Part shown: in pieces, positions 1 through 33,770 of the stretch | How the letters are laid out: every line of letters starts with the position of its first letter | Position numbering within the stretch: position 1 is the first letter of the stretch | Assembly (NCBI GenBank): GCA_964540355.1 | Contig: CAZIMU010000002.1 | Span: forward strand, 1-33,770 | Length of the DNA: 33,770 nt | Source: an uncultured Fibrobacteraceae bacterium | Lineage (GTDB): Bacteria > Fibrobacterota > Fibrobacteria > Fibrobacterales > Fibrobacteraceae | Direction of reading: 5' to 3' | Notes under the pieces: model-generated | What the model saw: the letters and a program-made list of their open reading frames with translations, nothing else | What the model was told of the DNA's origin: nothing | Databases searched by the model: none | Position numbers and translations under genes: made by a program

Positions 1-583
1 CCAGCATGGGAACTATTCCACGCAAAAATAAATTCACCTCTTTGTATTCCGCAAGAGCATCCAAGGCTTTTTTGCTCATAAGTCTAAAATCTGCGTGGTT
101 ATAAATAATGTCGGCTCCCAAAAAGTGTATGAATCTGTAAAATCCGTGCGCTGTTGCGCGTTTGAAAAAAGAATCCTTATTCCTTTTAGACCTAACCCCA
201 TAAACAATTTCGCAACCCGCGCTGTGCATTTTCAGCATTTCTTCAATAACAGAAATATCATCTTGCAAATCTGCATCTATGGAAATGCTTGCATCTGCGA
301 ATTCCCCAACCGAGAGCAAACCGCACAAAAGAGCGTTTTGGTGTCCCTTGTTTTTGGAGAGTTTTATCCCCGAAAAATGTTCGGGATTTTCCTTGCAAAG
401 ATTCTCTATTAGCTCCCAAGTGCAATCCTTTGAGCCATCGTCAACAAAAACAATCTTTGACTTTTGAGAAATGGAGCCATTTTCAGAGAGCTGGCGCACA
501 AGACCTAGCAACTGTTCTGCAGTGTTTGGCAAAACTTCTTTTTCATTGTAGCAGGGAACTACTATTGCAAGTAATGGAGACAT
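1..583 (-). CDS. Family-2 glycosyltransferase (GtrB/DPM1-like), C-terminus cut by window edge
   Basis: Hand translation of the minus strand from ATG (complement of 581-583) gives MSPLLAIVVPCYNEKEVL...KIVFVDDGSKDCT...SIDADLQDD...IVYGVR. These are the typical GT2 motifs PxYNE, DDGS and DxD. It is missing from the ORF track because there is no stop inside the window. Confidence 0.8.
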   Translation of the reverse strand, partial: MSPLLAIVVPCYNEKEVLPNTAEQLLGLVRQLSENGSISQKSKIVFVDDGSKDCTWELIENLCKENPEHFSGIKLSKNKGHQNALLCGLLSVGEFADASISIDADLQDDISVIEEMLKMHSAGCEIVYGVRSKRNKDSFFKRATAHGFYRFIHFLGADIIYNHADFRLMSKKALDALAEYKEVNLFLRGIVPML

Positions 584-591
584 TACGGTGT

Positions 592-602
592 AATATAGAA
601 TT
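592..602 (-). promoter_or_regulatory. TTTTCTATATT-family motif (AATTCTATATT), 8 nt upstream of the GT2 ATG
   Basis: Variant of the recurrent 11-mer. Motif-to-ATG spacing matches the other copies and there is no SD in between. Confidence 0.4.
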
Positions 603-611
603 TTCTAAGTT
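601..611 (+). promoter_or_regulatory. TTTTCTATATT-family motif (TTTTCTAAGTT), 7 nt upstream of ATG 619
   Basis: Variant of the recurrent 11-mer. It overlaps the divergent copy within a 35-bp intergenic region. Confidence 0.35.
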
Positions 612-618
612 CTCTGTT

Positions 619-1587
619 ATGCAAATTACTAATTCCACACAGCTTCGCGGGGTATTTCCTGCTCTTTTTACTCCCTTGAAAAACGATGACTTTTGCTGTA
701 TGCGTAACTCAATAGATTATGCAAAAGCAAAAAAAATGATAGACGACCTTATAGAGGTAGGTGTACACGGTTTTGTGCCAGTTGGAACAACAGGGCAGAG
801 CGCAACGCTCAGTGTGCAGCAGCATTTGGATTTTATAAAATTTGTGCTGGACTATGTGGATGACAGGGTACCTATAATAGCGGGAGCTGGCTCCAATAGC
901 ACAAGGGAATCTGTTGAGTTGATAAAAGAAATTCTAAAAATTGAGGAAGTTCCAGTACTCTGTGTAACAGGCTACTACAATAATCCTCCGCAAGAGGGAA
1001 TATATGCCCATTTCAAGGCTTTGAGCAGCGAAACGGGTGCAAGAATTGTCCTCTACAACGTGCCAGGGCGCACAGCAAACTATATACATCCAAATACCAT
1101 TATACGGCTTGCAGCAGATAAAAACATAATAGGTTTAAAACAAGCCGTTGAATTTAAAATTGGCGAAAAATATCACGAAGACACAAAAAGCATAGTTGAG
1201 CAAACAAGAAGCCTTGATTTTGCTCTTATTTCTGGTGAAGACAGCGCATTTATAGATATGTTAGAGATAGGCGGAACTGCTTTGATAAGCTCAACGGCAA
1301 ATATTCCAGAAGCTGCAAAAATTTTCGTTGAACTTTACGACTGCTTTAACAAAAAAGAATTTGAAAAATGCGACCAACTCCAAGACGATACCAGAGATTA
1401 CGTAGAAGCCGTATTCAGCCGCAAAAATCCAATTCCGCTAGGAACCTTTTTCAACAGCCCGCTGCTCCTTCCATTAGTGAGCGTTAGAGACACAGAAAGA
1501 GGAGACGAAGCAGAAGGCCGCATACATAAACTCATAAAAGAAAAAGCTCAGAGTTTACTGAAATACACCGAAAGTGAAAACTACTAG
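619..1587 (+). CDS. DapA/NanA-family class I aldolase (4-hydroxy-tetrahydrodipicolinate synthase-like)
   Basis: Contains GVFPALFTP, GFVPVGTTGQSATLS, LYNVPGRT and IIGLKQA (Schiff-base Lys context). The start was moved from 289 to ATG 619 because 289-618 overlaps the GT2 gene on the other strand and family similarity begins at MQITN. Confidence 0.75.
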   Translation: MQITNSTQLRGVFPALFTPLKNDDFCCMRNSIDYAKAKKMIDDLIEVGVHGFVPVGTTGQSATLSVQQHLDFIKFVLDYVDDRVPIIAGAGSNSTRESVELIKEILKIEEVPVLCVTGYYNNPPQEGIYAHFKALSSETGARIVLYNVPGRTANYIHPNTIIRLAADKNIIGLKQAVEFKIGEKYHEDTKSIVEQTRSLDFALISGEDSAFIDMLEIGGTALISSTANIPEAAKIFVELYDCFNKKEFEKCDQLQDDTRDYVEAVFSRKNPIPLGTFFNSPLLLPLVSVRDTERGDEAEGRIHKLIKEKAQSLLKYTESENY

Positions 1588-2743
1588 CAACTCAAAAATT
1601 ATTCTGATTATTCTGATAATTCTGGTAATTCAGGTTCAGACAAAAGCACATGAGTTAGAGTTAATATCCGAAGCTGCTTGGGTTTGGAGTGCGGCGGTTC
1701 AGAATAACAAGGGCAAAACAGATTCTTTGGTATTTGCAAAACTTGCGCAAATAGAAGTTGGTAGTCCGGTGGTTCTTTCACAAGTTCCAAGGGCAGAACG
1801 CTCATTGCTAAGAATGGGATATTTCTCCAAAACTGGAGAAGTAAAATTTTATCGCATAGCTAACAGAAACAGGCTTGTTCCAGCATTTAATTTAACGGAT
1901 GCAACCGCAAATTTTGCAGAAGCATCAATCGCTTTTGAGGCGGGCAGCAATGAATATAATGGGCTTGTAAGGGTGCAGCTTATGAACATTGCTGGCAGTG
2001 CTAGGGATTTTTCCTTGGCTGGGGAAAATTCAAAAAATTATCGCAGTGCAGAAATATTTTACAAAGAACCTTTTATATTTGGCTTGAATGGTTCTTTAAA
2101 ACTTCACGGCGAATTTGTGGAATGTGATACCATTAGGCAAAAGAATATAGACCTTAAATATATTCATAATCTGAGCTGGGAATGGAAGTATGGAGTTGGC
2201 GGAGGCTATAAAAACGACAAATTGTTTTCTTCGCTTTTGCTAGGCTATGATAACAGGGATAAAATTCCACTTTCTTTTAAGGGTTTGTTTGCAGAGATGT
2301 CTGCTGAATTTTCTGAGTTTGTGGCTGCGGGTTTGAATGGTGCCTATTACCAGCCATTTTCAAAGAATTGGACTTTGCTACTCTCGGCAAAGGGTTTTGG
2401 AATGTTGCCCCCAAAGGATTATGCAAGGGAAGATTTGTTTTTAATAGGTGGCAAAAACGATTTTATAGGATTAACCCCTCGTAGCATAAGAACAAGGGCT
2501 TATGGGTTAAACGAAATGGATTTTCAATGGCACGGGTTTGAAAAATCTGCCTTGCACATATTTGGGCAAAATGGAATTTACAGGAATAGGGCACCTTTTA
2601 GAGGCTGGGAACATATTTTAACCTATGGCCTTGGCTGGGAGCAGGGTATTTCAACTGCAAGCCTTGCAATCTATTATGCTCTTTTGCAGGGCACTCAGCC
2701 AATGGATGGTTTGCTGAATTTAAGCCTTAGAATTGGATTTTGA
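1574..2743 (+). CDS. Putative outer-membrane beta-barrel protein (Omp85/surface-antigen-like C-terminal part)
   Basis: N-terminal hydrophobic signal (ILIILIILVIQVQTKA), alternating beta-strand-like composition, C-terminal ...LSLRIGF ending in Phe, and a GG...G...R...Y....NE stretch. GTG start. Confidence 0.5.
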   Translation: MKTTSNSKIILIILIILVIQVQTKAHELELISEAAWVWSAAVQNNKGKTDSLVFAKLAQIEVGSPVVLSQVPRAERSLLRMGYFSKTGEVKFYRIANRNRLVPAFNLTDATANFAEASIAFEAGSNEYNGLVRVQLMNIAGSARDFSLAGENSKNYRSAEIFYKEPFIFGLNGSLKLHGEFVECDTIRQKNIDLKYIHNLSWEWKYGVGGGYKNDKLFSSLLLGYDNRDKIPLSFKGLFAEMSAEFSEFVAAGLNGAYYQPFSKNWTLLLSAKGFGMLPPKDYAREDLFLIGGKNDFIGLTPRSIRTRAYGLNEMDFQWHGFEKSALHIFGQNGIYRNRAPFRGWEHILTYGLGWEQGISTASLAIYYALLQGTQPMDGLLNLSLRIGF

Positions 2744-2750
2744 ATTCTAT

Positions 2751-2761
2751 TTTTCTATATT
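2751..2761 (+). promoter_or_regulatory. Exact TTTTCTATATT motif, 25 nt upstream of ATG 2787 (with an AAGGAG SD between)
   Basis: One of four exact copies of the 11-mer in the window. Confidence 0.45.
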
Positions 2762-2786
2762 ATTACTGTCAAAAGGAGATATAACA

Positions 2787-3518
2787 ATGAGAAACAAACT
2801 CGCAAAAATCGCACTAGCAGCAAGCGTTTTGCTCGCCTTGGTTTTCACCATTTCTTGCTCTGTGGGTAAAGATGATGATAGCAATTCTGTTGCTTCTTCA
2901 TCTTCAAAAGCCAGCACTGGCAGTTCCAGTAGCGGTTTCAATGGAAACTCACAAATTTACAAGAAAAATTGTAGTTCTAACGGTGTCTGTAAAGATACCA
3001 CCTATAACGATGACGGATATATTTACGAGTGGTATTTGGAGCAAAAAGCAGGAACCGTAACGAAAGGAAATATCAGACTGCAACTGAGTTCAATAACCCC
3101 ACAAGATCATTATTTCGAGCCTATTATCAATGTTGATGAAAACGATATTAAACAATATTGCCCCACCGGATATACCGATGGTATAGTGTATGGATATTTA
3201 GCACGAATTAGTTTACGCAAGAACGATAGTAGAGATGTTGGTGGATTGTCCATTATGAATGAAAATTTCGGTGAAGGCGTTTTCTATTGGTATTCTCCAA
3301 AAGATGGAAAAGCAAAATGTGATATTAATGGTGAAATAAAATTAGACTTGACTATCACAAAAGGTTGGAATACAGTATATACGAAAATGACAATAGAAAC
3401 ACAAACAGTAATAACCTCAGACGGCGATACTCTCACACAAGATTATCGCGTACAAGAATACAGCACAAAAAATCTTCTCAAAAAAGAAGCGAAGTGGATT
3501 CTCATTGAGGGTGGGTAA
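2787..3518 (+). CDS. Lipoprotein, function unknown
   Basis: ATG 2787 is preceded by AAGGAG. The product starts MRNKLAKIALAASVLLALVFTISC (signal plus lipobox Cys) followed by a Ser-rich linker. The ORF-track start at 2733 was rejected. Confidence 0.7.
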   Translation: MRNKLAKIALAASVLLALVFTISCSVGKDDDSNSVASSSSKASTGSSSSGFNGNSQIYKKNCSSNGVCKDTTYNDDGYIYEWYLEQKAGTVTKGNIRLQLSSITPQDHYFEPIINVDENDIKQYCPTGYTDGIVYGYLARISLRKNDSRDVGGLSIMNENFGEGVFYWYSPKDGKAKCDINGEIKLDLTITKGWNTVYTKMTIETQTVITSDGDTLTQDYRVQEYSTKNLLKKEAKWILIEGG

Positions 3519-3527
3519 TTTACCTCA

Positions 3528-4793
3528 ATGAAAGTCCAAACTCCGCCACTTCCGAAAGGAACTAGGGATTTTTATCCTGCTGATATGAGAGTACAAAATC
3601 ATATCTTCAATATATGGCGGAGAGCGGCTTTGAAATATGGCTACGAAGAATACGAAGGTCCTACCTTTGAGCATTTGGAGCTTTACACGGGCAAAAGCGG
3701 CGAAGAAATTGTTTCGCAGCTTTACAATTTCACAGACAAGGGCGGCAGGGCACTCGCACTCCGTCCAGAAATGACACCCACGCTTGCAAGGTTGGTTATA
3801 CAAAAAGGGTCAGAGCTTAGAAAGCCTTTTAAGTGGTTTTCCATTCCACGCTTGTTTCGCTATGAACGTGCGCAAAAGGGTAGGCTTCGCGAATTTTTTC
3901 AACTGAATTTAGATATAATAGGAACGGAGAGCATCAGTGCAGAGGCAGATTTAATATCTGCGATTTGTGCTATGCTCCTTGATTTTGGCTTAACCGAAAA
4001 CGATTTTGCAATTGGAATTTCTAGCCGCCGTTTGCTAGCCGCATTTTTAGAGAGTTTGGAAGTTGCAGATGCAAATTTAATTTACCCTATTTTAGACAAA
4101 AGTTCAAAAATACCAGCTGAAGATTTTGAAAAGGAATTATTGAACGCAGGTTTAAGCGGTGAAAAAGCAAAGAAATTAAAGGCTTTTATGAGTTGCAAAA
4201 GCATTGAAGAAATTAAAAACTTATTTGAATGGCAAGGCTTTTCTGAACTTGAAGAATTATTTGAACTTATAAAAATTGCAGGTTTTGAAAACTCGGTTAA
4301 ATTAGATTTATCTGTTGTGCGTGGGCTTGCTTATTACACAGGCATTGTGTTTGAGGTTTTTGACAAAGCAAAAAATATGAGGGCAATAGCTGGTGGTGGC
4401 CGCTACGATAATTTAACAGAAACCCTTGGCGGTCAAAAAAATTCTGGAGTTGGTTTTGGAATGGGAGATGTTGTGCTTGCAGATTTGCTGAGAGAAAAAA
4501 ATTTACTCCCACAAGGCAATGCAGATTTACCGGTATTTATAGCCTCTTTTAAAAGCGATATGAAAATCCTTTTTAAAACAGCGGGGCAGTTCCGCAAAGC
4601 GGGCGTTGCCTGCTCACATTCCTTAAATGCGGTTAAATTCAGCAAGCAATTGGAAATGGCAAATGCAGTTCATGCAAAATGCGTTATTTTTGCAGATGGC
4701 GAAAAAACAAAAGATGATTTTTTTGAGTATAAAATTCTTTCAACAGGAGAACAAGGATGTCTAACTTGGGAAAAAATAAAGGAAAAATTGTGA
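3528..4793 (+). CDS. hisS: Histidine--tRNA ligase
   Basis: Contains PKGTRDFYP, ALRPEMTPTLARLV, RYERAQKGRLREFFQ and GGGRYDNL, the class IIa HisRS motifs. Confidence 0.95.
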   Translation: MKVQTPPLPKGTRDFYPADMRVQNHIFNIWRRAALKYGYEEYEGPTFEHLELYTGKSGEEIVSQLYNFTDKGGRALALRPEMTPTLARLVIQKGSELRKPFKWFSIPRLFRYERAQKGRLREFFQLNLDIIGTESISAEADLISAICAMLLDFGLTENDFAIGISSRRLLAAFLESLEVADANLIYPILDKSSKIPAEDFEKELLNAGLSGEKAKKLKAFMSCKSIEEIKNLFEWQGFSELEELFELIKIAGFENSVKLDLSVVRGLAYYTGIVFEVFDKAKNMRAIAGGGRYDNLTETLGGQKNSGVGFGMGDVVLADLLREKNLLPQGNADLPVFIASFKSDMKILFKTAGQFRKAGVACSHSLNAVKFSKQLEMANAVHAKCVIFADGEKTKDDFFEYKILSTGEQGCLTWEKIKEKL

Positions 4794-5173
4794 GCTCTTA
4801 CGAGGGTAGGCAAAACCACATTCCAACATTGAAAACGCCAGTCATTGAAGGCTGGGAGTTTATGTACCCCAATTCCGCAACGGATTTGCGAATAGAGGTT
4901 CCAGAATTCACCTGTGTTTGCCCAAAAACGGGATTGCCGGATTTTGCAACATTGGTTATAGAATACCGCCCCACAAAGTATTGCCTTGAACTTAAAAGTT
5001 TCAAGGAATACCTGCTCTTTTACCGTAATCTGGGAATTTTTCACGAACACGTTGTAAACAAGGTTCTAAAAGACTGCGTTAAAGCCATTGCTCCAAAATG
5101 GATGATAGTTACGGGAATTTTCAATTCCAGAGGTGGAATACAAACAACAGTTGAGGCTAGATCCGGGGTGTAA
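4757..5173 (+). CDS. queF: NADPH-dependent 7-cyano-7-deazaguanine reductase (type I QueF)
   Basis: Contains EFTCVCPKTGLPDFATLVIEY and ELKSFKEYL..FRN.GIFHE. AGGAGA SD lies upstream of ATG 4757. Overlaps the hisS 3' end. Confidence 0.9.
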   Translation: MSNLGKNKGKIVSSYEGRQNHIPTLKTPVIEGWEFMYPNSATDLRIEVPEFTCVCPKTGLPDFATLVIEYRPTKYCLELKSFKEYLLFYRNLGIFHEHVVNKVLKDCVKAIAPKWMIVTGIFNSRGGIQTTVEARSGV

Positions 5174-5176
5174 ATT

Positions 5177-5500
5177 ATGAAAAAAATTTTGTGCATTGTT
5201 TTGATGTTCACAATGGTTTATGCTCAAGATAAAACCAAAACAGAAGAGCCGCCTGTTTCTGAAGCTCAGGCTTTTTTGCAAGAAACACAAGCAAATTCTG
5301 CAACACAAACAAATTCTACAACTGAAGAAAAACCTTACGATAGCGGATTAAGCCCTCAGCAAAGATTTGAAGAAAATCCAAAATATAACGTACACGAATA
5401 CAACTACAAACAGCAGGTTATAGTTGGTGGAACGGTTATGTTTTGCGTGGTTTTATCCCTAGTTATGAACAACAATTACAATCCTAAACGTGGAAAGTAA
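5177..5500 (+). CDS. Small secreted or membrane-anchored hypothetical protein
   Basis: Signal peptide MKKILCIVLMFTMVYA, a low-complexity T/E/Q region and a C-terminal hydrophobic helix. The start lies 4 nt after the queF stop. Confidence 0.5.
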   Translation: MKKILCIVLMFTMVYAQDKTKTEEPPVSEAQAFLQETQANSATQTNSTTEEKPYDSGLSPQQRFEENPKYNVHEYNYKQQVIVGGTVMFCVVLSLVMNNNYNPKRGK

Positions 5501-5534
5501 AAGGGACATGGGATAAGGAACAAGGGACATGAAA

Positions 5535-7280
5535 TTACTTATTTTTTTTGGAAATCAAAGCTACCACTTGTTCTGCGCCTAGATTTTTTAAACCGAGCTT
5601 GGTAAATATTTTGCTCAAAATGTTGCTCTGTTCAAATTTCAGAGATTTTATCAAAATATCTTCTTTTTGGCAAAGCTCAATAAAATCGTTTAGGGTGAAT
5701 AGGTGAATATTGGGCGTGTTGTACCAGTTGTGGGGCAGAGTTTTACTTATTGGCATACGTCCGGTAAATGTAAAGGTTTTGCGAATTTGCCAGTTTCCAA
5801 AATTAGGGAATGTCACAACAGCTTGTTTGCCTATGCGCAGAATCTCTTGCAGCACATCACGTGGATTTTGGGTTTCTTGAAGGGTTCTGTTGAAAATCAC
5901 AAAATCAAAACTATTATCTGCAATATCGGAAAGCCCGTTTTTATCCAAATCGCATTGTATAGCAGGCACGTCAAAATTCAAGCAGTGCAAAATTCCGTTG
6001 AAAGAGCGGTCAAGGCCAAAACCAGCGACTTTTTTTTCGCGCCACAATGAGTGCAGCAAATAACCGTTTCCACATCCTATATCTAAAACGCTTGAGTTTT
6101 TTGGTATAAAGGCAGAAATTTTGCTTATGTCTTTTTTGCTCTCAAAGGCGGAGTTTACATAGTGTTCATCGCGATGCTCAACCACACGCACATCCAAAAA
6201 GCGAGAGAGCAAATTGCCCAAATCTTTCACTTCAAGCAAAAAGCCATCGTGCCCCAAATGGGTGTCAATTTCCACGCTACTTACGATTTTCTTTTGGTTC
6301 AAAAGTGCAAATGAGAGTTTTTGAGATTCCTCTTGGGGAAAAAGCCAGTCGGTGCTCAAATGAACGCACAAAAACTCAGACTTAGCAAGGGATATAGCTT
6401 TTTCTAGAGAGCCGTATTTTTTTTCCAAGCTGAAATTATCCATTGCCCAGGTTAAAATCAAATAACTATTTACATCAAAACGCTTAACAAATCTTTCGCT
6501 TTGTTTGTTCAAATAGTTTTCAAGGGCAAAGCCTGTGTAAAATTTTTCGGGATCGCTTGGCATAAGCTCTGCTGCGTCAAAACGATTTTTCATGGACTCA
6601 GCAGAGAGATATGTTATATGCGCCATTTTTCTAGCATTGGCAAGCCCTTTTGCGGCATCGTCTAAAACAATGTGGCGGCCAACTATTTCAAAAGCGAGAG
6701 CCTGAGCGGAGAGCTTTGTTCCGCTGGCTATAACGGCACATCTCTCCACAAAATCTGGATATTGAAGTGCCCATTCAAATGCCTGAAAACCGCCCATTGA
6801 GCCGCCTATAACGGCAAAGATTTTTTTAATTTCCAAATGGTCTGCAAGTTTTTTTTGAGCGTTCACCATATCTGTTATGGTTATGCGCGGGAATTTTGAG
6901 CCATAAGGCTTGCCTGTGCGCGGGTCTATGGAAGATGGACCTGTGGTTCCCTTGCAGCCGCCTAGTATATTGCTACAAACAACAAAAAATATATCGGTAT
7001 TTATGGGTTTGCCGGGGCCTATGAGGTCGTTCCACCAACCTAACGATTTTGGGTCATCTTCTCTTTGCAATCCCGCTGCGTGTGCATCCATTGTTAGAGG
7101 TGTGCAAATCCATATAACGTGAGAAGCACCGTTTTTAAAATCCCCATAAGTTTCGTAGCGAATATGCAACTCTGGCAGAGTTTCACCGTTCTCAAGCTCA
7201 AAATCACCTGAGAATACAAAATCTTTTTCTTGCGCAAGCCAGGTGCTATTTTTATTTGAATCTCTAAGCATTTCTGCCAC
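5535..7280 (-). CDS. metX: Homoserine O-acetyltransferase MetX fused to a MetW domain
   Basis: The N-terminal alpha/beta hydrolase carries GGSMGG and the MetX-type LPELHIRYETYG. The C-terminal ~190 aa is MetW-like (VLDIGCGNGYLL, PHNWYNTPNIHLFT). ATG at 7271 (MLRDS) may be the true start rather than GTG 7280. Confidence 0.9.
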   Translation of the reverse strand: MAEMLRDSNKNSTWLAQEKDFVFSGDFELENGETLPELHIRYETYGDFKNGASHVIWICTPLTMDAHAAGLQREDDPKSLGWWNDLIGPGKPINTDIFFVVCSNILGGCKGTTGPSSIDPRTGKPYGSKFPRITITDMVNAQKKLADHLEIKKIFAVIGGSMGGFQAFEWALQYPDFVERCAVIASGTKLSAQALAFEIVGRHIVLDDAAKGLANARKMAHITYLSAESMKNRFDAAELMPSDPEKFYTGFALENYLNKQSERFVKRFDVNSYLILTWAMDNFSLEKKYGSLEKAISLAKSEFLCVHLSTDWLFPQEESQKLSFALLNQKKIVSSVEIDTHLGHDGFLLEVKDLGNLLSRFLDVRVVEHRDEHYVNSAFESKKDISKISAFIPKNSSVLDIGCGNGYLLHSLWREKKVAGFGLDRSFNGILHCLNFDVPAIQCDLDKNGLSDIADNSFDFVIFNRTLQETQNPRDVLQEILRIGKQAVVTFPNFGNWQIRKTFTFTGRMPISKTLPHNWYNTPNIHLFTLNDFIELCQKEDILIKSLKFEQSNILSKIFTKLGLKNLGAEQVVALISKKNK

Positions 7281-7291
7281 AATTTAGAAAT
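7281..7291 (-). promoter_or_regulatory. TTTTCTATATT-family motif (ATTTCTAAATT), 9 nt upstream of ATG 7271 of metX-metW
   Basis: Motif variant at the same spacing class as the others. Favours ATG 7271 as the start. Confidence 0.35.
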
Positions 7292-7301
7292 TTCATATAT
7301 T
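7291..7301 (+). promoter_or_regulatory. TTTTCTATATT-family motif (TTTCATATATT), 6 nt upstream of the uppP ATG
   Basis: Motif variant with no SD between motif and ATG. Confidence 0.4.
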
Positions 7302-7307
7302 ACCACA

Positions 7308-8096
7308 ATGTTAGAAGCAATAATAATAGGTTTAGTGGAAGGCATAACGGAGTTTTTGCCTATTTCCTCAACGGGGCACATGCTAATTGCCGAAAATCTT
7401 TTGGGCAAGCATTATAGCGATGCCTTTAATGTTTTAATACAGGTTGGTCCCATATTGGCGGCTGCGCTTGTGTTTTGGAAAGATATAGTTGGCTTTTTCG
7501 TGAATTGGGGGCAAAAGGAGACCAAGGATTATGTTTTGAAATTATTTGCAGCTTTTTTTCTCACAGGAATAGGCGGAGTCATTGCAAAAAAATGCGGATT
7601 GAAATTGCCAGAAGATGTTTTGCCTGTTGCATTTGCGGTTATAATAGGAGCTTTTGTTATTTTTGCGGTGGAATATAAAGCCAAAACAAAAACATTGAAT
7701 GTGAATTTAACCTGGCCCATTGTTGTTGCTGTTGCCCTTGGTCAGCTTTCAGCGGCTATATTTCCAGGGGCATCTCGCTCTGGAATGGCAATTATGTTTG
7801 CGATTTTCCTAGGATTTGCGCGCCCAGCGGCTGTTAAGTTTTCTTTTTTGGTGGGTATTCCAACCATGATTGCAGCAGGCGGTTTTCAACTGCTCTCTGC
7901 AATAAAAAAAGGCGAAACAGCAGATTTATTCACGCTAGAGGCTATTGTTGCTTATGTGGTGGCAACCATTTCTGCTTGGCTTTCCGTTGTTTGGCTTTTG
8001 CGTTTTGTGCAAAAAAAGAATTTTATCCCCTTTGCTTGGTATCGCTTGGTGCTAGGGTTTGCTATTCTAACTCTAGCTTATTTCCACCTTATGTGA
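7308..8096 (+). CDS. uppP: Undecaprenyl-diphosphate phosphatase
   Basis: Contains GLVEGITEFLPISSTGHM and PGASRSG, the BacA/UppP signatures, in a polytopic membrane protein. Confidence 0.93.
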   Translation: MLEAIIIGLVEGITEFLPISSTGHMLIAENLLGKHYSDAFNVLIQVGPILAAALVFWKDIVGFFVNWGQKETKDYVLKLFAAFFLTGIGGVIAKKCGLKLPEDVLPVAFAVIIGAFVIFAVEYKAKTKTLNVNLTWPIVVAVALGQLSAAIFPGASRSGMAIMFAIFLGFARPAAVKFSFLVGIPTMIAAGGFQLLSAIKKGETADLFTLEAIVAYVVATISAWLSVVWLLRFVQKKNFIPFAWYRLVLGFAILTLAYFHLM

Positions 8097-9286
8097 TATT
8101 CCAAACCAGCGGCAACAAAAACATCTGTGGTTGAATTGCCTATTACCTCTATTGGCAAGCCTCGGTTTGCAAGTCCTGTTCGCAAATCTATTGCGTAGTT
8201 TTTGAAAAAAGCAGTTCTAAGTCCAAAAGTTAAAGCCACCCCTCTGTAATAGCTTTCTAAATTTTTGCTGAATCGGTATTTATATGAATTTGAACCTATA
8301 AAGCCATCGTTAAGTCCTATATCTTCTTTGAGAAAACTGTAAATAATGCTTGCCGAAGTATAGGGTTCAATTTCAATTTGCGGAGTAGGGATAAAAACTT
8401 TCATAAATTCCAGCCCTAACATAAGCTCATAGCGGTCAAAATTCCAGTGGTCAAGTTCTTTGTAAATTGTATCGGTTCTATCAACTTTCGCGCTGTGGCT
8501 TGACTTTCTAAGTTCAAATTCAAGCCCTATAAAATCGTACAATGAACCACCTATATACACTCTATAAATAGGCGAAGAATCTTTTATAAAAAACCATAGG
8601 CTTGTGGTGTCTCTCACATCTCTATAATCCTTGATTTTTGAATTTAGTTCGCGTTTATACCACCGAGAAGGCGTTAATGGAATCTTTGCCTGTGTGTGTC
8701 CAAAACCAACTCCAAACCAAACATCATGCATAGGCTGTTCTGCAAAATACTCGTCTGGTTCTTTTTCTTTTGCCTCTCGCTCGGCATCTGAGAGCCTTCT
8801 CTGCGGTTTGCCGCCAAACCAGTCGCTCGCTAGTTTTCTGGCTATTCGTGCCGAATCTTGTGCTAAAGGGAATATGGCTATTTGCTTGGGTTCAGAGCTA
8901 TTTTCATCAAAGAGCAAAAACCAAGCCATGTCATTTTTTATTGTGCTAAAAATTAAATGATTATCTTTTAATTTGCCAAGTCTATCAATAACGTGCGCAT
9001 TGCGAGGGCGCAAATCTTCTGGGTCAAGGCGAGGATCTAAATTTGTGCTCAGCCATTTTGCGTATAGAGAAAGGGTAGTGTCGCGTTCCCAATCGCCAGC
9101 TTCGTAGCAAACAGGGGTTCCTATTTTTTCGTTTTCGTAGCGAAGCGCAAAGCAAAAATCCGTTGGGGAAATATATCGCTTGCCATAGCTCCAAATCAAA
9201 AATTCACCGTCTTTCCAAACAGTTGGTGCTTCTGCGTGAGAACTCAGAGTTATGAAAAAAATAATTATTACAAATTTTTTATACAT
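8078..9286 (-). CDS. Secreted hypothetical protein, possibly with a beta-barrel C-terminal half
   Basis: Signal peptide MYKKFVIIIFFITLSSHAEA and a long uninterrupted ORF. No recognisable family motifs. Confidence 0.6.
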   Translation of the reverse strand: MYKKFVIIIFFITLSSHAEAPTVWKDGEFLIWSYGKRYISPTDFCFALRYENEKIGTPVCYEAGDWERDTTLSLYAKWLSTNLDPRLDPEDLRPRNAHVIDRLGKLKDNHLIFSTIKNDMAWFLLFDENSSEPKQIAIFPLAQDSARIARKLASDWFGGKPQRRLSDAEREAKEKEPDEYFAEQPMHDVWFGVGFGHTQAKIPLTPSRWYKRELNSKIKDYRDVRDTTSLWFFIKDSSPIYRVYIGGSLYDFIGLEFELRKSSHSAKVDRTDTIYKELDHWNFDRYELMLGLEFMKVFIPTPQIEIEPYTSASIIYSFLKEDIGLNDGFIGSNSYKYRFSKNLESYYRGVALTFGLRTAFFKNYAIDLRTGLANRGLPIEVIGNSTTDVFVAAGLEYHIRWK

Positions 9287-9936
9287 TCAGCAACCGCCTG
9301 TTTGGTAGTGTTCACAAATACATCCATATTAAAAACATCGTTTTTTATTGGTGATTGTACGTTTATAATTCCGCTTCTCAGAGGAATTTGTTTTTTGTTG
9401 TCCCAGAGCGTGAATGTTACTATTATTGAAAAATTTTTGAATTTCTTTTTTTGAGACATTTCAACATTTGCCTTTGTGTAATCGTAAAAATTCTCTGCCT
9501 CCAAATCTCCGCCAACTGTGTATTCGTGGATTATGAAAAGATAGTTTGAATTGCCTATTTCCACCCCTTGTTCTGGGAACCTTGTTTTTATGAAAATTGT
9601 TTTATCCATTTTCAAAGTTTCACGTGAGAAATTTTCCTTGTCTTTTTTTGATATTGCAGAAACATTCCAATTTTTTGAGAGTTCGCTTAAAATAAGGGAA
9701 TCTGTGAGGGTTTCTAATATATTGTAAATGGAATCTCCTTGTATATTTAATTTTTCTGCAAACCAGCTAGTGCGGGTGAGCATAAAGGAATCGTCTAGCT
9801 GAACAACGCCAACGCTTTCTGTTTGGGCAGGAGGATTGCTATAAAATTTATGCGAATTAGTGAGCTTTTGCGAACAAGCCAAACATAGCATTAAAAAAAC
9901 ACTAGCCACCAACCACTTACCACTAGCCATCATCAA
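9268..9936 (-). CDS. Lipoprotein, function unknown
   Basis: The N-terminus ...VASVFLMLCLACSQ contains a lipobox. Lies in the operon downstream of pyrE. Confidence 0.6.
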   Translation of the reverse strand: MMMASGKWLVASVFLMLCLACSQKLTNSHKFYSNPPAQTESVGVVQLDDSFMLTRTSWFAEKLNIQGDSIYNILETLTDSLILSELSKNWNVSAISKKDKENFSRETLKMDKTIFIKTRFPEQGVEIGNSNYLFIIHEYTVGGDLEAENFYDYTKANVEMSQKKKFKNFSIIVTFTLWDNKKQIPLRSGIINVQSPIKNDVFNMDVFVNTTKQAVAECIKNL

Positions 9937-10573
9937 CCCCCCATTCCTTGCGATAGTTTTCGATTTGTTCTTTATATTCTTCTGGAGCGAATTTTAATAT
10001 ATCGTCTATTGAAGCTATTGAATAGGCTTCTATGCCATATTTTTCCTTCACCTGCTGCAATGCGCTTTTGCCATCTCCTAATTTTTCTTTTCTATCCATC
10101 GCAACTATTAAGCCAATAACTTTTGCATTTGGTATTAGGTCCATTATGTTCATTGTTTCTTCTATAGATGTGCCTGCGGTGATTACATCTTCTATTATTA
10201 CAACTTGTTTTGCTTCTGCGTAAAGGTCTCCCACCAAAACGCCGCCTTCTCCGTGGTCTTTTGCTTCTTTGCGGTTATAGGAAAAACTCACATTTATGCC
10301 ATATTCTTTTTGCAAAATAGCGGCAGTTGTGGCACAAAGAGGGATGCCTTTATATGCGGGTCCAAAAAGATTATCCGCTTTGCCTTCAAAATGTTCTTGG
10401 AAAATTTTTGCATAGCAAGCAGCGAGCAAGGCAAGTCCTTCGCCATTGCAAACCGTACCCATATTCACAAAATAAGGGCTTACCCTCCCGCTCTTGGTCA
10501 CAAAGCTACCAAATTTCATAGCTCCGCATTTAACCAAAAAAGGCACAAGCTCATTTGCGTTTGTCTGGGTCAT
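9923..10573 (-). CDS. pyrE: Orotate phosphoribosyltransferase
   Basis: Contains FGSFVTKSGRVSPYFVN and the PRPP-binding loop VVIIEDVITAGTS. Confidence 0.93.
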   Translation of the reverse strand: MTQTNANELVPFLVKCGAMKFGSFVTKSGRVSPYFVNMGTVCNGEGLALLAACYAKIFQEHFEGKADNLFGPAYKGIPLCATTAAILQKEYGINVSFSYNRKEAKDHGEGGVLVGDLYAEAKQVVIIEDVITAGTSIEETMNIMDLIPNAKVIGLIVAMDRKEKLGDGKSALQQVKEKYGIEAYSIASIDDILKFAPEEYKEQIENYRKEWGVDDG

Positions 10574-10841
10574 CGTCTCCTGCTTTATTGTCCCAAGCTG
10601 CTTTAACAGGGTCGTAGGCTTTGATTTTTGCCTCCAATTTATCGTACCAGTCTGGGTCGCGCTTGGTCTTGTTGAATATAATCAAGTTGTACACTAATAA
10701 TATGCACAGCATAACCACTACGCCTCGGATATTCTTCCTAGAACCTAGGTACAAGGCAAGCAGTAAAATAAAAGCAGCTATTAGGCCAAAATTATAGTGA
10801 ACCGTGTAGAATTCAGTGAGAATGTCAACCATCATAAACAA
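10551..10841 (-). CDS. Small two-helix membrane protein, hypothetical
   Basis: Two hydrophobic segments and a charged C-terminal tail. Overlaps the pyrE start by 23 nt. Confidence 0.5.
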   Translation of the reverse strand: MFMMVDILTEFYTVHYNFGLIAAFILLLALYLGSRKNIRGVVVMLCILLVYNLIIFNKTKRDPDWYDKLEAKIKAYDPVKAAWDNKAGDDDPDKRK

Positions 10842-10847
10842 GAACTC

Positions 10848-11693
10848 CTATAACTTTTTAACGGTTACGGTATATGGATTGGGTTTAGGATTTGTAGTAT
10901 TTTCAAAAATATTTATATAAAATGTGGATACCTTGTTAAGCGAATCAGAGCCTTGCAAATGTCCTGTTTTAACAGTATCTATCAGAGTGATGCTATATTT
11001 ATTATTCGCTGTGGTGCTATCGGTTTTATCGTTGCATGTACTTTTGTTTGTGGAATAGCAAGTTCCAAAGAACCTAACTTTGAGCGGAGTAATTTTATTT
11101 GAAACTGTTATTGAAATTCTATCATCGCGCTTTAACTTGAATTTATAAAAATCCTTAGTGTCTGAATTTTCAAAACCTCCCTCATTCATTCCCATATATT
11201 TGTCTATAACGCCAGCAAAGATAATTCCTTCGGTGATGTTCCCCAACGATTCTACATCGTTTGCATCTTCTTCTCTGTTGTTCGGTTCGTGGTCCAAAAT
11301 ATTATGGGTGGAAAAATAAAACACGGTTCTGTCTTTTACGTAATTATCAGAATTCTTTATATTTTTGAATTCTATGGAATCGCTTTTTCCTCCGGTAAAA
11401 TAATACGAGCCTGTATCGGCGGTTGTTCTATTTGTACCTATAAAGCGCAACTCATTGCTGCTTGTTTTTCTATCTACCCACTTCTTTCCATTACCTAAAA
11501 CCACATTTGATTCACTAGATGTATCTAAGCCAATCAAATTGGAGTTGAACTTAACCACAAGGGTATCGAAAGGTGAAATTAAGTTAGGGTATTTATTTAC
11601 CAATTCCGGCAGCACACCTTTGCCTTCGTCTTCACCACAGGCCGAAAGTATTGCCGCAAGGGCTATAATAGCGAGAATTTTTGTCTTGTTCAT
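10848..11693 (-). CDS. Lipoprotein, possibly with a pre-peptidase C-terminal (PPC)-like beta-sandwich
   Basis: Signal plus lipobox MNKTKILAIIALAAILSACG. The DTKDFYKFKLKRDDRISITV stretch resembles the PPC D.D.Y.F pattern. Confidence 0.65.
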   Translation of the reverse strand: MNKTKILAIIALAAILSACGEDEGKGVLPELVNKYPNLISPFDTLVVKFNSNLIGLDTSSESNVVLGNGKKWVDRKTSSNELRFIGTNRTTADTGSYYFTGGKSDSIEFKNIKNSDNYVKDRTVFYFSTHNILDHEPNNREEDANDVESLGNITEGIIFAGVIDKYMGMNEGGFENSDTKDFYKFKLKRDDRISITVSNKITPLKVRFFGTCYSTNKSTCNDKTDSTTANNKYSITLIDTVKTGHLQGSDSLNKVSTFYINIFENTTNPKPNPYTVTVKKL

Positions 11694-11699
11694 AGGTTA

Positions 11700-11710
11700 A
11701 ATATAGAAAA
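11700..11710 (-). promoter_or_regulatory. Exact TTTTCTATATT motif, 6 nt upstream of ATG 11693
   Basis: Exact 11-mer on the minus strand with no SD before the ATG. Confidence 0.45.
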
Positions 11711-11724
11711 TTTGTCTGATTTTG

Positions 11725-11881
11725 CATTTACTTGCATAGTAATGTCTAGCGAAGGGCACCATTATTGGTTTTTTTTTCAAAAAAATGCACATTCTTGCAA
11801 ACAGTTGTTGGCAAAATAACGATTTCAGGATTTTTTTTCCCGTTTTTTACGTCTAATAGGTAACGAAGAAAAAAACGGAGG
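11725..11881 (+). repeat. Shared ~160-bp leader/promoter module, copy 1 (upstream of the Rpn-family gene)
   Basis: Hand alignment to the reverse complement of 29050-29209 gives roughly nine-tenths identity from CATTTACTTGCATAGTA through ...TAGGTAACGAAGAAAAAACGGAGG. The match includes the SD. Confidence 0.8.
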
Positions 11882-11889
11882 ATTCAAAA

Positions 11890-12696
11890 ATGACCGAAGT
11901 CAAAATAAATCGCAATCACAAGGATAGCGTGTTCACAATGCTATTCAGCGAGCCACCTGCAGCACTGGAACTATACAATGCAGTGACGGGGCAAAACTAC
12001 CCGCCAGACACCAAAATTGAGATAGTGACTCTTTCAAACGCCATATTCAAAGGGCAATTGAACGACGTGGCTTTCGTGGTGGACGACAGGCTTGTAGTCC
12101 TGATGGAACACCAGTCATCCATCAATAACAACATACCGCTTAGGATGCTTATGTATTTGGGGAGGGAATACGAGCGAATAACTAAGGGCAAGGATTTGTA
12201 TAGAGAGAAGCTGATAAAAATCCCTGCACCGGAATTCATAGTTCTGTACAACGGTAAAGACGAGTTTCCCGATTTCAAGGAGCTTAGGCTTTCCGATTCT
12301 TTTAAAACCAAAGGCAAGGGCAATCTTGAGCTTGTCGCAAGCGTTTACAACATCAACAAGGGTCGCAATGCAGAGATAGCCAGTAAGAGTCCTGTTTTGA
12401 ACGGCTACAACGAGCTTATAGCGGAAATAAACAAGAATCGCCAGACGATGGAACTTGCGGAAGCTATAGAAGTTGCTATAAAGAGTTGTGTGAAGCGTAA
12501 CATTTTAGTATATTTCCTAGAGAAGCACGCTTCGGAGGTTTTGAATATGCTTTTTACTGAATGGAACCTTGACGATGCCCTTGAGGTTGCGAAGGAAGAG
12601 GCCCAGGATGAGTTGTTTGCTCTATGGGAAAGTGGCATTTCCGTGGCGGAAGCCAAGGAAATACTCCGCAAACAAACCCGCACAGCAACTGCATAG
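11890..12696 (+). CDS. Rpn-family recombination-promoting nuclease / PD-(D/E)XK putative transposase
   Basis: Contains HKDSVFTMLFSEP, NDVAFVVDDRLVVLMEHQSSINNNIPLRML.Y (D...E.Q nuclease core) and IPAPEFIVLYNG. GGAGG SD lies upstream. Confidence 0.85.
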   Translation: MTEVKINRNHKDSVFTMLFSEPPAALELYNAVTGQNYPPDTKIEIVTLSNAIFKGQLNDVAFVVDDRLVVLMEHQSSINNNIPLRMLMYLGREYERITKGKDLYREKLIKIPAPEFIVLYNGKDEFPDFKELRLSDSFKTKGKGNLELVASVYNINKGRNAEIASKSPVLNGYNELIAEINKNRQTMELAEAIEVAIKSCVKRNILVYFLEKHASEVLNMLFTEWNLDDALEVAKEEAQDELFALWESGISVAEAKEILRKQTRTATA

Positions 12697-12720
12697 CGGG
12701 ATTTTACCCCCTTGCGGGGG
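12685..12720. repeat. 36-nt repeat with a CCCCC-N4-GGGGG hairpin, copy 1 (inverted partner at 28323-28358)
   Basis: GCAACTGCATAGCGGGATTTTACCCCCTTGCGGGGG matches the reverse complement of 28323-28358 at 35 of 36 positions. The single mismatch is in the loop. Confidence 0.9.
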
Positions 12721-12727
12721 CTTTTTA
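12707..12727 (+). terminator. Probable intrinsic terminator of the Rpn-family gene
   Basis: CCCCC TTGC GGGGG followed by CTTTTT. Confidence 0.55.
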
Positions 12728-12745
12728 GAAAGCACAAAAAATTTA

Positions 12746-15700
12746 CTAATAGCAATCGGATCGCATTTGTGGAGTTCCTGTTTTAGATGTAACAGACAGC
12801 CATGCACCATTCGTACCAGCAGGACAAGCATTGGATTCGCAAAGTGCTACTGTACTTGATGTACATGATATAGATTTGGAAGAGCCATTGCTACAATATA
12901 TGGTGCCACTCAAAGTACTAGCATTATTGGTATTATTGTAAATTTTAAGAGGAAGATTATTATTTGTAGTACACTGATTTGTCAAATTTAAGCAATCCCC
13001 TACGGAGGGATTAGTATTATTACCAAAAGTGCTTCCAGCACCACACGTTCCTCCTCCACCGCCAGAGCTAGATGAAGCCGCTACTATGGTAATATCCCCA
13101 CATGATACCTCACCGTTGACAACTTGGTTATCACACTTGACATTTGATACAGTTATGGTGCTTGTTCCCACTGAAGTATAATATGTTGTATATGTTTCTA
13201 ATGCGGCATTATTACCGCTGCTGTTTCTCCAGTTATTTGAGTTCATTGGAGAAATTCCAGTTATATTGAAATTCGCATTGGTTTTATCGCGGGTACCGTT
13301 GGAACAAGAGATAACTATTTGAATAGGCTCTTGAACTTGATATGTACGTGGGCTAAATGCGCAAGTTATTGATGGACCCGATGAGTTGCTACTCGGCGCA
13401 CTGCTAGAACTGCTTACGGTTGGGGTGCTTCCGCCGCCGCTACCGCAATTTATGGAACCGGATGTATAGGTAAAATTGCTTATCCATGAGCCAACATACA
13501 CATAATAACCACCATCTTTCTTAGCAGTTAAAAGGCTTGGGCAACTTGCATTTCCCGCAGATCCGGCAGCCCACGACTGACCACATGCAAATTCGGAATT
13601 ATTGTTAGGCGTGATCACCGTGCCATTTACCGTGAGGCTAGCACCCTGCATCTTAGAAATATCCCTTACAAAGAAACAATTTCCAGAGGTGGGGTTGCTT
13701 GGCGGAGCAGGAACGTTCTGAGCTTTAGTGTAGTCGCCATTGCACCAGCTGGCATTATACGCACACGCCGCCGCACTGCTCAGTGGCACGGCTGAGGAGG
13801 AACTGCTTGCCCGCGAACTGCTAGACACAGAATTGCTGCTTGGGCAAGTGGTGGCACCAGTGGTAAGAGAACCTTCGCAAAGCATTCCGCTTTTTTCGTT
13901 TGACATCCTACCAAGTATTATTGGATTTCCATCGCAATTAATTCTGAACATATAAACATAAGCATTAGTTCTAGCACTAATAGTTTGGGTAGTTGTTGGG
14001 GTAAAGCCAACCCAAGCGTTATTTGAAGATAGATTTCCACCATTGGCGGCGGTATATCTGAAACTGGAATCAATTGTAATGGTAGCTTCGCCGCCGTACC
14101 CGCAACCGTATTCTATGGCTGAGAATGGTATGGAAGTGCCCGTGAAACAAGTTTGGGCTACGCGGCACCAAGGAGCGTAATCGCAATTACTGAATGCATC
14201 AACAGAGCCACACTTTATTCCATTGAAATCGCCATCTGTGCCAAAAGTAAGACGCTCTCCATCGCAGCGAATATCATACATATAAATATCTCTCTCTGCG
14301 CCCTCGCTACCAAATTTATGAGGTTCAGGAGGACTGCGATTCCACTTGACATCGGTTGGTGAAATTCTTTTATATCCACCATTACTAGCAGCATTACCTT
14401 GCCAAGAGGTGTATTTGAATTTAGCAGCTGTGGCTTCGGAATTGCGATCGCCACCGCAGCCGTATTGCGGAACTGGTATGGCGTAATCGTAACAGCCACC
14501 GGAGACATAGCACCAAGGGGCGTAAGAGGCACTTGAAAGGGAATAACCTGAGTCAGAACTGCCACCGCCGCCACCGCCACTACTTGAACTCGCTTTGCTT
14601 GAACTGCTTTTGCTTGAACTGCTTATAACAGCGGATGAGCCTGGTGGTGGGTCGTCTGAGATAGCTCCAGAATGTATTTGCAAAAAGAATGGACTTATCT
14701 TGGTGTTGTTAAATACGCACTCGTAAATGCCGTCTTCTGGAGCAGCTGGGTTATAGCTTCCACAATTGTCTGGCGGCCCAAAAGTCGGCTTTGGTTCATT
14801 TGAGGGGTAATTCAAATATAGGAAGTTGTAATAGTCTTTTAAACTAGTAATGCTGGGTTTATCAGTTTTTTTGAAACGGAGAATTCGGGGCATAACTAAA
14901 ACAGAAGCTTCAATTTTATTCTCGCTGTTTTCCTTTTCTTTGCTGATGTATTTGCTTTCCAAGTCAACCCTTAAACGTGGGCTAAGTGGAACAAAGAAAT
15001 TATCATATATCGGAGGAATACTGCTCGGAGGTAGCTTGCAACCGGTTGAATCGGGGAATGCGCAATTTCTTCCACCTTCCTCGTACATACATAAAACTCC
15101 TTGTTCCATTAGCTCTTTAACAAATTCGGAGTTGCTCTCAGTTGTTAAAAATCCATTTCCTTGAGCGTTAACATGATTCATAACCGCACATTTATTCATA
15201 AAAATATTGCCGTGCAGTTTTCTACTGTCTGTTGCATCAAATTGATTTATATCTCCATCGCTGAAAATAAAATAATTGTAATCATCGCATTTATTGGATT
15301 TACTGCAAGATTTACCTTTTGGAGTACCGGCAAGCTCAATTCTGCCCGGGAAACCATTTGGCAAATAAAGCATAACCTCTACCCCTTTTGCGGTTGGGGG
15401 AAGATAGAGATAACATTGCTGCCCATTGAGGTTGCAAGCGGATAATTCATATATAATTATGTATTTGCCAGATGTTATGGTGCCTGGGTTAGGGTTTCCG
15501 CCCCACTTGCTTGCATACTGTTTTATATCTTGATTAGTACTCGCAGGCTCATCTTTTACATAGACTACCAACCATTCGTTCCACTTACGCTCTGCGGGTT
15601 TATTTTTTGTATCATTATAGCAATTTTGAAGGTCGCTGCCAATATCTCTTGGAGGGTAAGAGGGAAAGGCAAGCTCCATAAGTTTGGGGTTGCCTCCGCA

Positions 15701-17224
15701 GTAGCTCGATAACTCCCAGCCGCATCTAGCTGTGGTCTCGCAACTGCCGGGTTTATCTTTTCTATGTACCCAGTCACTCGGATTAGTTTTTTTAGCTTCG
15801 TCATAAATAGTGGTATCAAATTGTATGGGAGGATTTGCGCAACTTAGAGTGTCATCAGAAAGTTTATCTTTCAAGTGCTTCAATGTATCTGCGTACCAGT
15901 GGGATTTAGGAGTGCAAGATGCTTGAACATTTGTGGCTTTGGTACGAATTTGAATGTTGTTGTTATCTTTAAAGCAAGCCGCAGATGGGGCTGTGGAACA
16001 ATACGAGGGCGCACTAGAAGTAATTTTTGTCATATTCCCTGGTACGCAAACAGTATCGGTTGTTTTACTGCCAAGGAATGGAACGGGCTTTGATATTCCA
16101 TCACTAGGAATTGTGCCTGTCAAGGCATTTTTAATATACGCATTTCCATAAACCGCAAGAGAATCGGTGTTATTTTGGGCAGTTCTTGTAAGGGTAATGG
16201 TTCCAGCATCCATAACTAAATTTTTTGCAACACTAAAACCTAAACCACCTCCGCCACTATTTGTCCAATATTTAAAATTTCCCTGAATAGTGCTATTTCC
16301 GCCTATTGATACTACTCCGCCACTAGCTTGTCCAGCACAACCACCAGTTCCGCCAGTGGCACCGTTATTTATGCTCTCGTTGGGATTTACTCCGCCTTTC
16401 AAATAAGCGTCTCCAGTGATATTTATAGCACCTTTAGGATGAAATTCTTTTTCCACATATAAATTGCCTCTTATATTATCATTGCTTAGGGAGCCAGTTG
16501 AGCAAAAATCAAAATCGCCTGTGGAATATACATCTCCATAAACATCTATGCCATGATTTGCATAATAATTTCCATCTAAAACCAAATAACCAGGTTTTGC
16601 TGCACTTCCTATTTTAATCGAATTTAAAGCTTGACCACCTTTGTTTTTAATTGCCACGTCTTGGGTTACAACCGCTCTCGCTGATTCTATCTCGTTCACT
16701 GTTCCCATATTTCCCCAAAAGTCTTCATCGTAGTCTGGGCATAATGTTTTTTTTGTTTGAGACCCTTGAAAAGCCAGTTTGTATAAGCCATTCACGCTGT
16801 AAATTGCAGTTTGCTGTACTTTTGAGCCATCTCTGCCCACGCCAATGCTTTGGAATTTCAATTTGATTTTGCTTTTGTTAGACGTGTCTATGCCTGTTAG
16901 GTACACTCTATAGTATATGTTGTTAGGGTTGTTGTTTAAGTTTCCCAGCACATTATTGTTATTATTTGTTAGTTCATAAGCTTTTTTATTGTTTGCTGTT
17001 GAATAAAAATTCTTTACCACTGCGCCCACATCAGGTGCTTTGTAAGAAAGCCAAGCGTAAACGGCATCTAAGCCGGCTTCGCTCGCCTGATACGCCTCGC
17101 TCTGTTTTAAGCGGCTACCGCTTGCAAAGTTTTCAGAGCCAATCCATTTATACACAACCACACCTGCCGTGGTTGCCGCAAGCATAAACATCAAAACAGC
17201 GATTAAAGAAATACCGCGTTTCAT
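12746..17224 (-). CDS. Giant (1492 aa) PilX/GspK-N-terminal-like pseudopilin fusion; putative pilus-tip adhesin, left paralog
   Basis: N-terminus MKRGISLIAVLMFMLAATTAG (PilX_N-like hydrophobic helix without a G-F cleavage motif). ATGA overlap with the upstream PilW-like gene. Gly-rich repeat core, Ser/Gly linkers and Cys-bracketed C-terminal modules. The first ~850 aa are paralogous to 23060-28237. Confidence 0.8.
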   Translation of the reverse strand: MKRGISLIAVLMFMLAATTAGVVVYKWIGSENFASGSRLKQSEAYQASEAGLDAVYAWLSYKAPDVGAVVKNFYSTANNKKAYELTNNNNNVLGNLNNNPNNIYYRVYLTGIDTSNKSKIKLKFQSIGVGRDGSKVQQTAIYSVNGLYKLAFQGSQTKKTLCPDYDEDFWGNMGTVNEIESARAVVTQDVAIKNKGGQALNSIKIGSAAKPGYLVLDGNYYANHGIDVYGDVYSTGDFDFCSTGSLSNDNIRGNLYVEKEFHPKGAINITGDAYLKGGVNPNESINNGATGGTGGCAGQASGGVVSIGGNSTIQGNFKYWTNSGGGGLGFSVAKNLVMDAGTITLTRTAQNNTDSLAVYGNAYIKNALTGTIPSDGISKPVPFLGSKTTDTVCVPGNMTKITSSAPSYCSTAPSAACFKDNNNIQIRTKATNVQASCTPKSHWYADTLKHLKDKLSDDTLSCANPPIQFDTTIYDEAKKTNPSDWVHRKDKPGSCETTARCGWELSSYCGGNPKLMELAFPSYPPRDIGSDLQNCYNDTKNKPAERKWNEWLVVYVKDEPASTNQDIKQYASKWGGNPNPGTITSGKYIIIYELSACNLNGQQCYLYLPPTAKGVEVMLYLPNGFPGRIELAGTPKGKSCSKSNKCDDYNYFIFSDGDINQFDATDSRKLHGNIFMNKCAVMNHVNAQGNGFLTTESNSEFVKELMEQGVLCMYEEGGRNCAFPDSTGCKLPPSSIPPIYDNFFVPLSPRLRVDLESKYISKEKENSENKIEASVLVMPRILRFKKTDKPSITSLKDYYNFLYLNYPSNEPKPTFGPPDNCGSYNPAAPEDGIYECVFNNTKISPFFLQIHSGAISDDPPPGSSAVISSSSKSSSSKASSSSGGGGGGSSDSGYSLSSASYAPWCYVSGGCYDYAIPVPQYGCGGDRNSEATAAKFKYTSWQGNAASNGGYKRISPTDVKWNRSPPEPHKFGSEGAERDIYMYDIRCDGERLTFGTDGDFNGIKCGSVDAFSNCDYAPWCRVAQTCFTGTSIPFSAIEYGCGYGGEATITIDSSFRYTAANGGNLSSNNAWVGFTPTTTQTISARTNAYVYMFRINCDGNPIILGRMSNEKSGMLCEGSLTTGATTCPSSNSVSSSSRASSSSSAVPLSSAAACAYNASWCNGDYTKAQNVPAPPSNPTSGNCFFVRDISKMQGASLTVNGTVITPNNNSEFACGQSWAAGSAGNASCPSLLTAKKDGGYYVYVGSWISNFTYTSGSINCGSGGGSTPTVSSSSSAPSSNSSGPSITCAFSPRTYQVQEPIQIVISCSNGTRDKTNANFNITGISPMNSNNWRNSSGNNAALETYTTYYTSVGTSTITVSNVKCDNQVVNGEVSCGDITIVAASSSSGGGGGTCGAGSTFGNNTNPSVGDCLNLTNQCTTNNNLPLKIYNNTNNASTLSGTIYCSNGSSKSISCTSSTVALCESNACPAGTNGAWLSVTSKTGTPQMRSDCY

Positions 17225-18489
17225 AAACCCCCCGTTGCCGTTGCTTCTATTCCATTGTTAGGAGTTGGAATAACCATTTCAACACTGCCAACCTCTTTTT
17301 CTTTTCCTCTTTTAACTTTCAAATTGAGCTTAAATGCTTTCACATTTTTTTTATCTGCGGTCGGTGGTGTATAATTGGTATTTGTAAAGTTATAGGCTTT
17401 ATCATTTTTTTGCATTACTTTAAAATCTTCAATTTTTAAAGTACCATTGGATGCCTTGCTAGGATTGTAAAAAGAAAATTCAAATGCTATGCAGATATCT
17501 TGTGATGCGGGAACAGAAAATTCCATATAGTGATTTTCCGCATCGCTATCGCTTGTTTGCGGGGGCCAAAACATGAATCTTTTGAATACACTGTCTAAGT
17601 CTGTATATTTTGCGAGCCCTACTGCAATATGATCTTTTCCTGGCTGGAAAAAAGCCATATCATCAGGAACACCGTTATTTTTACTAATAGGCGTTCTGAA
17701 TTGAATTGCATAAACTGTGTCTTTTTTAAAATTGAATTTATGGCAAGCATTAGGACTTGTATTTGAGGCTCCAACTAGAATTTGGTTTAGATTTTTTTGA
17801 CCAGCACTATTATTTACAAAACCACTTATTTTGTTATCTGAGCTTATACCAGGAGAACTAAGTTGCTTAACTTGATTTTGGTTTCCACGGTCTATTAGTT
17901 TGAATGTTGACTCTCCAGCTTTTGGAAATAAAATATTTGGGATTACTGGTGTGCTTTCCAGCAAGGTGAATTTCTCCACTCCGGTAGCCATTGCAAGCGA
18001 ATCGGGACATTCGTCTTTGCTAATACTAGCAGATTTGGGGCATTTTGTATCGTCAAGTTGTTCGCATCTGCGCCAAAGACTGCTGTCTGGTTTTACTTCC
18101 CAAGTTATTTTCAACACTGCGCTGCAAGTTCCATCGTCCTTGTAATGTATCTTGTGGAATATAAGCTTGTGAAAATTAGCATTGCTTTTATCCAAATTGT
18201 AAGAGCTTGAATCAGGTTGGGGGGTTGCGGTTAAATTGTAGTAAACTTTTTCGGCTATCAAAAAATTATCGGTGGTATTATTGACTTTCCAGCTTTTGGC
18301 ACCCAACTGAGAAATATCTTCTTTTAGGATTGCTGCCACTTTATTGACTTCCTCTGTTGCTTTTGTCATATTTTGGGTTCTAACCCTCATGCTGGTGGAA
18401 TCGCTAAAAGCACGGCCTGCAACGATTATTATAAAACTCATTATCGCCATATACACAAGAAGCTCTATAAGTGTAAATGCTTTTTTCAT
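17221..18489 (-). CDS. PilW/GspJ-like minor (pseudo)pilin, left paralog
   Basis: MKKAFTLIELLVYMAIMSFIIIVAG is a prepilin N-terminal cleavage/methylation motif. ATGA overlaps at both ends. Confidence 0.85.
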   Translation of the reverse strand: MKKAFTLIELLVYMAIMSFIIIVAGRAFSDSTSMRVRTQNMTKATEEVNKVAAILKEDISQLGAKSWKVNNTTDNFLIAEKVYYNLTATPQPDSSSYNLDKSNANFHKLIFHKIHYKDDGTCSAVLKITWEVKPDSSLWRRCEQLDDTKCPKSASISKDECPDSLAMATGVEKFTLLESTPVIPNILFPKAGESTFKLIDRGNQNQVKQLSSPGISSDNKISGFVNNSAGQKNLNQILVGASNTSPNACHKFNFKKDTVYAIQFRTPISKNNGVPDDMAFFQPGKDHIAVGLAKYTDLDSVFKRFMFWPPQTSDSDAENHYMEFSVPASQDICIAFEFSFYNPSKASNGTLKIEDFKVMQKNDKAYNFTNTNYTPPTADKKNVKAFKLNLKVKRGKEKEVGSVEMVIPTPNNGIEATATGGL

Positions 18490-18917
18490 TTTATAATCCT
18501 CTCTTCTTTTATTTCCAGATTATTGTTTTTAAATGGCCATCTAACAGTCAAATTAACTCTTTTCGCCGATACATTCAAAGTGTCAACACCGGAATATCTT
18601 GCGTAATCGCTGCTCTCTATGGAGTTTATATTTTCTACGTCCCATGTTATGGTGTAAGTCCTTTTGTCTATTATTTTTCCGCCATTGCCTTCCCATTCTT
18701 TATCTACGGTTGCTGGACCTCCTGTTTTTATAGACTCAATTCCCAATCTGCTCAGGCTGTCCATAAAATTCTGCGCAATAATTTGAGCCGCATCTCTTGT
18801 GCGAATTCTTATAACCGCCTCTCTATTTCCTTTTTGCAAAAGATTCAGCCCAACAAGAAGAAATCCCAGCACAACAGCTGAGATCATAACTTCAAGAAGA
18901 CCAAATCCCTTTTTCAC
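18486..18917 (-). CDS. PilV/GspI-like minor (pseudo)pilin, left paralog
   Basis: A GTG start at 18917 gives MKKGFGLLEVMISAVVLGFLL with a short prepilin leader. GTGA overlap with the upstream stop and GGGAGG upstream. The ORF-track TTG start at 18929 is less likely. Confidence 0.8.
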   Translation of the reverse strand: MKKGFGLLEVMISAVVLGFLLVGLNLLQKGNREAVIRIRTRDAAQIIAQNFMDSLSRLGIESIKTGGPATVDKEWEGNGGKIIDKRTYTITWDVENINSIESSDYARYSGVDTLNVSAKRVNLTVRWPFKNNNLEIKEERIIK

Positions 18918-19435
18918 AAAACCTCCCAATTTGTATTTTTTGGTTTTTTTATATACGCTTTGAATGAATTTTCATTTTTTTGCTTTGCCGTGCCGCCGCA
19001 ATAATCTTTGAAGCAAGCGGCAAAATAACCTTCTTTGGTTATACCAGATACACCTATGCGAATTTCAGAAGTAGTGCCATCGTTAAAACAAGCATTGGTA
19101 TTGAAACCATCAACGGGCGAAGCGCATGAGGCAAAAAAACCTTGGCTAAGGATTTCACTGGATATTGTTTTGTATGTAGTTCCAGTCACATTAGTGTCGG
19201 CTATTATTTCTTTGTCAACTATGCGTATTCTCACTGGCTTGTTCATTCGCTTTGCATCCATTGAGGCTCTTTCTGTGAATGTTCTTATTGTTTGCGCGGT
19301 TTCCTTTGCACGGTTTATGAATATGAGTTCTGTTAGGCTAGAATAGGCAAGGGTGGAGAGTATGCCTATAATTATGACAACTACCATCACTTCCAGCAAG
19401 GTAAACCCGCTGCTACAAATCCCTCCATTTTTCAA
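18914..19435 (-). CDS. FimT/FimU/GspH-like minor (pseudo)pilin, left paralog
   Basis: ...GGICSSG|FTLLEVMVVVIIIGIL carries the prepilin motif, with GspH-like NRAKETAQTIRTF..A downstream. The only available start is TTG at 19435, with no SD. It abuts the palindrome after the recombinase stop. Confidence 0.75.
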   Translation of the reverse strand: MKNGGICSSGFTLLEVMVVVIIIGILSTLAYSSLTELIFINRAKETAQTIRTFTERASMDAKRMNKPVRIRIVDKEIIADTNVTGTTYKTISSEILSQGFFASCASPVDGFNTNACFNDGTTSEIRIGVSGITKEGYFAACFKDYCGGTAKQKNENSFKAYIKKPKNTNWEVL

Positions 19436-19454
19436 AACTGCCGCGCTGGCAGTT
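19436..19454. repeat. Perfect 7-5-7 palindrome AACTGCC-GCGCT-GGCAGTT; candidate recombinase core site (left) and/or terminator hairpin
   Basis: Read directly from the sequence. It overlaps the recombinase stop codon and abuts the TTG of the FimT-like gene. 19436-19450 is a 15/15 inverted match to 20554-20568. Confidence 0.6.
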
Positions 19455-20421
19455 ATCTAAAGTAATTTTCGTTCAAGAATTTCACCCATTCTTTGTGAAC
19501 TTTTACCATCCCTTCAAAACCCGCGTCACTCTCGCTAAATACGAAGTCCGCATAGTGTTTCAAGGTGATGTTTATGTTCTTGTGACCAAGCATTTTTGAA
19601 ACTCTCACAATATCAAAACCAGCACTCAAAGCTTGGCTTGCGAAGGTGTGCCTGAACCTGTGGCAATGTATGTTTTTTATGCCTGTTTGAAAGGAGCATT
19701 TTTTTAGCAGCTTTTGGCTTCTGAGATTGAACTTGCGACCGCTGTTTTCCTCAAAAATATGCGCTCGCTTGTAAATTTCAAACATGGTGCTGCTAATGGG
19801 TATTTTCCTCGCCCTGTGCTGCGTTTTTGCGTCTATAACCCCTGAAATTTTTTGAGGAAACACAAAAAGCATTTTCTCCTTGATATTCCACCATTCCTTG
19901 GTCATAAGGGTGGCAGCTTTGCTCTCTATGCCAGTCAAGAGCATAAGCAGAATCATATCGTGAAAATGGGGGTATCTTTTTAGCCATTTTAAGAGGATTT
20001 TGCACTCTTCAATGGAAAAAGGAGTCACGAGCCTTGTATTCTCGCTGGTTTCCGATACGTTTATGCTTTCAAAGGCAAAATTCGGTGCCTGCCCAAGGAA
20101 TCTCTCTGCAAACTTTATGATTGACCTTATCCTCAAAAGTTCCTTGTTTATGGTTGAGGCAGATTTTTTGCCCCTCCATTCCGCATAGCTCCTGGCCTTT
20201 TCCCTAGTTAAATCGCCATAATAGACTATTTTTTGGCTGGAAAACCACGTTTTTATGGTGTAAACTTGCCTTTCAACCTGAGTTTTCCAACTTTTTTTAG
20301 CTTTGGCTGTTTCAGCGAAATCCGCTAGGTAATTTTCCAGTATTTCGCCCCACTTTCTACGCTTTTCCCTTAGGTTTGTAATGCTCAAGAGAAAATCACC
20401 CAAAATTAACTTTTTTTCCAA
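19453..20421 (-). CDS. Tyrosine-type site-specific recombinase/integrase
   Basis: C-terminal HCHRFRHTFAS (HxxR box) and LGHKNINITLKHY (His plus catalytic Tyr). TTG start preceded by AGGAGG. The box I arginine is not evident (LLTGIESKAA). Confidence 0.8.
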   Translation of the reverse strand: MEKKLILGDFLLSITNLREKRRKWGEILENYLADFAETAKAKKSWKTQVERQVYTIKTWFSSQKIVYYGDLTREKARSYAEWRGKKSASTINKELLRIRSIIKFAERFLGQAPNFAFESINVSETSENTRLVTPFSIEECKILLKWLKRYPHFHDMILLMLLTGIESKAATLMTKEWWNIKEKMLFVFPQKISGVIDAKTQHRARKIPISSTMFEIYKRAHIFEENSGRKFNLRSQKLLKKCSFQTGIKNIHCHRFRHTFASQALSAGFDIVRVSKMLGHKNINITLKHYADFVFSESDAGFEGMVKVHKEWVKFLNENYFR

Positions 20422-20508
20422 AAAAGCCCTCCTGATTTGAATTTTTGTCCAGAAAATAATATATATTTATATATGAAGGACATTTTGATTTTTGCGTGTG
20501 GAGTAAAC
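20422..20508. promoter_or_regulatory. AT-rich divergent control region between the recombinase and the right FimT-like gene
   Basis: 87 bp containing AATAATATATATTTATATAT, the SD for the recombinase (minus strand) and a GGAG SD 5 nt before ATG 20509. No experimental support is available. Confidence 0.4.
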
Positions 20509-21102
20509 ATGAAATTTGCCATTTACAGAACCTCTGAGCGGGCTTTGAAAAAAGCCAGCGCGGCAGTTATACAAAATGGTCGGATTTATACTGGGTTTAC
20601 TCTGTTAGAAGTAATGGTGGTGGTATTAATCATAGGTATTCTTGCAACACTTGCTTACTCAAGTTTAATTGAATTAATTTCCACCAACCGCGCAAAAGAA
20701 GTGGCGCAAACAATAAGAACGTTCTCGGAAAGAGCTTTGATGGATGCAAAGCGGCAACACATGGTTGTTAGAATATGTATAAAAGACAATGAGATAAGAT
20801 CCGAAAACCCTACGGAACCTAACGCGACCGTTAATTGCGGCGAAGGAAAAATAATTTCTAGCGAAGCTTTTAGCAATAGTTATAGGGCAGAAAAAAATCC
20901 TCCAGTGTCCGATAAAAAAGATTTCGAAAACCTTGTTACAACCGAAGTTCGCATAGGTCTATCTGGAATAGCTAAGGAAGGTTATTTTGCCGCCTGCGAT
21001 CCTAGAGGCTATTGCGGTGGTGCGGTGAAAGCGAATGATGATAATTCATTAAGAGCATACATAAAAAGAGGGAAAAATTCAACAACGTGGGAGGCTTTGT
21101 GA
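20509..21102 (+). CDS. FimT/FimU/GspH-like minor (pseudo)pilin, right paralog
   Basis: ATG with a GGAG SD and a 29-aa leader MKFAIYRTSERALKKASAAVIQNGRIYTG|FTLLEVMVVVLIIGIL. Paralogous to 18914-19435. The ORF-track start at 20437 was rejected. Confidence 0.8.
   Translation: MKFAIYRTSERALKKASAAVIQNGRIYTGFTLLEVMVVVLIIGILATLAYSSLIELISTNRAKEVAQTIRTFSERALMDAKRQHMVVRICIKDNEIRSENPTEPNATVNCGEGKIISSEAFSNSYRAEKNPPVSDKKDFENLVTTEVRIGLSGIAKEGYFAACDPRGYCGGAVKANDDNSLRAYIKRGKNSTTWEAL
20550..20568. repeat. Candidate recombinase core site (right): AAAAGCC-AGCGC-GGCAGTT
   Basis: The 15-mer GCCAGCGCGGCAGTT (20554-20568) is the exact reverse complement of 19436-19450 and occupies the same reading frame (A S A A V) in both FimT-like genes. 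The left arm matches the ideal palindrome at 5 of 7 positions. Confidence 0.55.
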
Positions 21103-21584
21103 AAAAAGGTTTCGGTCTCCTTGAAGTTTTGGTAGCCGCGATTGTGCTTGGGTTTTTAGTTATGGCGTTAAATAGGTTGCAACTAGGAAACAGAGAAGCA
21201 ATTTTACGCATAAGGACACGCGATGCCGCCAATATCATTGCACAACACGTTTTAGATTCGCTCGGAGCATTGGGCGTAAATGCACTTCCGAATGAGGAAA
21301 AAATAATAGACGACAACCCAGACGATCCCGAAGGAGGTCGTAAATATGCTTTTGGGGGAAAAGACGATAAAAGTGAAATGAAATATTACGTAACTGTAGA
21401 ATACAAGCCTTTAAGCAATCCCGACAATCCCGATAATTTCATAGATGCAAACACACATGAAAATGAAGGTACCAATTTAGTTTCAGCGAGTTCCCAATAT
21501 TTTGCTAGAAACATTCAAGCAACCGTTAAGTGGAAATTTAAAGACACATACCAATCCATAAAAATGTCAAAGGTGGTGAGGTGA
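21099..21584 (+). CDS. PilV/GspI-like minor (pseudo)pilin, right paralog
   Basis: GTG 21099 gives MKKGFGLLEVLVAAIVLGFLV. GTGA overlap with the upstream stop, the same arrangement as the left paralog. Confidence 0.8.
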   Translation: MKKGFGLLEVLVAAIVLGFLVMALNRLQLGNREAILRIRTRDAANIIAQHVLDSLGALGVNALPNEEKIIDDNPDDPEGGRKYAFGGKDDKSEMKYYVTVEYKPLSNPDNPDNFIDANTHENEGTNLVSASSQYFARNIQATVKWKFKDTYQSIKMSKVVR

Positions 21585-23050
21585 GTATGGGGAAGCATAG
21601 CAAATCAGGTTTCACCCTAATAGAACTCGTAGTCTATATAGCTATAATGAGCTTCATAATAGTTGTGGCGGGGCGGGTTTTTAGCGATTCAACCTCTATG
21701 CGTGTACGTAGCCAAAATTTGCTCAAAAGTAGCTCAGAAATTGGCAAACTATCGAATTTGCTAACCGAAGACATTTCACAAATGGGTGTTAAGGCTTGGG
21801 GATCAATTACCACCTGTGAGACTAAAGACAACTACGACAATTGTTACAGAGTCATTTCGCATAACAAGGTATATATGAACGCTGACAACATTGTAAGCAA
21901 TTTAAGAGATTCCTCGTCTTATATACTTGTAAGGAGGAAAATAAATGACCGTTTTGCTGATAGCCTTGTTTTTAGAAAAGCCGTGTTTGATAAAGACGGT
22001 AAATTTATAGCCGTTCACGAGATAGCTTTGTACACCAGCAGAAACGGAGATAGAGACAGCCTTTTCCGCAAATGCCGAGAAGTGGACAGAATTTGCCCAC
22101 AAGAAGCCCCTGAACCTTCTAAATTTTGCCTAACTAACACAACGCAATATAACGATTGTCCTTCCAAAAGCAACATAAACGATGCTCCGAAGGTCTTGAT
22201 GGCAACCGATATTACAAACTTCAAGCTCACCCCTTCTACAACAGGGCAAGAGGTGCCACTTTTCGATGACCAATTTGGCCTATATTCTCCGCTGCCATCT
22301 GGTGATCTGAAACGACCAGGAAAATGCGAAAACAATAACACCGAAACGAAAGTGTCTGAGTTCATATCAAATTATGCTGGCGATAATAATCCACCATCAG
22401 GAAATGCAAAACACGAGCTTTATCTCAGTGATAAGCTCTCGCAAAATTGCGAGACTTGGACGAATTTAGACTGCAAGGAGATGACTTTCGGTGGACAAAA
22501 AACCTACGTAGTTGAGTTCAAAATGCCCTTCAATAATGACGAAAGTACTCAATTCCAACCCAGTAGAGACCATCTATCCATAGGACTTAGAAACAAACAG
22601 GGAACCAAAGTTGATGGTGCGCCCGCAGATGTTCTCTTCTATCCGCCACAAGACATTGCCTCTAGAGATATGGTAAGGCATATTGAGTTTCCTATAAAAA
22701 AAAAGAAAGAGGAATCTATAAAAGCTTGTGTTGCAATAACTATGGCTTTCTATTCCCCAACGGCAAGCAATGGAGAACTTACGTTTGAAGGTTTTAAAGT
22801 GTTCCGCAAAACAGACGAAAGTTTTGATTTTCCAGAATCAGATGTGGCAAGCTTTGGTATATGCGAACCTACAGGTAATTGCACCACTGAGCAAAAAATA
22901 AAAGAGAGAAGAAGTGTGAAAGCCTTTGAGCTTATGGTGGAGATGGCTATAGGCAAAGAGGAAAGAAAATCTGGAACATTCTCACAAAAGGGAAGAGGAA
23001 TTATAGTAGCAACCCCTAACAATGGCGTGAGCGTTACAGTAGAAGAGTAA
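21581..23050 (+). CDS. PilW/GspJ-like minor (pseudo)pilin, right paralog
   Basis: ...HSKSG|FTLIELVVYIAIMSFIIVVAG carries the prepilin motif. The start is GTG 21581 (GTGA overlap) or ATG 21587. Confidence 0.85.
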   Translation: MSMGKHSKSGFTLIELVVYIAIMSFIIVVAGRVFSDSTSMRVRSQNLLKSSSEIGKLSNLLTEDISQMGVKAWGSITTCETKDNYDNCYRVISHNKVYMNADNIVSNLRDSSSYILVRRKINDRFADSLVFRKAVFDKDGKFIAVHEIALYTSRNGDRDSLFRKCREVDRICPQEAPEPSKFCLTNTTQYNDCPSKSNINDAPKVLMATDITNFKLTPSTTGQEVPLFDDQFGLYSPLPSGDLKRPGKCENNNTETKVSEFISNYAGDNNPPSGNAKHELYLSDKLSQNCETWTNLDCKEMTFGGQKTYVVEFKMPFNNDESTQFQPSRDHLSIGLRNKQGTKVDGAPADVLFYPPQDIASRDMVRHIEFPIKKKKEESIKACVAITMAFYSPTASNGELTFEGFKVFRKTDESFDFPESDVASFGICEPTGNCTTEQKIKERRSVKAFELMVEMAIGKEERKSGTFSQKGRGIIVATPNNGVSVTVEE

Positions 23051-23059
23051 GGAGGTTTT

Positions 23060-26000
23060 ATGAAACGCGGTATATCCCTAATAGCTGTTTTGATGTTCAT
23101 GCTTGCCGCTACCACGGCGAGCATAGTCATTTTCCGTATGCTCAGTTCGGAAAATTTCTCCAGCGGAGCGAGGCTCAAAGCAAGCGAGGCTTACAAAGCA
23201 AGTGAAAGCGGCATAGATGCGGTGCATAGCTGGCTGGCAAACCGCGGTGTAGAAGCGGCTGAATTGGTTACTCAATATATGAATCAATCAACTAGATACC
23301 CTTTGAAGATAAACTACGGTGACCCTAATGTTTTTGAAGCTTATGTTATTGGAGCGGATGCTTCGGGTGGAAATGGCAAACCCGTGAGATTGAAAATTCT
23401 TGTGGAAGGCAAGGGAAGAGATAAATCTGTAGTTAGCCAAACAGCAATACTAAAAGTGAGCGGATTGTATAGAACATCAATAAACCCTATAGGCGACATT
23501 CCTGAATCGGATCCGGACGATGTAGATGATCCGCCGCCGCAGGATAATTGTACGCCAACACCTAACCCAGAACCGCCAGTATGCCAGGCAGATCCAATCA
23601 AACCACCATCAACTGGGAAATGCGCTCTCCCTGATTTATGGGGTAATATGGCAACGGTGGGTAGAATAGACGCTAGGACAATGATTATAACCCAAACAAC
23701 TGACGAGTGCAACGGTGGCGGCCAGGGTCTCAATTCCATTAAAATAGGCAAACCTGATTCAGCTGGTTATTTGATACTAGACGGAAATTTTTACGCAAAT
23801 AATGGTATAAATATTTATGGAGATTTGTACGCAAATGGAGCATTTTTTATGTGCGCAAGCGGTAGTGATTGGATAAAAAAAGACAGAAACGGCAAAGGTG
23901 GCAATTTATATGCTAAAGAGTTTCATCCCATGGTTTCCTTTGGTACTCTACTCATTGAAGGCTCGGCATATTTTGCGGATAGTGTGAATCCCAATGTTTT
24001 GCCTAAAAGAGTTTGCAATCCGGCTGGCGGAAATGCACAGCTTGGCTGCCTAGGTGCTTTAGGCGGAGCTGTAAATATTAAAGGCAATACCACTATTAGG
24101 GGACCATATTTTGCTTATACAGGTAACATTTTTTATCAAAACGACTGGCAAAATTGGGGTGGCAATTTGAATTTTAATATGGAAGGTAACTTGGTTATGG
24201 ATAATGTTTCTCATATGAGTTTAAATTATGAAGATAAGGACAATACTTCCTCCAGCAAATTTGAAGTAAAGCAAAATGCGTATGTTAAACAATTTACTAC
24301 CAATCAAAGTCAGAATAAAAATAATGATTCTAAATCTGGGCTTTGGCCTACATTTAATAATTTGTGTTTGGGCGTTGATTATGATGGAACTAAACCGAAT
24401 TATTCCCAAAAGGGTTCAAATCCAAAATTTAATTTTAAAGCAAATGGTACAATAGGGAAGTGCAATGCTAATGCGAGCTGGGGTGCAGATGAGTTGAAAA
24501 ACTTAAAAGAGGAGCTAGAGCTTTCAGGAAACATGACACAGAGCTGCCAGAGACCTCCAGTAAAATTTGATATGAAGATTTATAATGAGGCAAAAAAAAC
24601 TACTCCTGCGAAATGGGTACATAGGGATAACCAGCCTGGGGGATGCGCCTCTGGTTCTGGGCAAATGAATCTATCAAAGGAATGGTCACCTTTATTGACC
24701 GAACTTAATACGTGCTGGAAGAGCAAGAAGTCAGACGAAATTTACAAGAATGACCCAAGCGACAAAAATGAATGGATTGTTATTTATATAAAAGATAATT
24801 ATAATTTTCAAAGAGTTAATGGAAATCTGGGCGATGGCAAATATATTATAATATTTGATTTTGAAAAAAAAATTCCGTTTGACCCTGCTAACCCATACGG
24901 TATCCAATATTTATATCTCCCGCCAACTGGTAAAAATGCAATCGTTATGCTTTATTTTCCCAAAGGTTTTAATGGTAGAATTGAACTAGATGGAAATGAA
25001 AGTGGAAAAATAGCACAGCAATCGGAGTATAACTATTTTATTTTTAGCGATGCAGATATAAGGGAATTTAACACGACAGCAGATAGATTTTTACACGGAA
25101 ATGTTTTTATGAACAACTGCGCAAAGATAAATTTGCCAAGTTCTGCAACCAACCCATATTTTTACTCCAGAGGCAACGATGCCTTTGTGGACCAACTGAT
25201 GGAGTCTAACATTTTATCTGCCACCGAACACTGCCGTAACTTCACCAGCGATAACAATAACACCAATATAACATACACGCTCGAATGTACTTCTCCTCCA
25301 GAAAAAGGCTTTGTGGGCGAGGCAATAAAACCGCCAACAGTTACCTGTAAAGGTTCCAACGGCATATCCAAAACTTGCGGTTTTGATTGGGTGAATGCAC
25401 CGAGTTGGAGTTGTCCTCAGGAAGGTACATATAATGTAGGAGTAAAGGCAAATGCAAACTCAGGAAACTGTCAAAATAGTTCACCTGTTCAGTGCGGTAA
25501 AAATATTACCTTAACAATATCCAAACCGCAGAACACCACTCTCACTTGCAAGGGATTGCCTAAAAAAGGCAAGGTAGGTGAAGAAATAAGGAAGCCAAAA
25601 GTTAGATGCGGCGGCCAAACGATTGAAAGCGGTTTCTCTTTTATGGGGATGGAGGAGCCAAATTGGAAAAATCCTGTGGAGGGTTCATACACTGTAAGTG
25701 TAAAGGCAACCTCTGGAACTTGTAGTCCTAAGATCGAAGAATGCGGTACATTAACAGTGACAAAAGACGAGCCTATAGACAATAAAAATGAACCTTGGAT
25801 ACCAATATCCAGCCGCCTTGCGGTAAAGTTGGAAAGCAAGGAAATAAGCAAACAAAGAATAGACGATAGAGGTCATGATGATAATAAACTTGCTAAGTCA
25901 ATACTTGTAATGCCTCGCGTGGTGCGCATATTGGAATCGGACCCTGTTATCTCACGTAAATATATCCGCAATCGTTATTCATATATGTATATGAATGGAG

Positions 26001-28237
26001 CAAAAAATGCAGACACAGCAGCAGCAGAGCAGCTGGAATGTGTAAGTACCGCTAACGGTAAAAATTTGTTTACCGAGGAGCTTCAAAAAGATGTTTATGT
26101 ATGCAGCTTCAGAACTCCCAAAGTAAAACATTCGTCTTTCTACGTGGCTATAGGGGCAGACGCATGTAAAGACTGCGGTTCTAGCGGTGTAGCAGAATGT
26201 ATCCTTACTCCAACAAAAGATAATAAGAATATATATACCCACGGCAGGAATATATCGCCAAGCATTAAGTGCAATGACAAATCCACACCCACCAATACTG
26301 TTTTTGAGGCTGTATTCGGACCTCCGCTTACCAAAGACCTGAGCGGAAACTACTACTATTCCGGTCCCGAAGCATACGACAATGCAATAATATCGGCTTC
26401 TGGAAAGTGCGGCTCAAAAGATTTTGAGGGACTATGCTACTCCTTAGTTAACAGCGAGCGTGATTACACCATTGAAGTAAATAGACCTACTTGTACTATG
26501 GAGCGTGGACCGCATGAATCTAAATGCCCCCAAGCCAACCCGTACGACTGCAAAGTTGAGACCGCATGCGGCGGTACAGCAGAGAAATGTTGTTGTACTA
26601 ATATTTCGCCGGTATATGCTCCAACACACGATTGCGGAACTGCAACCAAAGATGGTCCGCCACGTTACCCGAAATTCAATTATTCCCCTGAAAATGATAT
26701 AGGACTAACTGGAAATATAGATAACATTAAATGGAATGAGGACCCGCCAAAACCTCATAATTTTAATACTATTGGCTTGAATAGAGTGACTCGTATGTAC
26801 CAAGTTTGGTGCGGCGGTCATGAGTTAAATTATGGTACAAAGAACGGCAAAGATGGAGTAAATTGTGGTTCTTTTGATGTTATTAAAGAAGGTACTAGCG
26901 GCAACTACAAGCCAAATCTTGCTGCTTGCGAAAGCAAGGTTTCTTCTTGCTCTATCAATGCTTGTCAAAAGAGAGGCGTTGGCATACCGCCTCCAACATT
27001 CACTTGCAAAGATGGTTCTCCTAACTATGTAAAATTCAGATATAGCGATGTCAGCAAACCTGGGCAATTATCAACAACCATTCCCGAGAAATGGAATAAT
27101 GGCGAATATCAATCATTCACATCCGATGGAAAGAGAGACGTTTTTATACAAGAAATTAAGTGCGGTGATGAACTCCTTAAGTGTAGCTCCGGTAGCGTTA
27201 CCGATCTAGGGCTTCCGTGTGGTTTTGTTGATATAAAAAACGATTGTGCTTCTAGTGTTACTGCCACTTGTAAGTTGGTGACTAAAAGTGGTACTGAGGT
27301 AAGCGACTTAGCTGTGACGCAAGGCGAAAACATTAAAGCGCCAAAAATAACCTGCTCCGATGGTTCAACCCCAAGCTGGCCGACTTTCGGCTCAACGGGT
27401 TCGGGTTTGCCTAGTGGTGCTGCCAGCAACTGGCCGGATAATGGAAATGCTTATTACACAGCTGCACATGATACTGGTTCCTATACAATTTCTGTATCTA
27501 GCGTTAATTGCGGTGCAACCACTGTAAGCAACATAACTTGCGGAACCATTAACGTGCAAAGGCCAATCTGTTCCATCAGCGGTACTTACACTTACGTTAA
27601 TTCTAGTACTCCAAACGTACCAGCTCCAACATACAGTTGCGGAAACGCTACCAAAACAACTGGCACTAACGTAAACGAGTTCAAATATACAGATGCTAAT
27701 GGCGCAACTGTCTCAGGAACAGCCACTACCAATTGGAACAATAATCCTCCATCAAACATGATGATTACAGCAAGAGCCAACGCTGATGTTTATATGTACA
27801 AAGTAACTTGTGACGATAATACCTTAACTTATGGCACAAGCAATACTTCAAAAGATGGAATAAAATGTGCTGGTTCTTTTAGCGTAGTAAGCAGCAGCAC
27901 CAGTGGAAGCGGCAGTTCTAGTGCGAGCGGTGGAGGAACTAATATTACGCTTTCTACTTCGGAAACCACTTTAAATTATGGCACAACTTATACAGTTACT
28001 TGCAGTGATACAAATAAGGATATTGTTTGTAAAAATGCCTGTAGTAATATGCAGGTTTGCTACAAATACAATGGAGGATCTGAAAACTGCGTAAATGGAA
28101 ATAGTACTATATTTAGTATTATCAATGGAAAATTGAATGACCAGTTTAATCAAAAATGTGCAAATAATGCCACAATCCAGATTATGAGTACCCCAGCTTG
28201 TAGTATAACGTGTAAAAACAATAATACTTATTATTAG
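23060..28237 (+). CDS. Giant (1725 aa) PilX/GspK-N-terminal-like pseudopilin fusion; putative pilus-tip adhesin, right paralog
   Basis: AGGAGG SD. N-terminus MKRGISLIAVLMFMLAATTAS is identical over 20 aa to the left paralog. The core is conserved (YLILDGNFYAN, PPVKFDMKIYNEAKK, YNYFIFSDADI, ILVMPRVVR) and the Cys-rich C-terminal modules differ. Confidence 0.8.
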   Translation: MKRGISLIAVLMFMLAATTASIVIFRMLSSENFSSGARLKASEAYKASESGIDAVHSWLANRGVEAAELVTQYMNQSTRYPLKINYGDPNVFEAYVIGADASGGNGKPVRLKILVEGKGRDKSVVSQTAILKVSGLYRTSINPIGDIPESDPDDVDDPPPQDNCTPTPNPEPPVCQADPIKPPSTGKCALPDLWGNMATVGRIDARTMIITQTTDECNGGGQGLNSIKIGKPDSAGYLILDGNFYANNGINIYGDLYANGAFFMCASGSDWIKKDRNGKGGNLYAKEFHPMVSFGTLLIEGSAYFADSVNPNVLPKRVCNPAGGNAQLGCLGALGGAVNIKGNTTIRGPYFAYTGNIFYQNDWQNWGGNLNFNMEGNLVMDNVSHMSLNYEDKDNTSSSKFEVKQNAYVKQFTTNQSQNKNNDSKSGLWPTFNNLCLGVDYDGTKPNYSQKGSNPKFNFKANGTIGKCNANASWGADELKNLKEELELSGNMTQSCQRPPVKFDMKIYNEAKKTTPAKWVHRDNQPGGCASGSGQMNLSKEWSPLLTELNTCWKSKKSDEIYKNDPSDKNEWIVIYIKDNYNFQRVNGNLGDGKYIIIFDFEKKIPFDPANPYGIQYLYLPPTGKNAIVMLYFPKGFNGRIELDGNESGKIAQQSEYNYFIFSDADIREFNTTADRFLHGNVFMNNCAKINLPSSATNPYFYSRGNDAFVDQLMESNILSATEHCRNFTSDNNNTNITYTLECTSPPEKGFVGEAIKPPTVTCKGSNGISKTCGFDWVNAPSWSCPQEGTYNVGVKANANSGNCQNSSPVQCGKNITLTISKPQNTTLTCKGLPKKGKVGEEIRKPKVRCGGQTIESGFSFMGMEEPNWKNPVEGSYTVSVKATSGTCSPKIEECGTLTVTKDEPIDNKNEPWIPISSRLAVKLESKEISKQRIDDRGHDDNKLAKSILVMPRVVRILESDPVISRKYIRNRYSYMYMNGAKNADTAAAEQLECVSTANGKNLFTEELQKDVYVCSFRTPKVKHSSFYVAIGADACKDCGSSGVAECILTPTKDNKNIYTHGRNISPSIKCNDKSTPTNTVFEAVFGPPLTKDLSGNYYYSGPEAYDNAIISASGKCGSKDFEGLCYSLVNSERDYTIEVNRPTCTMERGPHESKCPQANPYDCKVETACGGTAEKCCCTNISPVYAPTHDCGTATKDGPPRYPKFNYSPENDIGLTGNIDNIKWNEDPPKPHNFNTIGLNRVTRMYQVWCGGHELNYGTKNGKDGVNCGSFDVIKEGTSGNYKPNLAACESKVSSCSINACQKRGVGIPPPTFTCKDGSPNYVKFRYSDVSKPGQLSTTIPEKWNNGEYQSFTSDGKRDVFIQEIKCGDELLKCSSGSVTDLGLPCGFVDIKNDCASSVTATCKLVTKSGTEVSDLAVTQGENIKAPKITCSDGSTPSWPTFGSTGSGLPSGAASNWPDNGNAYYTAAHDTGSYTISVSSVNCGATTVSNITCGTINVQRPICSISGTYTYVNSSTPNVPAPTYSCGNATKTTGTNVNEFKYTDANGATVSGTATTNWNNNPPSNMMITARANADVYMYKVTCDDNTLTYGTSNTSKDGIKCAGSFSVVSSSTSGSGSSSASGGGTNITLSTSETTLNYGTTYTVTCSDTNKDIVCKNACSNMQVCYKYNGGSENCVNGNSTIFSIINGKLNDQFNQKCANNATIQIMSTPACSITCKNNNTYY

Positions 28238-28259
28238 ACCTTTCTACACCATTCCCCTA

Positions 28260-28279
28260 CCCTCATTTCTTTTTGAGGG
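28260..28279 (+). terminator. Weak candidate intrinsic terminator after the right giant gene
   Basis: CCCTCA, an 8-nt loop, then TGAGGG, followed by a T-rich stretch. The stem is short, so confidence is low. Confidence 0.3.
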
Positions 28280-28294
28280 CTGTTTCTCATATTT

Positions 28295-28336
28295 TGCAAA
28301 TAAATGTGAAATTGGGGCAACGCCCCCGCGAGGGGG
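28295..28336 (+). repeat. 42-bp direct repeat flanking the RAYT cassette, copy 1
   Basis: TGCAAATAAATGTGAAATTGGGGCAACGCCCCCGCGAGGGGG matches 29198-29239 at 36 of 42 positions by hand alignment. Confidence 0.65.
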
Positions 28337-28358
28337 TAAAATCCCGCTATGCAGTTGC
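28323..28358. repeat. 36-nt hairpin repeat, copy 2 (inverted partner of 12685-12720)
   Basis: Lies 5 nt downstream of the RAYT stop on the minus strand. Contains CCCCC GCGA GGGGG. Confidence 0.9.
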
Positions 28359-28363
28359 GGGGT

Positions 28364-29044
28364 TCAATGTTTTTTTCCCCATGAAATTGGGTTATTGCGG
28401 ATGTATTTTGCAATTTTTGCATATTCTGCCTCATTGCGGATTATACGTTCATAATAATTGCGTTGCCATAATTTTTTATGAAATGGTTTCCATTTGAATG
28501 TTTTAACATTGGTTGCGTATTTGTTGGTTGTCATTGTTTTGAACCATTGGATTATTGTGCTTAATGGGATGTTGGTTGTACAAGGGCAGACACGTAGGTC
28601 TGCCCCTACGCGGTTGGACGTATCATTTATTGTTATTATCGCATGAATATGGTCTGGCATCACAATATATTCGTCAATTTTGATATGGAAAAATTTGTCT
28701 GTATTGTTTGTAATTTCCAAAATGTATTTTTCAATCATTTTTCCACAATCATTTAATACCATAACACCATTTTCAACCACGCCAAATGTCGGGAAATCAA
28801 AACCGTGGTTCATCGTCACCGAACCCGTCGTCGTAGTAGTAGTAGGGGCAGACCTACGTGTCTGCCCCTTTTGCCGCAAATAAATTTGCCCACGTCCAAA
28901 ATTGTTTTGCCCATTTGCCGCCAATGTTTGCATTTTCCGAATCCGTTGATTCAAACATATCGTAACAAAATACGCACCAGCCGCATAGTCATAACCACGC
29001 AAACGTATTGAATGTCTATCATGCCTATTGGGATTATATCCCAT
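28364..29044 (-). CDS. Y1 HUH transposase of the IS200/REP-associated (RAYT) type
   Basis: ATG 29044 follows GGAGG. MGYNPNRHDRHSIRLRGYDY..GAYFVTIC, the HUH motif PDHIHAIITI, and WQRNYYERIIRNE...YIRNNP with the catalytic Tyr region. The ORF-track start at 29164 runs into the shared leader and was rejected. Confidence 0.85.
   Translation of the reverse strand: MGYNPNRHDRHSIRLRGYDYAAGAYFVTICLNQRIRKMQTLAANGQNNFGRGQIYLRQKGQTRRSAPTTTTTTGSVTMNHGFDFPTFGVVENGVMVLNDCGKMIEKYILEITNNTDKFFHIKIDEYIVMPDHIHAIITINDTSNRVGADLRVCPCTTNIPLSTIIQWFKTMTTNKYATNVKTFKWKPFHKKLWQRNYYERIIRNEAEYAKIAKYIRNNPISWGKKH
28584..28605. repeat. GC-rich REP-like hairpin inside the RAYT ORF (GGGCAGAC-ACGTAG-GTCTGCCC)
   Basis: 8-bp stem read directly from the sequence. 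Translated in-frame as VGADLRVCP. Confidence 0.8.
28845..28868. repeat. GC-rich REP-like hairpin inside the RAYT ORF, inverted copy (GGGGCAGAC-CTACGT-GTCTGCCCC)
   Basis: 9-bp stem. It is the reverse complement of the 28583-28606 copy at 23 of 24 positions and is translated in-frame as GQTRRSAP. Confidence 0.8.
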
Positions 29045-29049
29045 ATCTA

Positions 29050-29209
29050 CCTCCGTTTTTTCTTCGTTACCTATTAGACGTAAAAAACGCGGAAAAAAAT
29101 TCAGAAATCGTAATTTTGTCAACAACTGTTTGCAAGAATGTGCATTTTTTTGAAAAAAAACCAATAATGATGCCCTTCGCTAGCCATTTGCATACTATGC
29201 AAGTAAATG
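29050..29209 (-). repeat. Shared ~160-bp leader/promoter module, copy 2 (upstream of the RAYT gene)
   Basis: Its reverse complement aligns with 11725-11881 up to and including the SD. Confidence 0.8.
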
Positions 29210-29239
29210 TGAAATAGGGGCAATGCCGCCGCTAGGTGG
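29198..29239 (+). repeat. 42-bp direct repeat flanking the RAYT cassette, copy 2 (degenerate hairpin)
   Basis: TGCAAGTAAATGTGAAATAGGGGCAATGCCGCCGCTAGGTGG. Confidence 0.65.
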
Positions 29240-29276
29240 TTTTATTATTTTGCAAATAAATACAAAATCGGCAAAT

Positions 29277-29287
29277 TTTTCTACATT
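29277..29287 (+). promoter_or_regulatory. TTTTCTATATT-family motif (TTTTCTACATT), 9 nt upstream of the pheA ATG
   Basis: One mismatch to the 11-mer and no SD. Confidence 0.4.
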
Positions 29288-29296
29288 AACCCACAA

Positions 29297-30139
29297 ATGA
29301 AAGTAGCATTCCAAGGCAGGCACGGTGCGTATAGCGAAAGCGCGGCACTTCAGCTATTTGGCAAAGATATAGAGACCGTTCCAGCAGATACATTTGAAGA
29401 TCTGCACAAAATGGTAATAGATGGCAGCGTGGATAGAGGCGTTATTCCAATAGAAAATTCCACAGCTGGTTCCATTTTGGAAAATTACGACTTATTGCTC
29501 AAATACAGATTGCCAATAGTAGGCGAACTCAAATTGCAAATAGACCACTGCCTAATAGCCCTTAAAGGCGAAACATTGGAAACCCTTACAAAAGTTGTCT
29601 CTCACCCTCAAGCGTTGGAGCAATGTTCAATTTTTTTTGAAAACAATCCGCAAATAGAGAAAAAACCTTTTTTTGACACAGCTGGTTCTGTTGAGCGCAT
29701 AGCAAAAAAACAGTTGAAAGGCACGGGTGGAATAGCCTCTGCTTTTGCGGCTCAGGTTTACGGTTTAAGCGTATTGAAACAACCGCTTGCGAATTTTCCG
29801 GGAGCGAATTCAACAAGGTTTTTCGCTATTCAAAAAAATAGCCCTCCCATAGATGAGGCTTTGCACACAAAAACTTCTGTGGCATTTATTTTGGGAAATA
29901 ACAAACCAGGTGCCTTGTATTCTTGCCTCGGCTGTTTTGCAAAGCACGATGTGGATTTAATCCGCATAGAGAGCCGCCCAAAAAGCGGAAGTCCGTGGGA
30001 ATATGTTTTTTATGCGGATTTGGCTGGGAACCCTTTGCTGGCTCACGTTAAAATGGCTTTGGAGGAATTAAAAACAATAGCAGAGGTTATTTTGCTCGGC
30101 AGTTATGCAAAAGGCGAAAATAGGGGAGTGGAATTTTGA
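29297..30139 (+). CDS. pheA: Prephenate dehydratase
   Basis: Contains VAFQGRHGAYSE, IPIENSTAGSI and a C-terminal ACT region with RIESRP. Confidence 0.9.
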   Translation: MKVAFQGRHGAYSESAALQLFGKDIETVPADTFEDLHKMVIDGSVDRGVIPIENSTAGSILENYDLLLKYRLPIVGELKLQIDHCLIALKGETLETLTKVVSHPQALEQCSIFFENNPQIEKKPFFDTAGSVERIAKKQLKGTGGIASAFAAQVYGLSVLKQPLANFPGANSTRFFAIQKNSPPIDEALHTKTSVAFILGNNKPGALYSCLGCFAKHDVDLIRIESRPKSGSPWEYVFYADLAGNPLLAHVKMALEELKTIAEVILLGSYAKGENRGVEF

Positions 30140-31332
30140 ATAATATTAAAAAAGCAATAGCGGAATTCAAAGCGGGTAAAATATTGCTCATCGCAGATAG
30201 CGAAAATAGAGAGAGCGAGGGCGATTTTGTTTGCGCTGCCTCGCTTTGCACAGAAAAGCACATAAATTTTATGGTGACTCACGGGCGCGGGCTTGTTTGC
30301 GCACCCATAACCGAACAACGCGCAGAGCAACTGAATTTACCGATGATGACCAGCAGAAATACAAGCCGCTTTGAAACCGCATTCACCGTTTCTGTGGAAG
30401 CAAAAGAGGGAACAACAACTGGAATTTCAGCATCGGAAAGGGCTTTAACCTGCCGCACACTTGCAAATATTTCAAAACGTGCAAATGATTTTGTTTGCCC
30501 TGGGCATATATTCCCGCTAAAAGCCAAAAGTGGTGGCTGCCTTGAAAGAGAAGGGCATACAGAGGCGGTTATAGACCTTTGCAAATTGGCTAAATTGCCG
30601 CAAGTAGGCGTGCTGTGCGAGGTGCTGAACTCAGATGGCACAATGGCTAGAATGTCTCAATTAAAGGCTATAGCAAAAAAACACAATATAACACTTGTCA
30701 CGGTTCAGGAGATAATAGACTTCCGTTTGGCAAATGAAATTCAGGTTGAGAGAATTGCACAACCTTTTGTACCAACAAGATATGGAAACTTCAAAGCCAT
30801 AGCATACAAAAATAAAATAAACGGCGAAGAATATGTTGCCTTTATAGCATCAAAAATATTGAAAAATCCTTGCAATGTTCGCATACACAGCGAATGTTTA
30901 ACTGGAGATATATTCCATTCCCTAAAGTGCGATTGCGGGGCACAGCTTGAATACTCCATGAGATATATAACTGCTCACGGCGGTGTTTTCATTTATATGC
31001 TTGGGCACGAGGGCAGGGGAATTGGGCTTGCGAATAAGTTAAAGGCTTATGAATTGCAAGAAAAAGGATTAGACACGGTTGAGGCAAACATAAAACTCGG
31101 CTTTAAGGCAGACCACAGGAACTACGCTTATGCCGCGCATATTTTAAAAGAGCTAGGTATAAAATCCGTGAATTTGCTCACAAATAATCCCAAAAAAATA
31201 GAGGGGCTTGAAATGTGCGGAATAAAAATTGCCAAAAGAATACCCCTTGAAATAGAGCCTAATTCCTTTAATAAAAAATATTTAAAGGCAAAAAAAGAAA
31301 AAATGGGGCATAAGTTTTCTATATTCCTATAA
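30136..31332 (+). CDS. ribBA: Bifunctional 3,4-dihydroxy-2-butanone-4-phosphate synthase / GTP cyclohydrolase II
   Basis: RibB part: ENRESEGDFV and GHTEA. RibA part: RIHSECLTGDIFHSLKCDCG and GHEGRGIGL. Confidence 0.95.
   Translation: MNNIKKAIAEFKAGKILLIADSENRESEGDFVCAASLCTEKHINFMVTHGRGLVCAPITEQRAEQLNLPMMTSRNTSRFETAFTVSVEAKEGTTTGISASERALTCRTLANISKRANDFVCPGHIFPLKAKSGGCLEREGHTEAVIDLCKLAKLPQVGVLCEVLNSDGTMARMSQLKAIAKKHNITLVTVQEIIDFRLANEIQVERIAQPFVPTRYGNFKAIAYKNKINGEEYVAFIASKILKNPCNVRIHSECLTGDIFHSLKCDCGAQLEYSMRYITAHGGVFIYMLGHEGRGIGLANKLKAYELQEKGLDTVEANIKLGFKADHRNYAYAAHILKELGIKSVNLLTNNPKKIEGLEMCGIKIAKRIPLEIEPNSFNKKYLKAKKEKMGHKFSIFL
31315..31325 (+). promoter_or_regulatory. Exact TTTTCTATATT motif, 6 nt upstream of ATG 31332 (inside the ribBA 3' end)
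   Basis: Exact 11-mer. It could be an internal promoter for the downstream lipoprotein gene. Confidence 0.4.
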
Positions 31333-32111
31333 TGTTTAAATTTGCTTTACTCGCCTTTTTTGCGCTCGCGTTCTTTGCCTGCAACCCATCGGAATATGAG
31401 CCTAGAATAGTTTTGGGGCATGAATGGAATGCCACAGCCAAAGTAGTTGCAGATACCACATCCAAGTTCAGACCCAAAGATATAATCGTTATTCAAATGG
31501 ATAACGGCAATAGGCCTTTTCACACTACAGAGGTGGAATTGAGGATTTATCAGGGAGAAATAGGAAATAGAATCTTGTTCAAACGTGCCATTCCAGTTAA
31601 AAACGTAGATTCAAAAGCAGTAGCAAAGGGAACAGACTCAAAACCTCTAACCGCAAAGGAAATTTTGCGAACATCTACCGCTGGTACTTATCGTGTTGCT
31701 TTTGCCATTGGAGATTCTATTCTGCTACAGAAGAAGTTGGAACTGCTTGGACCTAAAATAAATTTTGGGCACGGATGGAATGCTATTGACAAAGTAATTA
31801 CAGATACCACTTCGCGTTTCAAACCAAACGATATAATTGCTATCCAAATGGAAAACGACAACAAACCTTTTAACACCAAGGAGGTTGAGTTAAGGATTTA
31901 CCAAGACGAAACAGGCGATAAAATTTTGGTCAGGCGTTCTATTCCGGTTAAAAGTGATGATATTATGGCAGTAGCGAAAGGAACAGACTCAAAACCCTTA
32001 ACTGCAAAGGAACTTATGGGAACCACTGCCTCAGGCATTTATCGCGTTGCCTTTGCCGTTGGAAATTCTGTTATTGTAGAAAGAAGGATGGAGTTAATTA
32101 GTGGCAAGTAA
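31332..32111 (+). CDS. Lipoprotein made of two tandem ~115-aa repeats, function unknown
   Basis: MFKFALLAFFALAFFAC contains a lipobox. The GHEWNATAKVVADTTSKFRPKDII... unit recurs as GHGWNAIDKVITDTTSRFKPNDII... Confidence 0.7.
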   Translation: MFKFALLAFFALAFFACNPSEYEPRIVLGHEWNATAKVVADTTSKFRPKDIIVIQMDNGNRPFHTTEVELRIYQGEIGNRILFKRAIPVKNVDSKAVAKGTDSKPLTAKEILRTSTAGTYRVAFAIGDSILLQKKLELLGPKINFGHGWNAIDKVITDTTSRFKPNDIIAIQMENDNKPFNTKEVELRIYQDETGDKILVRRSIPVKSDDIMAVAKGTDSKPLTAKELMGTTASGIYRVAFAVGNSVIVERRMELISGK

Positions 32112-33006
32112 AAAGTGGTTAGTTGGAATAATCGGGACACTTATAATTTCCTGTGGAGAAAGCTCTGTTTCTGTTAGCTATATTTTGCCTGCTCCCATAA
32201 AAGCAGAGGTTTTTTCCCAAAGCAACTACGCAACTATGGACGGCGAATACGAGCAAGTTGGCACCCTAACCTCAACACGCTTCACAAACGAATACAGCCA
32301 AAACAGTGATATGCTTTACTTGGAGAGAACCTTCATTTCCGATGCTTCCAAAGGCTATCTCAAAAAATCTTACCCTAGCGAACTTGCTCTTAGAATTCCA
32401 AAAATGAAACTCACCGCCAAAGGAATGAAGGTTATGGATATAGAAGGCTATGAAAATTTTGATTCTCTTGTGGTTGCAAAAATATCCATTCCAGACAGAT
32501 GGCGAAAACAGATAAGCCGAATGACTCGCCAAATAGATTTAGACCGCATAGAGAGAAGGCATTGGGAAATAACTCATTTGCTTTTGGGAGAGGTTCCTCT
32601 TAAATCCAACATAACAAGTATGCTCGCATCTCAAGGTCGTTTGCCATCTATGCCAAATGCTCAAATAGATTCCGTGATAACAAAAGGCATAAAAAAAATC
32701 TATGAGCGAAAATGCTTGGAATACACCGTATATTTGCAAGAAAAAGAACCATTTCCATACTTTATATGGGAGCAGCACACATCAAGCGTAAAAAGCGGAA
32801 TGGCTTTCAAAAGCTATCATCCAAAAGAGGCTGTTTATCAAAATCGCTATGAGGTTGCTTTAGACATAGAGAACGGAACTCCCTGTTTGGAAAGAGAATT
32901 CAAATTTGGCACTCACGGAATGAAAAACCCCGAAACTGGAGATTCTGTGACGTTTAAAAGCCAAATTTCGCACGAAAGGCTTTATACATTATTAAACGCT
33001 GATTAA
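32101..33006 (+). CDS. Lipoprotein, function unknown
   Basis: GTG start. MASKKWLVGIIGTLIISCGESS contains a lipobox. Confidence 0.65.
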   Translation: MASKKWLVGIIGTLIISCGESSVSVSYILPAPIKAEVFSQSNYATMDGEYEQVGTLTSTRFTNEYSQNSDMLYLERTFISDASKGYLKKSYPSELALRIPKMKLTAKGMKVMDIEGYENFDSLVVAKISIPDRWRKQISRMTRQIDLDRIERRHWEITHLLLGEVPLKSNITSMLASQGRLPSMPNAQIDSVITKGIKKIYERKCLEYTVYLQEKEPFPYFIWEQHTSSVKSGMAFKSYHPKEAVYQNRYEVALDIENGTPCLEREFKFGTHGMKNPETGDSVTFKSQISHERLYTLLNAD

Positions 33007-33013
33007 CTCTGAA

Positions 33014-33024
33014 TTTTCTATATT
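33014..33024 (+). promoter_or_regulatory. Exact TTTTCTATATT motif, 7 nt upstream of ATG 33032
   Basis: Exact 11-mer with no SD. Confidence 0.45.
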
Positions 33025-33031
33025 TACCCTA

Positions 33032-33770
33032 ATGAAAAAAATATCCTTACTCCTGTTAGCTCTAGCTTGCATTGCAAGTGCGCAGGGTGTTATTTCTTTT
33101 AATACGGTTTATTTGGATTCAGCAGGTAACTTTTCTTTCACTTATCCGGTTGCCTTGCCTAACCCAGCGGCTTTAAAAGAATTGCAAAAAAACTTTATCA
33201 AGCAAAAATTTGGCGAGAAATTTTTGGAACAACAGGAACCAGCTCCAGCTCCAGCTCCAGCACCTGTGCCTAGCCCGCCAGCAAAGGCATCTCACACGGC
33301 AAAAGGCAGCAAGGCATCGCCTGTAGTTGTGCCCAGTTGTCCAGAACCAGTGCCTAACTATCAAGAACCAGTAACTATTCTTGGTAATTACAAAAGCCAA
33401 TATAAAGAAGTAGAAACTTTGTCTGATGTGGTGTCTTTCCCATTGCCGGGCATTGTGCAATACACAACTGCTGCTTATATTTATTACGTTGATGCAGCTC
33501 ATGGGCAGAACAAATTTAGCATGGGTGTTTATTCTCTTGCAAATGGAAAAGAGATAGAGATTGGCTCTTTATTCAACAAAGATTGGGAAAAAAACGTGGT
33601 AAAGCTGATAATAAGAGAATTTTTGCTTTCGCTAAATTTGCAATCTCTGACGGATTACGGTTATACAAAAAAAGAAAGCGATTTTGTGCCAGAACATATT
33701 AGGATAACTTCTACTGGAATGGAATTTGTGTATCCTGCTTACAAAATTGCGCCGCATAGCGTTGGCGAGC
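33032..33770 (+). CDS. Secreted protein with a DUF3298/RsiV-like C-terminal region, 3'-truncated by window edge
   Basis: Hand translation gives MKKISLLLLALACIASAQG..., a PAPAPAPAPVPSPP linker, and ...GMEFVYPAYKIAPHSVGE, which resembles the DUF3298 pattern. There is no stop in the window, so it is absent from the ORF track. Confidence 0.65.
   Translation, partial: MKKISLLLLALACIASAQGVISFNTVYLDSAGNFSFTYPVALPNPAALKELQKNFIKQKFGEKFLEQQEPAPAPAPAPVPSPPAKASHTAKGSKASPVVVPSCPEPVPNYQEPVTILGNYKSQYKEVETLSDVVSFPLPGIVQYTTAAYIYYVDAAHGQNKFSMGVYSLANGKEIEIGSLFNKDWEKNVVKLIIREFLLSLNLQSLTDYGYTKKESDFVPEHIRITSTGMEFVYPAYKIAPHSVGE

What the first reader, a model, noticed from the sequence alone, without database searches (positions are those of the whole stretch)
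11694..29296. Nested mirror architecture: the island is capped by inverted cassettes with the same leader and 3' hairpin but unrelated nuclease/transposase genes
Reading inward from each end, the order is the same. First comes a ~160-bp leader (11725-11881 versus the reverse complement of 29050-29209, roughly nine-tenths identical by hand, including the SD). Next comes an ORF. Then comes a 36-nt repeat with a CCCCC-N4-GGGGG hairpin (12685-12720 versus 28323-28358, 35 of 36 identical, inverted). After that sit the convergent giant adhesin genes. The ORF between the conserved ends is an Rpn/PD-(D/E)XK putative transposase on the left and a Y1/RAYT transposase on the right, two unrelated folds. 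In copy 1 the 3' repeat includes the last codons and the stop of the Rpn gene. In copy 2 it begins 5 nt after the RAYT stop. One expression-and-termination frame carrying swapped cargo suggests a modular repeated element or a shared regulatory module. Together with the central inverted sites, it gives three concentric inverted-repeat pairs around the pilin locus.
Basis: seen in the sequence. Interest (0 to 1): 0.65.

Follow-up and report, generated by a model that had tools for sequence, protein, structure and literature searches.

The report
Shared promoter module capping an adhesin island
The two inverted "caps" are real, but their shared leader is a multi-copy promoter-type module used by many unrelated genes in these termite-gut Fibrobacterota, their shared hairpin is the terminator of the neighbouring giant-protein operons, and the right cap looks like an Rpn nuclease gene whose coding region was replaced by a RAYT transposase gene.

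Summary
The leaders are 90.7% identical over about 160 nt, and the 3' repeat matches at 35 of 36 positions, inverted. The ORFs are unrelated: an Rpn-type PD-(D/E)XK nuclease on the left and a Y1/RAYT on the right.

- **Leader.** The proximal ~115 nt is a sharply bounded module present in tens of copies. It precedes at least 8 unrelated gene families in Fibromonadaceae. Its palindromic core, TTTGCAAACA-NN-TGTTTGCAAA, occurs across Fibrobacterota.
- **3' repeat.** It consists of the last Rpn codons and stop, a 10-nt spacer, and a GC hairpin. That hairpin follows giant-protein genes in four other islands, so it is the arm terminator, not a cassette end.
- **Right cap.** The Rpn codons survive, non-coding, behind the RAYT stop. 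The right cap is therefore an Rpn cassette with its ORF replaced.
- **Island.** It spans about 11712-29276 and consists of two old paralogous pseudopilin/giant-protein operons around a tyrosine recombinase. One relative lacks it precisely. Another has it at the same site with different caps.
- **Recurrence.** Inward-facing Rpn-like caps recur in other islands.

The result is a large "mobile promoter"-type family plus a chimeric cassette. It is moderately interesting, and the mechanism is inferred.

The parts
10848..11693 (-). Flanking core gene: a fast-evolving lipoprotein, transcribed away from the island.
   Evidence: ORF. Homologues sit in the same position in L059 (36% identity) and L072 (47%). 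The next gene, 10551-10841, is 83% identical to the L059 neighbour.
11712..29276 (.). The island: everything between the conserved flank sequences ...ATATAGAAAAT and TTTTTCTACATT...
   Evidence: The empty site in L059 has the lipoprotein gene and pheA 36 nt apart. The same boundaries are seen in L072 and L081.
11713..11777 (+). Distal leader of the left cap. It includes one copy of the motif ATTTyryATTTAyTTGCA at 11719-11736. At 90% identity or more it is essentially specific to the two caps.
   Evidence: Depth is about 2x single copy in four metagenome runs. Alignment; motif scan.
11778..11881 (+). Generic leader module, left copy. It runs from the A-run/TGCAC through the palindromic core (11795-11817) and the T-rich stretch to ACGTCTAAT and the GGAGG Shine-Dalgarno (11877-11881).
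   Evidence: nhmmer score 98 bits against the profile of leader copies. Sharp 5' and 3' limits appear in a 19-copy alignment. Depth is 50-90x the flanks.
11890..12696 (+). Rpn-type PD-(D/E)XK nuclease gene, 268 aa. It has an internal in-frame ATG at 12547 behind GGAGG (12534-12538), which would give a 49-aa C-terminal protein.
   Evidence: PF04754 at 21.3 bits against a cutoff of 21. There are 1729 homologues, many named Rpn family. Translation. The internal start was read.
12685..12720 (+). 3' repeat, left copy: the last four Rpn codons plus stop (12685-12696), a 10-nt spacer (12697-12706), and the GC hairpin CCCCCTTGCGGGGG (12707-12720) followed by CTTTTT.
   Evidence: (terminator-like hit).
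12746..19435 (-). Left arm: a giant secreted protein (12746-17224) and three N-methyl pseudopilin-like genes (17221-18489, 18486-18929, 18914-19435).
   Evidence: These are paralogous to the right arm at 33-55% amino-acid identity.
19414..20590 (-). Central segment: a tyrosine recombinase gene (19453-20421) between the inverted repeats 19414-19460 and 20544-20590.
   Evidence: PF00589 at 6e-13. Inverted repeat I9. Related recombinases lie in either orientation relative to the L-type arm in other loci.
20554..28237 (+). Right arm: three pseudopilin-like genes (about 20554-21102, 21087-21584, 21581-23050) and a giant protein (23060-28237).
28260..28315 (+). The right giant gene's own terminator-like hairpin (28260-28279), followed by one copy of the ATTTCACATTTATTTGCA motif (28295-28312 on the - strand).
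28323..28358 (-). 3' repeat, right copy: a non-coding Rpn tail GCAACTGCATAG (28347-28358), the spacer, and the hairpin CCCCCTCGCGGGGG (28323-28336). No T-run follows on either strand.
28364..29044 (-). RAYT-type Y1 (HUH) transposase gene, 226 aa. It contains two in-frame palindromes, at 28584-28609 and 28842-28867.
   Evidence: PF01797 at 3.8e-10. NF047646 at 60.5 bits, below its cutoff of 80. The HUH motif and tyrosine align to 4ER8. Palindromes.
29050..29152 (-). Generic leader module, right copy. Palindromic core at 29113-29135, Shine-Dalgarno at 29050-29054.
   Evidence: nhmmer score 102 bits..
29153..29275 (-). Distal leader of the right cap, carrying a 53-nt extra piece. It contains a degenerate hairpin (29225-29240) and two further copies of the motif (29198-29215, 29251-29268). 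Together with 28288-28337 this forms a 50-nt direct repeat around the RAYT cassette.
   Evidence: Direct repeats D2/D3. Alignments. Motif scan.
29297..30139 (+). Flanking core gene: prephenate dehydratase (pheA), transcribed away from the island.
   Evidence: PF00800 at 3e-56. Orthologues at 81-95% identity.

Best explanation
The region is a 17.6-kb accessory island. It is built from two old, divergently transcribed paralogous operons, each with three pseudopilin-like genes and one giant secreted protein, around a central tyrosine recombinase. Each operon ends in a GC hairpin terminator.

Outside each hairpin, facing inward, sits a small accessory-gene cassette. Each cassette is expressed from a ~115-nt leader.

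That leader is not cassette-specific. It is a lineage-wide, multi-copy promoter/5'-UTR module made of a palindromic site, a T-rich stretch, ACGTCTAA and GGAGG. In Fibromonadaceae it drives many unrelated genes, most often PD-(D/E)XK nucleases of three families and RAYTs.

The left cap is an ordinary member of a hugely expanded Rpn family. By analogy with E. coli Rpn, it is probably a toxic nuclease with an internal C-terminal antitoxin.

The right cap began as a sister of the left cap. It shares the same distal leader, the same Rpn last codons, the same spacer and the same hairpin. Its Rpn coding region was then replaced by a RAYT gene.

The inferred route is as follows. The 5' crossover fell inside the leader that RAYT genes of this lineage also carry. 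The 3' junction is an illegitimate or microhomology join directly after the RAYT stop.

What is shown: the anatomy, the copy numbers, the comparative loci and the empty site. What is inferred: promoter function, the direction and mechanism of the swap, and the function of Rpn.
For: **The leader is generic.**
- The core TTGCAAACANTTGTTKRCAAAAT gives 40 hits in 185,579 species genomes. Of these, 36 are labelled Fibrobacterota, both Fibrobacter and Ca. Fibrimonadaceae. By my estimate about 0.3 hits would be expected by chance.
- In Fibrimonadaceae the whole ~115 nt is conserved with sharp limits. It lies in front of Rpn, PDDEXK_2, PDDEXK_3, RAYT, a small-peptide/105-aa pair, lipoproteins and others.
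- Its depth is 50-90x the unique flanks in four metagenome runs.
- RAYT relatives at other loci carry their own version of it.

**The hairpin belongs to the arms.**
- CCCCCnnnnGGGGG directly follows giant-gene stops in L065, L066, L071 and L072.
- In L072 it abuts pheA with no cap at all.

**The tail is Rpn coding sequence.**
- GCAACTGC(A/G)TAG ends Rpn paralogues in L001, L007 and L032.
- Outside Rpn genes it is found only behind the window's RAYT.

**The two caps are specifically related.**
- The distal leader and the hairpin region are at about 2-copy depth.
- Cap flanks are 91-97% identical, whereas arm proteins are only 33-55% identical.

**The island behaves as a unit.**
- L059 has the small membrane protein (83%), the lipoprotein, pheA (86%) and ribBA (89%) with only 36 nt where the island sits.
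- L072 (pheA 95%, ribBA 97%) has the island at the same boundaries. It has no pheA-side cap, and on the other side a leader-driven, internally deleted PDDEXK_2 gene.

**Inward Rpn-like caps recur.**
- L066 has one at one end. L065 has them at both ends, and the first 230 nt held at each contig end are 98-99% identical between the two, inverted.
Against: - No transcript data could be found, so promoter and terminator functions are not shown.
- By eye, no convincing sigma-70, sigma-54, Bacteroidetes-type or ECF-type promoter could be fitted to the leader.
- The right hairpin has no T-run in either direction.
- The window is a metagenomic contig. The central 46 nt of the right leader is repeated and is not bridged by unitigs.
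- The exact 3' junction is ambiguous. Either 12 nt of Rpn tail remain, or about 21 nt with a 5-nt deletion.
- Copy number is estimated from metagenome depth, which includes related co-resident species.
- Why caps sit at both ends, always facing inward, is not explained by this account. Chance, selection and targeting cannot be separated with 5-6 partly related examples.
Confidence: 0.6

Rival explanations
1. Composite mobile element. The whole island moves as a unit. The two inverted caps would act like the IS copies of a composite transposon. The leader-containing terminal inverted repeats would be the ends, and the Rpn or RAYT protein would be the mobilising enzyme.
For: - The island is precisely absent in L059 and present in the window and L072 between the same flank sequences.
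- The inverted similarity of the two ends runs right up to the island boundary.
- L065 has near-identical inverted Rpn-like genes at both ends.
- The insertion point is the centre of a palindromic intergenic site.
Against: - L072 has the island at the same site with only one cap and different terminal sequences.
- L081 and L071 have toxin-antitoxin-like genes instead of a cap.
- The repeat that forms the ends is a generic promoter module found at dozens of non-island genes.
- No clear target-site duplication was found.
- Comparative work found no evidence that Rpn proteins transpose and no defined ends for rpn genes (PMC10400941).
Confidence: 0.1
2. Whole-unit inverted duplication. One cap plus one arm was duplicated in inverted orientation as a block. 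The caps stayed similar through gene conversion between the inverted copies while the arms diverged. The RAYT swap came later.
For: - The order is the same reading inward from each end.
- The arm genes are pairwise homologous.
- L065 shows the same mirrored layout, with caps far more alike than arms.
Against: - Arms at 33-55% amino-acid identity are much older than the split from L072 (pheA 95%), yet L072 lacks a pheA-side cap.
- The caps at the lipoprotein side differ in family between the window and L072.
- Arms are mosaics that differ between otherwise close loci. The ends are therefore remodelled independently of the arms.
Confidence: 0.15
3. Independent recruitment. Two unrelated genes separately acquired the same promoter module and similar terminators because of a shared regulatory need. 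There is no common cassette ancestor.
For: The leader is reused in front of many unrelated genes. GC hairpins of this type end several giant genes.
Against: The caps also share a distal leader segment and a 10-nt spacer at about 2-copy depth. The right cap carries 12 nt of Rpn coding end that has no function behind a RAYT stop.
Confidence: 0.07
4. Assembly artefact. The contig was mis-joined through the repeated leader, so the RAYT cassette is not really next to pheA.
For: The leader is highly repeated and unitigs break inside it, at 29085-29131. Several related contigs end inside repeated caps (L065).
Against: - Junctions on both sides of the repeated 46 nt are at the same single-copy depth in three runs.
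- The giant-gene/hairpin/tail/RAYT junction, which is the key observation, is bridged without mismatch by contigs of 865-3714 nt.
Confidence: 0.05

Closest known systems
Putative mobile promoters (Matus-Garcia, Nijveen & van Passel 2012; commentary PMC3575422)
   Same: Highly similar upstream sequence, at least 80% identical over at least 50 nt, lies in front of non-homologous genes in one genome. It is often linked to transposase-like genes, and the means of spread is unknown.
   Different: This family is unusually large (tens of copies) and long (~115 nt up to the Shine-Dalgarno). It has sharp limits and a palindromic core conserved across a whole phylum. At one orthologous site the gene behind it has been exchanged.
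Rpn (YhgA-like) recombination-promoting nucleases / RpnL-RpnS toxin-antitoxin genes (PMC5350276, PMC10400941)
   Same: - The protein is a PD-(D/E)XK type of the PF04754/TIGR01784 kind.
- The family is multi-copy and patchy.
- There are no defined element ends.
- The C-terminus is variable, with a possible internal start.
   Different: - The expansion is far greater (1729 homologues found, mostly termite-gut Fibromonadales).
- All copies are driven by one shared leader.
- Copies recur convergent to the terminators of an adhesin/pseudopilus island.
- No activity has been tested here.
REP-associated tyrosine transposases (E. coli TnpA_REP, PDB 4ER8)
   Same: The HUH motif and the C-terminal tyrosine align, and the size and domain agree.
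   Different: - No flanking REP/REPIN pairs were found.
- Two conserved palindromes lie inside the coding sequence instead.
- The gene sits in a borrowed Rpn frame.
- The score is below NCBIfam's equivalog cutoff.
Composite transposons such as Tn10 and Tn5 (from general knowledge)
   Same: A large segment is bounded by inverted copies of a small gene-bearing unit, and the whole segment shows presence/absence polymorphism.
   Different: - The bounding units are not IS elements.
- Their repeat is a promoter module.
- One orthologous island has a single cap.
- No target duplication is seen.
Recombinase-controlled inversion switches for surface structures, such as fim, shufflons and Bacteroides polysaccharide promoters (from general knowledge)
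   Same: A tyrosine recombinase lies between inverted repeats placed at the 5' ends of alternative surface-protein operons.
   Different: This concerns the centre of the island, not the caps. Inversion is inferred only from differing orientations among related loci.

Membership tests
Rpn / YhgA-like (PF04754, COG5464) | Significant match to the family model, or to named members | tested here: met
   PF04754 scores 21.3 bits against a gathering cutoff of 21, which is borderline. There is no NCBIfam hit. Homologues at 56-60% identity over the full length carry PF04754 and the NCBI name 'Rpn family recombination-promoting nuclease'.
Rpn / YhgA-like (PF04754, COG5464) | PD-(D/E)XK catalytic residues (RpnA D11, D63, E82, Q84, R94; PMC5350276) | tested here: inconclusive
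   Read by eye, the candidates are D12, D58 or D64/65, E72-H-Q74 and R84 (Q+10, as in RpnA). No formal alignment to RpnA was made.
Rpn / YhgA-like (PF04754, COG5464) | Internal translation start giving a small C-terminal protein (RpnS) | tested here: inconclusive
   An in-frame ATG at 12547 lies 8 nt after GGAGG, which would give 49 aa. A contig that fuses the leader directly to this part exists at single-copy depth. Translation was not tested.
RAYT / IS200-like Y1 transposase | HUH motif and catalytic tyrosine | tested here: met
   H132-I-H134 aligns to PEHMHCI. Y214 aligns to the tyrosine in DYIYINP of 4ER8. That this tyrosine is the nucleophile is from memory of the structure paper.
RAYT / IS200-like Y1 transposase | Score above the curated family cutoff | tested here: inconclusive
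   Pfam Y1_Tnp scores 40.4 against a cutoff of 23, which is met. NCBIfam REP_Tyr_transpos scores 60.5 against a cutoff of 80, which is not met. The shortfall is probably due to the inserted segments.
RAYT / IS200-like Y1 transposase | Flanked by cognate REP sequences, with REPs dispersed in the genome | tested here: not met
   The only matching palindromes lie inside the RAYT genes themselves, two per gene in 8 loci, and nowhere else in 81 loci. The flanking hairpins are the arm terminator and a degenerate copy, in direct order.
Putative mobile promoter | At least 80% identity over at least 50 nt upstream of non-homologous genes in one genome | tested here: met
   Within the window, 94% over 105 nt with unrelated ORFs. 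Six exact-core copies each occur in MAGs Nx346_bin46 and bin40, with different downstream genes.
Putative mobile promoter | Actual promoter activity | not testable with these tools
   No RNA runs hold the sequence. Consensus scans found nothing above shuffles.
Composite transposon / IS-bounded element | Defined terminal inverted repeats conserved between copies of the element | tested here: not met
   The ends are inverted repeats in the window. The orthologous island in L072 has different ends and one cap.
Composite transposon / IS-bounded element | Target-site duplication | tested here: inconclusive
   The junctions are A/T-rich. No clear duplication emerges when compared with the empty site.
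Integron gene cassette | Promoterless ORF with attC, next to an integron integrase | tested here: not met
   The caps carry their own leader. The recombinase scores 38 bits against a cutoff of 265 for integron integrase.
Structured RNA leader (riboswitch or similar) | Rfam match, or a stable conserved fold | tested here: not met
   There is no Rfam hit at gathering score, and nothing relevant at E<=5. Folding z-scores are -0.17 and +0.41. The T-run/A-run stem is broken in L034 and L054.
Intrinsic terminator | GC hairpin followed by a T-run | tested here: met
   The left copy passes the scan on the Rpn strand. In L072, L065 and L071 the same hairpin has an A-run before it and a T-run after it on the giant-gene strand. 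The right copy lacks a T-run.

The most novel reading that the evidence does not exclude
The shared leader and the short repeats that recur at cassette 3' ends may act as portable homology arms. These 3' repeats are the hairpin, the ATTTCACATTTAyTTGCA motif and the CAGAACCCCGATT repeat. On this reading they form a promoter-bearing cassette-exchange system in which ORFs are swapped behind a resident promoter. The Rpn-type nucleases, which sit at the edges of the hypervariable adhesin/pseudopilus islands, would supply the DNA breaks that drive both the cassette swapping and the mosaic diversification of the arms.
Probability: 0.12. Interest if true: 0.8.

Novelty: new variant of a known kind. 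Interest (0 to 1): 0.45.

Why it matters
If the leader is what it appears to be, it is one of the largest and best-delimited promoter-reuse families seen in a bacterial lineage. It comes from an uncultured, ecologically important fibre-degrading group.

It would give three things:
- a ready-made candidate for a strong, portable expression signal in Fibrobacterota;
- a candidate regulon tying together nuclease, defence-like and transposase-like genes;
- a natural example of a gene being exchanged behind a fixed promoter.

The recurrent placement of Rpn-type nuclease genes at the ends of a recombinase-centred, hypervariable surface-protein island also offers a concrete setting to ask what Rpn proteins do in their native hosts.

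Tried and rejected
- **Rfam.** The whole window at gathering score gave no hits. The left cap at E<=5 gave only chance-level CRISPR-DR21 and RsmY matches.
- **RNA folding of both leaders.** Neither folds better than shuffles, so a structured RNA leader was rejected.
- **Palindrome as an RNA or DNA hairpin.** Six of 19 copies carry two uncompensated changes in the right arm. I did not pursue covariation counting.
- **Promoter fitting by eye.** I tried sigma-70, sigma-54 (TGGCAC-N5-TTGC), the Bacteroidetes -33/-7 type and an ECF type (GAAT-N18-CGTC). None was convincing.
- **LexA/SOS box idea.**
  - TGCAC-N4-TTGCA in the leader resembles my memory of the F. succinogenes LexA box.
  - A palindrome-like site lies upstream of recA in L009.
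  - No lexA or recA was among the 40 exact genome hits, and no paper was found to check the box.
  - This remains an unverified lead.
- **Metagenome scan for the spacer plus hairpin.** Zero hits.
- **RNA-seq runs.** None available.
- **Search for inversion joints at the central repeats in Logan contigs.** None seen. Contigs drop minor variants, so this is not evidence of absence.
- **Literature on Fibrobacter promoter motifs.** Nothing found.


Full report
**1.

The repeat finder reports three inverted pairs: 11770-11874 / 29056-29160 (105 nt, 94%), 11741-11784 / 29145-29188 (91%), and 12685-12724 / 28319-28358 (40 nt, 95%). The 3' repeat aligns at 35 of 36. The 36-mer occurs exactly twice in the window and never in 100 shuffles.

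Similarity of the two ends continues outward, with a 53-nt insertion on the right, as far as the start codons of the flanking genes.

Contigs assembled independently from three public termite-gut runs bridge the following without mismatch:
- the right giant gene's end, the hairpin, the Rpn tail and the RAYT C-terminus;
- the RAYT N-terminus into the leader;
- the distal leader into pheA.

Only 46 nt of repeated leader is left unbridged.

**2. The two cargo genes**

*Left cap.* ORF 11890-12696 (+) matches PF04754 at the threshold. It has 1729 homologues, nearly all from termite-gut Fibromonadales. Many are called Rpn family recombination-promoting nuclease by NCBI. Read by eye, it has the D...E-x-Q...R pattern of RpnA. 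It also has an in-frame ATG at 12547, 8 nt after a GGAGG. This would give a 49-aa C-terminal product, like the RpnS antitoxins described for E. coli.

*Right cap.* ORF 28364-29044 (-) is a Y1 HUH protein. PF01797 matches at 3.8e-10. The REP-associated tyrosine transposase model hits below its cutoff. The HUH motif and the C-terminal tyrosine align to E. coli TnpA_REP.

**3. The leader is a lineage-wide module, not a cassette end**

*Distribution.* A scan of one genome per species (185,579 species) with the 23-nt core TTGCAAACANTTGTTKRCAAAAT gave 40 loci. Of these, 36 are labelled Fibrobacterota: rumen and horse Fibrobacter, and termite Ca. Fibrimonadaceae. By my arithmetic about 0.3 hits would be expected by chance. 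The core is a near-perfect palindrome, TTTGCAAACA-NN-TGTTTGCAAA.

*In Fibrobacter.* Only the palindrome and a T-rich stretch are shared between genes. The genes behind it include an ECF-type sigma factor in at least nine MAGs, PDDEXK_2 (Rpn-like) genes, an MmeI-type restriction-modification gene and secreted proteins.

*In Fibrimonadaceae.* The whole ~115 nt is conserved. It runs from an A-run/TGCAC through the palindrome and a T-rich stretch to ACGTCTAA and GGAGG. Both limits are sharp: sequence upstream of it and the ORFs behind it are unrelated. The ORFs include:
- Rpn (PF04754);
- PDDEXK_2 (PF12784/TIGR01784);
- PDDEXK_3 (PF13366);
- RAYT;
- a 27-31-aa peptide family followed by a 105-aa gene;
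- a 404-aa lipoprotein, a 796-aa secreted protein and a 146-aa protein.

*Copy number.* In four metagenome runs the proximal leader has 50-90 times the depth of the unique flanks. The Rpn coding region has 15-65 times.

*Summary.* RAYT relatives at other loci (P0122 at 81% identity, L024) carry their own versions of the leader. However, it is clearly enriched in front of nuclease and transposase-like genes.

No Rfam family matches, and neither leader folds better than shuffles.

**4. The 3' repeat has three parts with different histories**

*Rpn tail.* GCAACTGCATAG is the last four codons and stop of the Rpn gene. The same end closes Rpn paralogues in L001, L007 and L032. Behind the RAYT stop it is non-coding.

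*Spacer.* The 10-nt spacer is found only in the two caps.

*Hairpin.* CCCCCnnnnGGGGG directly follows the stops of giant-protein genes in four other islands (L065, L066, L071, L072). On the giant-gene strand it has an A-run before it and a T-run after it. In L072 it abuts pheA with no cap at all. The hairpin is therefore the bidirectional terminator of the arm, and a convergent cap gene simply shares it.

*Depth.* Depth over the right hairpin region and over the distal leader is about twice single copy. These parts are specific to the two caps. The caps are therefore related to each other beyond the generic leader.

**5. The island and its relatives**

*Arms.* The two arms are homologous gene for gene but old. 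Amino-acid identities between the pairs are:

| Left arm | Right arm | Identity |
|---|---|---|
| 1492 aa (giant) | 1725 aa (giant) | 37% |
| 422 aa | 489 aa | 33% |
| 173 aa | 221 aa | 55% |
| 147 aa | 165 aa | 38% |

. All three smaller genes of each arm carry N-terminal methylation motifs.

*Centre.* The central gene is a tyrosine recombinase between inverted repeats that lie at the 5' ends of the two operons.

*Related loci.* Searching metagenomes with the recombinase gave 22 loci. Wherever enough flanking sequence is held, they show the same layout. Their arms are mosaics of different types.

*Three loci share the window's flanks.*
- **L059** has the small membrane protein (83%), the lipoprotein (36%), pheA (86%) and ribBA (89%). 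Only 36 nt, itself a palindrome, lies where the island sits. This is an empty site.
- **L072** (prt 90%, pheA 95%, ribBA 97%) has the island at the same boundaries. It has no cap on the pheA side. On the lipoprotein side it has the same leader driving an internally deleted PDDEXK_2 gene.
- **L081** (and L071, with the same pheA neighbour) has a toxin-antitoxin-like gene pair on the pheA side.

The junctions between island and core genome are therefore hotspots where small accessory genes come and go.

*Recurrence of caps.* Inward-facing Rpn-like caps recur. L066 has one, separated from the giant gene only by the hairpin. L065 has one at each end, and the first 230 nt held at each contig end are 98-99% identical between the two, inverted.

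**6. Most likely account**

The mirror has two causes. One is an old inverted duplication of the operons around the recombinase. The other is a much younger pair of sister cassettes placed outside the two terminators. These arose by copying a cap from one end to the other, or by conversion between the ends.

The right cassette then lost its Rpn coding region to a RAYT gene. RAYT genes of this lineage carry the same leader, so a crossover anywhere in about 100 nt of 85-95% identity explains the 5' side. After GGAGG the sequence follows the RAYT relatives (TAnATATG).

The 3' junction lies within a few bases of the RAYT stop. It retains either 12 nt of Rpn tail, or about 21 nt with a 5-nt deletion.

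The direction of the swap (Rpn first) follows from the tail being conserved coding sequence in Rpn paralogues. Expression from the leader, termination at the hairpin, and the toxin/antitoxin nature of the Rpn gene are all inferences.

**7. Rivals**

*Composite mobile element.* The empty site and the terminal inverted repeats favour it. Against it stand the single-capped orthologous island with different ends, the generic nature of the repeat, the lack of a clear target duplication, and published evidence that rpn genes lack defined ends and probably do not transpose.

*Block duplication with conversion.* This overlaps with my account, but it fits poorly with the cap turnover seen between the window and L072.

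*Independent recruitment.* The shared spacer, distal leader and useless Rpn codons contradict it.

*Mis-assembly.* The bridged junctions make it unlikely.

**8. Comparison with what is known**

The leader fits the definition of putative mobile promoters. It is an unusually large, long and sharply bounded family with a phylum-wide core.

The left gene is an Rpn family member by homology. The right gene has the catalytic features of a RAYT but lacks flanking REPs. Instead it carries two conserved palindromes inside its own coding sequence.

I found no paper describing this leader, the palindrome, or the island type.

I rate it a new variant of known kinds. It is of moderate interest, and the mechanism is still inferred.

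Noticed in passing
window 28584-28609 and 28842-28867: The RAYT coding sequence contains two in-frame palindromes, GGGGCAGAC-N6-GTCTGCCCC, that are perfect reverse complements of each other (26 nt). The same pair is present in RAYT relatives at 64-81% identity (L009-L015) and nowhere else in 81 loci. A related hairpin encodes 'VGADLRACP' inside a small peptide in L037. They may be REP-like sites placed inside the enzyme's own gene.
   Followed up: partly
window 19414-20590: A tyrosine recombinase gene sits between inverted repeats at the 5' ends of the two divergent pseudopilin/giant-protein operons. In related loci the recombinase lies in either orientation relative to the same arm type: L060 and the window one way, L062/L064/L070 the other. 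This suggests an invertible switch that selects one of two surface-structure operons. No inversion joint was seen in assembled contigs.
   Followed up: partly
window 12534-12696; joint 11873->12502 in runs X1-X4: The Rpn gene has an internal Shine-Dalgarno and in-frame ATG that would give a 49-aa C-terminal protein. In four runs a contig at single-copy depth joins the leader directly to this C-terminal part, skipping 628 nt. That would be a leader-driven 'antitoxin-only' copy elsewhere. L072 and L023 likewise carry PDDEXK_2 genes that lack the nuclease core but keep the C-terminus.
   Followed up: partly
L025:3089-3214, L035:6384-6496, L037:3895-3974, L024:7819-7924: A conserved 27-31-aa peptide, MKK...NFVSLKEGQVWKAF, lies directly behind the leader. 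In the three loci checked (L025, L035, L037) a 105-109-aa gene (MESVLN...) with no Pfam family above threshold follows it.
   Followed up: no
L009:13170-13200: A palindrome related to the leader core, TTTTGTCAACAAATGTATGCAAAAC, lies about 95 nt upstream of recA. This hints that the palindrome could be a DNA-damage operator. However, no recA or lexA was among the exact genome-wide hits.
   Followed up: partly
L018 ~5072-5100, L052 ~2480-2500, L072:18362-18380, L081:7675-7700, L034, L032: A dispersed repeat, TGTCAGAACCCCGATT(y)nCCCnATTT, occurs next to several cassettes. In some places it is read as the start of a short ORF (MSNCQNPD...). A piece of it (GAACCCCG) lies at the RAYT stop/Rpn tail junction in the window.
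   Followed up: no
L059:1029-1064: The empty site between the lipoprotein gene and pheA is a near-perfect palindrome, AAATATAGAAAA-TTC-TTTTCTACATTT. The island sits at its centre, and each junction keeps one half. This could be a recombinase-type target or simply a symmetric divergent promoter region.
   Followed up: no
window 31401-31700 and 31752-32051: A 300-nt direct repeat at 75% identity lies inside ORF 31332-32111, downstream of ribBA. It is an internal duplication in a protein with no Pfam match.
   Followed up: no
L081:7710-8230 and L071:1090-2346: On the pheA side, where the window has the RAYT cap, L081 carries a small two-gene module of 90 and 93 aa that looks like a toxin-antitoxin pair. 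L071 carries several small genes there, one of which resembles the start of the L081 93-aa product.
   Followed up: no

Follow-up and report, generated by a model that had tools for sequence, protein, structure and literature searches.

The window (the whole 33,770-nt stretch of DNA analysed here) originates from an uncultured termite-gut Fibrobacterota bacterium and contains, at positions 12746-28237, two mirror-image four-gene operons that putatively encode pilus-tip proteins. The left arm lies on the minus strand and comprises the genes of a FimT/GspH-like minor pilin (ORF 18914-19435, 173 aa, in a frame that is open to 19450), a PilV/GspI-like minor pilin (18486-18929, 147 aa; N_methyl E = 5e-5), a PilW/GspJ-like minor pilin (17221-18489, 422 aa; N_methyl E = 2.7e-5), and a giant protein (12746-17224, 1492 aa). 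The right arm, on the plus strand, encodes a FimT/GspH-like minor pilin (20509-21102, 197 aa when counted from the ATG; the mechanically called ORF begins at 20437), a PilV/GspI-like minor pilin (21087-21584, 165 aa), a PilW/GspJ-like minor pilin (21581-23050, 489 aa), and a second giant protein (23060-28237, 1725 aa). BLASTP comparison of the left with the right arm yielded identities of 55% for the first pilins (E = 1e-56), 38% for the PilV/GspI-like pair (E = 1e-35), 33% for the PilW/GspJ-like pair (E = 1e-61), and 37% over the first ~720 aa of the giants (E = 3e-122). The mirror-image pair of diverged operons recognized in the initial annotation is therefore homologous gene by gene, and its ORFs lie exactly where they had been placed.

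At the nucleotide level, the arms share inverted homologies of 212 nt (72%) and 68 nt (87%). Because the proteins of the two arms are only 33-55% identical, the duplication must be ancient. Over their first 20 residues, the giants do not differ in protein sequence; the encoding stretches match at 52 of 60 nucleotides, and all eight differences are synonymous, as the initial annotation had pointed out. Both arms are intact in all loci investigated, and the long-term maintenance of both copies that it had deduced holds true in the sense of two anciently diverged, intact paralogous operons.

The small arm proteins belong to the type IV pilin-like proteins (class III signal peptide), which are defined by a G/F-x-x-x-E cleavage and methylation motif that precedes a hydrophobic helix and scores above the curated cut-off. 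The prepilin N-terminal methylation motif was detected in six of the eight arm proteins (PF07963 and TIGR02532 profiles). With PF07963, five of the six small proteins score 23-31 bits (cut-off 21.2) and the sixth 20.9 bits; with TIGR02532, five of them are above the cut-off and the 489-aa protein scores 16.1 vs. 16.3 bits. The profiles of the individual families stayed below their NCBIfam cut-offs in the case of GspH/FimT (TIGR01708; 34-36 vs. 80 bits), GspI/PilV (TIGR02523 and TIGR01707; 23-27 vs. 52 bits), and GspJ/PilW (TIGR01711; 17-19 vs. 65 bits), and the alignments with the GspH, PilV, and GspJ profiles cover only the first ~50-70 residues, i.e., the N-terminal helix. An assignment to the H-I-J-K / FimU-V-W-X tip set, as originally claimed, thus agrees with the gene order, the relative sizes, and the methylation motif in six of eight proteins and fails at the level of the family profiles, all of which are sub-threshold; gene order and sizes of the arm proteins amount to a resemblance only.

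The presence of a PilX N-terminal domain in the giants, another element of the initial annotation, was not corroborated. PilX_N (PF14341), GspK, and similar families gave no Pfam match with the N-termini of the giants even at E ≤ 10, and the model of the 165-aa N-terminal module (pLDDT 80) retrieved no pilin from the PDB in a Foldseek search, with VirB8-like chains as the best match (E = 0.03). A PDB profile search with the N-terminal alignment of the giants returned only a weak match to a beta-helix acetyltransferase (E = 0.06), and the left giant matched no family in Pfam or NCBIfam. The N-terminus (MKRG/ISLIAVLMF) is devoid of Glu5, and the topology of the model consists of one helix, two further helices, and three strands; motif and modelled topology would be compatible with a fourth minor pseudopilin of the PilX/GspK type.

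The left giant (AF2 model with pLDDT 76) combines a beta-helix-like region with an alpha/beta domain and has Cys-rich modules at its C-terminus. The best Foldseek match, located in the beta-helix region, is 4wa0 (E = 1.7e-3, probability 0.99), a cellulose-binding tapirin of Caldicellulosiruptor; tapirins are encoded beside type IV pilus genes. Both proteins occur in plant-fibre-degrading bacteria and in a pilus-associated context, but the similarity is low (TM 0.40 on the target, 9% identity), and beta-helices readily produce matches with each other. The giants contain 52 and 66 Cys residues, and the C-terminal Cys-rich modules of the right giant differ from those of the left in number and kind. 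The expansion of the fourth protein by variable Cys-rich modules had been correctly noted from the outset; the modules are lineage-specific. The left giant is a putative tip adhesin, and the arm proteins in general may be located at the tip of a pilus and function in adhesion.

The gap between the arms is filled by the gene of a tyrosine recombinase (19453-20421, minus strand, 322 aa, TTG start), which had escaped the initial annotation together with the inverted cores, the extension of pilin homology upstream into the core, and a 40-nt inverted repeat. The score with PF00589 (49.4 bits vs. a cut-off of 27.1; E = 6e-13) places the protein among the tyrosine recombinases/phage integrases, and its structure matches include Tn1549 Int, IntI4, HP1, and XerC-like proteins. 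Directly 3' of its stop codon lies the left recombination site (19436-19454, minus strand), a palindrome of the structure AACTGCC-AGCGC-GGCAGTT (7-5-7). Its 15-nt core (GCCAGCGCGGCAGTT; 19436-19450) recurs with identical sequence and in inverted orientation on the plus strand (20554-20568), where the inner half-site is degenerate (AAAAGCC). Two exact inverted 15-mers were observed, whereas 0.05 would be expected by chance.

The cores enclose a cassette of 1103 nt (19451-20553) that comprises the recombinase gene, a promoter region, and the start codon with the first 15 leader codons (MKFAIYRTSERALKK; 20509-20553, plus strand). The ATG of the right arm is preceded by a GGAG ribosome-binding site (20500-20503) and, farther upstream, by a conserved promoter-like block (20437-20465, plus strand, directed toward the leader) that consists of TTGAAT, a 17-nt spacer, and TATATA. 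The block is part of a family-wide element (TTGAnTTTTTGyCCnnAAAATnATATATATTTAT; alignment of 14 loci), whose conservation suggests that it may act as a promoter; a strict sigma-70/terminator scan of the centre detected nothing beyond chance and did not flag the block.

The core encodes the peptide ASAAV in frame with both first pilins. The first pilin of the right arm has a 29-aa leader that ends at G/FTLLEV; the right arm is the one joined to the promoter in the window. The left first pilin has neither promoter nor ATG nor leader; its frame continues without a stop into and across the core, and the homology between the first pilins extends upstream of its apparent start through the core (ASAAVLKNGG vs. 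ASAAVIQNGR). Only a TTG (19435) that is not preceded by a Shine-Dalgarno sequence lies ahead of its G/F cleavage site (leader MKNGGICSS). Because the core is in frame with both first pilins, a simulated inversion supplies the left arm with promoter, start codon, and leader, creating an uninterrupted MKFAIYRTSERALKKASAAVLKNGGICSSGFTLLEV, and leaves the right pilin without a start codon before G/F. At the sequence level, inversion thus changes the coding of both arms, with the ATG and 15 leader codons moving in frame from one to the other. The junctions in the present state read ...TTTAGATAACTGCCAGCGCGGCAGTTTTGAAAAATGG... and ...GCTTTGAAAAAAGCCAGCGCGGCAGTTATACAAAATGG...; those predicted for the flipped state read ...GCTTTGAAAAAAGCCAGCGCGGCAGTTTTGAAAAATGGAGGG... 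and ...TTTAGATAACTGCCAGCGCGGCAGTTATACAAAATGGTCGG....

These features suggest that the locus is most probably a two-state switch, in which site-specific DNA inversion selects between alternative pilus-tip/adhesin sets. The flip is presumably catalysed by the recombinase encoded in the cassette, which would invert the cassette by crossover in the core (GCC-AGCGC-GGCAGTT), inside the leader-coding sequence of each first gene. The arm facing the leader end would gain promoter, start codon, and a complete leader (MKFAIYRTSERALKK-ASAAV-...G/FTLLEV) and be expressed; the other arm would abut the 3' end of the recombinase gene, without a promoter of its own and with a first gene that has no proper start, so that only one arm at a time would be connected to these three elements. 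The three minor (pseudo)pilins and the 1500-1700-aa protein are predicted to prime and cap a type IV filament whose machinery is encoded elsewhere; in agreement with the initial annotation, no pilus machinery genes are encoded in the whole window, where the remaining genes are housekeeping genes. If each arm is a tip-priming and capping set, a flip would exchange the whole tip complex together with its adhesin modules. The operons, originally regarded as two independent accessory tip cassettes, would instead be two outputs of a single recombinase-driven invertible expression cassette. The in-frame TTG and read-through from the recombinase gene could allow some expression also of the unjoined left arm.

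The same design is present in about 20 loci of Fibromonadales. Among 22 integrase-centred loci (designated by L numbers) fetched from Fibromonadales MAGs and termite-gut metagenomes, all 14 with enough flank share the architecture of minus-strand arm, leader, promoter, integrase, site, and plus-strand arm. Each locus has exactly two inverted sites, except L012, which has three. Homologous sites are located at the 3' end of the integrase gene in 21 of 21 loci, and in 20 of 21 the first pilin of the arm without promoter has an uninterrupted frame that links the core in phase to G/F, across a linker of 13-52 codons. In other loci, homologous leaders are joined to different first genes. The core occurs in six variants, with the spacers AGCGC, GGCGC (followed by GGCAG or, in L019, by AGCAG), GCTCC, GCCCC, and GCGCC. 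The 5-nt spacer is identical at both sites within each locus; the flanking half-sites of the paired cores differ by one base in four loci (L005, L021, L022, and L026). In L028, there is an insertion between the site and its arm. Contig breaks near the 3' end of the recombinase gene (L006, L008, L028, and L029) were considered as a sign of population heterogeneity and dismissed as uninformative, because conserved recombinase genes of co-existing strains explain them equally well.

It is very unlikely that the arms are static divergent operons that share a divergent promoter region, with the recombinase as first gene of the left operon or as remnant of an element and with no programmed inversion. 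Such an arrangement would agree with the position of the recombinase gene, which is co-directional with the left arm and ends 18 nt upstream of the left first pilin, with the in-frame TTG of this pilin, with the absence of Arg-I from the recombinase (see below), and with exact protein look-ups, which gave no same-strain evidence of two orientations. However, it leaves unexplained why inverted cores are situated in frame inside both leaders, why core variants are matched between the paired sites of each locus, why the unjoined arms have conserved the open linker almost throughout the family, and why there are first pilins that have no possible start codon before G/F. Nor does it account for orthologous arms that occur in either state of attachment and whose breakpoints coincide with the cores.

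Such arms are found in three pairs of genomes (L019 vs. the window, L023 vs. the window, and L024 vs. L005) with collinear arms and cassettes of opposite orientation. Positions 5-2902 of L019 match positions 16556-19450 of the window, and its sequence from 4009 onward matches the window from 20554 onward; in L023, both whole arms are collinear with those of the window. The breakpoints of both loci relative to the window are at 19450 and 20554, i.e., at the cores. L024 is collinear with L005 throughout the PheA flank, arm A (4.2 kb), and arm B (3 kb), but carries the cassette (91% identical) in the opposite orientation. Orthologous arms of the groups L, R, A, B, and E have each been encountered both on the leader side and on the integrase-3' side, and L016 encodes MRFAIYRTSERALKKAGAAVLKNGGIYSGFTLIEV, the hybrid predicted for the left arm of the window. 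With invertons, the locus shares a segment that is bounded by inverted sites, includes its recombinase, and exists in both orientations, here between related genomes. Since related genomes carry the cassette in both orientations, it most likely flips, and one giant tip adhesin or the other would be expressed. The closest arms in opposite states are ~84% identical, which means that both orientations are seen between related genomes and not at the strain level; exact look-ups in a collection of 15 billion proteins retrieved neither the 11 simulated hybrid first pilins (of the window and 10 loci) nor the shortened call that the right pilin should yield when switched off. Inversion could be evolutionary rather than programmed; frequent flipping within populations is presumed.

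Alternatively, inversion may be due to general recombination of the RecA type at the homologous 5' ends of the operons, as in the sap locus of Campylobacter fetus, with a recombinase that is irrelevant or serves other purposes, such as the mobility of the module. We regard this as highly improbable. The inverted homologies shared by the arms would offer substrates for such events, the module occupies different genomic contexts (L007 vs. the window), in L008 the entire module is reversed with respect to the PheA gene, and the active site of the recombinase is non-canonical. By contrast, the breakpoints (L019 and L023; L024 vs. L005/L029) coincide with each locus's own core of 13-15 nt, which is too short for RecA, and the homology of the adjoining sequences amounts to only ~72%. 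At the recombinase end, the site forms a perfect extended palindrome of the kind typical of core-type sites, the recombinase is far more conserved (74-95% identity across the family) than the rest of the module (arms down to 30-80%), and no direct repeats or att-like duplications border the module.

In the window, the module is flanked by housekeeping genes (DapA, HisS, QueF, MetX/W, UppP, PheA, and RibBA) but also by transposase-like genes (YhgA-like and RAYT) and by outer inverted repeats of 105 nt (11770-11874 and 29056-29160) and 40 nt (95%). The copies of the 40-nt repeat sit just outside each giant gene; the left copy (12685-12724) consists of a terminator-like hairpin (CCCCCTTGCGGGGG), which is found also 3' of the orthologous giant gene in L008, plus 22 nt, and the right copy (28319-28358) likewise includes a terminator hairpin. 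A function of this repeat as a further recombinase site was rejected, since no other locus contains the repeat and since it represents a terminator common to both arms. Repeats and transposase-like genes would fit a mobile composite element with pilin cargo, and a mirror-image pair might be a recent artefact of assembly or duplication; both are exceedingly unlikely, since the locus was independently assembled in four other data sets (99.8-100% identity), the duplication of the arms is ancient, and outer repeats and transposase-like genes are absent from the orthologous loci L005, L008, and L010. Rfam and tRNA scans of the whole window gave no matches, which speaks against a tRNA-linked integration site in the window.

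The recombinase family does not extend beyond Fibromonadales. An exact look-up of the sequence from the window found no record, and profile and family searches gave no match that would indicate a relationship to Rci. His254-x-x-Arg257, His280, Tyr290, and the Lys199 region are invariant among 14 family members. The position of Arg-I is occupied by Glu166 (TGIESKA vs. TGLRISE in Tn1549 Int) within an invariant TG-x-E-x-K-A motif; Lys168 is invariant across the 14 members, including paralogs of 420 aa, which share the missing Arg-I with the 322-aa recombinase. The possibility that these paralogs form the centres of similar toggles was rejected because their contexts are ordinary island-like cargo. 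We lean somewhat toward a wider reading, in which a portable cassette with a lineage-specific recombinase that is devoid of Arg-I and shortened in comparison with the island-associated 420-aa paralogs toggles tip/adhesin operons (or shuffles three of them in L012) by in-frame crossover within a prepilin signal peptide and thereby provides fibre-degrading Fibrobacterota of termite guts with switchable attachment or phage-receptor specificities, with the long leaders hosting the recombination site.

Programmed inversion is known from the G segment of phage Mu and the C segment of P1, where Gin and Cin select between sets of tail fibres, and from the flagellar switch of Salmonella (Hin). As in Mu (S-U vs. 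S'-U'), site-specific inversion would select between two mirror-image gene sets; as in the Mu and P1 switches, the crossover would occur within a coding region, fusing a constant 5' part in frame to alternative 3' parts; and as in the Hin system, the recombinase gene and a promoter lie inside the invertible segment. Unlike these systems, which employ serine recombinases, the present locus encodes a tyrosine recombinase, and its output would be a pilus tip set rather than a tail fibre or a flagellin. Moreover, the variable genes of Mu are situated inside the invertible segment, whereas here the alternative operons of 7-8 kb stay fixed and the small mobile piece consists of recombinase, promoter, and constant 5' leader.

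A case that involves pili is the shufflon of plasmid R64, where the tyrosine recombinase Rci acts on PilV, the tip adhesin of the type IVb thin pilus. As in the shufflon, a tyrosine recombinase encoded next to its target would alter the adhesin at the tip of a type IV pilus by in-frame inversion. While several sfx sites of the shufflon swap C-terminal segments of a single gene, the constant part of the present system is only the leader, and whole four-gene operons would be exchanged; the window has two sites and L012 has three. The exchange of 5' leaders and whole operons and a recombinase family restricted to Fibromonadales set the locus apart from shufflons of the Rci/sfx type. In general, the annotations "pilin" and shufflon PilV are enriched among the targets of gene-altering inversions (PMC9881135).

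Expression-site inversions have been described for the vsa (HvsR) and vpma (Xer1; PMC2268961) loci of Mycoplasma and the mba/UU172 locus of Ureaplasma (PMC3047005). Also in these cases, inversion by a tyrosine recombinase joins a single promoter or 5' expression site to one of several otherwise silent genes of surface proteins, and expression alternates between neighbouring, oppositely oriented genes. However, they switch single lipoprotein genes in wall-less pathogens, whereas the Fibromonadales system would switch pilus-tip operons of several genes in a diderm that is free-living or symbiotic, with the recombinase located within the flipping piece. In Moraxella bovis and M. lacunata, inversion of tfpQ/tfpI is catalysed by Piv, a DEDD-type (IS110-like) recombinase. 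Again, a type IV pilin locus inverts with a junction inside the pilin-coding region, yielding two alternative pilins, but the Piv switch exchanges C-terminal parts of the major pilin and not operons of minor pilins and adhesins.

Multiple alternative tip-priming clusters of minor pilins and PilY1 are present in the type IVa pili of Myxococcus xanthus (PMC7541494). The arms resemble type IVa minor-pilin/PilY1 sets and the GspH-I-J-K proteins of type II secretion systems in that a single operon encodes four pilin-like proteins of small to large size, that a large non-pilin or K/X-type protein has been proposed as the cap, and that more than one alternative set exists per genome. They differ in that the fourth protein combines a pilin-like N-terminus with ~1400-1700 aa of beta-helix and Cys-rich modules, with a sub-threshold family assignment. 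To our knowledge, the choice among the alternative minor-pilin/tip-adhesin sets described so far is thought to be transcriptional and not made by DNA inversion.

The organisms carrying these loci belong to an uncultured group of the termite gut, where they live on wood fibre to which they are attached. Type IV pili are suspected to mediate the attachment to cellulose in this phylum (PMC4704652). If the proposed switch is real, the selection of an entire tip complex, with its adhesin-like protein of 1500-1700 aa, would depend on a flip of DNA. The system bears on the questions whether a signal peptide can house a recombination site and whether a tyrosine recombinase can work with Glu-x-Lys in place of Arg-I, and the compact cassette (1.1 kb with two 15-nt cores) represents an attractive natural two-output genetic toggle. 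For the bacteria themselves, it bears on whether they hedge their bets in the specificity of attachment to their substrate or in that of their phage receptors.

The presence of two mirror-image four-gene operons in the window is confirmed, and their ORFs match those of the initial annotation exactly. The left arm (minus strand) comprises a T-type first pilin (173 aa; 18914-19435), a V-type second pilin (147 aa; 18486-18929), a W-type third pilin (422 aa; 17221-18489), and a giant protein (1492 aa; 12746-17224). The right arm (plus strand) encodes pilins of 197 aa (from the ATG at 20509 to 21102), 165 aa (21087-21584), and 489 aa (21581-23050), followed by a giant of 1725 aa (23060-28237). Gene by gene, the arms share 55, 38, 33, and 37% identity; the first 20 residues of the giants are, as already recognized, the same in both arms, and the underlying 60 nt contain 8 differences, all synonymous. 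The window indeed lacks pilus machinery genes; the remainder is housekeeping (dapA, hisS, queF, metXW, uppP, pheA, ribBA), and no tRNA or known RNA was found in its whole length. Judged by the source names of its homologues, the organism belongs to the uncultured termite-gut order Fibromonadales (Fibrobacterota). The initial interpretation holds in part: the operons are real, the family assignments are weak, and the key regulatory element was overlooked; the 1-kb gap between the arms contains a recombinase gene.

This gene (19453-20421, minus strand) encodes a tyrosine recombinase of 322 aa with a match to PF00589. The catalytic residues HxxR, His, and Tyr are present; in an alignment of the recombinase family, the position of the first catalytic Arg coincides with an invariant Glu in the motif TG-x-E-x-K-A. 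The motif may be compatible with activity, because it is shared by a clade of 420-aa paralogs (with an additional N-terminal domain of ~95 aa) that adjoin island-like cargo (HTH, toxin-antitoxin, GmrSD). Members of the family, this clade included, were found solely in Fibromonadales.

Immediately 3' of the recombinase stop codon lies a palindrome, AACTGCC-AGCGC-GGCAGTT (19436-19454). The 15-nt core of this left site, GCCAGCGCGGCAGTT, recurs identically in inverted orientation at 20554-20568; the window has no copy beyond these two, where 0.05 would be expected by chance. The right core falls within the right arm's first gene, after a GGAG ribosome-binding site, the ATG at 20509, and 15 codons (MKFAIYRTSERALKK); it codes for ASAAV, and the leader then runs IQNGRIYTG↓FTLLEV. 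The left core is in frame with the left first pilin (ASAAV-LKNGGICSSG↓FTLLEV) and is preceded on its 5' side by a stop codon and the end of the recombinase gene, so that the first-pilin homology, which passes upstream of the apparent TTG start, reaches the core and no further. Inversion of 19451-20553 in silico yields an uninterrupted left pilin with a full leader and leaves the right pilin without a start codon before the cleavage site. In the present state, the unjoined left arm offers an in-frame TTG that no Shine-Dalgarno sequence precedes, and the arm could be reached by read-through out of the recombinase gene; OFF may denote low expression, not none.

Both orientations of the cassette exist, as seen between related genomes. 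Pairwise alignments revealed a cassette that is reversed between collinear arms, with breakpoints at the cores. In locus L019, positions 5-2902 correspond to window 16556-19450 (84%), and the sequence from 4009 onward corresponds to the window from 20554 onward; in locus L023, both whole arms are collinear with the window (to 13389 on the left and 25216 on the right) and the cassette is reversed. Likewise, arm A (4.2 kb), arm B (3 kb), and a flank with pheA/ribBA (91%) keep the same relative orientation between loci L024 and L005, whose cassettes (91%) face opposite ways. When arms were grouped by collinear similarity, at least five orthologous groups were leader-joined in some genomes and on the 3' end of the recombinase in others; group L, for example, is on the 3' side in the window, L008, and L015, and on the leader side in L016, L017, L019, and L023. 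Inversion of the whole module would leave the attachment of leader to arm unchanged; differences in attachment therefore require recombination at the sites. L016 codes for MRFAIYRTSERALKKAGAAVLKNGGIYSGFTLIEV, the hybrid predicted for the left arm of the window. Arms in the opposite state are ~84% identical at closest, and exact look-ups of 11 simulated hybrids and of the truncated call of a switched-off right pilin found none. Arm pairings also vary among genomes (L with R, L with A, A with B).

The design is conserved. With the recombinase as hub, 22 further loci were retrieved from Fibromonadales MAGs and termite-gut metagenomes, and others were added via pilin and giant searches. Every sufficiently flanked locus has the same plan: a minus-strand arm; leader, promoter, and recombinase; a site; and a plus-strand arm. 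The other recombinases share 74-95% identity with the one in the window, the arms have diverged to 30-80%, and their gene order is either T-V-W-giant or W-T-V-giant. Each locus has two inverted cores, save L012 (Ca. Fibrimonas termitidis), where a third in-frame site precedes a third promoter-less arm. The spacer differs by lineage (AGCGC, GGCGC, GCTCC, GCCCC, GCGCC; in L019, GGCGC is followed by AGCAG, not GGCAG), but its 5 nt are identical at both sites within every locus, as expected if strand exchange requires matching overlap regions; the flanking half-site has a one-base difference between sites in four loci. The promoter-less first pilin keeps an open reading frame, in register with the core, up to G↓F-T-L-I/L-E in 20 of 21 loci, despite linkers of 13 to 52 codons, and all simulated hybrid first pilins are full-length ORFs. 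The sole exception, L028, carries an insertion of ~450 nt (300-730) between the recombination site and its arm, which codes for a small helical protein and has G-rich inverted repeats (GGGAGTGGGGAGT...) on both sides. A block between the recombinase start and the leader (TTGAnTTTTTGyCCnnAAAATnATATATATTTAT) is kept in all lineages; its form in the window is TTGAAT-17-TATATA, directed toward the leader, and it is presumably the promoter, although it was not called in a strict consensus promoter scan. Some cassettes contain an additional 87-aa ORF between promoter and leader ATG (L005 6186-6449; also L017 and L021; shorter in L015 and L022; absent from the window), with a predicted TM segment, coiled-coil-like repeats, and no Pfam match, which would share a transcript with whichever arm the leader joins.

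In L012 (GUT221), the region 18766-20878 includes the third core, which is 8 kb away from the cassette, past SpoU and Smr genes, and in frame with a promoter-less W-T-V arm; the linker after this site almost matches the one in the leader-joined arm. The third site and third arm suggest a three-way, shufflon-like system in this genome, so that the system can exceed two states.

A profile search detected the prepilin N-terminal methylation motif in all six small proteins. Their N-terminal pilin signature is secure, but the GspH, PilV, and GspJ models score far under cut-offs and align to the helix only. PilX_N, previously assigned to the giants, was not detected by a Pfam search, nor was any other Pfam or NCBIfam family; their relatives are all hypothetical proteins of Fibromonadales, frequently two per contig. 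The near-invariant N-terminus of the giants, MKRG↓ISLIAVLMF, lacks Glu5, as do GspK/PilX-type proteins. An AlphaFold model of the first 730 aa of a giant (pLDDT 76) has three regions: a long N-terminal helix with two helices and three strands, a beta-helix-like region (residues ~170-440), and an alpha/beta domain. Its sole notable PDB match, the tapirin-like adhesin domain 4wa0 of Caldicellulosiruptor (E 1.7e-3, TM 0.40), is weak, though suggestive; modelled by itself, the N-terminal module had no pilin match in the structure search. The C-terminal halves (12746-14900 and 25200-28237) consist of repeated Cys-rich modules of ~100 aa separated by Ser/Gly-rich linkers; a search of 1.84 billion representative proteins gave just 23 relatives of one such module, nearly every one of them part of a very long protein. 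The initial reading of the giants as tip adhesins is plausible and agrees with the occurrence of pilB/C/D in genomes of Fibromonadaceae (PMC4704652).

Each giant gene is followed by a 40-nt repeat (95%; 12685-12724 and 28319-28358), a shared terminator hairpin plus 22 nt, which on the left contains the stop codon of a convergent YhgA/Rpn-like gene (11890-12696, plus strand; weak match to Transposase_31); a homologue occupies the same relative position in locus L010. On the right lies a RAYT/IS200-like (Y1_Tnp) ORF (28364-29164, minus strand), whose Pfam match is limited to aa 197-258 and which contains, within its reading frame, a perfect 26-nt inverted repeat pair of GTAG-type, REP-like sequence (28584-28609 and 28842-28867); it may be REP-invaded or decaying, and is absent at the orthologous position in L008 and L010. 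Outer inverted repeats (11741-11874 and 29056-29188; 105 nt at 94% and 44 nt at 91%) enclose the YhgA-like gene, the module, and the RAYT gene. In L008, a related strain (87% identical), a left-type arm lies directly beside pheA; lineages therefore differ in the placement of either the whole module or the arms.

In functional terms, the locus would be a gene-altering programmed inversion, and literature searches found no description of such a system. Its logic resembles that of the Mu G segment and Hin, where a constant 5' part is joined to alternative mirror-image gene sets and recombinase and promoter lie within the flipping piece. The R64 shufflon has the same class of enzyme and a similar target, a tip adhesin of type IV pili (PMC9881135), and the expression-site switches of mycoplasmas and ureaplasmas likewise link a single promoter and 5' end with genes that are silent (PMC2268961, PMC3047005). 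Four features set it apart from all of these: recombinase, promoter, ATG, and leader make up the mobile piece, a minimal cassette; crossover would take place inside a prepilin signal peptide; the units exchanged would be complete four-gene tip operons of 7-8 kb; and the recombinase, with its non-canonical Arg-I position, comes from a family that has been seen in Fibromonadales only. The cassette would flip by site-specific inversion at the cores and toggle expression between the arms; such a switch between alternative pilus-tip/adhesin operons is the best explanation of these loci, and quite probably the correct one.

What the first reader, a model, noticed from the sequence alone, without database searches (positions are those of the whole stretch)
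19436..20568. Candidate inversion switch moving promoter, SD, ATG and prepilin leader between two alternative minor-pilin/adhesin operons
Seen directly: (1) A 15-mer, GCCAGCGCGGCAGTT, occurs at 20554-20568 (+), and its exact reverse complement occurs at 19436-19450. (2) The left copy sits in a perfect 7-5-7 palindrome, AACTGCC/AGCGC/GGCAGTT. The right copy reads AAAAGCC/AGCGC/GGCAGTT. This is the arm-spacer-arm layout of tyrosine-recombinase core sites, and the non-palindromic spacers are in inverted orientation. (3) The ~1.1 kb between the sites holds the tyrosine recombinase gene, an AT-rich divergent control region, and the GGAG SD, ATG and first 15 codons (MKFAIYRTSERALKK) of the right FimT/GspH-like gene. 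(4) The 15-mer is read in the same frame (A S A A V) in both FimT-like genes. Homology between the two paralogs starts exactly at this 15-mer; upstream of it the sequences are unrelated. (5) The left FimT-like gene has no ATG and no SD, only a TTG abutting the palindrome, with an in-frame TAG just upstream. Inference: inverting 19451-20553 would fuse promoter, SD and MKFAIYRTSERALKK in-frame to ASAAVLKNGGICSSG|FTLLEV of the left operon. The right gene would then have no start before its G|F cleavage site. That would make a two-state switch choosing which tip-adhesin operon is expressed. In logic it resembles the Moraxella tfpQ/I pilin inversion and fimS, but here the swapped units are whole minor-pilin operons and the leader is the mobile part. 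Caveats: the left palindrome plus TTTT could simply be the recombinase terminator, and the 15-mer could be a conserved remnant of a duplication.
Basis: partly seen in the sequence, partly recalled or inferred. Interest (0 to 1): 0.9.

Follow-up and report, generated by a model that had tools for sequence, protein, structure and literature searches.

The report
Invertible switch between two pilus operons
A 1.1-kb DNA segment carrying its own recombinase, a promoter region and the first 15 codons of a pilin gene lies between two divergent pilus-tip operons, one of which lacks a proper start, and a close relative with otherwise identical sequence is found with this segment in both orientations, so this termite-gut bacterium most likely changes its type IV pilus tip by flipping DNA.

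Summary
Window 19436-19454 and 20550-20568 are inverted 7-5-7 core sites. They flank a tyrosine recombinase gene, a conserved AT-rich control region, and the SD, ATG and 15 leader codons of a FimT/GspH-like prepilin.

The source is an uncultured termite-gut Fibromonadaceae bacterium (Fibrobacterota). The same architecture occurs in all 18 related loci tested.
- The central 6 bp are identical at both sites of every locus, with 7 variants across loci.
- The leaderless gene is always in frame and stop-free from the site to the G|F cleavage point.

In a relative whose recombinase is 95% identical, contigs match perfectly over the 1275-bp segment and 6.8 kb of flank. They carry the segment in opposite orientations, with reciprocal junctions exactly at the 15-mer. 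Both recombinase-side junctions occur in one metagenome. More distant relatives also differ in orientation against conserved flanks, and some have a third silent cassette.

The window's own strain was seen in one orientation only, in three samples. Promoter activity and silence of the off operon are inferred.

The logic is known from Ureaplasma mba/UU172 and Mycoplasma vsa. Applying it to whole minor-pilin operons through a site inside the prepilin leader is a new variant.

The parts
19436..19454 (.). Recombinase-side core recombination site. On the minus strand it reads AACTGCC-AGCGC-GGCAGTT, a perfect palindrome. The inner arm contains the recombinase TAA stop.
   Evidence: It is conserved directly after the recombinase gene in all 18 related loci.
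20550..20568 (.). Leader-side core recombination site, AAAAGCC-AGCGC-GGCAGTT. The inner arm is degenerate. The core and outer arm are identical to the partner site, in inverted orientation.
   Evidence: The central 6-mer is identical to the partner's in 18 of 18 loci.
19451..20553 (.). Invertible segment, 1103 bp between the two 15-mers. The exact crossover point inside the 15-mer cannot be determined.
   Evidence: Simulated inversion. The homologous 1275-bp segment is found in both orientations in L006 versus L035/L037/L040.
19453..20421 (-). Tyrosine recombinase gene, 322 aa, TTG start with AGGAGG SD. It is carried inside the invertible segment.
   Evidence: PF00589 at E=6e-13 and weak XerC/XerA-like NCBIfam hits. 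It belongs to a lineage-specific clade of about 38 clusters at 69-93% identity, all from Fibromonadales. Arg-I is replaced by Glu.
20422..20508 (.). Divergent control region. It holds a conserved TTTG-N16-TATTTATA / AT-rich block at about 20444-20474 and the GGAG SD at 20500-20503.
   Evidence: The block is conserved at a fixed distance from the recombinase start in all loci. There is no sigma-70 consensus match. Promoter function is inferred.
20509..20553 (+). Mobile start module: ATG plus 15 codons (MKFAIYRTSERALKK) of an unusually long 29-aa prepilin leader.
   Evidence: In relatives the same leader is fused to different genes, either FimT-like or PilW/GspJ-like.
20509..21102 (+). Right FimT/GspH-like prepilin gene. 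It is currently fused to the leader, so this is the ON position.
   Evidence: N_methyl PF07963 and TIGR01708 gspH-like hits.
21087..28237 (+). Rest of the right operon. It has a PilV/GspI-like prepilin (21087-21584), a PilW/GspJ-like prepilin (21581-23050), and a 1725-aa protein with a PilX_N-like N-terminus (23060-28237).
18914..19450 (-). Left FimT/GspH-like prepilin gene, leaderless. It is open in frame from the site (ASAAVLKNGGICSSG|FTLLEV), has an in-frame TAG two codons upstream of the site's first in-frame codon, and only an SD-less TTG at 19435.
12746..18929 (-). Rest of the left operon. It has a PilV-like gene (18486-18929), a PilW-like gene (17221-18489), and a 1492-aa PilX_N-like protein (12746-17224). 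These are paralogous to the right operon genes at about 32-56% aa identity.

Best explanation
This is a site-specific DNA inversion switch. A 1.1-kb cassette carries the gene for a lineage-specific tyrosine recombinase. It also carries a divergent control region and the ribosome-binding site, start codon and first 15 codons of a prepilin leader.

The cassette is bounded by two inverted core sites, each with roughly 7-11-bp arms around an asymmetric GC-rich core. Each site lies inside the leader-coding part of the first gene of one of two divergent, paralogous minor-pilin operons. Each operon has a FimT/GspH-like, a PilV-like and a PilW-like prepilin plus a giant PilX_N-type protein.

Recombination between the sites flips the cassette. 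This fuses the promoter, SD, ATG and leader in frame to the first gene of the other operon. The previously expressed first gene then sits behind the recombinase gene without SD or a proper start.

In the window the right operon is in the expression position.

What is shown:
- the anatomy;
- conservation and covariation of the sites;
- conservation of the reading frame;
- actual inversion at these sites in close relatives.

What is inferred:
- that the recombinase encoded inside the cassette catalyses the inversion;
- that the AT-rich block is the promoter;
- that the operon not fused to the leader is functionally off;
- that the biological effect is a change of the pilus tip complex, and so of adhesion or receptor specificity.
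For: Anatomy and in-frame fusion.

The same architecture is found in every relative fetched. The recombinases are 70-95% identical and all come from termite-gut Fibromonadales.

Core covariation:
- The central 6-mer is identical at both partner sites in 18 of 18 loci.
- There are 7 different 6-mers among the loci.
- 0 of 100,000 permutations reach this.

Reading frame: in 18 of 18 loci the leaderless gene is in frame and stop-free from the site to G|F. The distances are 42, 45, 48, 60, 72, 75, 84 and 147 nt. In the 16 loci whose leader region was read, each leader ATG has an SD-like GGAG/GAGG motif upstream; none is apparent before the leaderless genes (by eye).

Direct inversion in one strain:
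- L006 versus L035/L037 has 0 mismatches in the 1275-bp segment and 0 mismatches in 6815 bp of the flanking operon.
- The orientations are opposite, with reciprocal junctions at the 15-mer.
- Within one metagenome (JGI 3300028327), L006 and L040 share 104 identical nt of recombinase 3' end plus site. They then continue into the two different operons.

Orientation differs against conserved flanks:
- L024 versus L003: outer flanks match at 123/150 and 113/150 when collinear. Inner ends match at 54/60 and 47/60 only when reverse-complemented.
- L027 versus the window: the operon orthologous to the window's leaderless operon is the leader-fused one in L027.

Family census: 36 leader-fused and 33 leaderless genes. 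The nearest neighbour shares the same state in only 38 of 69 cases.

Portability and extra cassettes:
- The leader is fused to different gene types in different loci.
- Some genomes carry a third in-frame silent cassette with a third site.
Against: - The window's own strain was found in three assemblies (ERZ27257306, ERZ27257309, ERZ27257311), always in the present orientation. The product expected for the flipped state is not on record.
- The recombinase has Glu where catalytic Arg-I is expected. A displaced Arg-I is known for the CTnDOT integrase (PMC8138268).
- No sigma-70-type promoter was detected in the control region.
- The leaderless operon is co-directional with the recombinase gene and starts 17 nt after its stop. 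Its downstream genes have their own SDs. The first gene has a TTG directly after the site, and some relatives have an ATG there. The 'off' state may therefore be leaky.
- No experiment links this recombinase to these sites.
Confidence: 0.85

Rival explanations
1. The inversion is real, but it acts as a modulator rather than an ON/OFF choice. The operon behind the recombinase gene is still transcribed by read-through. It is translated from its own SDs (genes 2-4) and from the TTG/ATG next to the site. Flipping would then change only expression level, or which first minor pilin carries the long leader.
For: - The left operon is co-directional with the recombinase gene and starts 17 nt after its stop.
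- Genes 2-4 have good SDs.
- An in-frame TTG or ATG directly follows the site in the window, L006, L011 and L024.
- In L003, L006 and L009 the ORF is open back to an ATG inside the recombinase 3' end.
- The T-run after the palindrome is not conserved, so a terminator is not evident.
Against: - No SD precedes any of these internal starts, whereas every leader ATG has one.
- Seven of 18 leaderless genes have no canonical start codon at all between the site and G|F.
- The stretch from site to G|F stays in frame and stop-free for up to 49 codons. This is needed only if it is translated from the leader.
Confidence: 0.2
2. The switch family is active, but the copy in this window is effectively locked or flips very rarely, so this strain constitutively expresses the right operon.
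For: Only one orientation was seen in three samples, and neither flipped-state protein is on record. Other strains sampled several times also showed a single consensus orientation: L024/25/26, L027/28 and L029/30.
Against: - Both sites are intact, with 15 of 15 identity.
- The recombinase ORF is intact and 93-95% identical to those of flipping relatives.
- The left gene is still in frame.
- Consensus assemblies cannot reveal minority orientations.
Confidence: 0.15
3. The inversions arise by RecA-dependent homologous recombination between the similar 5' ends of the inverted paralogous genes, as in Campylobacter fetus sap. The neighbouring recombinase would then be irrelevant.
For: The 5' parts of the two first genes are 72-79% identical over 47-212 nt (I1 and I10).
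Against: - The junctions fall exactly at the 15-mer. Homology exists on one side of it only.
- In L003 and L024 the leader is joined to a PilW-like gene in one state and a FimT-like gene in the other, with little homology beyond the site.
- A short core that is identical between partners but differs between genomes, flanked by inverted arms, is the signature of a tyrosine-recombinase site.
- The recombinase is strictly linked to the sites in every locus.
Confidence: 0.04
4. There is no switch. The two operons are a static inverted duplication. The palindrome is the recombinase terminator and the 15-mer is a remnant of the duplication. These are the first reader's own caveats.
For: In the window the palindrome is followed by TTTTG, and the RNA hairpin is possible, with a 7-bp stem.
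Against: - The window hairpin is no more stable than shuffled sequence (z = -0.08).
- The T-run is absent in relatives.
- The leader-side site cannot form the hairpin.
- Both orientations are observed in identical DNA.
- The cores co-vary between partner sites.
Confidence: 0.02

Closest known systems
[quoted passage not shown] 2009, 2011)
   Same: A short invertible segment carries the upstream region and the 5' coding end (signal peptide / anchor). It lies between two oppositely oriented ORFs. Inversion at short inverted repeats, one of them inside the coding sequence, fuses the 5' end to either ORF and gives alternating expression.
   Different: In Ureaplasma the units are single surface-protein genes, not 4-gene operons, and they are lipoproteins, not prepilins. 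The recombinase (XerC/RipX candidates) lies outside the segment. The organism is a Mollicute.
Mycoplasma pulmonis vsa/HvsR and M. agalactiae vpma/Xer1 expression-site systems (own knowledge, not checked here)
   Same: There is one expression site with promoter and 5' end. Silent start-less genes are brought to it by tyrosine-recombinase inversions at short sites in the 5' region. More than two cassettes are possible, as with the third cassette seen in L017 and L038.
   Different: These systems vary lipoprotein genes. There are many cassettes arranged as a multi-inversion array. The recombinase is not inside a minimal flip cassette.
R64 / IncI shufflon: Rci recombinase, sfx sites, PilV (PMC11852207, PMC9045228)
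   Same: A tyrosine recombinase varies a type IV pilus minor pilin / tip adhesin. The sites are asymmetric, with a conserved core and one conserved arm while the other arm is variable. The leader-side site here has the same asymmetry.
   Different: The shufflon swaps C-terminal segments behind a fixed N-terminus and promoter. Here the N-terminal start module moves and whole operons are exchanged. Homology of the recombinase to Rci was not tested.
Salmonella Hin / H-segment flagellar switch (own knowledge; Hin reviewed in PMC3798978)
   Same: The recombinase gene and an outward promoter are carried together on a roughly 1-kb invertible segment.
   Different: Hin is a serine invertase that needs Fis and an enhancer. 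Its sites are non-coding. Only one flank holds a target operon, and the alternative flagellin is controlled by a repressor.
Moraxella bovis/lacunata tfpQ/tfpI with Piv (own knowledge)
   Same: A type IV pilin is varied by an inversion whose junction lies inside the pilin coding sequence.
   Different: In Moraxella the promoter and N-terminus are fixed, and the C-terminal parts of the major pilin are swapped. Piv is a DEDD (IS110-like) recombinase encoded outside the segment.
Campylobacter fetus sap S-layer switch (own knowledge)
   Same: A single promoter on an invertible element lies between two divergent homologous genes.
   Different: That switch depends on RecA and uses about 600-bp conserved 5' regions. 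It has no dedicated site-specific recombinase.

Membership tests
Tyrosine recombinase (Phage_integrase, PF00589) | Significant match to the family profile | tested here: met
   PF00589 at E=6e-13, 49.4 bits against a cut-off of 27.1. Weak XerC/XerA/IntI NCBIfam hits. PDB profile hits to Tn1549 Int, IntI4, HP1 Int and XerA.
Tyrosine recombinase (Phage_integrase, PF00589) | Catalytic R-K-H-R-H pentad plus the Tyr nucleophile | tested here: inconclusive
   Equivalents of XerD H244, R247, H270 and Y279 are present. Arg-I (XerD R148) aligns with an invariant Glu in the motif TG[IM]E[SA]KA (hhalign confidence 7-8; MAFFT). Precedent: the CTnDOT integrase supplies Arg-I from another position (PMC8138268).
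Site-specific inversion switch (inverton) | Two short inverted repeats flank the segment, with a recombinase gene adjacent or inside | tested here: met
   This holds in all 18 loci.
Site-specific inversion switch (inverton) | Both orientations exist in an otherwise identical genetic background | tested here: met
   Met for a close relative: L006 versus L035/L037/L040, with 0 mismatches over 8.1 kb and reciprocal junctions. Not met for the window's own strain, which showed one orientation in 3 samples.
Gene-altering ('partial intergenic') programmed inversion (PMC9881135; bioRxiv 10.1101/2023.03.11.532203) | At least one repeat lies inside a coding sequence, so inversion changes the protein encoded | tested here: met
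   Both 15-mers are read as ASAAV inside the prepilin leaders. The simulated inversion yields a 193-aa chimera.
Promoter-only invertons (fimS type) | The repeats are non-coding and only a promoter is moved | tested here: not met
   The repeats are coding. The SD, ATG and 15 codons move together with the control region.
Shufflon (Rci/sfx) | Several invertible segments swap C-terminal coding ends behind a fixed 5' end | tested here: not met
   Here the 5' end is the mobile part, and the window has only two sites. Homology of the recombinase to Rci was not tested.
Piv-type pilin inversion (Moraxella) | A DEDD / IS110-like invertase | tested here: not met
   The only recombinase in the locus is a PF00589 tyrosine recombinase.
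Type IV pilus / T2SS-like minor (pseudo)pilin operon | Prepilin N-terminal cleavage/methylation motif (G|FxxxE) in the first genes of the operon | tested here: met
   PF07963 / TIGR02532 hits in three genes of each operon, with gspH-, pilV/gspI- and gspJ-like weak hits. The fourth gene has only a PilX_N-like N-terminus, judged by eye.
Type IV pilus / T2SS-like minor (pseudo)pilin operon | The products prime or cap a type IV filament and act as adhesins | not testable with these tools
   There is no functional data. The large proteins have no Pfam or PDB match.

The most novel reading that the evidence does not exclude
Termite-gut Fibromonadales have a dedicated, lineage-specific family of tyrosine invertases with a non-canonical active site (Glu in place of Arg-I). 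These enzymes move a single 'expression head' (promoter, SD, ATG and leader half) among two or three start-less minor-pilin / giant tip-protein operons. The recombination site is embedded in the prepilin leader peptide, which is cleaved off later, so the site leaves no scar in the mature protein. The population would thus hedge between alternative pilus tips, for example for different fibre surfaces, partners or phages.
Probability: 0.55. Interest if true: 0.72.

Novelty: new variant of a known kind. Interest (0 to 1): 0.66.

Why it matters
As far as the papers searched here go, whole minor-pilin / tip-adhesin sets of type IV pili have not been reported to be exchanged by DNA inversion. Known pilus variation acts on the major pilin or on the C-terminus of PilV.

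Placing the crossover site inside the cleavable prepilin leader is an economical design. Any prepilin gene can be plugged into the switch, and the mature protein carries no trace of it.

The family is confined to uncultured fibre-associated Fibrobacterota of termite guts. In this phylum type IV pili are thought to mediate attachment to cellulose (PMC4704652). The switch therefore gives a concrete, testable handle on how these symbionts vary surface attachment or evade phages.

It also provides a compact package of recombinase plus 19-bp site, with natural core variants, that could be tried as an orthogonal inversion tool.

The apparent loss of catalytic Arg-I in an enzyme whose sites demonstrably recombine is of interest for tyrosine-recombinase enzymology.

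Tried and rejected
- I searched 5.8 billion proteins for the predicted chimera of the window leader plus the left gene. No full-length hit reached 90% identity or more; the best were 74% orthologues.
- I looked up exactly the truncated right-gene product expected in the flipped state. It is not on record.
- I looked up the recombinase and the right gene exactly. They occur in 3 samples, all in the same orientation.
- Terminator reading of the palindrome: the fold is no better than shuffles in the window (z = -0.08), the T-run is not conserved, and the scan reports no terminator there.
- Sigma-70 promoter scan of the control region: nothing found. A Bacteroidetes-like TTTG...TAnnTTTG reading is only an eye-match.
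- Rfam scan of 19300-20750: only chance-level hits.
- Search for a third site or further prepilin genes in the window: none. The hit at 4579 is a chance match.
- The 40%-identical paralogous recombinase clade (P0134) is not next to pilin genes, so the switch is specific to the 69-95% identity clade.
- The P0088/P0165 cluster looked like a second same-strain flip. The operons are only 77-82% identical. Instead it revealed the third-cassette position.
- L010's flank arrangement does not fit a simple inversion. I did not interpret it.
- PDB and Pfam searches of the 1725-aa protein gave nothing useful.
Full report
**1. The observation**

The 15-mer GCCAGCGCGGCAGTT occurs exactly twice in the 33.8-kb window, at 20554-20568 (+) and 19436-19450 (-). 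Even with two mismatches allowed there are no other matches. Shuffles give 0.05 expected.

Read in the direction of the adjacent pilin gene, the left site is AACTGCC-AGCGC-GGCAGTT, a perfect palindrome. The right site is AAAAGCC-AGCGC-GGCAGTT.

Between the sites lie:
- a 322-aa tyrosine recombinase gene at 19453-20421 on the minus strand. It hits PF00589 at E=6e-13, starts at TTG six nt after an AGGAGG, and its TAA stop lies inside the palindrome;
- an 87-bp AT-rich intergenic region;
- GGAG, the ATG at 20509, and 15 codons.

Both flanking genes are FimT/GspH-like prepilins. Both read the 15-mer as ASAAV in the frame that continues to the G|FTLLEV cleavage site. The left gene has a TAG two codons before the site and only an SD-less TTG after it.

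Two facts add to the picture:
- The whole 12685-28358 region is an imperfect inverted duplication of two 4-gene operons.
- The left operon is co-directional with the recombinase gene and begins 17 nt after its stop.

**2. Source and relatives**

Exact look-ups place the sequence in three ENA termite-gut assemblies. Relatives in GTDB genomes are 'Candidatus Fibrimonadaceae / Fibrimonadales' MAGs of the phylum Fibrobacterota.

The flanks are housekeeping genes (prephenate dehydratase, RibBA, a phosphoribosyltransferase), so the locus is chromosomal.

Genome, metagenome and exact-protein look-ups gave about 30 related loci. The recombinase belongs to a tight clade of about 38 clusters at 69-93% identity. 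All come from this lineage and are annotated only as 'integrase'. The next relatives are 36-44% identical and are not next to pilin genes.

**3. Conserved architecture**

In each locus that spans the whole switch the order is the same:
- recombinase;
- a core site directly after its stop;
- a prepilin gene without a proper start;
- on the other side, a conserved AT-rich block (TTTG-N16-TATTTATA-like) at a fixed distance from the recombinase start;
- sometimes one or two small ORFs;
- an SD, an ATG and a basic leader;
- a second core site in inverted orientation;
- the rest of a prepilin leader and G|F.

The gene next to a site is either FimT-like or PilW/GspJ-like, because two gene orders exist (1-2-3-4 and 3-1-2-4). 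The leader-plus-site module is therefore portable between prepilin types.

Other minor pilins of the same operons have ordinary 3-9-aa leaders. The switch-linked genes have leaders of 25-45 aa.

**4. The sites behave as recombination sites**

I aligned 18 pairs of sites.
- The central 6-mer is identical between the two partners in 18 of 18 loci.
- Seven different 6-mers occur among loci: AGCGCG, GGCGCG, GGCGCA, GCGCCA, GCGCCG, GCTCCA and GCCCCA.
- None of 100,000 permutations of partners reaches this.

These counts are not phylogenetically independent. They still require at least six changes that each happened at both sites.

The arms extend to about 11 bp (GGATAACTGCC / GGCAGTTATCC). The recombinase-side site is always nearly palindromic. 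In close relatives the leader-side site keeps only the core and the outer arm. This is the same asymmetry as R64 sfx sites.

An RNA-hairpin or terminator reading fails for three reasons:
- The window hairpin is no more stable than shuffles (z = -0.08).
- The following T-run is not conserved.
- The leader-side site cannot fold.

**5. Reading-frame test**

In all 18 loci, the stretch from the site to G|F in the leaderless gene is in the frame set by the site and has no stop. The distances are 42, 45, 48, 60, 72, 75, 84 and 147 nt.

Eight different lengths that are all multiples of three, in sequence that often has no start codon, only make sense if the stretch is translated from the leader after inversion.

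In the 16 loci whose leader region was read, each leader ATG has an SD-like GGAG/GAGG motif upstream; none is apparent before the leaderless genes (by eye; for the window).

Simulating inversion of 19451-20553 gives:
- a 193-aa in-frame chimera, MKFAIYRTSERALKK-ASAAV-LKNGGICSSG|FTLLEV...;
- an intact recombinase;
- a right gene preceded by TAG with no canonical start before G|F.

**6. Direct evidence of flipping**

A 90%-identity protein cluster contains two versions of one gene. They are identical after the site. One begins with the recombinase-end reading (MGEIFERKVLWIT-AGAAV...) and the other with the leader (MKFAIYKTSERALKK-AGAAV...).

At the DNA level:
- Contig L006 (JGI 3300028327) and contigs L035 (JGI 3300002119) and L037 (ENA ERZ27257309) have 0 mismatches in the 1275 bp between the 15-mers. 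L006 and L035 also have 0 mismatches in 6815 bp of the adjoining operon.
- The segment is nevertheless in opposite orientation.
- The four junctions are exactly reciprocal at the 15-mer.

In the same metagenome as L006, contig L040 shares 104 identical nt (recombinase 3' end plus site). It then continues into the other operon, and it is 100% identical to L035 over 6757 nt. Both contigs break at the switch.

A 15-bp repeat cannot mislead assemblers working with k above 100. I therefore read this as one strain present in both states, including within one sample. Its recombinase is 95% identical to the window's.

**7. Orientation differences over longer evolutionary distances**

- L024 and L003 both have [operon B]-[switch]-[operon A]-[prephenate dehydratase]. 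The outer flanks match when collinear, at 123/150 and 113/150, against 85 and 83 for the paralogue control. The inner ends match only when reverse-complemented, at 54/60 and 47/60, against 28 and 33.
- In L027 the leader-fused operon is the orthologue of the window's leaderless left operon (64-67% aa identity, against 32-39% to the right operon). Its leaderless operon is right-like.
- Among 69 classified family members, 36 are leader-fused and 33 leaderless. The nearest neighbour shares the state in only 38 cases. The state is therefore not inherited stably.
- L017 and L038 carry a third site, in frame with a third start-less operon, about 8 kb further on. Some genomes can thus choose among three cassettes.

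**8. What remains inferred or speaks against**

- The window's own strain shows only the present orientation in three assemblies, and neither flipped-state product is on record. Consensus contigs cannot exclude a minority orientation.
- No sigma-70-like promoter was found. The conserved AT-rich block is my candidate promoter, by position only.
- The leaderless operon might be transcribed by read-through from the recombinase gene. Its genes 2-4 have SDs, and some relatives have an ATG directly after the site. 'Off' may therefore mean reduced, or lacking only the first pilin.
- The recombinase has an invariant Glu where Arg-I is expected. The CTnDOT integrase is a precedent for Arg-I supplied from elsewhere. 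Given that inversion does occur at these sites, the enzyme is presumably active, but this is not shown.

**9. Comparison with known systems**

The logic is a mobile promoter plus 5' coding end placed between two divergent targets. This is what was demonstrated for the Ureaplasma parvum mba locus and UU172 element. It also resembles the Mycoplasma vsa/vpma expression-site systems (my own knowledge).

Carrying the recombinase on the segment recalls Hin. Varying a type IV pilus tip protein with a tyrosine recombinase and asymmetric sites recalls the R64 shufflon, which however swaps C-termini.

In current survey terminology this is a 'partial intergenic' or gene-altering programmed inversion. 'Pilin' is an enriched target class in such surveys. 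I found no report of a switch that exchanges whole minor-pilin operons, or that places the site in the prepilin leader.

It is not a fimS-type switch, because the repeats are coding. It is not a Piv-type switch, because the enzyme class differs. It is not a shufflon in the strict sense, because the 5' end rather than the 3' end is mobile.

**10. Verdict**

I classify it as a new variant of a known kind of switch. My confidence that this element is, or very recently was, an active inversion switch is about 0.85. Interest is 0.66.

Noticed in passing
window 19924-19926 (codon E166 of the recombinase, motif TGIESKA); same column in L003-L018 and P0130-P0141: The recombinase and all its relatives have an invariant Glu where tyrosine recombinases have catalytic Arg-I (XerD R148), and an invariant Lys two residues later. 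This includes a 40%-identical paralogue clade that is not linked to pilin genes. The other catalytic residues are present.
   Followed up: partly
L017 19235-19253 and L038 118-136: A third core site (AATTGTC-GCCCC-AGCAG[A/T]T) sits after an Smr-like gene. It is in frame with a third start-less FimT-like operon and has the same orientation as the recombinase-side site. A roughly 9.5-kb inversion could bring this cassette to the leader. The window has no such third site.
   Followed up: partly
window 12685-12724 (-) and 28319-28358 (+): A 40-nt element, GCCCCCGC[A/G]AGGGGGTAAAATCCCGCTATGCAGTTGC, lies just after the last gene of each operon. The two copies are 95% identical although the neighbouring genes are only about 37% identical at protein level. 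It is found only in this strain's contigs.
   Followed up: partly
window 28364-29164 (-), with repeats at 28584-28609 and 28842-28867: An IS200/Y1_Tnp-like ORF lies between the right operon and the prephenate dehydratase gene. It contains a perfect 26-nt inverted repeat inside the ORF. L004 and L012 have no ORF matching it at this position.
   Followed up: no
window 11890-12696 (+): A YhgA-like (Transposase_31) ORF flanks the distal end of the left operon. Homologues lie at the corresponding position in L004 and, on the leader-fused side, in L017.
   Followed up: no
L003 9630-9887 (-), L006/L035 (53 aa), L011, L029 8144-8473: Several relatives carry one small ORF of 53-109 aa between the AT-rich block and the leader ATG. 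The longer ones start with a hydrophobic stretch. Being inside the invertible segment, it would be co-expressed with whichever operon is on. The window lacks it.
   Followed up: no
L005, L011, L013, L014, L015, L017: 5' UTR upstream of the leader ATG: More distant loci share a hairpin in the leader's 5' untranslated region (for example CTGGTCAGTTGTT...AATAACTGGTCAGG), followed by a GCATAGAGG-like SD region. This may be a regulatory element. It is absent from the window.
   Followed up: no
L039 2115-2540: In this locus the recombinase-side site is followed by GGGAGTC repeats and a 101-aa bAvd / 23S_rRNA_IVP-like gene before the silent operon.
   Followed up: no
window 12746-17224 (-) and 23060-28237 (+): The fourth gene of each operon encodes a 1492- or 1725-aa protein. 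Its N-terminus is PilX_N-like (MKRGISLIAVLMFMLAATTA) and it is Cys-rich at the C-terminus. It has no Pfam or PDB sequence match. These proteins vary greatly in length (770-2170 aa) and sequence between relatives.
   Followed up: partly
L003 10933-10969, L006 1244-1292, L009: In some relatives the leaderless gene's frame stays open back to an ATG inside the recombinase 3' end, giving MGEIFERKVLWIT-AGAAV.... Gene callers annotate this as a 191-196-aa prepilin. In the window, L004, L012 and L024 the same codon is TAG.
   Followed up: partly
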